Source: Haliotis rufescens | Taxonomy: Eukaryota | Reading direction: 5' to 3' | Assembly (NCBI RefSeq): GCF_023055435.1 | Contig: NW_025964001.1 | Location: 33,666,001 to 33,730,000 of the forward strand | DNA: 64,000 bases | Shown: piece by piece, positions 1-64,000 of the stretch | Position numbering within the stretch: the stretch's first letter is position 1 | How the letters are laid out: each line of letters opens with the position of its first letter | Made by a program: the position numbers and the translations under genes | Notes under the pieces: model-generated | The model's database searches: none | Seen by the model: only the letters and a program-made list of their open reading frames with translations | What the model was told of the DNA's origin: nothing

Positions 1-12
1 GAGACTACCCAC

Positions 13-3000
13 CCTCTTCCTGAGGTCCCCCTTGGTGAGGGCGAAGTTGAGCTCCTTCTCCTGGTTGGAGTCGGTCTTGGTCTCCTGGTTCTCCTGGAGC
101 CGGGCCAGCTGGGAGTTGATGGACACCTTCTGCTTGTTGTGGTCCTGGGACATCTCGTCCAGCTTCAGCTTCAGATGCTCTAGCTGGGGACATACCACAT
201 ACTGGTTACCATGGTTACACTGCTTCATGGGTAGTCCCCCTTCCACGGTTATCCACCCCTTGTACACCAGATTCACCAGATAGTATGCCACCCACCTGCC
301 CCATCTGCACCATCCATCCCTGTGCCCCACCTTCCACCATGGTATGCCAACCCGCCTTCCACCCTGTGTACACCCAACTGCCCCATCGCCATCCACCATG
401 TGTACACTCACCCACCCACCCATGTGTGGCTCCCACCCTCTGCCCTCTGCCCTGTGTACACCCACCTCGTCCTCCATGGCCACCAGATTGTTGACCAGGT
501 CCTTGTTTGACTCGCTCAGCGTCCGGTGCCTCATCATCAGCCCCTTCAGCTTGTCCTCCGACGAGGGCAGATAGTCTACAAACAACCACAACTTAATTCA
601 ACTCTCCTCATATACATCACAGCCTACAACATGCTGCATACAAAGTGACCCATATATAGAAGCCTTGATACATTAGTGCAAACTGGTATACCCATTCTTC
701 AAAACAATCTTGATAAAAGCCTAGATGGCACCTGTGGAAGAGGTTCAAAATACTACACCTTACACAGGTGAGAGGTAATTGCATTGATGCTGACTGTCCA
801 TTACCATGACTGTATGTCAAGGACTATCATGGTGGGTTTATGTTTTATTGCTACATTAACTAAAAATGATCAATATGACTTTGTCTCCTCCCATCTCTGC
901 CTCAAAGTTACCTTGTGGGTCAGAACAGGCCCCACAATCACCATGACAGTCGTTAGGGTCAACAAACATGGGAATCGGTAGTTACGATGTGGACAGGGGC
1001 CTGTTCCACAAAGCAATCCTCTGAAACGATTCTTAGTTGTAGCCCAGGCTGATTGTATGTCATTGTAAACTGCCAGCATGGATTGATGGTCATGCTATCA
1101 GCCACTGGCTGACTCATCCAGGCCACTTTCATGTACGATAGTATTCCTGACTACAGCATTAAACAACATTTGCTCACCCTCTGGCATGGCATCGATGACT
1201 CTCAACAGGTACTCCTCATACTTCTTGTACTGGACTAACTGTTCCTTCAAGAAACGGTGTCTGCAATCAAACAGCAAAAGTACTGTCAAGGCCTCACTTT
1301 CCTGTCATAACTAAACCACTTAACTAGCTACATGGTTGGGTACCTTAAAACTACATTCTGCAGGCAACATTAAGCAACACTTTGGTTATATTTTGATTTA
1401 GGGATTCGACCAGAAAAAAGCCACAATCAGAAAATGAGTGAGTGAGTATGGTCTTTTAGCAATATTCCATCAATATCACGACAAGGGACACCAGAAATGG
1501 GCTTCATTGATTGGAAAATGAACACAAACTAGTTTAAATTTATTTTATTGTCCGACTTATCCGTCTTTGATAGAAAAGTAAATAGTATACAAATACAAAA
1601 AGCATACAAATTAAAGTAAGTTGTTATTTATATAATAATTGATTAAATTCATTGTTGTAAGGGCCAGTATAACCTCTCCTAAAGAAAGAAAACCTTCTCA
1701 GATGTAAGTTATGGTTCTGTAAATAACAGTAACTATCCTGCATTATAAACAGCATTAGGTCCTACTAAACTAACCAACCAAATCTACTTTACATGCAAAA
1801 TGACATAAAAACAATACTGGTCCACAAAGAAAATGTCTTATGTTTATTTCAACCAACACTATCTGAAAAGTTTGCAAAGAAACGTAAACCCAAAAATGCC
1901 AAATGTGTAACCTAAATGTGAAAACAATCTATCATAATATGTCTGTCACTGTCCATTCAAAAGTTTTGAGTGCAGGCACACTTTAACACTTAAGGCACAG
2001 CCTTAAACTTGATGATGCACTTCAGCAAAATGTTAGTATCCTGGGTGAGGTGAGATGGGGTTTAACGTCGCGTCCAAGATTATTGCACTTATACAGCGAC
2101 GTGCATGAACCTCTGTGTGTGTGTGTGGGGGGGATTGTACTAGTCCGGACTCATGCCAATTCATAGTGCTATCCCACTGAGATACCATGCCACAGTTCAA
2201 CATGAATACCCCACTCAGACAGAGTATACTGACTCTGAGCCGACCAGACTTTGTTTTAGCCCCTTTTAGCCACCAGACAGGGTAACAACAAGTACCATCT
2301 TTTAACGTCTTTTGGTATGACGTGTTTGGAGATTGAACCCTGGATCTTCCACTCTCCAGGTGGACACTCTACCCCTAGACCATGAAGGTGGTCTCAGTCT
2401 CTTAGTGAGTCACTAGACAAAATCCATCCTCCTGGATAGCAGTTACTAGCTGACTGAATGTAAACCAGTGCACAAACCTTGCTTTCAGGTCTTCCAACTG
2501 CTTTAGAAGCAGGTCAAATTCTGACGTCTTCTGTATTCGTAACCGGACTTCCTGCTGATATTTTTGTAATGCTCTTCTTCTTTTGGCTTCATTTTCTTGG
2601 ATAAACTTTTCGAATTTAGAAACTCTGTCTTTCATCTGAACAAAACGATCAAATGAAAGAGTCACACAGCTATTTATCAGCAACACATGAAATGCAAATA
2701 GTTATTTCCTTACTGAAGATAACTGTATTGTCTAGTAGGGGATACTTTACTATGATCATACTATATCTTTTTCATTAACCATGGATTTTCAGTCTCCAAT
2801 AAATTATAAAGATTCACATTTCCCGAAACAGTTTTGTAACTTAAAGGGGAAGTAAAGTCAACACAGCAATCACGATCATGATGATCGGGCTGATGCCCAG
2901 TCTGCCTGCTTCTGCCTCTGTCTGCTCGTCCATTCAATTACCATGCCCACAAGTTATGTCGCCTTAGTAACAACATTGAAGATGCCTTCATTTGTTTTCT

Positions 3001-4957
3001 CTTGGGATTTAATGTGTGGACTAGGACTGTGGGCGGCTGTTGGTTTATTACCCAAACAGGATGTTAGTAATAAAATGCTAGTTACCAATTGTTAATTGTT
3101 ATTTTGATTATTCTCAATGTCAAGATCAAAGGTTGTTTCACACATTCAACTATGCTCTTATTTTTGTAGGATTAACAGAAATAGCCGAAACAGTATATGT
3201 AGAATGTCTAAGAATCACAAAATAGATAAACACCGTGCACATATCAGTTAATGAAAACAGCTGTCATCGCTGTGCTTGTAGTTTTAGGTCACACACCCAA
3301 ATAGGTTTGTTTTGGAAGCTGATTACGGAGTGCGTGATTTCAGCACTTGAACTTGGACACTTAAATACTTTCTACAAATATTATTAATTTTTCTGTCTCG
3401 GAATTAAACTAAATGCATCTAGGAAAATTGATTCACAACAAAATCGCAATAATCTTTTTTCACTTTAATTGCTCTTTGAGGGGTAAAAAGTACTTGAATC
3501 TAGGGGCCCCTTAAATCTCTAAACTCGGCCTTCTTTATTGCTTTATTTTGAACACTCCTAAAGATACAGGGTAAAAAAACCATTTAATATACATTGTAAA
3601 TTGCTCTAATTTTTATAAATAAATTTTCATTCAATTTTGAACTGATATGATACAAAATAAAAAACTTTCATAATTCAACATAATACAATAGTATACTAAC
3701 CTGTTGTTGTTTTTTCTGGACATGTATCTGTCTCTGTGAGCAGGCTTCCATCCGTTTCTTGAACTCATACCGCTTCTCTTCAAGATCGGCCTGGACCTTC
3801 TCTACCTCCACATCTTTCTTGAGGAGAAGGGTTTTCTGCAAAGTGTTGATACCAGTCTCGATAAGTTTGTCCCCGGATTCCTTGACCACAGGGAATGCAG
3901 AAATCTCATCTTCATCATCTCTGAAAGTAATATGGATACACACATACAAATAATTGATAAGCCTTTTATCTCTACCTTGTTCAATATCCATAATGCAGAA
4001 AAACTTACCAATTCATATACAGTGTTTTCATAAAATCACATTTTAGGAGCATTCAGTATGGAAATAGAATGAGAACATAAACATTTCAACAGTTCTTTGA
4101 AAATATTACAACAATAGTTTTTCATAGGACCTGATTCAATGTACGAGTTTATTGAATTCTCCATACTCTTCATTTTTAGAAAACAGCTTTACATGTGGCA
4201 TGATCTATCAAACCGAAACCACACACAGGAACATTTATAAACAAATTAGACATTTGAGTCAAAGAGTTAAATTTGCAGCAAACATGTTTCTTTGTCGAGA
4301 AACAAAAGGCTAAACCTTATAGTGAATAAGGTGTTCTATGAATTTGTATATATGTATTAATTTTATATTTCCCTTTAAACTTGTTTTAAGTTAAAGTGTG
4401 CCACTCACAATACCATTAAAGAATATTTCTGTCTCCATATATATCATGATATATGCTTATAGAATTGAGAGACAAACAAATAATCAATAACTGTTGATGT
4501 CCATATAGTAAGAGCCAGAAAAATGATAACCAGCGTGTTATTTAAAAGACTTAATAATCTAAGTAGAAACGGATTTTATTAATTATATGAAACATAATTA
4601 AGGAACAGACCGAAATAAAAAGAGCTGAAGTGGGATTTCAGAATAATCAACGTTTAGAAGAGTGTTTTTGATCCTCGCTTCTTAAACACACGGCAGTAGG
4701 AAAGTTTTATCAATAGAATAAATAATGTACACGACAAAATCCCCCCGAGTACAATCTAAATCACGGGTAATATCACTATCGTCACGCTTGCATGCACCTG
4801 TCGATAGGTCCTCCATGTAGAACAAAGTGACCTTAATTACAACAGTGTAGCTTCATCAAACATTGATCGCTTCCTCTCACCTGTCATTTAATTGTGTCAC
4901 GAAAACATTCCTCTTTTGTTGTTCCAAGTCTAATCTATATGGCCCCGATGCTGCCAT
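13..4957 (-). CDS. Coiled-coil domain protein, CCDC42/CCDC197/CFAP73 (DUF4200) family; 5' six exons, gene continues off the left edge
   Basis: Exons on minus: 4957-4881, 3920-3701, 2635-2478, 1260-1178, 575-466, 183-13. All introns are GT-AG and phase-consistent. Translation MAASGPYRLDLEQQKRNVFVTQLNDRDDEDEISAFPVVKESGDKLIETGINTLQKTLLLKKDVEVEKV...MKDRVSKFEKFIQENEAKRRRALQKY...YKKYEEYLLRVIDAMPEDY...MRHRTLSESN. The KFEKFIQENEAKRRRA and Y..YL..V motifs recall this ciliary family. Confidence 0.85.
2042..2393 (-). mobile_element. tRNA-derived SINE family D ((CTCAC)n tail)
   Basis: tRNA-like head followed by GTCATACCAAAAGACGTTAAAAG, ending GCGACGTTAAACCCCATCTCACCTCAC. Related copies at about 40909-41231(-) and 41483-41752(+), a related head at 7251, and tail fragments at 13440-13495 and 19395-19460. 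Confidence 0.75.
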
Positions 4958-5057
4958 TTTTGCACAACTCCAGATTTGTTGTTTTTTTAGCCAGTAAATC
5001 ACGGTGCGCTATGAGTTTCCGAGTATCAACATTTCGCCGCCATTGCAAAACAAGTTT

Positions 5058-5116
5058 ATGCAAATAGGAGCACCTTGGTGATCAATGGTCATGTGATTCG
5101 TACGCCGGTCATGTGA
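5058..5116. promoter_or_regulatory. Candidate shared promoter between the CCDC42-like gene and countin-like copy 1: octamer plus two M-box/CLEAR-like E-boxes
   Basis: ATGCAAAT at 5058-5065. GTCATGTGA at 5088-5096 and 5108-5116, 20 bp apart and about 100-160 bp upstream of the minus-strand ATG. Confidence 0.45.
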
Positions 5117-5675
5117 TGCACTAACGTGAGCGTTCAGGGCTCCTAGCTTCAAATGAACCATTTTTCCCTGATTTGATTTGATAGTAATAATAGACTGATT
5201 TGACCATTTGAACGTAATATGCCATACAAAATGTTGCCTGTTAGTCTACATGTAACTCTGGCGCTGATAAATGGCATGCCTTGTCATAAATAAACCGCCG
5301 GGCAAGGGGAAGTAAAAACTTGAAAATTAAATTTGACATACAAATTATAAAAGTTATCTAAACGTTACTAGACTGAAAACGATCGTCTAAATGCTGAAAC
5401 TATAATAACATTGAATAACCATTTCTTGTTTGTTTCATTTTAAGCCACCATAAATGGGTGTTATGTTTTATTGTCAAGCAGTTTCTATCACCGACAAATG
5501 CATAGATTGTTACAAGTGGTGTGTGTATACTACAAAGGCTTATTCTATAGATATTTTTTATGAATGATAAAGATGGGTTTACAGTAATGTGTGTACCACA
5601 CCAATTTTACAATGCCAGTGTCAGATGTTTTGTATTTCCCGTGATGCGAATAATCAACCTCCTCTATGGAAGGAA

Positions 5676-5839
5676 GGGCGGTCGGATAGCCTAGTGGTTA
5701 AAGCGTTCGCTCGTCACGCCGAAGACCCGGGTTCGATTCCCGACATAGGTACAATAAGTGAAGCCCATTTCTGGTGTCCCCCGCCGTGATATTGCTGGAA
5801 TATTGCTAAATGCGGCGTAAAACCATACTCACTCACTCA
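5676..5839 (+). mobile_element. tRNA-derived SINE family A (tRNA-Asp-like head, (ACTC)n tail)
   Basis: Box A TAGCCTAGTGG, box B GGTTCGATTCC, ACTC tail, imperfect TSD TATGG(A/C)AGGAA. Other copies at about 1435-1510(-), 16985-17150(-), 30209-30290(+), 40165-40323(+), 54781-54940(-), 56166-56315(+). Confidence 0.88.
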
Positions 5840-6372
5840 TTTATGGCAGGAACCGGGTCGAGGACCTAACAGTATGTACATTATGTCAATATATTTAATA
5901 TTAGAGTGTGACGTCACCATCTAGGGTGAAGTCAGTAATCTCACGCCGCCTTTGAGAGTTTGAAACAGTTTGCTTTTACACAAGTGCTTCACATGGAGTT
6001 TTAATAACCCTCTTATTATTACCATATGCGTGATAAATACAGATACATAGTCTTATACATATTGATATTAATTCAGATCAAGTGATCCCTGAATGTACTC
6101 ATGTAAATATATCACGGTATTAGACAGGACGAAACATAGCGAAACAAGAGGTTTAATAACTGATTCATCAAATTTACCTCTCACTATGCAAACTGAGATA
6201 CGCTAAATAGATAAGCCTTCTGTTTACAAATGCAGAAAAGACAACAAGTTGATTAGTTATAAGTACTATCAGTGATACTGTCAGACTTTGGACGTCTCGA
6301 CAACAACATTCAGCCTCCATGTTTTTATCTCTAGAATAGCTGTATCAAAGGCCACAGCATCCCAAAGCGTTG

Positions 6373-9300
6373 ATGAAGATGAAGGTGGGTGTATCATTGT
6401 TAATTATTTCTAACAGTTAATTGCATTGTGCATTGTACACAATTATGAAAATAACAAGTGCTTTCAATCATTCGTATCCCTTATGTCAAACTACATGGAG
6501 TGCACCCCTAAATGATGCATGAAATATATAATCTGTATGCACTTGTGGATAGCGTTTGGAATGGCAAAAATAACCTTTAACTTTTTGTTTTGCATAAGGG
6601 ACTATGTGCAACAATCTGATGTCAATTTCCATTGTAGACCTTTACATTGCAAGATGTGTCATGCTTGAAACTGGGTTTCTAATTGTTCCCTTTTAGTAAA
6701 CAGTTTATAAACATTATACGCCCCGGTTATGTTTCTAGGTTTGATACCTGCATACCCGTTCTCATGGGTTTCACCGAAGTGGTAGACGTCTGAGACCTTC
6801 ATCACTGTCTTTCCTCCCACATTGAGCTGACACACCGTGAGATAACTGGAAAACTGTTCAAAACGGCGTTAAACCAACCCAACTCACTCACTCATGTCGA
6901 CCATGCAAGCATGTAAATACAAATCCATCTTGACACATTTATATATTTTACAACTCTGAACTGTCAATGTGTGCATGTTTGTATACAGTTACTGGTGTTG
7001 TTAAGTTGTGTGGTGTTGGCCGCCACTGGGCTGCGGGTGTCGACCCTGACCTCCCACAAGCAGCAGAAACTGAAGAAGACCACGATGACCGTCCTGAAGA
7101 TGCCCCAACCTCAAGAGAAGGTTGACCTTGACCTTTGCCCGACATGCGTCAGCTTCACGGAGGAAACCATTGATATCATGATGGATATCCTTCTCAGTAA
7201 GTCTATCAAATGTGTATATAGTCACCTAATCTAGCTTATAGAAATTCCCCGACCGCCTCTGTTGGCTAGAGGATAGGGCGTCCGCCCGGAGGACGGAAGG
7301 TCGGGGGTTCGATCCCCGCCGTGTCATACCAAAAATCACATTCACGGTCAATTTCTTATTTGCCCTGATGTATAGTATTGTAATAGCCAAGATTACATAT
7401 CCCTGTGCATGCATTCAAAGGAAAAATAACTACACCCGTGTTTGTACACTTGGCTTTCAACGGAGTGATAACTGCCCGTGTCGCTTTGGGCTTCCCTTCC
7501 ATTTAACTGATACGACGTGAAATAACTGACTGATATGAGGCGTTAAATCCAACTGACTTACCCACAACGTGTTATTTCCACGTTTGTGTTCAGAAGTGAT
7601 ACATCTGCAATCTAAACCCAAGACCCGAAGAAGCACATTATTGGTCGTTACGCAGACAGATTTTTACATTTTACAATTGATATTTGTGAGAAGGACATCT
7701 AACAAATGACTTTAGTCTCTTTCAGTCCGTATATTAACCCTGCTAAATATCGGGTTTCTTCCCTTCATGCTGCAGATATTGGTATTCTGGACTCTTGTGG
7801 CGTTCTCTGCTCTATCGTTGAGCAAAAGACAGGAAGCCAGGCTATAGGCGCCGTGTGTAACATCCTGTGTGACGTCGTCGGCATAGACGACTTCGTCAAG
7901 TTCATCACAAAGTTAGTATACTACTAAGAAACATATGATATATTTACGTCAAAATGGAACCTCGTGAATGACATACTCTTTCTTATATCACATCTAAGAT
8001 GTGAGCATTCGAGTTTCTGGTAAGCACGGTAAATCGTTTCATCAGATAACTATTATGCCTATACTGTTACACTTTTCTATCAATATACATCAATCACGCT
8101 GAACAGATGAGTTCATTCCAAGAAGTATTTAGACTGATGGATGATAATGATCAAAATATTCAGAACCATAAATTCAATTGTCATTAAGGCTTGCTTGCAT
8201 CTGACATATTTGTATCCCTCAACAGGGCTGACTTAGATCCCATTTACTTCTGCGAATTGACGAAAATGTGTCCAATCTTCGACCAGGGAGATGCGACCTT
8301 GACAGAGCTTAACATCCTTCCACTGAAAGGACCCCCAGGTACTTCTGTCCCTCTTCGCCCATGTCCATTTCGTCCATTATACAGGAACAGACGTTTGGCG
8401 TAGGATTTGTTGTGCTCATCTAGATATCTAAATTCAACATCCAGTGATGCCATGGATTTCGTCAGACATGTTGTCGGTCATTTTGGATATCAAAATGGCC
8501 GCGATTCGTCACTATTGAATTACAACGACAACGTTTTTCATCATTGTCCTTCGAAATAAAGTGAAATGTATAACACCTAAGTGTCAATATTATAGGTAAC
8601 AATCATGCGTTTTTAATCGGGACATTTTACTAACTGTTTTATGAACAGGTGATCGCACTATAAGCTTCACGTACAATTCAACGAACGGCACCGGCACAGG
8701 CCAAATCAACATCAACATCACGACTGTGGATAAGTTCCCTGTGTGTGAGTATCCCTGGTCCATCTGAGCCCGGGTTAGTTGCATACATTCATACACAGCA
8801 AACCTTCAGAAAATGCTATCAATGCTAATTGACCAGTGCAATTTTCTAATCATGATGAAGACCAATTTTAATTTGTTCACCAGTTAAATGTGAGCATTAT
8901 GTGATAGGAAAGCAGAAAGGGACGCAGTTCTGACAAACCAAGAAATATACTGAGGGTAAATCTTGGATTCGAACCCACTATCATCTAGTCCTGATACGGT
9001 TTAGGGATGCAACTGTGCTACCCTCTACCTCCCTTAAAAACTGCAGATACAGAGCGGTACTGGACCAGTGTACCTTTCGACAAAGCGACCTAGGGCAACG
9101 ACGACAGTGAGTCTTATGTTGAAGCATGGGAGATACGACAGTCGTAGTGGAAAGATCGCTTTGTGGATCGGAGCCCAGAAGTATATGCTTTTTGGGGCGT
9201 GTAATTTATATTGTCAGGTATAAATGTAGGTTGTTGTTTTTCAAAAAGGGATAGATCCATGCCCTCTTGGTCCCATTTTGAATCCGCATATAACATAAAC

Positions 9301-10246
9301 TTCCCGACAATGGTTATCGAACGTATTTCATATAATGACGTTTTCTTTACTATTATAATACTGTTATTATCACATCTGTGTATGTAGCGAGCAGTTTGCT
9401 GATACAGAAGCAACCACCGGGGTTCTACCCCACGGCCTTGAAGCTTTCGGCGGAGAAGTCCCCCGACTGCCACCCCCAGCAACAGAAGTGTGAGACCTGG
9501 AAACACGGCAACTATACACTCACAGTGTGTAAGTATACACAGTAGAAGGAAGGCTGGCAGACCTAACGTAACGCGTGACCTTACTACGCCACATTGGAAT
9601 GCCCGTTTTGCTTGCCCTAAAGAGCGACTATGTTGTCGTAAGAGGCGACTAACGGGATCGGGTGGTCAGGCTCGCTGACTTGCTTGATGCATGTCATCGT
9701 ATCCCAATTGCGTGGATCGATGCTCATGATGTCAATCACCGGTTTGTATGGTCAGACTCGATTATTTACCGACCGCACTCAAAACGGTGGAATATTGCAG
9801 AGTGCGGCGTTAAACAACAAACAAAACAAAAACACAATTAATTAATCTTGCAAAACGAGGATACAAAACCCAGGCGACGTTAAAACTGATAATGTAAGCC
9901 TTCTTTTGACATCAAGCAGCGCTAGGGGTGAGCCGTCAATGGCTACCTTTAATCGGTGGTTCACTGGGGATATGCAATCAGTGTTGAATGTATGTACGAG
10001 GATGCTTAATAAAGACAACAGAGTGTATTTTTTTGTTAAAACCTATTTACAAATTGCATTGATATAAAAGTAAATACTTTGTTTAGAATCTCTTAACTTT
10101 AAATTATCTTGATGCAGTAAAGCATTTCTTCTGTTGCAGCTGTGTGTAATGGCGAATGTTTCAGTGAGCATCCCCACAGCAAGGTGTATGACCGGAAAAG
10201 CATGAACTTCACCATTACAAAGGAGACAATGGGCAGTCAGCACTGA
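6373..10246 (+). CDS. Countin-like secreted saposin-domain protein, copy 1 (270 aa)
   Basis: Exons 6373-6384, 6989-7196, 7776-7911, 8226-8338, 8649-8744, 9388-9528, 10140-10246 (813 nt, all GT-AG, frame intact). MKMKLLVLLSCVVLAATG...DLCPTCVSF...SCGVLC...VCNILCDVVGIDDFVK...ADLDPIYFCELTKMC...NGTGTGQI...VCNGECFSEHPHSKVYD. Motifs match my recollection of Dictyostelium countin (DPIYICE, GTGQL, VCEGSCGSPHP). AATAAA at 10526. Confidence 0.92.
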
Positions 10247-11989
10247 CAATACACAATATTTACAGTAGTCATAACGTCAAAATGTTTTTTTTTAAAAGAA
10301 ATATAGGTGAATACAAATGTGTTTATATTGTTTCTATCTTGGAAACAAAATACTAGCAAATAAATAATTTTCGAGCAATTACAATTTGAAAATGTCTCCG
10401 AAATACACGGTGATGACTTGAAAAGCAATATTTGTAAACTTAGTATTAACAGAATATCAAACGACGTCCAGATACGACGACAGTTCTTAACAGTCACACA
10501 TTGTAACCAACAGATCCAAATTTATAATAAACTATTTCTTTCTGTGTGTATTTTATTTTGTCCGTTTGTGACGGCAATGTTGTAAGCTGGGTTCCGTCTC
10601 TTCATGTCACAAGTTGACGACACGCAGATAAATCCTAGAACCAGCTTATCAATGCTGTCGTAGAGATCTGTCTATGACGTCACATTCTTCGTATAGACGT
10701 GTCTATGACGTCACAGCATTGTCTTTACAGACAGGAAGGAAAAAAGACGTATTTCAGCCCACATAGACTCGGTCACTTTTCAACACTTTCTACATTACTT
10801 TGGTGCGTTCGGAGACTATACATTTAAACCTCTGCTTGTTTCTTCATTGAAGGTATGACTAACAATGCTCGTGTTAATTTACCAACAATAGATGGCCACT
10901 GGTAAAACTTTTCTTTGACCGTGAAATGACGAAAATATTTAAATACTTTCGGTTTTCTAACCAAGCAATTTTATTTTTCGTGTATGTTATAACAAACAAA
11001 CAAAACAACAACCAAAAAACAGGCCATGTACCAGAATATCAAATAATGTGTTTCCTGCAATGGTAATTTAACCAATAAGAACTTCTTCCCCCCCCCCCCC
11101 CCCCCCCCCCCATGTAAATCTGGTATTAGACAAGGAGCTGTCGCCTTTCCTGTTTGCAATATTTTAAAATAATCTCGAAGGGGCATATGATTCGTGTACA
11201 GATGTCCAATTGAAACCAGATGAATTCTATGATCGAATCGAAAATATTATCACAATATTTGTATTATTGCATGAATATGATGCAGTGTCATGAGCCAAAA
11301 TGCTCATGATCTACAGCAGCCGTTTGACTCATTTCATTGCTATTGTACACATGGGAGATTTAAGTTAATAACTATGTTCTATGTTTTATGCCGAGGACGG
11401 ACATTAAATTTATCACTAAAATGTGAGTTGCGGTTTTCTGAAAGTATGAGTACATATAACAGATCTTCTCTATGGATGCGAAGTATGAAGATTTGACAAC
11501 ATCTTCGCTATGGCACATAGGGAACATGGAAGATTCCATCTATCAACCATAGTTAAAACGAGAATATGTTTGGGGGCAAAATATTCTCAGGGAAATGTAT
11601 CTAAATTATCTTTCCTTTTATATAAGTGATTGTTTAATGACGACCTATGTGAAAAGTGTAAACATACAAAGATTACATATACACCTACAAATTAATTAGG
11701 CACCTCCCTGTTTTTGTGTGTTTTTTAAAATAAGGTATCATTCACGTCAAGCCTGAGCTATGGTGGAGTAGTCAATGTCTAGTGTAAGACGAGACTATTG
11801 ACTACTGAAAACACAGAGAATGATGCAAATGTTCAATATTTTCATTGCCTTAATAACACAGTTGCGATAGTAATGTAATTGTGCAAAATTGATAATCACG
11901 AAAACTATGAATCTGGGAAGTTCCATGATCAGGTATGAACGACCATTACTGTCCAAAAGCGTTCATTGTTATCTGACAAACATAATCAG

Positions 11990-13010
11990 AATCCTGAAAA
12001 TCTGTAACGAGTGTTACCACCCTGTGCCTGGATGACAGATTCGACCCTTCTCCTTATTCCTCCATTGCGTCATCTGAAACGATCAAGAAGTAACTGCTGC
12101 CACTCCTAATACAATGCAGCCTCTAAAGCTGCCACATTCTGCACTGGTGGATCCATTGCCTGCAGCCGACGTCCTTGAATGTCCCAAACATGTTCCAATG
12201 GATTCATCCTGGACTCATAGCGGGCCAAGGCAAAGTGTCAATAGCGTGTCCTTGCAGAAATGCAGTCAAAGTACGAGAACGATTGAGTGTAGCGTTGTCT
12301 ATACCATAAACACAGGTCGACATGGAAGTGCATGGTTGTCAAAATGTGGATTGAGGATGTCCTGGATCTAATGATCGCCGTTGAGATTGTCTCGTACTTT
12401 TACCATGTCCAGTTTACAGTCATGAGATATTGCTCCCCACACCATGACGGAGCCTCCGCCATAAGGGACTGTTGGTACCATGTCCCTGGGAGTATAGCAC
12501 CTGCGACGTACAGCAAGACCAATCGCTTTAACCAGACCAATGGATCCGTCGCCACGTACTCATATTGCAATGACGTCGAGCTACACACCATGCCAATCAA
12601 AGAATCTGATGACGAGCAGTTAACGAGAGACGTCTGATGACCCTTCGTGACTTCAACCCAAATTATTTTAGCCGCTTTCGGACAGTTATGGTGACCAGAT
12701 GCCTGTTGGGAAGCCATTGTTCTTTCAGAGCTTTACTCGTGGCAAAGGGTTGCCGCCTCACAAAACCTGCTAGAGTCCTGTCTTCCCGTACAATTGTCTT
12801 TCGGGGTGGCCCTGGTTATGGACGGTCCTTTACTTCACGTGTCTGTCGGTATCTTCTTATGAATCTGCTGATGACAAGCCAAGTCATAGCCAAGTTGACG
12901 TCCAATGGGCCCGTATGACATACCTGTGTCTGCATGCCAATAATTTGGCCATTTTATATACCCTTACTTGCATCATTATCAAAATGATTTTCGTGAAACT
13001 CGAGGTTATC
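11990..13010 (-). mobile_element. Degenerate Tc1-type transposase relic
   Basis: Minus-strand frames give VISRFIRRYRQTREVKDRP*PGPPRKT, WRRIHWS, GGSVMVWGAIS, DNA and LPWPAMSP, with many stops and frameshifts. Boundaries approximate. Confidence 0.8.
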
Positions 13011-13143
13011 ATGCTTCACTTTCATATGTCTTTGTGTTTGGGCGACGCAGTCAGTTATTGTCATGACTATACTCGAGATCGACAGCTATTCTATGAATGA
13101 GTATCACGAAACTTGAATTTCTAAAGACGGGTATAACACTGTA

Positions 13144-13318
13144 CAGTAAACTTCGGTTACAACGAACACGATTTTAATGAACTGACCGATATGACGAACT
13201 TAATTTTTAGTCCCGGCCTTTTGTTGTATATATGCTGTATACCTGCTTATAACGAACTGCGGTTATAACGAACTAAAATTAGTGGTCCCTTAGAGTTCGT
13301 TATAACCGTAGTTTACTG
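13144..13318. mobile_element. MITE, Tc1/mariner-pogo (Tigger-like)
   Basis: TIRs CAGTAAACTTCGGTTACAACGAAC / GTTCGTTATAACCGTAGTTTACTG with TA on both flanks. Confidence 0.85.
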
Positions 13319-14640
13319 TATTTTATTTAATCAGTAATTTCGACGAACATGGACTTAGTTACATCTGGTGATCACAAAAATTCAATAATTTTACTTATCA
13401 AAAACATTTAGCCCATGAGAAATCAAATGACATTAACCTACAGTACTGCAATACTCTTGAACGCGACGTCAAACCCCCATTTCACCTCACCTCACATTAT
13501 GTGTACATGTATATGTTGCGAAATATATGTTTGTACCTCCATGCTGACGGCAGTATTGTATTGTTGAAGTATACATACGGCATATGATAGGAAGTTGAAA
13601 TAATTGTGGCCACATGGAAAGCTTTTAAATATTGGTTTGAAACTATCAGACACATTCCAATGGGTGACAACTTTTCGCGCTCTTACACTCGCATGTCTTG
13701 CACTTCCGACTTGGTTGATGCATGTCATCGTATCCCAATTGCGTGGATCTATGGTAATGATGTCAATCACTGGATTGGCTGGTCCATACTCGATTATTTA
13801 CAGATCACCGTCATGTAGCTAGAATATTGCTGAGTGCGGCGTAAAGCAACAAACAAACAAACAAACAAACCTGATAAACTGTATAAGAAAATCTGACAAA
13901 ATGGCTTCTTTTTGTTTTTTTCAAAAAACTAGAAGGTCTGCGACCCAAATTGATTGAAAGTGTGGAAATGAACAAAATCTAATTTTCTTTTTTCTAATGT
14001 ACATATTTTCCATAAAGATTTCTCCGTTCGTTATAACAAACACATATATACATTAACATGAATAAGCTGTTGTACTACATTTATATGAATGGATTTCAAT
14101 TTCAAATAATTTGGTATTGATACGATATTCCGTTGCTAAATCAGTCGACATTTGCATACAATCCAAATACATGACTGTTTGAACGTATAACAAGCGGCAC
14201 TCATATATATTTATCACATATAACTCCCTTTTCCCAATGAAATATTGGTACAATAATAAAAGCAAAGCCACAGAGCCTGACCCAATAGAGACGAATATCG
14301 TATTCAGACTCACGCCCAGCGGACACAAACAGGACACGCCCCTTACACAATCACCCTGCGACAACAGCACGCTCTCGCTCACGTCATAGAAACGACGAGA
14401 TCACGTTCGTCTATGACGTCATCCCATTCTCTGTGTTTAGCGACAAGGCATCATGTTGAACAGCTTAGCCTGTGGTCAGTAAGTACGACATGCACACAAA
14501 CACTCATTGATGCTCCTTATGGCAACATATCCGTGTGCTTATTTACGCACTGATTTAACTTAAGACGTTTAGTAACTGACAACAGTTCATATATACTCTG
14601 TTTATTTTTAGTTAACGGGTGAAACCAACAATTCTACGAG

Positions 14641-16984
14641 ATGGTTGAGTTCTGGATTGCGTCTTCGTCACTCCTCGCTGGAGCGTACGTTGCTTGGAAA
14701 GGTAAGAAGATAGAAATATTTCCAGCTTCATATTTAGAAACATTATCATAGATGCAGCATATTGTTTTGAGCAGTCATTTGTTTGCCAAAATTCGCCTCG
14801 AACATATCCGATAATGCTTGTTCGTGGTTTTAGCTATTGGAACATGTCATATTGTTCATACCAATATTTCAAAGTTTAAGGCAACTTTAAATTTAACATT
14901 TCCAGTGGGCCAAATAGCGCCCTAATCCAACTTGGTCCTTTCTAATTGACAAGATTCCAAATACCTCATAACTCATCATAACTACATAAATCCCAACTGA
15001 TACTTTTATAAAGTCTCACAGGTTCATCGGTCTGTAATTCGTAGCTTCACAGCAGGACTAGAAGAATTTCTTGAATGTAACTTATTCAACTATTGATTTG
15101 AAAAATGGTTTCGATATCAAACGATCTGTACTGAACGTTAAATCATTCAAATTCAATAATTCCAGGTTACAGTTGGTTTCGACGCAAACCAAAGCAAGTT
15201 GTGCGATGGGAGGTTATCCCTCCTGTCACCACACAAGGCTCTATCAGACGGACAAGTGACAGCAGCAGTAGGTCCTCCACTACCGGCTTGAAGTCATCCT
15301 GTCACAGAGCTGGATTCTCGGATCCTTTCTTAGAGGTCAGCTCCAGGGTTCCAACAGCCAGTTCGACACGGGGCATTGATTCTAATAGATTTCGTTCAAT
15401 TAAACACCAAACCAACAGATCAGCTTTGAATAAGGACTCTCTAGGAAGGATCTGGCCCCATGTGCCATCCAGAGTTCAGTCAGATCCAACTCTGGCGTCG
15501 GGAGAACCAGCCAAAGAGACGAAACAGGGATTGTTGATGGAGGAAGACTTCACGGACATGTACGAGATCCTGTCTCGAGTTGGGAGGGGGACCTTCGGCT
15601 CGGTGTACAAAGCGATGAAGCTGGACTCACTAGACATCGTGGCGGTTAAAAGGGTGCGGCATGAAGGTGATGTGGACAATGCTTTGACAGAAGTGGATAT
15701 ACTCAAGTCACTTCAAGACTGCCCTAACATTGTCCGTCTGTTGGACTGCTTCCAGCTCGAGTCCGAGATAATCATCATCATGAACCTGGCCTCCGGCAGT
15801 CTCAAAGATGTAGCTATTGGGTGAGTGTATTAGTTGGCTGTTTCAGTTCATTTTATTAATATATAAAATTATATAGTCTTTGTCTCATTTAACAAAGTGC
15901 ACTATCCATACGATATAAAAGTTTTAAAAAAATGACAGTCATATAACAGATATTTTTAAACGTTCCTTGATATGGTATATCAGCATCATACCATGCTTGT
16001 GGGTTTCACCAGTGTGGTAAACGACCAAGTCCTGCATCACTTCGGACTGTCCTACCACATCTATCAACTCAAATTATAGTGAGTGAGTGAATGAGTGAGT
16101 GAGTTGGGTTTAACGCTCAATGTGGGAGGAAAGCCCGAAGAGATGCAGGTCTCAGACGTTTACCACTTCGGTGAAACCCATGAGCACGGGTATGGTGCTG
16201 ACTTACCTAGAAACCTAATCGGGGCGAACCCGGACTCGAATCCACAATCATAGGTTTCTGGCGCGCCCAAGGGACGCAACTCTGCACAGCGAATCGCGGC
16301 GCCTTAGACGACTGTGCCACCCGTGCACCCCTCAAATTATAACAACAACAATAATAATAATACTCTTTATATCGCGCCGTACCTCCACAGCACGAAGGGG
16401 CGTACTCAATTCGCATCCCTGTTCAAAGCTGCGTAAAACCCAACTCACTCACTCACACCACCATATTGATTTATATTGTTCCGCTTCATTTCAGACACAG
16501 AGATTCTGAGTACATCATGAGCCTATTTCTAGACATCCAGTCGGCAGTTGGCTTCCTCCACGACAAGCTGATCGCCCACAGAGACTTGAAACCTGCCAAC
16601 GTACTTCTAGAAGGAAACAAGGCGATTCTCGCGGATTTTGGCTGCGCCAAGAACGTCCAGGGATTCTACGGAAAGGAGGTGTATATTACGAGCACTGCAG
16701 GAACCTATGCCTACATGGCACCCGAGGTTCTCAGCAATGTCCGCCTGTATTCTGCCATCAAGGCTGACGTGTGGTCTCTCGGATGTATAATCTACTATCT
16801 GCTGACAGGGGAAGACCTCTTTATCGGCGAGTGTGTTGAACTTACCGTCGTGGAGCATGCTGAAACCGTGGTGGAGTTGCCGGAGTTTGTAGACGTCAGT
16901 GCCATCACTTCTAGTCTGGGTGACAGTATGAAGGCAGCCCTCCAATTCGACCCCGCAAACCGACCTCCTGCATTTATGCTGTGA
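14641..16984 (+). CDS. Ser/Thr protein kinase with N-terminal hydrophobic signal-anchor (401 aa); subfamily not assignable by eye
   Basis: Coding exons 14641-14701, 15166-15820, 16495-16984 (1206 nt). N-terminus MVEFWIASSSLLAGAYVAWKGYSWFRRKPK, then a Ser/Arg-rich linker, then a complete catalytic domain: GRGTFGSV, VAVK, alphaC Glu (TEV), HRDLKPAN, DFG, GTYAYMAPE, DVWSLG, NRP. A probable 5' UTR exon ends near 14478 (CA|GTAAGT). Confidence 0.9.
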
Positions 16985-17150
16985 GTGACTGAGTGAGTAT
17001 GGTTTTACGCCGCTTTTAGCAATATTCCTGCAATATCACGGCGGGGGACACCAGAAATGGGCTTCACACATTGTACCCATGTCGGGAATCGAACCCGGGT
17101 CTTCGGCGTGACGAGCGAACGCTTTAACCATTAGGCTACCCGACCGCCCC
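16985..17150 (-). mobile_element. SINE family A copy inserted at the kinase stop codon
   Basis: Nearly identical to the 5676 copy. 13-bp TSD ATTTATGCTGTGA at 16972-16984 and 17152-17164. Confidence 0.9.
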
Positions 17151-18221
17151 TATTTATGCTGTGAAGTTTGGACACTGGAACAGAGAACAGTCTCTGCTGG
17201 AACATTTGCCATCGATCTGTACTACTCATAGATAGCTGATGCTGTAACGAAATAAGTTATTCTGTTTTCCGTCTTCTTAATACACTGCATATATATTTTC
17301 ATAAAATTTCTTTTGTATTTAGAAACTATATTTAAATTTAATCAATCTTTAAATATTCAATAACATTTAATTTATTTTTTTAAATTCAAAAATTTTAATA
17401 TATGGCTTATTCTTTAAACGTATGATTTGGCCTAATTTGTTTAAAAACTTAACGAAATTGTCAAACATATATACGACTTTTCCGAAATGGTAGATTAATC
17501 GATTTCAACATGTATATAATTGTGGTGTATGTATTGTTTGAAACTTTATTAATTTAATTTTGAGATATATATTAATTTATTATTGCACATAATAATGTAA
17601 CGATGTCATATTTTTTACAAGAAATGTCACATTTGATAATTTACACAAGTGTGGTCTGTTTATTAAGCTCATATCCACAAACGTGTATGTTTATATATTT
17701 TCATATACATGTGATTTCGAAATGAATTAGATGTCAAAAACAAAGCTCGTTGTGTGTTGTCTTAGACATCGGCATCACTACTATAGAGAGTGTGAGCAGG
17801 TGACTGAATGTTAGAAAACGTTTATATCAGATAGGTCTACCGTTATTTACGCCCACAACAAGGTGTACAGAGGAAATGTGAGCGCGATGAAAAAATATGA
17901 ATAACCCGAGCCAGGCGTTGGAATCTAGAAGATTTTCACTTGAAAGTTCTACTTTTCTATATGCAAAATAGATGAGCACAATAGAAATATACGCGATTTC
18001 AAGCCGTGACACGTGAGCGGTGTGTGGGTCGAACCTGGACTCGTATTGGGTCAAGTATGGCAACACGGTTTTCGCTCACGGACGTCTACGTCCGCTTTGG
18101 GTTACCTCCCTTTATACTGGCGAGTCGAGTGTTGTCACGGATGAGTCATCTCAGCTTTATTGATCGCTACCGTGCACGGCGAAGTCATAGATACAGTATT
18201 ATGCACAACCTTCTTCAGCGA

Positions 18222-18293
18222 TCCATTGTGGTCTAGTGGTTAGGATTCCTGGCTTTCACCCAGGCGGCCCGGGTTCGATTCCCGGCAATGGAA
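18222..18293 (+). tRNA. tRNA-Glu(TTC)
   Basis: 72 nt with a perfect acceptor stem TCCATTG/CAATGGA, D arm TGGTCTAGTGGTTAGGA, anticodon arm CCTGG-CTTTCAC-CCAGG and T arm CCGGG-TTCGATT-CCCGG. A Pol III T-run follows at 18301. Confidence 0.95.
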
Positions 18294-18994
18294 CGTAATA
18301 TTTTTACTTTAATATTTTTTTAAGGTAAATCCAACAGGAAAAACATGAATATTGATAACGACATCACACAGATCCGCGAACAATAAAGACGATAATATGT
18401 TTTAATTTTGGATAACGGAAAAATTGTATATTATGATAATGTCTTTTCTATTAATTTGCGGTTTTAGATACACGAAACATAATATGTATATGAACAGCAA
18501 TTACCTCACTCACTGTATTTATACCGTTTTAATCATTGTCTCCATGACACAGAGTAGATATGCTTTAGGGCGACAAAGTAACTTTTCATATATAAATATG
18601 AATTTTGTCTCTCTGTTTCCTTCTCTTAGTAAGGTAGTAAACCAGAAAATGTATTTGAAATGTTTAAAAACTGTAAATAACAGACAACAGAAAACAAACG
18701 TAAATAATATTTATATGACAACGAATTAAAACAGATCGAAACATTTGTCATATCTACATCTGGGCATCAATATGCTGATATTATTCATATTCTAAATTAT
18801 GTAATTGTAAATGTTGAGTTTTTAATTTAAAGGCAAAATTTCAACTTAATTTTATCTCTTTATGTGTGCTTTATTTAGATGACTGGTAGATTATTCAGCT
18901 TTATTATACGTTATGATGATGATTAATATTCTGCAGAAAGGTGAAAAAAAACTCCCTCCTTCTTGATCCGCGTATTGCTATACCATGGTATGTG

Positions 18995-19034
<40 letters not shown>

Positions 19035-19036
19035 TG
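18995..19036. repeat. (GCGT)n microsatellite
   Basis: About 10 units, seen directly. Confidence 0.95.
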
Positions 19037-20488
19037 TGTGAGTTCATGTCATGAACAATATCACTTATGCAACTATAAACATCTAGATGGAAGTTCACAG
19101 AGCAGCAGAAATTATTTATATACACAGCTACGCTTATTTGTAATTTTTAATCCCAGATTAACACGAATATGAGCACATACATGACAAATACCTTGATGTG
19201 ATTGATTACATCTAAACATACATATTAGTAGGTCGTGTACACTTATTGTTTTGGAACTAACTGCCTGTTAGTATGATACCCACATATCAATGGGATTGAC
19301 TTGGCTCTGTTGAACAGTGACCACTGCAATAACAAATCGGAAAAGAAGGGAATAGTAAGTGTTGCACTTGCAGCGGAAGAATCCATTTTCACCGAGGTGA
19401 GGTGAAATGGGGTTTGACGTCGAGTTCAAGATTATTGCACTATATAGCGACGTGCATAGGTGGATCCAGATGGGGTCCAGGGGGGCCGGATTATACATGT
19501 AGAATGCAGACACCGGTACATACATTAGTAAAATTCCCCCACCCCTGTGCCAGATTCAAGACATACTCTATGATGTTCAAACAAGGCCCTAGTTTCTCCT
19601 GTCACGGGGCGCGCTCCCCGCTGTGCTGACACATTGTCTTGTGAGAAGATAACCGCACTAAGGAGGCAAATGTAACCTTGAACAGGTTCGAACCATGACC
19701 CGTATTTAGTGTCAGGTGTTACTTATCACTACATACTATCCGTTTTCCAGATATGTGTCAGCATGAGGCATATTTACTATGACACACTTTGATAACGGTT
19801 TTATGTCTATGTAGATGTCAACGAGTTAATGTTTTATCCAGGGCGCGGTTATAATGAAAAGAGTTTTAGAATAATACTAATTTGAGTAAGGGTAAGATGA
19901 ACAACTTCTTTATTTTAATTAGGAGCGACGTTTCGGTGTAGGTTCTCAAGCAGGAATCTACCGAAACGTTGCTCCTAATTGCAATAAAGAACGTGTTCAT
20001 CCATATATCTTATCCTTAGTACTCCAACTTCTAAATGCCTCTCAAAGAAGTAAAAAAATACTAATTCTGGTATTAACGCCATAATTTGGAGACACTTTCT
20101 TATTGTTTGTGCATGGCGAGTGACACCAGACCAATACAACCATATTCGCCGGTACATTTGTCTGAAATCAGTAAAACAAATTTAAAATTGCCACAGAAAA
20201 TCAAAGAAAGACATTATGATTTGTCTCCTATTGGCAGGGGGTGTTTCATATCAGAAAAGTAGAAGCAGGTACAGCAGTCAAGACATATTGGGTGTACCTG
20301 AGGTGATGTAGTGTGTGTTCATAACTGAACAGGAACAGAAACAACTGTCACCTTGTCATCCTTTACCTTCAAAAGAACTACGAGTCTTAAGATGTGACAA
20401 GATAATACTTTGTTAGCCGATTTGAACACATTTAAGGAAAAGTCATAGAAACATGCCACATACATACAGACACAAATACAGGTTAACA

Positions 20489-20765
20489 TGAGTGAGTGAG
20501 TTGGGTTTAACTCCGCTTTTAACAGTATTCCAGTTATATCGCGGCGTGTCAGCTTAATGTGGGAGGAAAGCCCGAAGTGATGCAGGTCTCAGACGTTTAC
20601 CACTTCGGTGAAACCAACGAGCACGGGTATAGTGCTTGTAAACCTAGAAACATGGGATTCGAACAGGGATTCGAACCCACAATCATAGGTTTCTGGCGTG
20701 CCCAAGGGACGCAACTCTGCACAGCGAATCGCGGCGCCTTAGACGACTGGGCCACCCGTGCCACC
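20489..20765 (-). mobile_element. SINE family C copy
   Basis: Near-identical to the 33748 copy, with TSD GTTAACATGA on both sides. Confidence 0.85.
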
Positions 20766-23334
20766 CAAGTTAACATGAAATGCAACAAGATATGAATGAA
20801 CATACGACAACGATATCACTGTGCATTAAGGCATATGAGCAATAAAAGATGAAAAGCTACCAATGAATAAAAGCGTATGGCTTCTTTAAAAAATTGGTGG
20901 TCTTATTTACAAGAAATAAGATTAACAGGTTAATACTTAAGTTAACAATAAACAATAACCCAATAGAACATTGAAAGACAGCTTAGGGATAAAAGTATAT
21001 GGCTTGTATATGGCTTGTAGTAAGAGGCGACTTTAAAGGGTGATCGGACGGTCAGGCTCTGTGATTGGCTGGATGTTTCTTAGTGGTCAGATGGCGTTGG
21101 TCTTAGCTCATTTTACTTGTTTGGTTTAACAGACTGCTTTGATAAAGTTATGTAGCCACTGATTCATAGGATTAACACTATCTGTAGCAGAATAAAAACG
21201 TTATTCACCAAAGCTGGAGTCACTCCAGCGTAAGGTACACCACTCAAGCGAAAAGAGTGCAAGTTATACATTGTACTTTCTAACAGAAACTGCTTGAGCT
21301 TTACAGTGAGTGAGTGAGTTGGGTTTAACGCCGCTTTTAACATTAGTCCAGTTATATCACGGCGTGTCAGCTGTGGGAGGAAAGCCTGAAGTGATGCAGG
21401 TCTCAGACGTTTACTACTTCGGTGAAACCCACGAGCACGGGTATGGTGCTGACAAACCTAGAAACATAATTGAGGTGAACCCCGAGCTTGACAGAGCTTT
21501 ACAGAATTTTGAATATATTGGCTGGTGCTTTTGACATCGCTTTGATAAATGCAAAAACCGTCGTTTTTATCTACAGTCACAGGTACCGTATATAACCCGG
21601 TTTGATTTGTTTAGGTGTAGTATGTTACAATCCACAGAATGACTCATGTTTAGAAAAAAGAGAACCACTCAATGTTGAAAGAATACGCGAGACTGTCAAG
21701 ACACGCTTGTCCTGTGCATTATTGCGAACATGATTGAGTTACATCCTGGCGCGTTGTTACTGATAGGTTGTTGCAATGATAGTTTCATTCCGTTCTTATA
21801 GGCGGTAAATACTCAAACATCAGCTTTATACCCTAAACTATCATTTGTAAATGGACATGCCGTTAACCATGAAGTGGACTAATGCTGGTTGGTCATTAAC
21901 AGTGTTGGTGAGTGTATATACATGTTAGGTTTGTGGCGAAAGATAAAGGAGATTATCTTTTAAGGGCACATGAACTTTGAGTACACTGAGAAATGGAGAT
22001 GGTATGGAGACGCATATGTGACAAATCACAATACGGATTATCTGGAAATTATTGTCATGAGCTAATCCCATTAATGCAAACGTGAGTTCTAAATGATTTT
22101 AATTATCCTAAATAGAAACGATTCAGCAAGATTCACTATACGGTATACCGTCCTGAATTAGATTGGATTTCATTATGAATCCGCCGACTTAAATTTTCAC
22201 AAATGTGGAATAAAATATTCAGAACAGTATATTTTGTAATCTCCCCTTTCAGTTTTTAACCAGGTTTCAGCATAGTAATAAAACAGAGACGATCCATATA
22301 TCAGAAGGAAAATACATCTTTGACATTCTGCTTGATAGTTTAGATTTCAATGCATGAAATAAAACGTAATAAACTTAGCCCCTAGGGCGCAGCAATTCAC
22401 CCAGCACAAGTACAGCAATAGTTTAGGCCTTCAAATGGGCATTGTAATACCCTGGTATGGGATCCCCACATACACGGCGGAACTAGTATGTCCACATCGT
22501 CTTCAATAGTGTTGTTATACACCGGCCTGCAGATAGTCGAGTCTGAATCAGACAAACCCGTGGTGCGTATTAAGAGCATCGTCCCACGCCGCCGGGATAA
22601 CGATGTCAAGCAATCAGCCAAGTAACCGAGCCAAGCCATCATGTCCATTTATTCGCAGTCAGCTTCCTAGAGCTTCTGCAAAGGTCTCCGGGGTTTGATC
22701 TCGTGAGAAGATCTTTCATAATTTTATTTTACTTCAAGTTAAAGAAAGAAAACCCATATATTTTGACGCCTTGAAAAAATGTGATCCCCTTTATGATAAG
22801 AAACAGTAAGAACAAGTTTCAGCGCAAACAATCCATCGAGCGGTTATGGAGATCATATTGCCTTTAGAACATCATCTTCAGCGGTGAAAGAGTCGTGCTG
22901 ATAATGATGCATGCACTGAAAACAATTGAACCATCTTATGATCATTATTATTTGCGCATTATGTTAGGGTGGTTATGAAAGAAGCTTATTAAGGGCTTCT
23001 GACATGAACCTTCTTGTCGGCCGTTTTTAAGAATATAGCAAAACTTGACTCTGACGACTTTGAAGAAAGGTGAGACCCTGTTTGTCAGGAACTCTCATAA
23101 AAAATACCAAGGCGAAAATGTGAATGTTCCGCAAGGTGAAAAACAACGAGAGTTGACAAACATGTACGTGTTAAAAGACCGGAATTGACACATGACAAAA
23201 CGATAGAAGGATAAAACACCAAGGCAGGGGAGATGCAGTCTGTGTATACATATATCAGTTTGGTTGGATTTTCAGATGGGGAAATCATTGTAAATTTCCA
23301 TTCATTAGATCGGGATAGTTATGTCCCAACAAGA

Positions 23335-23416
23335 CTTCCATACATCAGGCTTTATAAAGGAATAACTCTGCAAAGCGTCTCTTCCTTGCTGTGGATCTGG
23401 CGGGGATATACGTACA
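23335..23416 (+). promoter_or_regulatory. TATA-containing core promoter/5' UTR of countin-like copy 2
   Basis: CTTCCATACATCAGGCTTTATAAAGGAA with TATAAA at 23353-23358, conserved at the same position upstream of copies 3 and 4. Confidence 0.75.
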
Positions 23417-26400
23417 ATGAATATCAAGGTAATTCACACTAACGATTTCTATGTTTCTTTAATAGTACAATATGCACTTGTAGAAAGTGATAATGTTTAT
23501 TTGTACTTTGAAAAGACAATGCCTTTTACAAAAAAAAAGTCAAATTTATCATATGTCAATTTGTAATAGTTATTTATGCGTTTATGTTTTACAATACATT
23601 TGTTAGTTTGATATTATCAATTTTCCTAAAGAAATCCACATACTGCTTTGACTTAACATACTTCTCTTTTCAAAAGTACAAAGGTATATGTACATGAAGT
23701 GGCGAAATGTACAGGGCATTGTCTGTTTAATCTAAGGTGAAGAACAGACAGGTGTCAGTATTTTTCTAAAAATAATATATGTTAATTGGACATAGGTAAG
23801 GATTGTTCTCAAGATAATGGTATATTTCGTTGGTGTAGCCTAATTGGCCAAAGCGTTTGCTCATTCCGAGTTCGATTCCCGTGTTTGGTGCAATATGTGA
23901 TCACATATTCTTTGTGCCATTATATGGCTTGACTAAAGGTAAAATTTGTTTAAAGCCCAATTCAGTCACTAAATCCAAACCGATGAACTTGATTCAGAAC
24001 ATGCAAGAATTATATTGATTGTTACATAGGTACAAAGGTAATATGTCACACGACAACCAATCAGCTGTGGTTACTGTGGTTATAAGTACCTTTCCCCAAT
24101 AACCTTACGTGTTATTTGTCATCGGGTATGTGTTGATACTATCAACCACACATGTTTAGAAATATTCCAGTAGCTCAAGACTTTGGTTTCTATAATTCAC
24201 TTTTGAGGTTCAATCGAGCATGCTCTTTCTACTAAGATTTTAAAGGGGACAATACGACTCTTGCTCATAAGTTATTTTGATGAGGGCTACAGCGTTCAGG
24301 CCTTGGTAAAGCTTTTTTTTAAATAATGGTAGACATGTGACGTATCAGTGATAGCAATTATGTCTGGTGCAATTTCCTATAAATGTGCCATTGCATGACA
24401 ACCGTCTTCGTTATGCCTGATTGACCTATCACGGAACTGATAACTAAGTCAGGAGTTGGACACGAAATGTCAAGAGTGGTCACGAATGATATATGTACTA
24501 GCGACAGGAGATCACTTTGACGAACCAGATGGGGTGAATGCTGGACACACGCGGGTCTGATGGTTCTCAGAAACCATTTATCGAGAGCTGTGAACATTGC
24601 AAGATGAAAGGGAAAATCTCTCATTGTCCCTTTACGCATGACCACTGCGATGGGGACATAATTGCCATTTAAATACTTAAACTACAGTGGATGCAATGCA
24701 GCTCCGGACAATCAAGCAAAAAACCAGACCTGTCAAATTTGATTGATAATGATATTTCTTCAATCTCATTAAAATCAGATTTTAGTTCTCGCTATCACTA
24801 AACAAAGATCTTTGTTTCGCGGCAGCGAGAACTTAGGTCTGATTTGAATAAGATTGATATTTCTTGAAATTTATGCCTCCACAGGTTAACTATGATAATC
24901 TCAAAGACAAGGGAATACCTTGCTTCATAAAACACTAATACAGCATTGTGAGTTAATTATGACAAACAAAGCAAATATTATCACGAATAGCACAATAGAT
25001 AGATGCACGGCGTTCTAAACGTATTCCCTGTGAAGGTCAAAGGATTCTTTGGTTTTAGACAGTTTCTGATGAGAATATTTTCCTCGCCCTGTGATCTGCC
25101 AGGTGTCTGAAATAGGTCGTGTCCTAGAATAACTTCATAAACAATTTCGTGACTAAGATATAACCCACGCATGAAACATTACACTTTTTTTTCTGTGGAG
25201 CCACATACTTACTACAGAGTGATTTTTTGGTAAATCAAGTGCATTAACAAACACAATGGTGAAGACGAAATATGAAGTGTCACTAGCAAAGTGCGATATC
25301 CAGTGAAGACAGAACTAAGGCTCAGTAGCTCATCTGGGTTAATTACGATTAAATCAACGAGTAAACTTGTAATTGCTCAAACAGATTGACAAATGTTCCT
25401 GACCAAAATTNNNNNNNNNNNNNNNNNNNNNNNNNNNNNNNNNNNNNNNNNNNNNNNNNNNNNNNNNNNNNNNNNNNNNNNNNNNNNNNNNNNNNNNNNN
25501 NNNNNNNNNNNNNNNNNNNNNNNNNNNNNNNNNNNNNNNNNNNNNNNNNNNNNNNNNNNNNNCAACAGGTCCCCAGTACCCAATGCATGTCTCCCTGTGG
25601 GGATTCCGGGTCACAACAGGTCCCCAGTACCCCATGCATGTCTCCCTGTGGGGATCCCGGGCCTCAACAGGTCCCCAAAACCTCATGCATGTCTCCCTGT
25701 GGGGATTCCGGGTCACAACAGGTCCCCAGTACCCCATGCATGTCTCCCTGTGGGGATCCCGGTCCTCAACAGGTCCCCAGTACCCCATGCATGTCTCCCT
25801 GTGGGGATCCCGGGCCTCAACAGGTCCCCAAAACCTCATGCATGTCTCCCTGTGGGGATCCCGGGTCTCAACAGGTCCGCAGTACCTCATGCATGTCTCC
25901 CTGTGGGGATTCCGGGTCACAACAGGTCCCCAGTACCTCATGCATGTCTCCCTGTGGGGATTCCGGGTCACAACAGGTCCCCAGTACCCCATGCATGTCT
26001 TCCTGTGGGGATCCCTGTCCTCAACAGGTCCCCAGTACCCCATGCATGTCTCCCTGTGGGGATCCCGGGCCTCAACAGGTCCCCAAAACCTCATGCATGT
26101 CTCCCTGTGGGGATCCCGGGTCTCAACAGGTCCGCAGTACCTCATGCATGTCTCCCTGTGGGGATTCCGGGCCTCAACAGGTCCCCAGTACCCCATGCAT
26201 GTCTCCCTGTGGGGATCCCGGGCCTCAACAGGTCCCCAGTACCCCATGCATGTCTCCCTGTGGGGATCCCGGGCCTCAACAGGTCCCCAGTACCCCATGC
26301 ATGTCTCCCTGTGGGGATCACGGGACTCAACAGGTCCCCAGTTCCTCATGCATGTCTCCCTGTGGGGATCCCGGGTCACAACAGGTCCCCAGTACCTTAT

Positions 26401-29400
26401 GTCTGTCGTAACAGCCGGTTAAAATAGGTATGTCTGGTCACTTGACTTACTGCGTTACATCGTGACCCGACGGTGTTGACTGCTGCCTAAACATGCGTCC
26501 AGTCACTGGTTTGTCCGGTCAATTATGCCAATATTCACATACTCGCTGTTCCTTTGCCTGGCGATGTTTTTAGATTGTGTGATACAGGTATTATATTTTC
26601 CTTTTTAGGGTGTAGCAATATTTTTGGCGGCCATGGTGGGGGCACAGTGCCTCCCCAGCTTCTCACAACATCCCCGTCATTCCAAGAAGACACACCACGT
26701 CACCATGACAAAACAAGTCGCGCCCTTCGGAGGTGTAGCCCTCGACCTCTGTCCAACCTGTGTCCAGTTCACTGGAGAAGCCATTGATCAACTCCTCAAC
26801 ATCATTCTCAGTAAGTGTCCTCTGTGGGGCTTGTGACAGGGGATGTTTTGCTATGCCAATACCTAATGCGTACTTAATGCAAGTCTCGTGACGTTACCAT
26901 GTCAGAATAATTCCCCAGTACCACGTATTTGTCATATGAGCCGCCTAATGAGGTTGGCTGGTCATAATCTGATGCCACTGATTTTCCGTCATCGTTGGTC
27001 ATTTCAACCACTGGTTTGTCTGGCACAAACCTACGTACAGGCCATCGTAACATAGCTTGAACATTGCTGACTGTCGTTGGTGTATGACCGTAGTATTTTG
27101 GCCTTCCCTCCCCCAGGGATGTGCTTCTGAATTACTGGTCAAAGGGCGTTAGTTAGTTAGTTTGTTGTTTAACGCCGCACTATTCCAGCTATTAGTATAT
27201 GACGGCGGTCTGTACATATTCAAGTCTGGACCAGACAATCCAGTAATTGACATCACGAGCATCGATCCAGGCAATCGGGATACGATTACATGCATCAACC
27301 AAGTCAGTGAGCCTGACCATCCAATCCCTTTAGTCGCCTTTTACGGCAAGCATGGGTTGCTGAAGACCTACTCTAATCCGGATCTACACGGGTCTCAAAG
27401 GGCGTTAACTCACCGACATACTTGTGCAACTGCAACATATATCAACATGCATGCAATGCAATTCTATAGTAAAGTCACAGTTGGGACCGAGTCTAAGGTT
27501 CCAGATTGCGGTATGTATTTTTATCTCGAATTCGTGATAAACTGAAAATTTTCATATAGTGAAACGGTTGGGACCGGAGAATAGGTTTGAGATATCGGCA
27601 CATTATAGATAACGGGGTTTGACTGTATATACCTGATCTGTATTTTAAAGTGCATGACACCCAGTAGTGTTTTCAGGGAGATATTTGATTCAAACTCTTT
27701 TCACATAGTTGTGCACATTGTATTGGTAATATATATGTCTTGAAATACATACCTTGACCTGTTAAGCAAGGATGTAAGAAAGTTATCACTGCAGGGATTA
27801 CATGGAGAACAGACAACCTATTCAGGTTGACGCACGTGTATGTTGTTTCCTGCAGATCTCGGGGTTGTTGGATCCTGTGAAAAATTGTGCGCAGCTCTTG
27901 GTCAGAAGACCGGAAGTCAGGCCCTGGCGGTCGTCTGCGATCTTCTCTGTGACATTGCTGGTATTGACGAGTTTGTGAAACTCATTCAGAAGTGAGTAAA
28001 CATGAATAGGTGAATGGGTTGAAGGCAATACAGGTTAAATATAGCAGTGTGGTATAGTCCTCGCCACTTGAAATAGTATCATGAAATATCGCAATTATTA
28101 ACTAACAAATATATCTACATGTGTGCTAATACTTATAAAGTGAAAACAAGCCATTCAAGCGATAAAGAATATTACTTACAGTAATGACAAAAATTGCAAA
28201 GTGCGTTTTTCAAGAAATATCCATTTTCCTTGCGATAAATCATTGGTTTTGATCAAGCGGTTATAATCAGGGTGAGGATCAGCAGTAAAGTGACAACGAG
28301 TGTTTATATTTAGCAGTGCGTGCCACTCGAAGTAGTTCATTTGAACTTAAATTACTACATCCGCATGATCGTTCCGGTAATGTACGTTCATTGCTATTGA
28401 CCTAGTTCGAGATGCAACACAACTCATAGTTAAATAAAACATATTTTACTTCTAATTAAAAAAGGCACAGTTGCTTTGAAAAATATGCGTTAGCATTAAA
28501 GAAAAGAAAAGTGCCTAATCTCTCCACAGAATTCGTTGTGATACTACTGTTTTCTTCCACAGGGCTGATCTTGACCCAATCTATTTCTGTGAACTTCTTA
28601 ACGTATGCCCTATTTTTGATGACGGGGATGCCAAAATTACGGAACTTGCAATCGTCCCAGCATCAGGACCCCAAGGTAGGACGGCAACAGTCGCAGATAA
28701 AGAGAGGATATTTGTATTTTTTTGTCAAATAACATCTTTATTTCAGCGAGTGACATAGTTGAAATTTATGAGTGGCGCAGTCAAGAGTGGAATGATCAAC
28801 TTCGTTAGGTCACGAGAATAGACAACATGTCATCTGACAAGAAAAGACAAATGTTCTGTTTATTCTGTATTTTCTTACTAATTTCAATGATCGTACTGTG
28901 AAAACCACTGACAGTAGTTCCGACATTAAGTGTTATGTCACTTGAGTGACATAAAAATTATACATATTTTAATATAAATGCAAAATTTATACAACAAAAT
29001 AAATAAGAAAGTGTTCTACCTCACCTAAACAAATAATGTATTTGTTGTCCATGAAGTTGCCCACAACACCATTACACTACTTTTCTTCTTACATTTATTG
29101 GAGAAAGCAGTTTCGAAGTTACTAAAACATTTGTCCGTACTATGTTACCGCCTAATCAAAATTAAGTAATACTGTTCCTGTGCCTAGTTGATGCTTGATA
29201 CTGATTTTTTATTCAATTTGCTTCAGGTCAGAAAACAATCAACTTTTCTTACACCTCCAAGAACGGGACCGGAACTGGAGAGATCGTTGTTCTTGTAGAG
29301 ACAATTGATGGGCTTCCAATTGGTGAGTTACCAGCAGTCCGGGTTAGAATAGAACCCTAGGAGCCTCTGCTTATCGCTCGAGGCGACTTTATGGATTAGG

Positions 29401-30689
29401 TGGCATCGTTGGTCACATTATCTATTAATTACAGACCCTCGTTATATCTGGAATACTGTGTGGCGTGGCGTGAACAAGACACTAACAAGATGACACTACT
29501 GACGATGCAGGCAGTCTCATAACTATGACTACTGGCCAATATAATACTTTATAAGTTAATGTAAAGAGACGCCAGAAACCTTTAACTCAACCTTAAAGAT
29601 AATGTAACACCCGGTAAAATACTTATCTTTATTCTAGCCAATTTTTGTCACTCCTCTTGTCTTGAACTATGAATAACAATGAATAACTCGATCATTACTA
29701 ACAATGGGGGCATGACTACAACTTGTCGGTACAAATACGTTATAATTAGGTGATTTTACAGAGAAGTTGCATTAACTTGACAATAAAACTTTAAGTTTGT
29801 GGCAGAATATTTAGCCTTGGTATGGCTATCGAACCGACCATAGCTCGGTAAATTTACGATGGTCACCCCGACGTCGAGTAATCTTGGTATCACTGTATAT
29901 CCTATAGTATAAAACATACAAGTTCATTTCTCTCCACAGAGGATAGTTTCCTGAACCAGAAGTCTCCAGCAGGCACCTATCCCACCCGTATGACCCTGAA
30001 GGCTGAGCCTGACCCCAGCTGTGACCCATCCCAGGGACCGTGCGAGCAGTGGCTACCAGGAAACTACACCCTACGTGTTGGTGGGTGCAACGTGCAATTA
30101 ACTACACGGGGTCTGGTATCTGGCTCTCTACACCTGGCACAATAGCGAACTCTTCGAAAACAACAGCATGATTTACTTTTCGGATTTTGATGAGCCTTAT
30201 TACTGATGTGGGGTAGTCTGCTGGTTAACTCGTACGCTTGTCACACTGAAGGCCCGGGTTCGATTCTCCACATGGGTGTACAAATTGTGAAGCTAATGTC
30301 TTATCCGATAGTAAAATGAATGCGAGGGCTGCAATCTGTAAACTTCGCAATACAACTTCGCGAATTTGGTGCCACATTAAGTAAGTATTAAGTTTGATCA
30401 ATACTTATCAGAACAATTTCCATTTAGTTGTTTTTTCACAAATTTTGCTAACCAGGCTAGCTTGTTCCGGAAACGGGATCAAAATGAAAATTCAGGGCAT
30501 AGCATATTACTAATAATATCCGCAAAACTGAAAACTCATCATGTTAATTCATCTCTTGATAACATATATTCATCAGACTGATCAAGATATATTTTCCCTT
30601 TAGATATCTGTAATGGCGAGTGCGGCAGCGACCATCCCCACAGCAAGATCTACGACAGACGCTCCATCTCTTTCCTCATCACTGCATAG
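23417..30689 (+). CDS. Countin-like secreted saposin-domain protein, copy 2 (261 aa)
   Basis: Exons 23417-23428, 26609-26810, 27856-27991, 28563-28675, 29227-29322, 29940-30080, 30604-30689, with the same intron phases as copy 1. MNIKGVAIFLAAMVGAQC...DLCPTCVQFTGEAIDQLLNIILNLGVVGSCEKLC...VCDLLCDIAGIDEFVKLIQKADLDPIYFCE...ICNGECGSDHPHSKIYD. AATAAA at 30718. Intron 1 spans an assembly gap. Confidence 0.92.
25411..25562. other. Assembly gap (152 N)
   Basis: Run of N. Confidence 1.
25563..26400 (+). repeat. 51-bp minisatellite, about 16 visible units, in intron 1 of countin-like copy 2
   Basis: Unit CAACAGGTCCCCAGTACCCCATGCATGTCTCCCTGTGGGGATCCCGGGCCT with variants. It abuts the N gap, so the true length is unknown. 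Confidence 0.97.
27150..27394 (-). mobile_element. SINE family B copy
   Basis: Reverse complement of the 59137 element, including head CCCGTGTAGATCCGGATTAGAGTAGGTCTTCAGCAACCCATGC. Confidence 0.8.
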
Positions 30690-31749
30690 ATATATTGTGT
30701 TGTAAGGACTTAGTTGGAATAAATATGGAAAATGTAACTCCCATCTTGATATATATCCTTGAACCGACAACCCCGACATTTGATGTTATTGTCACAACTC
30801 CTTCACAAAAGTGTATAACCGTTTCGTCACCTGAGAGAGTGTGTATTTCACCCATGCTACGTGCTACTGTTTCGGTCCCCATTGAAGGATTTGACTGGAT
30901 GAGTTACTTTACTTTGGTGAGAGGCCATTTTGATGTCACGGAAACATTCTTCAAAATTATACTTGTTTACAAAGTTTACAGACACGCATTTGGCGTAAAA
31001 CATATATACTGAGAAGACTACATACCGGCCCTTTCGATAACAGGAAGTTTGGGATTTCTTCTTGTGTACAGGCCTTCTTATGTTCCACAGCCAAGATAGG
31101 AATCTTGGAGATACCTACTGTCGCAGGGATTTCTGCCACTGAACATCGTTTTAGATGTCATATTATGACGGAATTTCAGTTTGAAATACTTGATGACAGC
31201 CAGTTTCGTGTCCATAGACATCAACAGAGAAGAGAATGCCGAAGAGAAATTTGCTACTTGGTTGTGTAAATGGTTCAATTGCAACCTGTATGCATGGAAA
31301 GTTATCTTCTTAGAGACCGACCCGTGAAGATCCGGGTTAGAATAGGTCTTCAGCAACCCATGCTTGTCGTAAGAGGCGACTGATGTCAATCACTTGATTG
31401 TCTGGTCCAGACTCGCCATAATAAAGCTGGAATATTGCTGAGTGCGGAGTTAAACAACAAACAAACAATCAAACAAATCTTAGAAACCGGTCACTGCACT
31501 GGGACACAGGGAGTTCGTTTTAACTGAACCGTGTGATCGGCACACTTTGATGTATACATTTCGAACCCTAAATTGTATATCTCTAATATGACATAGTTTA
31601 ATTTTGAAGTCAGCTTTATTCATCGAAGTATGATGCCGTAGTATTACCTGCAATCCAAAATAATTACAGCATACACTTGTTTCTGCTCTACGAGATTTCA
31701 ATCTTGTATTTTAACTTTTTCAAGCAAAGGAGGCAACTCTTACCATAAA

Positions 31750-33180
31750 CCAACATAAAAATTGTACCAAAGCCAGGTGAAGACCCCTCACTACCAGCAT
31801 CGTATAAGCCAATTTCCCTTACCTCTAATTTATGTAAAATTATGGAAAGAAAGTTACCAACCGCTTGACTTATTATCTTGAGAAAAATGAATATTATCCA
31901 GAATTCAATCAGGGTTTCGAAAAGGTCGCTCATGTTTAGACAAAATTAATGCCTGGTGTTCAAAATGGGGATTCTAAATATCCCACTCAAAGTCAGTAGC
32001 AATGATGATCACTCGTCGTAAGATTCCTTCAAAGGTTGGGGGAACATCGTATGAGTTTATTTTAATCAGAGACGTTCATGGTGAAGACATATATCCCATC
32101 TTTGTAGCCGTTGTAACATTGTTATGAATCTAATCAAGTGTGTGTCCAAAACACAATGGGTAGCTGATAAATCTACCAAGTTATTGCCATGTAAAGCACG
32201 TATTCTATCAAGACTTGACTATGGCTGCCAAGTCTCCATGTCTGCTTCTAAAAGCCACCTAATCAGGCGTGATCGCATTCAGTCAGTGGCCTCAGAATTT
32301 GCACTGGAACTCCAGTCTTAGCTCTTCGAGTTGAGTGTTCCGACATGCCCTGCTCCTTCGACGTCAACAGATATCACTTAAATATTTTCTAAAGATGAGC
32401 AGCTATCATTCAGTTACTGATAATATTTAATGAGTGTGTCGATTATGAATGTTAGATATGGCAAGATTCCGTTTGGCTTGGACATTCAGAAATTGGCAGC
32501 ACAACATGGAGTTGATCACTTGAATCCAGCAGATGAACCCACACCTTCTAAAGCTGCTCCTTGGACTTGCTTATAAACTCAATGTTGTTAAGAAGTCTAT
32601 GAGTCAAAATATACTGAGATCAGTTTCTGAGAATGTTATACAAGAACACTATGTAGACTTTACACACATTTATACTGACGCCTCCAAGGATTCTGCAATG
32701 GTTCGAACAGCTGAAGCTTTCTGGATCCCTGAATGTACTATCTCCGGCGTGTTCAGTCGTCATGCTTACACACCGGTTTTTGCATCAGAACAAGCATTGT
32801 CATGGGTGGATAAATATGGTCACGAAGCACTCATTTTTACTGATTCACTGACAGCTATTAAGATTATCTGGAGTTAATGGGCCCAGGAATGATATTGTTT
32901 ACGAAATTTTGAAATTATACACAATTTTGAAAACTTAATGTATCTCATGTGACATTGTATGGGTTACAGCTCATGTCCGTTGGCAGGGTAATGAAATAAC
33001 ATATTATCTTGGGCGTTTAGGATTGATGAAGGAGGAGGTTTATAAAAACTTCATGCCTTGCCAAAGAGATTTCGAATACTTAGTATGCTCTTGTGAAATC
33101 GTTCTCCATAAAATGGCAACAATTCTGGGATGTTGGTTCTATTGGAAGACATATGCACAGACCCTGTCCATCAGTTACAC
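31750..33180 (+). mobile_element. Degenerate non-LTR retrotransposon fragment with RT and RNase H remnants (I/Nimb/Ingi-like)
   Basis: VPKPGEDPSLPASYKPISLTSNLCKIMERKV (RT N-terminus), ILSRLDYGC, and RNase H motifs HIYTDASK, LIFTDSLTAI, WVTAHV..GNE. Many disruptions and internal deletions. Confidence 0.8.
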
Positions 33181-33225
33181 AAAACATCATTTGATGCAAA
33201 TAGACCTTATTCCTGGTCTAAGCTA

Positions 33226-33262
33226 TACCACTACCACCACCACCACCACCACCACCACCACC
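33226..33262. repeat. (CAC)n microsatellite
   Basis: About 12 units, seen directly just after the LINE relic. Confidence 0.9.
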
Positions 33263-33747
33263 ATCAAAATTACTGCAAATCTTCCATTGTCTCTTGCCTC
33301 CTTAGCGAGTTTAAATCCCAACTTTATAGGGTTCTTTTTTGCTTGCTTTAAACACTCCATTCGCAACATTATCTTTATTATAAAATGCCCATTTTTACAT
33401 TGCCTTCACCAAATAAATGTATGTGCATTATCTTTGATGACTTTCCCCGACAGACTGTTATATTTTTGGTGACCATTCCCTTATTCCCTCACATTCGGAG
33501 TGAAAAGTTGACTGGAGTTTGGAAGAATTGAATAGGATATGTGAATGTATGTGGAAAACCGGAAGTGCAACTTGCTTTTTGTTGTATGTTTGAGATGCAT
33601 GTGAAAGTTGTATTCTATGCTACCACAACCCCTTCCTCTATAGGCAGACGTACGTATCACGGCCTTGTGTGATAGAAGACAGTACCGAACCAAGACTGGC
33701 ATCAGGTACTGAATTGTGCTTGGTGGCGACCTATTGGGAAAGATTAA

Positions 33748-34020
33748 GTGAGTGAGTTGGGTTTAACTCCGCTTTTAACAGTATTTCAGTTATATCAAGG
33801 CGTGTCAGCTTAATGTGGGAGGAAAGCCCGAACTGATGCAGGTCTCAGATGTTTACCATTTCGGTGAAACCCACGAGCACGGGTATAGTGCTGACAAACC
33901 TAGAAACATAATCGGGGCGAACGGGATTCGAACCCACAATCACAGGTTTCTGTTGTTCCCAAGGGACGCAACTCTGCACAGCGAATCGCGGCGCCTCAGA
34001 CGACTGGGCCACCCGTAGCC
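33748..34020 (-). mobile_element. SINE family C (tRNA-Leu-like head with long box A to box B spacer, (ACTC)n tail)
   Basis: Head GGGTGGCCCAGTCGTCTGAGGCGCC...GTGGGTTCGAATCCC and 14-bp TSD CCTATTGGGAAAGA at 33730-33743 / 34021-34034. Other copies at about 6722-6895(+), 16079-16331(-), 20489-20765(-), 21306-21485(-), 49200-49470(+). Confidence 0.85.
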
Positions 34021-35050
34021 CCTATTGGGAAAGAAAGCACACAAGTACAACAGGTTGTTGGTTTACGTCGCAGTCAGCAATACTCCAGCTACATTACGGT
34101 GGCGTGTAAATAGTCAACAGGACAAGAAGACAAGTCAGAGACTCTGATCATCCAATACAGTCGACCTTTACGACCAGCAATGAGGTGTTGAGTACCTATG
34201 AAACGGGTGGTGAGGCTCGGTGACCTGGTTGATTGCGTGTCATCGTACCCAAATGTCATCGAGCGTTGCTCATATCAGTCACCGGTTTATCGGGGACAGA
34301 CTCTATTATGTACATGCCACCGGCACATATCTGGAATATTGCTGAGTGTGGCGTTTAATAACAAACATCGATCTACAAATATGAAGCTTCTGGCTTCCGG
34401 GTTTTATAAAAGAATTTTTTGGCAACGAAGCCTTGTACAGAAAAGGGGTTTTCGCCATTGAGTTGTATGTCCGTTACATTATGACAGCTCATATTTAATG
34501 ACAGCTCAAAGTGATACAGCTTATAAATTCAGAATTAAAAACATAGTTCACATCCATATTGAATCTTTGAAGTAAGCCGCTGACTTCTGAGTATCATTCA
34601 AAGGTCCTAACATGCAAGTGAGAACGTGCTGTCTCACGGTAATTTTTCCTTAAAATAGAATGGAAGAATTGAGAATAAATGATGACATCAGAGTTGCTAG
34701 CGTTCCAAGATTTATTCAGGTGCAGTGTGTTTAATAAACATTTCAATTCAATTAATCACATAATCATATCTAATAATCATAAATTATATCATTACAAATA
34801 ATTGTCATAACGTCGTGGTTTCTTATGACATACTCAGAATATAAAACAATAAGCATTTCGCTTCAATCTTATAACATATCAAATAATCATCATTACATTA
34901 TATACAAGACGTTTTCTCATGGTATGGGTATGGTGCTGACAACCAAGAAACCTTATCAGAGGGAAGAACTAACTGCAAAATGAAATCGTTATTTACGTAA
35001 CTTCTGTGAATTTCCACTCAGGAGAACCAGATATAAAAGTCCCTACCGGG

Positions 35051-35134
35051 CTTCCATACACCAAGCTTTATAAAGGAACATCTTTGCAATGCACCTCTTC
35101 CTTGTTCTAGGCCCGGCTGGGGATATTACTTGCA
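35051..35134 (+). promoter_or_regulatory. TATA-containing core promoter/5' UTR of countin-like copy 3
   Basis: CTTCCATACACCAAGCTTTATAAAGGAA with TATAAA at 35069-35074, homologous to copies 2 and 4. Confidence 0.75.
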
Positions 35135-38100
35135 ATGAACGTCAAGGTAATTCACGCATTGGATTTCTTTTTCGTTTACTCATGACAAATCAAATGTTAC
35201 GTATTACAACAGATGCCAAGGTTGATTGTAATGGTTCAGTAATCACACTGAAGATAAAAAAAAATCGAAAGATGAATTATAAATATAATACAATATAGTT
35301 TGACATATTATTACAATTGCTTTCAAAAAGTGTTTTTTGTCTTCTTCTTTTTAATTTTGAAGGTCTAGATAAGTAATGTGTGATCTTTATTTGTTAAATA
35401 AATATCTTTTGATGAAAGTATAAAGTTGAATGTCCATGTTCTCATTCTGCACTGTGGTCCGCAATATACCAGAGATAAGCCCTGTTTCAGTTTCCCAGAA
35501 TAACCTCATAGCCGACCTCGACGTCAGAATACTCGACATTAGACAGCTGAGATAAAACTCAAGATTGTCTGAAACATTACAACCAAAATACTAATTATTG
35601 TACTGACATATTCATACATCGTTGTTGTATCACAGCTTTTGTAAAAGCCAAAGTGGGCTAATAGCGAATGCAGGATTGATATTGTTCAACATACACAGAA
35701 GCAATCATGTCTAGTTTTCTTTTGATAAATTTTATTATTTATTAGAAGACAAATTCTATATCTTACGTCAGTCTAGCAGTTGTTTTGAAAGTATATTTTT
35801 AGACTTGAACAGAGACATGTGACCAGGAATACTGATGTTTCATTGGATGGGGCTTACTAGAGGTAATGTGAGGTTTCGACATGTGTATGAAGAATACCAT
35901 CTCTTGGGAGACACAACACCAAGTTACATACTGATAACTGCCTCAACTGAACTTAAGTTAGATATTTAAGGGGTGTGGGAAACAGCGAGAATGGAGAAAA
36001 ACTGAGAAACGAGATGTGATTAGATACCTGCATAAAAGGCAGATCACCAAAGGATATACAGGAACAGGTACGCTGCTTTGGGACAATTGACCTTCATATT
36101 CATCTGTAAAGAGATGACTTCTGATTTAAGCGGGGCAGAATAAGCAGCGGTCTGCTCGTTTTGATGATGCCACATCTGACACTCAAGTGGAGGCTGACCG
36201 ACGTGTTACAAGTCAGCATATCGATGACACTATTGAGATAAGCTTTTGGGACTGTACGATCTATCCTAACTGAAATACTCGACACAAACAAACAGTCCAA
36301 TGTTGACACCAGACCACCATAAGCTGATTCGACTGAACAAATCCAGGGACCACACGACCAATTATTAGCTAAATCCTGATATTTTCATGCGAACTGTTAC
36401 CTAAAGTGGACCTGGGTACATCCCTTTGATGGCTACAGGTGAAAAGATTGGCCTCGTCGGCACCAGAGAAATAGAAGCGTACGGTATCAGTTGGCAAAGT
36501 CATGTCTTTAGTATTCTGAACCTGCAGGGGATAATCATGACTGACCATTTGCAGCGTGGAAACACTATCAACGTAAATGTTATGCCACAGAACTACGTCT
36601 GAGAACACTTATCAGGGAACAACTGGGATTTTATCGAAAAACACAAATTGTCCCCGAAAATATTTGAAAAAGAAATTATGCTTCAGACAGTGGGAAAATG
36701 TATTTGTCTTCCACTAAAATTACATTGTTGCAATGTGTTTTTCGGAAAACAATATTGAGACTCATAGGTTCAATTAAAGAAATTACTGGTTTTGCAGCTG
36801 TAGCTGAAAGATATTCCCCACTTTCATCGTCTGATTGCAAAGGTTATATGATCAAGATAAATATATGGTTATCAAAATCACACAAAGAAAATGTATCCCA
36901 AGACTCATTGTGACTTAATACATCTCAGTATAAAAGAAGGTGAAACTCAAACGACTGTCAGTTATGTCATTGGTTCACTTCTGTGTGATACCCAGTGTGT
37001 CATGGTGATAGGGGAATGGTTCTTGTTGTAGGGTGTAACAGTATTCCTGGGGGTTCTGGTCGGAGTCCAATGTCTGCCAAGCTTCTTCCATCAGGCCCAG
37101 ACACAGGACATCCAGCACACCGGAAGTGAAGCCATCGGCACACGCGTACAGTGCGAGACATGTATACAGTACTCTAGAAAGTTCGGCAATGATCTCCTTG
37201 GCATCATTCTCAGTAAGGGTTCAATGAATACCATGTGTAGGCATCTGCACTCAACATCTGCCATCAAATAAGCTTGTCCTCGGGGAATACCGTCTGATGT
37301 ACACCGCACCGTACACGGCTGCACAGAGGGTACCTTATTCCCCGAGGAATGCCACATTTACCTAATTTGAAACTAAACAGAGATGGACATGCGAAACGTG
37401 TGTAGACCACAGTTTGTATATGGTTGGGCTCTGTGCATCACGTACACCTAAAGTCAATGTTCGACAGCAACACAAATTATAAGAAATATCTACTAAAAGC
37501 AGAGTCCATTGTACGATTCCTACTAAACCATAAGCATGTGTTAATGAATCACTGTGGCACCCATCACGATGACATGCAAAGGCAAGTCATATGTTCACCT
37601 GAAAAAAACACGGGATCATCATTATATGGTTCACGTCAAAATAGGGAATTGCATCGGACATAAATTTTTGTCACTGATGCGTCAAATTTGGAATTGTTCT
37701 CCACATGTCTACCTTAATACTTTTGAAAGCTTTACTCAGGCCTTAATTGTAATCCTGGTCAACAGTAACTTTTATATACATTACGCGGGGACAGGGCTTT
37801 AAATTGTAGAAATAGCAGAGAACGGCAAAACCTACGTTGCCATGACAATGGGGTATTCCAGTTGTACATCGTTGTAGCGGGAATATGAAAATTTATCGCA
37901 ACGTTATTGACCAATATGATTCAAGTGTTTTACTTGTGTGATAACATAATGTTGTCTGAACAGCTGTTTAACATATAATATTAACATATCCAGCGTAGAA
38001 TCTGCTTCATTTCTTGCAGATACAGGTACTCATGGTTCGTGTGAGAAGCTGTGTGCAGTGCTCCATGACAAGAGTCTGAGTCCCATGTGTGATCGTCTCT

Positions 38101-40665
38101 GCGAATCTGTTGGTCTAGTTGAATTTGCTGAATACTTTAAGAAGTGAGTTAAACCAAATAACCCTGTAAAAGGTAGGTCGTTAAAGAAAAGAGTAAAGGT
38201 ACATTCGTCAAATGACAATACAGTGTTGGTGTCTATCTACATGTGTTTCTTCAAAATGCATGTTTTCGTTCCATAAATTTCCAACATAAAACAATATTAA
38301 CATTGAAATTCTTGAATCAGCCACTAAACATTAAGACATTCGATCCCTTCAAAAACAATACGCTCTTATTTCCTCTACCTCTCTTTGGTATTCCGAATAA
38401 GAATATAAGTCTCCCGGGTAGCCTATGCTGTTCGTACGAGGCAACTTAATGGATCGGATGGTCGGGTGTTGTGAATTAGTTGATTGAGTGGCAACGTAAC
38501 TCGGCGGCGTGGGACGATGCTCAAACTACTAATCATGGTTTGTCTGGACCAGACTCGATTGTTTACAAGCCAGCGACATTTACCTGGAATATTCGGCTTT
38601 AACAAATTCACAAACAAACTGTGAAACTTGTTTTACAGGCATATAATTAATGCTACACGTGCTTGAACCATCTCCTGTGTTCGTTGTAGGAATACTCTAA
38701 AGCTATGATTATTTTTTACTCTGCAGGGCGGACGCAAACCCTTTCTACTTTTGTGAGCTTATGACCTTATGCCCTGGATTTGACAACGGTGACGCTGAAA
38801 TCACAGAGCTGTCAGTGGACCCACCAGTAGGGCCTCAGGGTATGTCCGCCATTTGTCAGAGCCAAATTCGGTTCGTCCACTGAAAGCACTGACTTCCTGT
38901 CTTCTGTAGAGAAAGCTTTGTCTACATGTAGTGCATCAGTGTTTAAAACTTATTAGTAGACACGCCTTTCAGTATAACTATCCAAGAATATAAGCCTAAA
39001 CATTTTGTGATTGAGAAGGTAAACTGGCTTTAAAATTAGGTGAATCAACACACCTAATGAACACAACGTCCCTTAACTTACTCAAACTAATGTTTCATGT
39101 TGACATCATACTTGGTTTGATTAAGGGAATGCATATATAGGTACTTTAGTTTAGTTCAAAATGTTCTAATTGGCAGTCACCAATGCCCTGTTGTTGTCGA
39201 TGGGTCCAAGTGCTGGAAATCGTTTTCTGTCAAGTAAGCTGTGGGAGCCGATAAGTCTGTAAATTACATTGACATATGAGTAGATGGGTCTGACGTGATA
39301 AAAAAAACATTCATAAAACCATTTAGAACCGAGAAGGCCAAACTTATTCAGTTACGAATGAATACAGTTGATAATCAATGCAGATGCCATCGCCAATACT
39401 TGGGGGGTTTGTATACACCATGATTGAGGACGCAGTGTATGCAGACCCCCAAAGGAGTGCCGATGTGCTGCCTGAAAGTGAAGATTACTCCGCTTTGTTC
39501 GGTGCCCTATCCTGGCAGGTTTGTTGAAGGTAAAACCAGTCGTACCGATATAGTTTACCCTCTTGTTACAGGCACGAGAACAATAAGCTATTCTTACACC
39601 TCCAAGAAGGGAACAGGAACCGGAGAAGCTGTTCTGCTTGTTGAGACAATTGATGGATATCACATTGGTAAGTCCTCAAAGATCACGTATTGACATATAC
39701 TTTTATAAGCGTTATCTATTCTTAAAAAACAGAACATGCAGTTCGTGAATAACTGAAATACTGTTCAAATCTCACCAGATATCTTCCTTCACAGACGATA
39801 GTGTCCTCATCCAGAAGTCTCCGCCAGGCACCTACCCCAACAGCGTCACCCTCACGACTATCCCCCGCCCCCACTGTAACCCTAACAAGGAAGCCTGTGA
39901 AAAGTGGGTTCCTGGAAACTACACACTATTTGTGGGTGAGTGTCTCGGCTACCATAACTCTCATACATGTACATTATATGCCGTTAGCTGTTGCATGACC
40001 TTAGCCATAATTGCTCATGGAAGTCTTCTGCTCGATTCGGTTCGATTCCCTATTCGATAACTCTCATATATGCACCTGACATGGGGTTAGCTGTTGTTTG
40101 ACCTTAGTGTAACTGGTGTTTTTAGTATAGAGTCAGGCAGGCCATCTGTTCACAAACTACAAGGGGTCGGTTATGTAACCTAGTATAGTCACACTCGTCA
40201 CACAGAAGGCCCGATTTCGATTATCCACATGGGTACAATGTGTGAAGCCCATTTCTGGTTTCCAATCCCGTGATATTGATGGAATATTGCTAAAAGCGGC
40301 GTAATATCCTATTCACTCACTCATTTGTTGTCATTTTCGGCGGCGTAAAACATACTAACACAAACAAAAAGTGTGACTTGATATTTATATATATAGTCTG
40401 ATTTTATATATAGTCGATTCTGTGACAGTAATGTCATTTAACATCATGCCATTTTCATCTTTGAGACGTGGACGGCGTTGACACCAGTATTATAAACATC
40501 TCGCCACTGCGTGACTAACGTTGTTAAGGATGTTTTGTCTAAGACTCGATTTATCAGCTTCATCATCATACCATTCCAGGTATCTGCAATGGCAGGTGTG
40601 GAAGCAACTTCCCACACAGCAAGATCTACGACATGCGAAACACCACGTTCGTCATCACTGCCTAG
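35135..40665 (+). CDS. Countin-like secreted saposin-domain protein, copy 3 (250 aa)
   Basis: Exons 35135-35146, 37032-37212, 38020-38143, 38727-38839, 39572-39667, 39795-39935, 40580-40665. Frame intact and all 12 family Cys kept. AATAAA at about 40832. Confidence 0.92.
35990..36620 (+). mobile_element. Highly decayed mariner relic in intron 1 of countin-like copy 3
   Basis: MEK..RDVIRYLHK start and QGIIMTDHLQRGNTIN, similar to mariner GIIMIDYLEKGKTIN. Boundaries approximate. Confidence 0.6.
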
Positions 40666-42576
40666 ACAAGTACTGGTGTATGGTGGAATATATGAGAAAA
40701 TGTGCCTTTCGTCTTAATGTATATGTTGTACAAGAGCCATGATGTTCTAATGACTCCTCTGAATCTCTGCCAATTTGCAACATTTAGACAAAATTGAAGT
40801 TTAACTATAGGTCATATGGCCTAAAATATTGAATAAACTTCTGTCTGTCTGTAAATGGTGGACCAAAATTACTTTTTCAAAATGGCTGTTTTGGCGAAAC
40901 CATGAAGATGAGATGAGGTGAGGTGAAATGGGGTTTTACGTCGCGTTCAAGATGATTTCACTTATATAGCCACGAGCAAGCACGTATGTGTGTGTGCGTG
41001 TGTGTCTGCTTGTACTAGTGCTAACCCAGTTCAACATGGATACCCCACTCAGACATAGTATACTGACTCCGAGACGACCTCCTTGTTGTATCCCTTTTAA
41101 TACCGGCACCAGGCAGGCTGACAACAAGTACAAACCTTTAACGTATTTGGTATGGCACGGGCGGGGATCGAACCACGGACCTTCCTTTCTCCGGGCAGAC
41201 GCTCTATCCATTACACCACGGAGGCTGTCCGCATGAAACGCAAATGTAACACATTCGTAATGCACGTTCACATTCGAACCTTCTGCGTCAAGATAAATAC
41301 ATACTAGTACATTTTCCATATTACTACTTTGGTGGCCATGTTTGATTATTGAATTATATCTCTGTAAGCATTTCTTACCGGTAAAGCAGGACATGCTTGT
41401 CCTTTTCGGGAACACCTGGTGTCATCACTGGTAATAAAAGCTTGTGCTGTCATTTATGAGATCATATATATAGCTAATGGCGACCGCCTCCGTGGTCTAG
41501 TGCCAGAGAGTGTCTTCCCGGAGAGCGGAAGGTCGTGGGTTCGATCCCCGGCCGCGTCATACCAATGAACGTTAATAGATGGTTACCTTGCCGGGCGCTC
41601 GGCATTAAGGGGCTAAATCAAGGTCTGGTCGGCTTGATTTGGTCTGAGAGGGGTATTCATATTAAAACTGCGGCATGGTATCTCTGTGGGTTCGCAGTAT
41701 AAAAATCGGCATTATTCCGGACTGGTACACGCACACACGTTAAACCCATCTCCAAGTGCCATAATCACCTTACGTCACCGCTCAGAGGCGATGTGCAAAA
41801 TAGATCATGGTGGAATGTGAGTGAATGTTGTTAAACGCCGCACTCATAAATAGAAGTGTGTATACATATTTTCTTAAAAGGGTTGCATTTACTCATACAA
41901 CAACAACATATTAAATAAATGGAAATAATTCGAAAGACATTATGTGTTTGTTCGTCGTTATAATTTGTTGAATACGTATCACCAAATGATTTGGTTATAG
42001 TGTTGTGATACCTTTACGTACTGTTTTGTATGCTTCCAACACGTATCATCAACAGCGTACACATAAGTGCACATTCTATAACAATAACATGTCCATACGT
42101 CAGGTTGGTTATGTTTGTTTGTTCATTTGTTGTTTAACGCCACGCTCATTAATGTTCTAGCTTTATGACGGCGGTCTGTAAATAATTGAGTCTGGACCAG
42201 ATAATCCAGTGATTAACGTCATGGGCATCGTCAATCCCCGCAATTATGATCAAAGCGAAAACTGGCTACTTAACATTACATAGTATATACCTCTGTAGCT
42301 CTAGATAACATCCCTGCTTTGTGTCCCTTAGTGGGAGATGCAGATGTGGTGCATCCAGCATACAATAAGATATATACGAAGAGTGTGTTGTCAGATATAA
42401 CGCGGTGGTTATTGGGTACTGAAACTCTATGCTTGTGTATTAACTTCGAAGTTCAACATGACGTCAGGCACAGAAAGCAGTAGAAGGGAGAAACAGCCGA
42501 CCCGACACGTCAAGCCATACATCAAGAAAAGGTTGACATCGCTATATAGAATCTGTGTAGTACCACAAACCTCTAA

Positions 42577-43265
42577 TGGGGCCGTCACACCATGACGTTC
42601 TGGTCAGCGTTCTATGACGTTTGAGGAAACGTTGGTAGTCGCCCATGGTCGCTGGGATAGCGCCAGAAGAGCGTTGTGTGAACGCTAGTGAACGTCGGTG
42701 ATCGCCGGGAATCGGCGGAGAACGCTGGTCCGGAAAAAAAGTTTTGAACATGCACAAAAGTTCTCACTGAGACCAGCGTTCTTCAACGTTTAATTTTAAA
42801 CGCTGAAGAACGTTTTACTAACGTTCGCCGAGCTTTGCACGCGTTCGGCTATCGTTAGTCAGTCGTTACTCTAGCGTTACTTGGTTGTTACTAATCGTTT
42901 GCTTTGCATTGAACGACTCACTGGCGACCTGTCAACGACCGCTGAACGGTCCCCTAGCGCACGCAGCGCACGCAGACGCTATTCTGTCGTTATTCACACG
43001 TTAGTCACACGCTCAACACGCTCGTCTAACGTTGACAAATCGTTCGTCGCGCGCCAGTGGCACGTTAGCACACGCTAATGGTTTTCAGGGGTATCTTACT
43101 TGGTCGCTGTTACACGCTTCTCGTGCGTTAGACACACGCTAGTCATGCGTTAGGCACACGTTAATCAGACGCCAGATGTGTCATCCTCATTCTAGAACGC
43201 TCAAAAATTGAACGATTGAAATGTTCAGAGAACGTTGACCAGAACGTCATGGTGTGACGGCCCCT
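42577..43265. mobile_element. Non-autonomous DNA transposon (MITE) with ~35-bp TIRs, CpG-rich
   Basis: GGGGCCGTCACACCATGACGTTCTGGTCAGCGTTCT ... AGAACGTTGACCAGAACGTCATGGTGTGACGGCCCC, flanked by CTAA / TTAA. Superfamily (Harbinger or TTAA-type) not resolved. Confidence 0.85.
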
Positions 43266-45144
43266 TTAATTAAAAGACATTCAAAAGACAAAATAAACTT
43301 TCAAAGCCTCGTTTTATAATTGCTCAATATGGACATTATTTAATTCCCTTTTCCCTGATAAATTAGTTTATATTTAAGTTTTAAATGTTATATACTCTTT
43401 CGGGAGACACAAATATCGCAGTAGTGACTGAGCAGGTGAGCTACGAAACGAGGGTTCGGTTTGCTGCAATAGGCATAAATATGATAAAGGCATACATCAG
43501 GTCAGTTACTATAGACTTCATGTAATTGTTACTGTAAAGACCCGCAGATAAAAATGATAGAAGGACAGAAAGACAAGTCGACATGTAGTCACAGGAACAC
43601 CTAAACATATTAACACATTTAGAAGACGACACCATTATGAGTTAATACAACTTCATATAAATGTCTAACTAATGGATTAAACTAGTTAAACAAATAATTA
43701 TATGGATCACGAGACAAATGGTCAGGGGGATATACATGCGGAGGCATAGACGGATGTTGGTTTGCTTTAATGTCCATTCAGGGGAACAATACTGTATTAG
43801 TATGTTATAAGATACCAACGCGATAAGTGGCAAAGAACAATGAAGAAACGCAGCGTGGTTTATTTCACGATAAAACATTGTTCTATCATGACGTCATTTT
43901 AGATTCAAATATGCGCTCGCAACTCGATGACGTCATAAATTGAACGACGTTTTTTTTCAGAGGGAATTGTTTTGTGAGTTGTGGACCAATAGATGAAGCT
44001 GGGCAACGTAGATAAAACAATGGCCGAACGATCGCTTCCAAAAGTGGGATTATATGACAATCGGTATTGTGAGAAATAGAGAATCTCACCCGAGTATCTT
44101 TTGATATCAAATATATCAAAACGAGTTGATAAAAGTGGAAAAAAAGTGTTGATATATTTGATATCAAAAGACACGAGGGTGAGATTTTATTTATCATCCA
44201 ACATCATTCTTCAAACTTTTTCAATTTGTAGACAGTAATTAGCAGTGACTTCAGTGTAAAAATTACTGCTAACAGCTTCAGTAGCAGAGCCATTAGTGAT
44301 GTCATTTGATTGTGACGTCATGGTAACCCGTGACGTCACAATGGTCTGCAAAGCATTGTGATTTAATTTCATTGCAGCGATATCTACAGTTTATTACTTG
44401 CCCGTGAAGAGATCACCCGTTTAATAAACATACAGCTGTATTACACATTGTGTAATACCAAAACGCGTGCTTATGTACTCTCGGAACACGTTTCACGAAC
44501 AAATACCAGAACTATTCACTCGTTTCATAAAATTGGTATTACACGGGAGCTTGTTTAGTATTCTATATGTAGATATCGCTTGATCTAATCCAAGCGATAT
44601 CTCCTGTGGGAGCCAGTTTTGGATGATAAAAGGTAGAGATCATCGACGTGAAAATTATGAAAATATGCGGGAAAGACCCATTTTAACCCCTGCTCATAAA
44701 ATGGACTTGTCCGACATTGTCGCGGTCGGATTATATTTAATACGGGTAAATATTTTTAAAGCGAGTAATTTTTACTAAGATCCTTAAAGAGACTTATGTA
44801 ATGTTGATATCTCATATAAGAAAACAAATTACTCGTGGTCGTTGTTTGTCGTACAATAAAACACTGCCGGGAGAATAAACCACGAGGGGTGAAGTGTTTT
44901 ACTGTACGATAAACAACTTCCACTCGTCGTTTATTCCTTAAATAAAACAGTTGCAATTCTATATTTTGCTTTGTACAATGTGTTCCCGCTTTTGTTCCGG
45001 TGGTCACTGGACTTGCCTTTGCATGTGTTTATGACGGATGCCACCGATAACGCAGGATACACTCACCTCCGCCCCTCGTGGTTTATTCTCCCTGCAGTGT
45101 TTTATTATGCATCGTTTATGTGTTAAATAAATGTCCCTACTGGG

Positions 45145-45226
45145 CTTCCGTACATCAGGCTTTATAAAGGAACATCTTTGGCACGTGCCTGTTCCTTGCT
45201 GTAGATCTGGCTGGGGTATACGTACA
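45145..45226 (+). promoter_or_regulatory. TATA-containing core promoter/5' UTR of countin-like copy 4
   Basis: CTTCCGTACATCAGGCTTTATAAAGGAA with TATAAA at 45163-45168, homologous to copies 2 and 3. Confidence 0.75.
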
Positions 45227-48200
45227 ATGAACATCAAGGTAATTCACACTAACGATATTTTGTTATAAATAATAATAAATTATACGCGGTGATAGTTACT
45301 CAGACACAAAAGAAAAGGGGTTTAGAATATAAGAATAATTTTTAAAAATAGGTTACAAGATTACCTGCATTTAAAAACAAATATAAACTCTAGACGAAAT
45401 GCATATTATTCAACACAATAGATTAATTTCAATCAAATGTGCTCATTCTCCCTTCTCGACTCTAGAGTCCGATAATTAGTTCAAGATAAAGAATATATTC
45501 ATTGTGATAGTGCTCTATGTCGTCCTGATTCCGCTGTGTGATTTGACAGATGTCTGCGATGACTTGTGTCTCATAGGGGACTTCAGCGTCATTCTGTCGA
45601 CTTGGGACATCTCAGACTACGGCTTAGTTAATAATATGGCTCTGAAACACTTCATACTGACGGGGTGAAAAATGAATAGTCTTGTCAAGTGGAGAAGACG
45701 TTTCTGAATGTCACTGGCTATTTATGTCTAATAAAGATAATGCCAGTTCTGTAGCTTAATGGTATAATTATATGAATTCATGGGTAAAGTTTAGGGTAGA
45801 GGGCGTTTCCAGATACATTTTCCTATTTTGCCTTGTACAATGTGTTCCCGTGTTTGTTCCGGTGGGCACTTGACTTGCCTTTACATGTATTTATGACGGA
45901 TGTCACCCATGATGCAGGATACGCTCACTATTTCGCGATCTCTTGGCATCGTCACTTTTTTATAGGGATTCATAAACACATACTTATGATGTTGTCAGAA
46001 TCGTGCAAGGGATTCTTAGATATTGCTTATGATTATGTTTGGGTTTTTTCTTTTACGCCGCACTCAGCAGTAACCCAGCTATAAGACGGTGGTCCGTAAG
46101 TAATCCAGTCTGGACCAGACAATTCAGTGATTAATATCATGAGCATCGATCCACAAAATTGGAATCGATGACATTCATTAACCAAATCAGCGAGCCTGAC
46201 CACCCGATCCCTTTAGTCGCCGCTTACGACAAGCATAGTCGCCTTTTACAGCAAGCATCGGTTGCCGAAGACCTATTCTACCCAAGATCTTCACGGGTCT
46301 ACAGCAAAACGAAATGGTGTAATCGTTTAAAGTGTTCTCAAAGTGAACATAAATACATAAAATACATAAAAACGTCAACGCCAAAGAATGATCAGTCTTG
46401 ATTATCTGCCGAAAGAGATTACTTTGGGCGAGAATTGGTGAAAATAATAGGAATAGATCACTGAAAACCAGTGATGAAAATCCGTTCATGTGACTGAATA
46501 TTTGTTTTACATCTGTCAGACTCGTGCTTCCTTATTACCCGATGTCTTGAGATTCTGTAAGGGGTTCTTACCATGTTGTAGGGTGTCACAGTATTTTTGG
46601 CGGCCCTGACGGGGGTCCAGTGTCTGCCAGCCTTCGCCGAATCCGGAGATCAGCTCACGGGAACAGCCGTCAAGTGCAAGACGTGCGTCCAGTTCACTAG
46701 AAAAGCTGGTGCCGACCTTCTCAACGTCATTCTCAGTAAGGGCGTCTAGGTACAGTTATACTTGTTTCAAAGTTCACATCTGTGGACCTATAATGTCTCT
46801 CACATGAAGATTGAAGAATCTTGAGGATAAAATAATCATGGTTAAGTTTAGGATTCATACATGCAACTTGTTTGTTGCAGACTCTGGGGTCGTTGGTTCC
46901 TGTACGGAACTGTGTGCAGCTCTGAGTGACAAGAGTCAGGCGGCCATGTGTGGACGCCTCTGTAACTTTGCCGGTATCAACGCGTTTATTCAGCTCTTTG
47001 TGAAGTGAGTGAAACCAAGCTACACAGTCTGAGTGTGTGGGTGAACAGAAAAGTGTGGTTGTATGACGGAATCATTACACAACGGAGCTGAGTACGATGT
47101 GTGCTAAATCAGGTTTACAACTGATACATCATCAGGACACCGTCTCTCCTCCCTCACCGGCCTTCCATGGAAAAACACAACTTTCTTATTTTTAAAACAA
47201 AACACGAATGTTTAATTTCTAATGTAAGGGGTTAATAGTTTTTTGTGAAGGGATATTTCTAGTCACAGAATTAAAGCTACATTTCTAAACCCTTCCATAG
47301 CCCGTTGTAAAATGACCCGGTCCGAGACGGCGACCTCAGTGCTTCCAACCCTGTTTGTCTTGGAATCGCCATTTGTTAGCACTGCGTGGTAGGATAGATT
47401 TCTGTATACTGAGTTCTATCTCGGATAGATTTATGCACTACACCCGACGACAAATTTGCCCCTTCAGCCTTCAGTGGTAGCAATGACGAAGATTTCACTC
47501 GCTTGGAAGGAATTTGAACGGTTAACGGTCAAAGGGAGACAACTCAATCATCGGTTTCATGCTCTTATTTCAGACTTAGGTAGTTAGCTAAGTGTACCCT
47601 GAGTGGATACGGATGTGGTTTCACTGACGATTTCAGTTTTATTCGGGTTTACACGGTTTATTACGTAACCTGCATCGATAAGACTCATTGGATTTCCGGA
47701 GCCGTGATGTTGGTGGTCAAGGGGAAGAAACTTTAATTCTGTTTACCGTTTGCTAAACAAACTTACCTCCCTTTGAGACAAGGGACATGACTCTTGATTT
47801 GTTCCACGCGATTATCTCCCTTTAATTGAGGGCACACGCCATATGTGAAGTTTTAAGTGAGACACTGTGCAGAGTTAAAGACAAGGGAGTTAACTCTTGT
47901 ACAAACACGATTACCTCCCTTTGACCATAAACAAAACCACTACCACTTCGTCATTTGAAATGGGGGGTTTTCAATACCAAATCCATTTTTTGTAATAAAA
48001 AGATTAGCATAAAGGGAGAAGAATATTCAAATATGCACGCTGAGTTATACTTCACGTAACTGAACCAGTTTAGTGGCAACGGTGATATCGAAGATTAACG
48101 AAAGTGTCACTTGCTGGGATTGGCCTTGTTATGCAAGGTCAAAAAGGGATAATTAACGGTTTCATGCACTAATCTCAGTGTTTTGTAATTTGAGAATACA

Positions 48201-51200
48201 TGATTGATTGACGGTCACGGGTGTGGTTTCATGGGCCGCGCACGGACAATTTCGTTTTTATTCGAGTTTACTCGGTTTATTCCGTTACCTGCCTACTACA
48301 TCGATAAGAATCATTGGCGTTGTGGAGCCTTATGTTGGTGGTCAAAGGGAGGTCACTTTTAATCCTTTGCTAAACAAACTTACCTCCCTTTGAAACAAAG
48401 GGGCATAACTCTTGAGATGTTCTAGCCGATTAGTTCCCTTTGGTTGAGGGCACACGCCGTGTGTGAAGTTTTAAGCGAGACACTGTGCGGAGTGAAAGAC
48501 AAGGGAGTTAACTCTTGTACAAACACGATTACCTCCCTTTGACCATAAACAACCACTACCGACTACCCCTTGGTTATTTGCAATGGGGTTTTCCATACCA
48601 AATCCAATTTTGTTACACAAAGATTCGCATAAAGGAAGAGATAATCATACACGCACGCTGAGTTCTAAATCACGTAACTGAACCAGTTTAGTGGCAACGA
48701 TTATATTCGAAGAGTAACGAAAGTGTCACTCGCTGGGAAGGGGCTTGTTATGTCAAAGGTCGAAGGGAGACAACTCAGTCAACGTTTTCATGCACTAATC
48801 TGTGTTTTGTAATTTAGGAGAATACATGATTGATTGACGGTCACGAGTGTGGTTTCATGGGCCGCACACGGAGGATTTCAGCTTCATTCGGGTTCACTAG
48901 GTTTATTTCTTTACCTGCCTGCTACATCGATAAGAATCACTGGATTTGTGGAGCTGTGATGGTGGTGGTGAAAGGGAAGTAATCCGGTTTACCGTTTGCT
49001 AAACAAACTTACCTCCCTTTGAAACAAGGGACATAAATTTTGAGATGTCCTGCACGATTAGCTCCCTTTGATGGAGGGCACACATTTTAAAGTGAAACAC
49101 TGTGTTGACCTAAAGGCAAGGGAGTAAACTCTTGTACAAACACGATTACCTCCCTTTGACCATAAAAACCACTACCAACTATCATGTGGTCCTTTGCGAT
49201 GTGGGGACATAGGTAGCTGAGTCATGTATGGTGCCTCAATTCGCTGCGTCCCTTTTCGCTTGTCAGAAATATCTGATTGTGGGTTTGAATCCTGGTTCAC
49301 CTCGATTATGTTTCTGGATTTGTCAGCGCAATTGCTGTGCCCTTGGGTTTCACCAAAGTGGTAAACATCTGAGACATGCATCACTTCAGGCTTTCCTCCT
49401 ACATTAGGCTGATACACCATGATATAACTGGAATTCTGTTCAAGGCGGTGTTAAACCCAACATGCTCACTCCTTTGGGATGTCTATTTTTTCCATTTCCA
49501 CGACAGAAAAGCTATTTCTAAACATGCAGAAAGGACATACCTCATACAACTGTAATTTAACTGTGTATTTAATGGCTCATTAAATCTCATATACATCACT
49601 GTTGAAGATTATTTTCAAAAAAATGTGTTTTCTGCATTAAAGTTTGATATTAGATTGAATAACTTGAGACTCAAGCCGTATGTTTCAGCATTGTCATGTC
49701 AGCGACCTTACTGTCACAACGGTCCTAAGCCTGTATAAAAGCATGTTAGTTTGATTGTCTCAGACTAAGATCCTTTTGAATGACAGGGACTGAAACAGAA
49801 ACTCTTATTTCTTCTGCAGGGCTAACTTAGATTCATTCTACTTCTGTGAACTGCTCACCATGTGCCAAATCTTTGACCGTGGTGATGCCCAAATCCGAAA
49901 GCTCTCCGTCACCCCATCCATTGGACCTCAAGGTATGTACGCCATTTGTCAGGGATACATTAGTCTCTGGAGGGACCAACTCATGTGTATTACTTTTCAG
50001 TTGGAGTCAAAAATACCTATAGGAGATAAACCTTCCGTATATGATCTTGGTTGATTGATTAAATGCTAATGTATGTTGTGATTGGTAACTGCGCTGGCAT
50101 CAGTGAATGTCCAGAACTTGTTTAAGAAATAAGGTTTGCTCTACCCCCATGTGTAGTGTAATAAAGTATAGTTTTGCCCTGAACTTTTGTAGTTAAATCT
50201 CGAGGATGCTTGTTCTATAAATGATAACCTTCCAAAGGTTTGTGTACTTACCACCAAAAGAAATGAATACCCTACATGTTGGTTAATATATGAAGACTTA
50301 CTCATATTCAAGAGATATTAGATTGGTTCGATGCACAAACTAACATACTGGTATTTCGTGTGAACTGATGCTCATTCATGGATCCATGACTCGAGATGCA
50401 CCATGTGTCTTGTTCAGGATTAGGCTGTAAAGTTTGTCGTGTTACCACAGAGTGTCTTTATTCTTATCACGATATGCTGCACGTGATATTGACTGATTGT
50501 TGGGTTTGTCATTAATTGGTACACATTGGAAACATCTCTTCTTAGCATACATACTTTTCTATATGTTTATAGTTCATGTTTCTTTAGGCTGTGAGTATAT
50601 ATATTGAAAGAAGTGCTTCGTCACAAGTTTGTCCTGACCAAAAGTAGTAACATGTCATCAGTTGCCTACATAAACGTCCATATTTAAATATGGAATTATT
50701 GAATTTTGTTTGTTTGTTGTTTAACGCCGCACTCAGCAATATTCTAGCTATATGACGGCTGTCTGTAGATAATCAAGTCTGCACCAGACAATCCAGCAAT
50801 TGACATCCACGCAATTAGGATACGATGACATGCATCAACCAAGTCAGCGAGCCTGACCACCCCTATTATTTAAAGATATCTTAGAATACATCTGACCACT
50901 TATACTTCGTTTGATTGTAAATGGATTTCCGTCATTGGAGACAACATTTGGCTTTTCTGTAGATTATTGGATTAAGCTGAAAGGTTTTGTAGCTGTTGTT
51001 GACAGGGATCATATATTTCTTAAAAATCACCTAAACAAAGCAGGACCTTGAATGAAAATGAACATGCACAAGCAGCCTCTGTTTTGCACAAAACATAATG
51101 CTCAGCATTGGAGATGATGTCCTTAGACAAAATAATTGAAATCAAAGAAACTGAATTGTCTGAAACTTAGCAGTTTGGTTATGTGTAGAATCAACTGTCA

Positions 51201-53698
51201 TGCTTTGCCTTAAGGCTGTTTTTTTATCTCCTGGTTTCGGATCTGGTTCCTTGAAGGAGGCTAAATAGGGTTAAGTTACATAGACCAGTCAAAATCAAGT
51301 CCTCCCAAAAGCAGTTTTTGTTTGATTATTCATGAATACTGATTTGTTTCTTCAATATGGTTCAGGCAAGAGAACAGTTAGCTACTCCTACACCTCCGAC
51401 AACGGGACCGGAGCTGGAGAAGTAGCTGTTGTTGTTCAGCCACCCAGTGGACTTCCCATTGGTAAGTCACCATGAATCAACTGTCCTCGGAAAATGTCAG
51501 GACACATGGACAATACATTGCATAGTGTCTGCACATTTAATCATAACAGAGATGTGAGTCAGTTTGGTTTTATGCCTAATTTAGCAGTACTAGGGCTGGT
51601 CAAAAAGTTCTAAGCCTAACAAACATAACAAACAATTGTGGAAGTGTTTTTCATTTCATTTTTCAACATAACCTCCCTGCTTTTCAATACACTTCTCATA
51701 TTGATAGTCAAGCTTTTCAATTACAGTCAGGAAGAAGTTTTCTGAAGCCACCCTTAAAAACCCATTTACGGCAGCTTTGAGGTCATTGTGGGGTTTTTCA
51801 GTTAAGGAAACAGGTGGAAATCACTTGGTGCCAGGTCTGGTGAGTATGGAGGGTGAGGAAGCTCTTCAAACTCACATTGTCGCACAGCAGCCTTTGCAAG
51901 TCGACAGGTGTGAGAAGGGGCATTGTCACGAAGTAGTAGAATTCCAGCAGTCAGCATTCCTCACTGGTTTTCTTTTATAGAATCTCTCGGGCGATAGTAG
52001 GCATGGTAATTGTCTTTTGACTTTCTCAGTAATCAACAAGCATCACACCCTTTGCATCCCCAAATACAGTGGCCACAACTTTCTTCACTGATCTTGAAGA
52101 CGTGAATTTCTTTGGTGTCAGCATGGTCAGAGAAGTGGAATGGTGCCATTCCATGGATTGACGTTTTGACTCGGGATCATAATGGTAGACCCATTATTCA
52201 TTTCCCGTTACTAATCTCTTTTTCTTTTTGAATTTGACGGAATCCTCCTTAATAAGCTCTAACTTTTCTCTGGCAATGTTACTTCTTTTTTCCTTAAAAT
52301 CAGAATTTAGAAACTTTGGCACCCATCAAGCAGACATCTTATTCATCTGTAAATGTTCATGAATAATAATGTCAATGATCCATGGCTTAGACCTGGGGTG
52401 TTCCTGAAGTTCAGCAATGGTAATACATCTATCTGACAGTAAACAACTTTTTATCTCCTTCATCTTAATCTTCATTGATGGAAGTTGACGGACGTTCAGA
52501 CCTAGGGTCATCATCAAGGCTTGTTCTCCCAGCCTTAAACATAGCTGCCCATCGTTTAACAGAGGTATAGCTAGGGCACTTATCCCAATACACTTGTGAC
52601 ATGCGGTCATAAATTTCTTGGGGAGTACTTTTCTCTAAAGTCAAAAACTTGATGGTTCTCATTCTTTTCCATTTCTGTGTCCATTTAGACCCACATCACA
52701 TTCAACTGGCTGTGACTAATATACAAACGGCCTCAACAGACCAAATACACTTGCCATGAACTACTCAAACAATGTACTACATTGACTAGTTCACTTTATT
52801 ATGGCCCATATTTGAAAGTTAGTCAGGCTTAGAACTTTTTGACCAGCCCTCGTATTCCAGCAATATCATGTGCTGTACACAAGAATTAGGCTTCACCTGT
52901 TGTTTACATGTATTGAACAGAACCTGGCATTTCTATACAACACCTGTTGTTTAAACGACACATGATGTAACTTTACAGGTGACAGTTTCTTCATCCAGAG
53001 GTCACCGCCAGGCACCTACTCCAACAGCTTCATCCTCATGGCCAAGCCTGACCCCCACTGTGACCCCAAGAAGGGACCCTGTCGAAAATGGTCACCTGGA
53101 CACTACAAACTCAGTATTGGTAAGTATTAATGTGGAGATAGAGCCACATATGCATGAAATATGGTCTTACTTGGTGTTTGCTTTTAGATCAAACCATGTG
53201 TTAGTAAAGGAAGAAAAAGCTTGAATACATTAGGTACCACTTGGACTCCAATTGTACATAAACATTATGTAACATAGGATTTCCTTCCATAAACCCTGCC
53301 AAGGTTAGATAATACTTCTGTTCTTAATTTAAAGAGGGACACATCTCAAGGGAGCATTTATTGTCTGTAGCAGGAAATAATTAGTATCAAAATCGACTCA
53401 TTTTCTCTTGGATAATGTTAATGGCTTGACTAATATACATAAAAATATTTAAGTTAGCAAAGTGTTTTTGATGACCCGTCTCACCCTGACTGACTACATC
53501 TTAGCCAGTCTGGTGATGGTCACTCTATAGTTACTATTGTTAGGACTTTGGGGTCTCATTTCTAATTAGTATTTAGTTATCCACCAAACTTATCAAATAC
53601 ATTCTTTCCCAGATGTATGTTACGGCAAGTGCGGCAGCGGCGACCCACACAGCAAGATCTACGACACCCATGATGTCAATTTCATCATCACCTCCTAG
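45227..53698 (+). CDS. Countin-like secreted saposin-domain protein, copy 4 (241 aa)
   Basis: Exons 45227-45238, 46582-46735, 46881-47004, 49820-49932, 51366-51461, 52979-53119, 53613-53698. Frame intact and all 12 family Cys kept. AATAAA at 53721. Confidence 0.92.
47480..49180. repeat. ~618-bp tandem repeat (just under 3 units) in intron 3 of countin-like copy 4
   Basis: Anchor AACTCTTGTACAAACACGATTACCTCCCTTTGACCATAAA recurs near 47891, 48510 and 49127. Internal TTACCTCCCTTT / AAGGGAG..AACTC submotifs occur in both orientations. Confidence 0.9.
51590..52852 (-). mobile_element. Full-length (1263 bp) inactive mariner element in intron 5 of countin-like copy 4
   Basis: TIRs C(T/G)AGGGCTGGTCAAAAAGTTCTAAGCCT with TA target duplication. 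Disrupted transposase MRTIKFL..EIYDRM..VKRWAAMFKAGRTSLDDDPRSERP, WVPKFL and HPPYSPDLAPSDFHLF. Confidence 0.92.
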
Positions 53699-56600
53699 AC
53701 ATCTCGTATTTGTACAGAGCAATAAAGATGCAAATATGTGTCTCTTGTTTCAAATTTGTTTGTAAAAGACACCAATCATTTTGGAAGGCTTGCAACTTAC
53801 GAACATAAAATGACATCCATATGGTGATTAGGTTAGAATAGGTCCCAGGTAACCTGGGCTTGTTGTTCGAGGCGGCAAAACTATCAGAAACATCATTATT
53901 GGGATCTTCTATACACACCTTTGTAAAACAGTGGTTTTAGATACTTTCAGGGGCTACCAATCTCAGAAATGTATCTTTTTTATTATGGCGAAGGAAATTT
54001 TTAAGGACTGAAACGCATCATTAAATTTGTGACGGTATGTGCAAGTAAAGGTCAGACATCTTTGGGTAAAAATCACGAAAAAGAGGCAGTTAAATACATA
54101 ATACTTCATGCATATCAAATCATACGTTGATTAATTAGGTTACAGGTAGAAATAATCAAGTTCATAAAAATCATGTGTGCAAATATCACCTCACGTGCAC
54201 CAAAGTATTGTTTACATCATCTGGACGGCACTGCTGACGTCATTCAAATCTTAAAGTGACATATTGTTTGAATGATGTCACACTAGAAACATCATAGCTG
54301 AAGATTGTTGACGACATTTTTCTAAGACGGAGTTCATGATCAGTGTTTGTTTCTATAGGGGAGCTCAAGAGGATTAAAAATAATGGGTAATAAAGAAATT
54401 AGTACCCTCGCATGTGTGTCATACTGATTTTATCAAACTTGTGTAAGAATTAATGTACTACCCTGGCTCTCGCTAGGAAAATCTAAGAATTCTGACACTC
54501 GTTTTGTAAAATCAGTATAATGGACATGCTCATATAATCATGATAATAATCTATATAAAGTGATTGGTAAGACCAAAATGTATTTTTATATGACTGGAGG
54601 GGAAGTGTGAAGTTGTATTTGAACTGGATGCAAATTTTTAGCACCATGGACCTTGAAATGTCTGGGGACTTGTTTAAAAGTTATCGACCCCCCAAGACAT
54701 AATGTAAGCTGACAAGAACCTTCAATGAACACTGCCATGTTATTTTGTCAATACTACCCAGGGATGTAGCTGTCCTACAGGAGTGAGTAAGTGTTTTATG
54801 TCGCTTTAAGCAATATTCCAGCAATATCAGGGCAGGGGACACCAGAAATAGGCTCCACACATTGTACCCATGGGCACGAGAACCAGGGCCTTTGGCATCA
54901 TGTGGAGCGAATGCATGTATCACTAGACAACCCCACCATCCCATGTCCTGAAGGAAATAATGTGGAATTGTTTCTCATCAACTGAGATATGGTTCATATA
55001 TCTCACAAGCAAGACCCTGTTGGGACCAAGGTGGGACTAGGTCCTCACTACCCAGACTAAATGGTAGACTTGGTCAGGCTCCGCGACGTATCTGAAGATA
55101 ATTGTGGATGTAAAATTCAATGACAGGTGAAAGAATTTCATGTTAGGTCCCCAGTAGCCTATCCTACGACTTGAATGATAACCTATACCGACAGAATCAT
55201 GCATATTTTATAACATCAAGAAATGGTTTGTCTGGTCCACACTCTATATAGTTGCAATATTGCTGACTGTGGTGCAAATATATAACAACAAATAATGACA
55301 GTTGGAAAGGGAATATTCAGTCTGCACCACCACCTCTATACAGTTCTTTCAATGAATGGGCTCAAACCAAACACCAAGCAGCCCTTTAAAATAAAGCTGC
55401 AAAAGCACAGAGTGTTAAACATGTTGAACACATAGAAATACAATAGGGCAACACTCTCATTTATTTACACAAACACATTCACTCAAAACAATCTTACAAT
55501 GTCGCTAAAGAAAACTGCCTCAGAATGACATATAAATAAGTCATTAATATAAAAATCAGTTCATAGTGAGGAAACAATTGTACTTCATTTACAGCTATGT
55601 CAGTTCAGTCAGTCTCCAGTCTTCCTCTAACACTGTCAGCATGCTGGAGTCAAACTGGTGGATATATGGCACCAACATATTTGATCTCAGTTTTTGAGAA
55701 ATGTTATAAGTAGGTGTACTTTGCTCTAGACACTTATTTAACATCTTTCAAAAGAATACTCTTCTTGACTGTTGGGATTTCTCATGTGTGTTGACATTTA
55801 TACACGAATGAGGCCACACAAACACATCTTATCAGATTCTGTTGGTGTTTATGACAACATAAATGTTCCAGTGTCCATGGTGACTAATCTGGCACCCTTC
55901 AGAGGATCACAATTACATGAATCACACAAATCACCTGAAAAAAACATTGAAAATATCTTAAAATTAACCATGATCATATTCACATCAATATACACTGATA
56001 TAAACTTGTAAGTTTAAAACAGGATCAAACTCCAAGGGTACTTATTATCTGTGTAAAGATTAAACATTCATAAATCATGTAGTCATACATAAGGCATATT
56101 CCGAAAACAGAATGATTGATAATAGGAGTATTTTTATCTAGAAGATAGATAGTATCATGTAAGCAGGGGCGGTTGGGTAGCCTTGTGGTTAAGTGTTTGC
56201 TCACAATGCCGAACACCTTGGTTTGATTCCCGACATGGATACAATGTGTGAAGCCCATTTCTGGTGTCCCCAGCCGTGATATTGCTGGAATATTGCTAAA
56301 AGTGGCGTAAAAAGCAGTGTATTTATGCTGTATCATGCTCTGGACAGTTAACATTATAACATGAAATAAGGATATACAGATATACATAGTTTTAAATCCT
56401 TCTAACCAGCAACCAACACATCAATTCGCAGAAGTTTAGACCACTGGAACATTCACATCTTTTTGGAGGGGTGAAAGGTTGGGTTTGAGACTGTTGTTTG
56501 TTTGTTGTTTAACATTTTTAACACCGCACACAGCAATATTCCAGCTCTATGTTGTAAATCGGGTATGGAGCAGACAATCCAGTGATTGACATCATGAACA

Positions 56601-56783
56601 TTGATCTTTGTCATTGGGATACGATGACATGCATCAACCAAGTCGGTGAGTCTGACACTGATCCCTTTTGTTGCCTCTTACGACTAGCATAGTCGCCCCT
56701 TAGGACAAGCATGGGTTGCTGAAGACGTATTCTAACCTGGATCTTCACAACTTGTTTGAGACAGTGCCATCTTACCTTTATAA

Positions 56784-57318
56784 TCACTCTTTCTTAAATT
56801 CTTCTGTCCGCACAGGTGTCAGACCGGACATTTGTACCTTTTCTATAGGCTTATTTCCTCCAACAGTGACCAACTGCATGTACTTTTGAGCTGTAAGGAG
56901 AATATTTAATGACAGATTAACTGTATGGTCACCATGATAGTCAATAATGAATACAGCCAAACTGACATATAGCATAAATAAAAGTATTAATTTTTTTTTA
57001 AATTATTTACATTATTAGTCATTTCATTTGACATAAAGACTGATAGAAATAGACTAATAATAGCAAACACTTTTCAATACGTTTTTCATTCATGACCATG
57101 CATTATTACCAAATATGTTTCCACATTGAAACTTACAATCTCTCTTTCTACTTACTACTTGTCAGGTTATCCCATTCTGGCGTTTCATCTTTCTTTTTCG
57201 ACTTGTACACTTTATATACGACAATGCCTAACACGTTCCAAGCTGCAAGGAAATACAATGCGCTTTTCCAGTGTATTCGGCTAACTTTTGACGGATCGCC
57301 ATATCTGTACCGTCTCAT
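56784..57318 (-). CDS. Uncharacterised 89-aa single-pass membrane microprotein
   Basis: Exons 57318-57156 (donor GTAAGT) and 56890-56784 (acceptor CCTTACAG): MRRYRYGDPSKVSRIHWKSALYFLAAWNVLGIVVYKVYKSKKKDETPEWDNLTSTQKYMQLVTVGGNKPIEKVQMSGLTPVRTEEFKKE*. A further donor follows 56776 and an acceptor at 55934 gives a 3' UTR exon, with AATAAA at 55465-55460. Confidence 0.75.
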
Positions 57319-57467
57319 TTTTAGCAAAAACACAGACACGTGGTAAATATGTCAACAAGCTGGAGGAAAACCGGAAGAAGACCGTAATTGTAAGAACACA
57401 TTTCATTGGTCTGGATTTCCATTCCGGTCTTCAAAGGTGAAGGTCATTTAAAATATATCGCGGGAAC
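57319..57467. promoter_or_regulatory. Compact bidirectional promoter (149 bp between start codons)
   Basis: Divergent ATGs at 57318 (-) and 57468 (+). ETS/GABP-type CCGGAAG at 57371-57377 and inverted TTCCGG at 57422-57427. Confidence 0.65.
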
Positions 57468-60400
57468 ATGTCTGTCTACTTGAACACATCATCCGTTCCA
57501 GGGGTTGTGGAACAATCCTGTCATTTGATGCCTTTTGACATTGAACATGATGGAAGTGCAAATGTATCTTCATACTTTAAGACGTCAATTAGGGAAGAAC
57601 AAGAAGGTGATGTCCCAATTAGTGGTCATAGTCCAGAGAGCTCAGTGTGGCTCATACAATGATTGAACCAGTAATGATTCAGGGACACTCACAGTAGAGC
57701 TGGCAAAAAAGATCGATAATCGGAATTATCATCGATGGAAAGAAATATTAACGATTATCGAAATGAAAATTAAATTGTGTCATCGATAATATCTTACATA
57801 GATCTATACTATTGTGATCAAATAAAGTTTAGATTTACCAAAACAGATATGTTATTGTCAGTAATGTTAGAACGAAAGTAACTGTTTTTGTAATATCATA
57901 TAAATGTCCACTAGATCTAAGTAATCCCTGAATAAATGTGTCACCAGTGGAGTGAAATATGTAAATTTCTTTAAGATTTTTTTTTTCGTATTTGCTCAAA
58001 GATACAGCTCATTTATTTATCAATAATATTGATTGATATTTAGTTAACGATTATCAATCTCCATGATATGTAGCCAGCCCCAACTCAGACAGTGTGTACA
58101 TGAGCAACTGATAACCAAATACAGCAATTCGTAGCTAGATCAGTAACCTATACAGAAACATGTTTCATACCTCATGTATACTACATGTGAGCATCTTGTG
58201 GGCGTTGTTGAATGAAATCAAATCAAGAATTATGCCTAGTTAGTAATTACACTTTGCAAACATATTTGGTGTCCAGTGACCATGGTGATATTTGGATATC
58301 GATATTCTTCTTATCATCATTATCATACTTTAGTGCTGGGAATCGTCCAAATTTACTACCTGGGTACCCGATACCCTTTTACCTGGCCCAACCCCTGCAC
58401 CCGCTATAGTTGGGTACAAGATGTCCATATGGGAATTGTTTTACCCAAGTCCTGGCAAAAACTATTTACATACACATGAGCTATACTTGTAGTGTAACCA
58501 TGAAGTTTTATTGTTAATGTCATTAAACACTATCACATGTAAGGATAAGAATTTATGGATGAGCAACTTCTTTATTACAATTAAGAGCGACGTTTCAGTA
58601 TCACATAACTAACCACTGGTCCGGGTCCTACTCAGGACCCACCTGACCAGAGTTACCCATCCAAGCCTTATCATACTTATACTTATGTTTCCAGCCCTGA
58701 CAGCATCCTTTCGAGGTAGACTATTAAATGGACAGGAGATCACTTTACCAAGCGGATATACAGGTATTGTTGATAATGGTGATTGCATACATTGATTAGT
58801 TACAGTGGGTGAGCTGGTTTAAAGGGACAGTATGTGGCTTCAAGTATGTCAACGGTTTTATGTTTTTTTTAGATCATGCATGAAATAATCTTGTCTGATG
58901 TTACATGCACGATTCAATTCTCAAACCAAAAGGATAGAGCTCTGTGCAGATAAAACTGGCTTTAGTCATGTTTTTATTATATTTGCAAATTGAAGAGAAA
59001 GTTTGTTTGTGGACGATACACCAACTGTGCAATCCAATACGTATCATAATACCTTGCTCACGATCCAATACGTTACATGATACTTGCATGTGCTCTTATC
59101 TGTTGTGCGTGAGCCATCTTTTTCATAGACAGAATACCTGTGAAGATTCGGGGTAGAATAGGTCTTCAGCAACCCATGCTTGCCGTAAAAGACGACTATG
59201 CTTGTCGTAAGAGGCAACTAACAGGATCGGGTGGTCAGGCTCACTGACTTTTTTTGATGCATGTCATTATCTCATGATGTCAATCACTGGATTGCCTGGT
59301 CCAGACTCGATTATTTACAGACTGCCGTCATATAGCTGGAATATTGCTGAGTGCGGCATTAAACAACAAACAAACAAACTAAAGGGCCAAGCCTCAAGGA
59401 ATCCAAGACCCCCTTATTTATGAACACTGATTATATGATTATCATACTGAGGTCATCAGTACCAAGTGAAAGTAAATCTGATTGTTGATGGAATACGACT
59501 CTTTTAGCATGTTTAGTGTATCATGTGACACATATTCATTTTGTTTGGTCTCAATATTGTATCGCCAAAAAAAGTGGTTGATCATTATACCTCTTTGTTT
59601 TGCAGGAGACGTAACTAAATGACTCACACAACATGTAAAGTTGTACATAGAGAAATGGTGGTGTTTCAGGTATTGTGGTGAAGGAGAACAGGAAGCCAGT
59701 GACAGAAGATGAGGACCGAGACCTCAACATCACACACCGGTTCCAGAAGATGACATATTGGAACTTAGACAAGCTGCCAAGTGCTGATGACCGCTTTGCT
59801 CAAGCAATGCAGTGGGCCGACATAGCGAAAGCAGTAAGCATATAATGTACACAGGGAGAACTGAGGAATCATCAATGCAATCACTCTTAAATGTGTCACA
59901 GTAAACATTGTAAGGCTAAAGAAATCTTAAAATACCTTGTTCTTTGGGAACTTGTTTTTAAGATTTTGTGTGAGTAGACTGTTTTATTGTATATCATTTT
60001 TTAAAACTGAAATGGTGATTAACTGAGGTATCAGAATCTTTTTCTAATTTTGTCCCTTTTTTTCAGTGTTCATGTGAGGGAGTTAAAATGCCAAATAACA
60101 AAGCCCATTTATTGTCAGTGATTGGACCGAAAGATGGTCATGGCTACCAGAGAAATACTATTGCCTTGGAAAATGATTGACTCTTATAGTTGTCACACAG
60201 AAACTATCCTAATGAAATATGACTTCCATATCGAGGTCCATGAGAAATGGACATTTGTTAACTGGTTGGAGTCGTCATGGAGTTATCTAGGTGTTCTCAA
60301 AGTGGGAAATTTGTGCCCATGTCTGCTGCAAATGGCAGTACAAGTTTCCAGTTTAGAATTAATATTGTCCCAACTCAGTAACTAATCTGTAATTTAATGT

Positions 60401-60796
60401 AATGTTAACGCCTAGCAAGGTTGACTTGTATGAAACTAATAACAGGACCAAAATTAAAAGGTAGTAGTGTATCATTATGTGGAATGCAAAGTATCTTTGA
60501 TTTGAAAAAAGTGAGAGAGAAAAAATCTACATTTTCACGATTTTAGACCAAAGCATAGTTAAGAATCCAAGATAGATATCTGTTCATATTCACTGGCTTA
60601 ACATGAATTTAGCAACTTGTAGGTACCTTAATTTCACATTAGTTCCCTAGAAATAAAGTAAGCTTCTTGCTCCATCATTGTCAATAGGAAAAGATGAAGC
60701 TAGGGGACTGTCATGTGTTGTATCATGTTATTTCTGCTGCAGCTTCACCGTCCTGTGGATGAAGAGAGCAGTCAGAAGAGCGTGACTGGGAAATAG
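57468..60796 (+). CDS. RNASEH2C: Ribonuclease H2 subunit C (141 aa)
   Basis: Exons 57468-57606, 58695-58763, 59670-59833, 60743-60796. Family motifs HLMPFDIEHDGSANVSSYF, ASFRGRLLNG, LPSGYTG, YWNLDKLPS, AMQWADIAKALH. Confidence 0.93.
59137..59379 (+). mobile_element. SINE family B (GTCGTAAGAGGCGACTAA core, resembling the Nin/Deu domain; (AAAC)n tail)
   Basis: Dispersed repeat with copies at about 9608-9830(+), 13703-13870(+), 27150-27394(-), 31320-31478(+), 34195-34365(+), 38420-38620(+), 42110-42245(-), 46035-46298(-), 50706-50862(-), 56493-56750(-). The Nin-domain assignment is from memory. Confidence 0.8.
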
Positions 60797-63700
60797 TACT
60801 GGCAGTCCTGAGTGATACACAGCAACACTGGACATTAAGACTACAAAGTTGCATGGATGGTGTGCTGATTGTAATCATATTTTTCATGAATGTCGAGTGT
60901 GTATCAATGATATTATATTTCAAAGGCGAGACATACTATTTGGGTTATGACTGTCGGCATAATCAGATTGGATTGTATGTTTAAAGTACCAGTTCTGAGT
61001 TAATTACAACCGGGAGGCATGAGCAAGACTGGAACAAGACTACTTAATCTATTACTCTTTCAACCTTTCACTGGTTGTGGACAGCTGACCACGTTCAACC
61101 CTGCAATAGGTTTATATCACTGCAGTGGCTCCAAAGACTTCCCTGGTCAGCTGTATGTCACATGTATCAGGAACATAATGTATATATCAACATGTGGGTG
61201 CCTTGTACAGTGTGTTGGTTTAGGTTCGAGCAGTTGAATATGTCATACAAATATGATGGATGCATTCATCTACAGACAATAAAGCCAACAAGGTCAATGC
61301 AGTCAATATTCTTTGTTTTTATTGAGCTAAGTATGATTACATTTACTTACAAATTTACACATGAAATATGCATAGTTTATGAAAGTAACAAAAGTTGAGG
61401 TTTTCCACAGTTATTCCATTCAAGGGGAAATTCTGAAAATATGACATTGGATGTCACAGGATACACATTTCAAAATCATAAATAATGTAGAAAACATATA
61501 GAATCAATGAATATTATTAAATAAATTATATCCCTTTTGTGACAGAATGTTTACCATTGTTGAAATCTACCCATTCCAGCTGACCCATGTCTATTGTCAT
61601 GTCAGCTCACTAAGTTTTCTCAAATATTGAACCAACTGGAAAGTTCAAGAATATTATTCTTTTCTTCCCATTTTAACAAATTCTAGAAAAAAAAGAACCT
61701 CAGTATTGATTTGGAGATAAGAAGACCTCAAAGCAGCACTTTTCTTTATTTAATTTGTTTTTAATTCACTCTACCACTATGCTTTTATCAGTTAGTTCAG
61801 AAATAATCTATTAACCAAGTAACTAAAAAGTCTTCATATTTGAAACTCTTGTGGTAAATGCATGAATACAAATAATTCAAGATAAAGGACATATGAAAAT
61901 GTGTCCCTCCTGAACACAAATTCAAGACCAAACCATTGTCCTAGTCCAGCTATCAGTAGAAATAATCCACTCCATAAGAATAAGACAAATCTAACCTCAC
62001 AACCAAAAATAGCCCCCAGTTTTGAAATGAAACTTCTCATATGACATAATCTGAAAACATAGTACAGACAACTGAATGCTCCAAAAAGTTCCTTGCTGTT
62101 GAAGGAAAAAGAATAATAAAGGTTTGTATAAAGTGGGTCTAACCTTCAGGAACACTATAATGAAAACACCAAAGGCAGTTTAGGACCAAAGTCATCTCTG
62201 AAACTGAATGATAAATCACAGAGTTGACATACTGAACACATGACTACTACATGTAATTTGGAGTGTTCAAAATTAAGCATGCAAAGCAAGGGTCCTTGTC
62301 ATAACCCTTACATTAAACTTTAGGGGACCCTAGAATTAAATATAGGAATACCTCAAGGACCCAGGACTCCCCTTTATTTTGAACACGGCACACCTATTCT
62401 AATAATCACACAATATAAACTGCTTGGTGGAAAATATCTGGTGAACGCATATAAAATTATTCTAAAATAGATTTCTGTTGTTGAAAAACATTACTATGTA
62501 CAATTGAAACACTAGTCCAATTACACTTTTCATACATCAACAAAACAAATTTTTTATGAATACAAACAGGGCTCTCTTTACCTTGCAGCAAAAAGATTAC
62601 ACTCTAAATATGACAGTGAAATGCCAACATTAGTGAAATAATTGCAAATAACACTTGTTAAAACATTAAGTCAAGTTGATCAACAACATCACCATTACGT
62701 CAATGGGATGATAGGACCCACGGTCACATGGCTGCGAGTTGGGGATAATTTACTTAGGAATATTAATGTTTTCTGGTGATGTAAGATATTTAACAGAATA
62801 TTTGGTTAATCTTGTGAAATAACTTGTTTTGCTGACCACTCAATGAGATTAAGATCATGTGAATATTAGTCAAATAGCCTCTATATCCCTTTCACGACCA
62901 ATCTGGGATTGTACTCTTTGTTTTTGCAGAGCTTGAAATGCTGGCTGTTTCGTTTACAATTTATAGTCGAGGACTAAACAACCGCGTACCGTCTTTTGCC
63001 CTAGACTCGCTGCACATATTTAGTTAAATATGAGGAATTAGTAACAATATTGTGCAATACCAGGGACTTTATATACAGAATGCCCTGATTTTACTCACTG
63101 AATACTGCTGACTTTATATTTCCGTGTACTGAACCTGCAATCTTTGTATCTGTAGCTGTGAGTGAACCACAAGGCGACAGAGACACTTATAAATCTCAAT
63201 GCTTTTAAGAATCTCTTTTTCAAGTACATGTAGGCCAGCAAGCTATATTTTATGCACGTTTCCTAAGGTTCATTCATCAAAAGTATGTTTAAAACATCAA
63301 ATTGTTGATAAATGTTGTCTCAGATTTTTCTTTCGGTTTATAAGTAAGACAAAACACTTGCCCTCAGGATGTTTTAAATGTCACAATTTTATCCTACACA
63401 TAAAAAGAACTATTGACCTACTTAATAAGAGTCTCCGTGTGATAGCAGGGTTTTACCTTGACTTACAAAAGTAAGTACTTATTACTCCCCATTAAGTAAT
63501 TTAAAGGGTCCTTGCAGGATTTTGTAAAGTTATGAATGGTGTAGTGTATTGTACGTTTTGATAATACCCTCAAAAGCCAAACTTGTAAATACAAACTGGT
63601 ATCTGTTGCTCCAAGGATATATATATATGGATTTGCTGTAGTTCATATGACCTCTGGAAAATGTCAGTCTCAGACTTGGGTGCTGGTTATAATTTGACCA

Positions 63701-64000
63701 GGGCTCATACATTTGTTACACATTCAACACTTTCTGTTATTACCTAATCTTGTTTATCAATGCCGCACATTACCATGTAATTTGCAACTGAAACATGTTA
63801 CACAATTCCATTTTGGATTTTGATTATCAGTGACCTCATATTAAGGTGTTGCATATCACTTACAAGTTTCTAGCACAGCAGTTTACAATAGTAACTCGGT
63901 TTAGCTTGAGAACTATCAAGCAATTCATCCCTGAAGTGTTGAGTTGCATTATGTGGTCAGTAGAGACGGTCACCATCGTCAGTGTCTGTCTATAGATGCC

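What the first reader, a model, noticed from the sequence alone, without database searches (positions are those of the whole stretch)
6373..53698. Tandem array of four intact countin-like (amoebal counting-factor) genes in an animal genome
Seen: four co-oriented 7-exon genes with identical intron phases, identical lengths for exons 4, 5 and 6 (113/96/141 nt), a 12-nt coding first exon, signal peptides and 12 invariant Cys (CxxC, CxxLC, CxxLC, C-x5-C in the saposin-like part, plus 4 in a beta-rich C-terminal domain). None is visible as a whole in the ORF track. Known: countin is the saposin-like subunit of the secreted Dictyostelium counting factor that limits aggregate size, and canonical saposin B domains have 6 Cys rather than 8. 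Inference: this is a lineage-specific expansion of a poorly studied secreted family. It could be a lipid-binding, digestive or innate-immune effector set, or a cell-density signal (for example in haemocyte aggregation). I know of no functional characterisation in animals.
Basis: partly seen in the sequence, partly recalled or inferred. Interest (0 to 1): 0.88.

Follow-up and report, generated by a model that had tools for sequence, protein, structure and literature searches.

The report
Four countin-like genes in red abalone

Summary
There are four co-oriented 7-exon genes of 270, 261, 250 and 241 aa. All 24 introns are GT-AG with the same phases. Exon 1 is 12 nt, and exons 4, 5 and 6 are 113, 96 and 141 nt. 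Twelve Cys are invariant in the mature protein.

The assembly gap lies in intron 1 of gene B, next to a 51-bp minisatellite, and touches no coding sequence.

Transcript contigs from two studies support all six introns of gene A. The products of A and B are 100% identical to RefSeq "countin-3-like [Haliotis rufescens]". C and D have full-length orthologues in H. rubra and H. asinina. A whole-genome search finds the family only in this window.

The family is widespread: molluscs, amphioxus, brachiopod, bryozoan, rotifers, annelid, sponges, a choanoflagellate and Capsaspora. It has no Pfam model. AlphaFold gives a five-helix saposin-like domain plus a generic Ig-like beta-sandwich.

B is the canonical copy. 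C and D are fast-evolving Haliotis-lineage duplicates that have lost 12 and 13 of 69 family-conserved residues.

I could not align the proteins directly with Dictyostelium countin. The function is inferred, most likely a secreted or lysosomal lipid-binding digestive factor. Verdict: real and intact, but already annotated, so of modest interest.

The parts
6373..10246 (+). Gene A, 270 aa, 7 exons: 6373-6384, 6989-7196, 7776-7911, 8226-8338, 8649-8744, 9388-9528, 10140-10246 (stop included)
   Evidence: Model built. It is 100% identical over 270 aa to P0213 (XP_046339364.1, countin-3-like, H. rufescens). All six introns are bridged by transcript contigs in runs X1, X4 and X7.
10247..10510 (+). 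Gene A 3' untranslated region (approximate end)
   Evidence: Transcript contigs continue from exon 7 to 10507-10514. In X1 the contig ends at 10507 and is followed by sequencing-adapter letters.
23417..30689 (+). Gene B, 261 aa, 7 exons: 23417-23428, 26609-26810, 27856-27991, 28563-28675, 29227-29322, 29940-30080, 30604-30689
   Evidence: Model built. It is 100% identical over 261 aa to P0210 (XP_046338442.2, countin-3-like, H. rufescens). It departs from only 1 of 69 family-conserved columns.
25411..25562 (.). Assembly gap inside intron 1 of gene B
   Evidence: It is non-coding by position. It was not filled.
25563..26396 (.). 51-bp minisatellite (16.4 copies) directly after the gap, in intron 1 of gene B
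   Evidence: The left flank of the gap carries no copy of the unit.
35135..40665 (+). Gene C, 250 aa, 7 exons: 35135-35146, 37032-37212, 38020-38143, 38727-38839, 39572-39667, 39795-39935, 40580-40665
   Evidence: Model built. It is 83% identical over 250 aa to H. rubra XP_046582301.1 and 79% to H. asinina XP_067682825.1. It departs at 12 of 69 conserved columns.
45227..53698 (+). Gene D, 241 aa, 7 exons: 45227-45238, 46582-46735, 46881-47004, 49820-49932, 51366-51461, 52979-53119, 53613-53698
   Evidence: Model built. It is 82% identical to H. rubra XP_046582299.1 and 75% to H. asinina XP_067682702.1. It departs at 13 of 69 conserved columns.
23289..23416 (+). Conserved upstream block of gene B with a TATAAA motif about 60 nt before the ATG
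   Evidence: Self-BLAST and alignment A1.
35005..35134 (+). The same conserved upstream block for gene C
45127..45226 (+). The same conserved upstream block for gene D

Best explanation
Shown: the window, from the red abalone Haliotis rufescens, carries the genome's only locus of the 'countin-like' family. It holds four intact paralogues in the same orientation. Each encodes a signal peptide, a variable linker, a helical saposin-like domain with four disulfide-capable Cys pairs (the usual six Cys plus a second C-x3-C pair), and a seven-strand Ig-like beta-sandwich with four more Cys. Gene B is the conserved orthologue of a protein found from Capsaspora and choanoflagellates to molluscs and amphioxus. 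Gene A is a divergent paralogue. Genes C and D are duplicates that arose from the B type in the Haliotis lineage, before H. asinina, H. rubra and H. rufescens split. They evolve about three times faster than A and B and have lost residues that are otherwise invariant.

Inferred, about 45% likely: the protein is secreted into the digestive lumen or delivered to phagolysosomes. There the saposin-like domain binds or lifts membrane lipids of ingested food or microbes, and the beta-sandwich uses its conserved acidic and His loops (the NGTGTG and HPHS motifs) to hold a partner, a glycan or a metal. On this view it is a digestive or lysosomal lipid-handling factor rather than a cell counter. C and D would then be derived copies with a changed or relaxed ligand site.
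For: Gene structure and integrity. Transcript support for all introns of A. Identity to RefSeq proteins. Sole locus in the 1.33-Gb assembly. Family range and names. Purifying selection among the paralogues (dN/dS 0.23-0.41). Orthologues of all four copies in two other Haliotis species. Tree placing B, C and D in one clade with long C and D stems. Departures from 69 conserved columns (A 5, B 1, C 12, D 13). AlphaFold model with mean pLDDT 86.5 and above 90 in the mature part, showing 5 helices and 7 strands. Saposin likeness: a profile match to the saposin-like part of acyloxyacyl hydrolase (AOAH), 5w78, at E = 0.003 with the Cys aligned; 'Saposin B-type domain-containing protein' names from UniRef; and a sub-threshold match to PF20825. 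Digestive role: a countin-like transcript is among the 30 most expressed genes of the Mytilus digestive gland, at 1.18 times actin (PMC4203926). The named hits come from taxa that I know to digest food inside cells, and none comes from a vertebrate, arthropod or nematode (the reading of this pattern is my inference).
Against: No experiment bears on the function in any animal. The tissue of the runs that express gene A is coded and unknown. Expression of B, C and D was not tested here. The fold matches of the beta-sandwich are generic (Z 8-11 to many unrelated families) and give no function. I could not inspect whether the conserved acidic and His residues cluster in space. Only the best 120 hits of each search were listed, so absence from vertebrates and ecdysozoans is not proven.
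Confidence: 0.8

Rival explanations
1. The proteins act as a secreted cell-density or group-size signal, like the Dictyostelium counting factor. In abalone this could limit haemocyte aggregates.
For: The family shares its name and probably its ancestry with countin, a subunit of the counting factor that sets aggregate size (PMC5890168; PMC11542183). The products are secreted (signal peptides).
Against: The family is kept at about 50% identity in organisms with very different life styles, including rotifers, sponges, bivalves and amphioxus. It is among the most abundant digestive-gland transcripts in a mussel, which suits a bulk effector better than a signal. No other counting-factor subunit was looked for here.
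Confidence: 0.1
2. They are pore-forming antimicrobial saposin-like effectors (amoebapore or NK-lysin type), expanded for immunity.
For: They have a saposin-like domain. C and D evolve fast. A countin-3-like gene varies in copy number between closely related abalone species (PMC9936805). This pattern is common in immune effectors.
Against: Recombinant Dictyostelium countin showed only marginal pore-forming activity (Gao et al. 2002, as reported in PMC5890168). The extra beta domain and the extra disulfide are not features of the small lytic saposin-like proteins. The canonical copy B is very strongly conserved, unlike typical antimicrobial peptides.
Confidence: 0.15
3. 'Countin-like' is a misnomer. 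Only the saposin-like domain is shared with Dictyostelium countin, and the beta-sandwich half belongs to a separate holozoan family.
For: The exon-6 profile (beta domain) found 84 proteins in 1.84 billion, but no hit that could be identified as a Dictyostelium protein. I never obtained the direct alignment with CtnA.
Against: With the whole protein as query, the second-nearest ESM Atlas cluster is a 223-aa 'Saposin B-type domain-containing protein' cluster, commonest in Evosea, with score 0.94. It is again second when only residues 137-261 are the query, with score 0.81, which is a lead only. NCBI and the Capsaspora annotators named these proteins after countin independently. A 46-position profile built from four abalone paralogues has little reach.
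Confidence: 0.15
4. Genes C and D are decaying or silent copies, not functional genes.
For: They have lost 12 and 13 of 69 family-conserved residues, including D121, D182, E222, E239 and H244. Their expression was not tested here.
Against: Both have intact frames, canonical splice sites and all 12 Cys. dN/dS against B and against each other is 0.31-0.41. Full-length orthologues exist in H. rubra and H. asinina. They share a conserved promoter block with B.
Confidence: 0.1

Closest known systems
RefSeq 'countin-3-like' proteins of Haliotis rufescens (XP_046339364.1, XP_046338442.2) and their orthologues in H. cracherodii, H. rubra and H. asinina
   Same: The products of A and B are identical to the two H. 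rufescens entries over their full length. C and D are 75-83% identical to the H. rubra and H. asinina entries.
   Different: Nothing differs for A and B. For C and D I did not recover the H. rufescens entries themselves.
Dictyostelium discoideum countin (CtnA, UniProt Q86IV5 as cited in PMC6831594; also CtnB and CtnC), a subunit of the secreted counting factor
   Same: Both are secreted proteins with a saposin-like domain (PMC5890168, PMC11542183). The abalone family is named after countin by NCBI. A look-alike cluster from Evosea has a similar length.
   Different: No direct alignment was made here. A role in a counting-factor complex is known only for Dictyostelium. The abalone copies form a four-gene array with two fast-evolving members.
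Saposin-like proteins, in particular the saposin-like small subunit of acyloxyacyl hydrolase (AOAH; PDB 5w78, 5w7c)
   Same: This is the only solved structure reached by sequence. The family profile matches at E = 0.003 over about 100 residues with the C-x2-C, central Cys and C-x5-C aligned. The model predicts a five-helix bundle.
   Different: The abalone domain has eight Cys rather than six: the extra pair makes two C-x3-C motifs on neighbouring helices. It is fused to a beta-sandwich rather than a lipase. Pfam saposin models do not reach threshold.
Ig-like or E-set beta-sandwich domains (AlkC Ig-like domain, RbmA, Wzt carbohydrate-binding domain, GH2 and GH3 accessory domains) and the ML domain of NPC2
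   Same: Residues 137-261 superpose at Z 8-11 and rmsd 1.9-2.6 A over about 100 residues. NPC2 is matched by Foldseek at E = 9e-5 with target TM 0.54, and an ML-domain cluster is matched at TM 0.67.
   Different: Sequence identity is only 8-18%, and many unrelated families tie, so there is no specific kinship. The ML domain does not stand out above the rest.

Membership tests
Metazoan/holozoan 'countin-like' family (RefSeq countin-1-like and countin-3-like) | Significant full-length sequence similarity to named members | tested here: met
   A and B are 100% identical to RefSeq members. C and D are 52-54% identical to B-type members over their full length. B is 48% identical to Capsaspora 'countin2' over 252 residues.
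Metazoan/holozoan 'countin-like' family (RefSeq countin-1-like and countin-3-like) | Twelve conserved Cys and the conserved motifs (ADLDPIY, GDA, NGTGTG, CNGECGS-HPHS) | tested here: met
   All 12 Cys are kept in all four copies. Of 69 columns conserved in at least 90% of 60 members, A departs at 5, B at 1, C at 12 and D at 13.
Metazoan/holozoan 'countin-like' family (RefSeq countin-1-like and countin-3-like) | Signal peptide, then a saposin-like helical domain, then a beta-sandwich, about 240-290 aa in all | tested here: met
   Hydrophobic N-termini are read directly from the sequence; no signal-peptide predictor was run. The AlphaFold model of B has helices at 51-128 and strands at 141-259.
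Dictyostelium countin family (CtnA, CtnB, CtnC) | Alignment with D. discoideum countin over both domains | not testable with these tools
   No tool returned the Dictyostelium sequences: only the best 120 hits are listed and a protist query found only itself. The evidence is indirect only: source names and the Evosea look-alike cluster.
Dictyostelium countin family (CtnA, CtnB, CtnC) | Part of a secreted high-molecular-weight counting factor that limits group size | not testable with these tools
   This needs biochemistry and genetics. It is known only for Dictyostelium (PMC5890168).
Saposin-like proteins (saposin B-type domain) | Helical bundle with the six-Cys pattern C-x2-C ... C ... C ... 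C-x5-C | tested here: met
   The pattern is present, with one extra pair. The model predicts five helices. The profile hit to the AOAH saposin-like domain has E = 0.003 with the Cys aligned.
Saposin-like proteins (saposin B-type domain) | Match to Pfam saposin models above the curated cut-off | tested here: not met
   The only match is PF20825 at 13.3 bits against a cut-off of 27, for B alone. Nothing matched for A or for four other members, and nothing matched exon by exon.
ML domain (NPC2, MD-2, Der p 2; PF02221) | A specific sequence or fold match standing above other beta-sandwiches | tested here: not met
   There is no Pfam hit. NPC2 ranks 26th in Foldseek, and many unrelated Ig-like domains score higher in VIA-align.

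The most novel reading that the evidence does not exclude
The family is an ancient, so far unstudied factor of phagolysosomal or digestive lipid handling. It is kept by holozoans that digest food inside cells and was lost in vertebrates. Its ligand or metal site is formed by the two disulfide-stapled loops of the beta-sandwich (E222, E239, H244, H246). In abalone, copies C and D have dismantled that site, evolve fast and vary in copy number between species, which would mark a new function such as immunity or species-specific interactions.
Probability: 0.2. Interest if true: 0.55.

Novelty: already known. Interest (0 to 1): 0.25.

Why it matters
As a gene find it adds little, because the genes are already in RefSeq under the same name. 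Three points give it modest value. The family is very strongly conserved, at about 50% identity between abalone and unicellular relatives of animals. It is secreted and abundant in a mollusc digestive gland. It has no Pfam model and no functional study in any animal. The abalone array offers a natural comparison between one canonical copy, one divergent copy and two fast-evolving copies. That comparison could help find the functional site and test whether the Dictyostelium 'counting' role is ancestral or derived.

Tried and rejected
1. Pfam on single exons by reference gave nothing. Pfam on six full-length members gave only two sub-threshold matches.
2. A search with the protist member P0074, meant to reach amoebozoan countins, found only itself. 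The two other protein searches list only the best 120 hits, all holozoan. So Dictyostelium countin was never obtained.
3. Foldseek and VIA-align against the PDB gave only generic beta-sandwich matches, and the helical domain was barely tested because the sandwich filled the lists. I rejected the ML-domain reading as unspecific.
4. I tried look-up of encoding contigs to get the H. rubra array DNA for synteny and between-species dN/dS.
5. Literature searches for animal countin-like proteins gave only table entries.
6. Hits P0001, P0018, P0071 and P0083 of the exon-6 profile are long proteins with 4-15 short matched stretches, which I set aside as low-complexity matches without reading them.
7. 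Handling of the joined models: the spliced proteins were assembled only inside local scripts from window coordinates. They were never typed into or sent to a database search or a fold. Database work used exon references or database proteins by id. The joined C and D products were therefore not searched or folded.
Full report
**Observation**

A self-comparison of the window showed three to four sets of short paralogous blocks on the + strand. A translated search with the blocks of one copy found a fourth copy near 8-10 kb.

I looked for canonical splice sites that give open frames. Exons of exactly 113, 96 and 141 nt were present in all four copies. The last exon is 86 nt in B, C and D and 107 nt in A. 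Exons 2 and 3 have matching phases in all copies.

Exon 1 is a 12-nt coding exon. In A it is ATGAAGATGAAG followed by GT at 6373-6384. In B, C and D it lies in a conserved block with a TATAAA motif about 60 nt upstream.

The assembled models are A 6373-10246 (270 aa), B 23417-30689 (261 aa), C 35135-40665 (250 aa) and D 45227-53698 (241 aa). All 24 introns are GT..AG. Intron phases are 0,1,2,1,1,1 in each gene. Each product has 13 Cys, of which 12 are invariant in the mature part.

**The gap**

The gap at 25411-25562 lies in intron 1 of gene B, 1,982 nt after exon 1 and 1,046 nt before exon 2. Its left flank is unique sequence. Its right flank is the first unit of a 51-bp minisatellite with 16.4 copies at 92% matches. 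The gap is therefore most likely an unresolved part of that repeat; this is an inference.

Joining exon 1 to exon 2 across this intron gives a protein identical to a RefSeq entry, and the three paralogues make the same join. The coding sequence therefore does not depend on the gap. I did not fill it.

**Transcript support**

I laid contigs of four public runs on 6250-10700. Three small runs from two studies bridge the introns of gene A at exactly the predicted positions:
- 7196/7776
- 7911/8226
- 8338/8649 (reported as 8335/8646, cut +3)
- 8744/9388
- 9528/10140
- in one run, exon 1 to exon 2 (6385/6990, with one ambiguous base)

The large run X15 covers the introns without these joints, as genomic DNA would. 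The transcript runs on to about 10510. The runs are coded, so the tissue is unknown.

**Identity**

Pfam on single exons gave nothing.

A profile of exon 6 from the four copies found 84 proteins among 1.84 billion, including full-length proteins of 259-289 aa. I searched with one of them, P0005. It returned 261 relatives, many of them named countin-1-like or countin-3-like by NCBI or 'Saposin B-type domain-containing protein' by UniRef.

Cluster look-up gave the Haliotis members. A local comparison showed that my model A is 100% identical over 270 aa to XP_046339364.1, and my model B is 100% identical over 261 aa to XP_046338442.2. Both are 'countin-3-like [Haliotis rufescens]'.

From that point I used these database proteins by id. 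The joined C and D products were never sent to a search or a fold.

**Range of the family**

Named hits come from the following groups:
- gastropods, bivalves and a chiton
- Lingula (brachiopod) and Watersipora (bryozoan)
- bdelloid rotifers and Seison
- Owenia (annelid)
- Branchiostoma (amphioxus)
- the sponges Sycon and Oscarella
- the choanoflagellate Mylnosiga
- Pigoraptor and Capsaspora ('countin2')

B is 48-53% identical to the unicellular members. No vertebrate, arthropod or nematode is in the listed hits, but only the best 120 are shown, so their absence is not proven.

A whole-genome six-frame search of the 1.33-Gb assembly with B found 22 exon matches, all inside this window. This is the only locus at that sensitivity.

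**History of the copies**

All four copies have one-to-one orthologues in H. rubra and H. asinina:

| Copy | Identity to H. rubra | Identity to H. asinina |
|---|---|---|
| A | 93% | 88% |
| B | 95% | 90% |
| C | 83% | 79% |
| D | 82% | 75% |

The array therefore predates the split of these species, and C and D change about three times faster than A and B.

In a maximum-likelihood tree, B, C and D form one Haliotis clade with SH-aLRT support of 98. The branches leading to C and D are long. A is a long branch whose position is unresolved (one search was a first look).

Pairwise dN/dS among the paralogues is 0.23-0.41 where dS is not saturated. Of 69 columns conserved in at least 90% of 60 family members, A departs at 5, B at 1, C at 12 and D at 13. 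The departures in C and D include D121, D182, E222, E239 and H244. All Cys are kept in every copy.

A published read-depth study lists a gene whose best hit is H. rufescens 'countin-3-like isoform X1' (XP_046339330.1). It shows about 3 log2 units more mapped reads in one group of eight individuals than in the other, in a comparison of H. discus with H. madaka (PMC9936805). That accession differs from those of A and B. Since this is the only locus in the genome, it is probably C or D; this is an inference.

**Structure**

AlphaFold with a 60-sequence alignment gave mean pLDDT 86.5 and pTM 0.78, with values above 90 across the mature protein. The model shows:
- a signal helix
- a disordered linker
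- five helices at residues 51-128
- seven strands at residues 141-259

The family profile reaches one solved structure by sequence. This is the saposin-like part of acyloxyacyl hydrolase, at E = 0.003 with the Cys motifs aligned. Pfam saposin models stay below threshold.

The two C-x3-C motifs sit on neighbouring helices. I read them as the usual central saposin disulfide plus one extra. This is an inference, because I could not inspect the model coordinates.

The beta domain matches many unrelated Ig-like sandwiches at Z 8-11. Foldseek also finds NPC2, but only at rank 26. It is a generic Ig-like fold, not specifically an ML domain.

**Relation to Dictyostelium countin**

Countin is a secreted protein with a saposin-like domain. 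It is a subunit of the counting factor and has only marginal pore-forming activity (PMC5890168 and PMC11542183). Proteins similar to countin-1 are also reported from Naegleria (PMC6831594).

I could not fetch any Dictyostelium sequence, so the full-length alignment was not run. The indirect evidence is:
- the names given by the sources;
- an ESM Atlas cluster of 223-aa proteins, commonest in Evosea, which is the second-nearest look-alike of the whole protein (score 0.94) and again of the beta domain alone (score 0.81, a lead only).

I put the odds of true two-domain homology at about 85%.

**Function**

Nothing is shown for any animal. The clues are these:
- The protein is secreted.
- It has a lipid-binding type of domain.
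- It is very strongly conserved.
- It is found in taxa that digest food inside cells.
- It ranks among the 30 most expressed genes of the Mytilus digestive gland (PMC4203926).
- It is up-regulated in oyster larvae under acidification (PMC9498863).

My best reading, at about 45%, is a digestive or phagolysosomal lipid-handling factor. Pore-forming defence (about 15%) and a counting-type signal (about 10%) remain open.

**Verdict**

They are already annotated, and the family is widespread. The finding is ordinary as a discovery, with some value as a well-defined, unstudied, conserved secreted family. This scan's own notes held nothing on this family apart from a note on the kinase gene inside the array.

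Noticed in passing
window 15201-16984 (+): A protein-kinase gene lies between countin-like genes A and B. Two open exons match Pfam Pkinase positions 1-87 (E = 5e-16) and 99-254 (E = 3e-29). The array is therefore not strictly uninterrupted.
   Followed up: partly
window 3668-3991 (-): An open frame on the minus strand has a weak DUF4200 match (E = 4e-4, below the cut-off).
   Followed up: partly
window 47486-49204: Intron 3 of gene D holds a tandem duplication of units of about 620 bp (47622-48588 against 48241-49204, 81% identical). This explains why the intron is long.
   Followed up: no
window 9609-9837, 13706-13868, 27148-27395, 46027-46300, 50703-50862, 56494-56749, 59136-59382 and others: A short interspersed repeat of about 160-260 bp has ten or more copies on both strands. 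The copy in intron 6 of gene A, and another repeat at 6697-6845, draw enormous contig depth in all four runs.
   Followed up: no
protein P0042 (259 aa): A full-length countin-like protein that groups with caenogastropod members in the tree is filed in NCBI as 'saposin domain-containing protein, partial [Escherichia coli]' on an 896-bp contig. It is most likely animal contamination in a bacterial record.
   Followed up: partly
protein P0002 (756 aa): This predicted protein has a long, unrelated N-terminal part (not analysed) followed by two partial countin-like units. It is probably a fused gene model over a tandem pair in another species.
   Followed up: no
window 23289-23450, 35005-35168, 45127-45256: Genes B, C and D share a conserved promoter-proximal block with a TATAAA motif. 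Gene A lacks the motif at that position. This suggests B, C and D are regulated in common and A differently.
   Followed up: no
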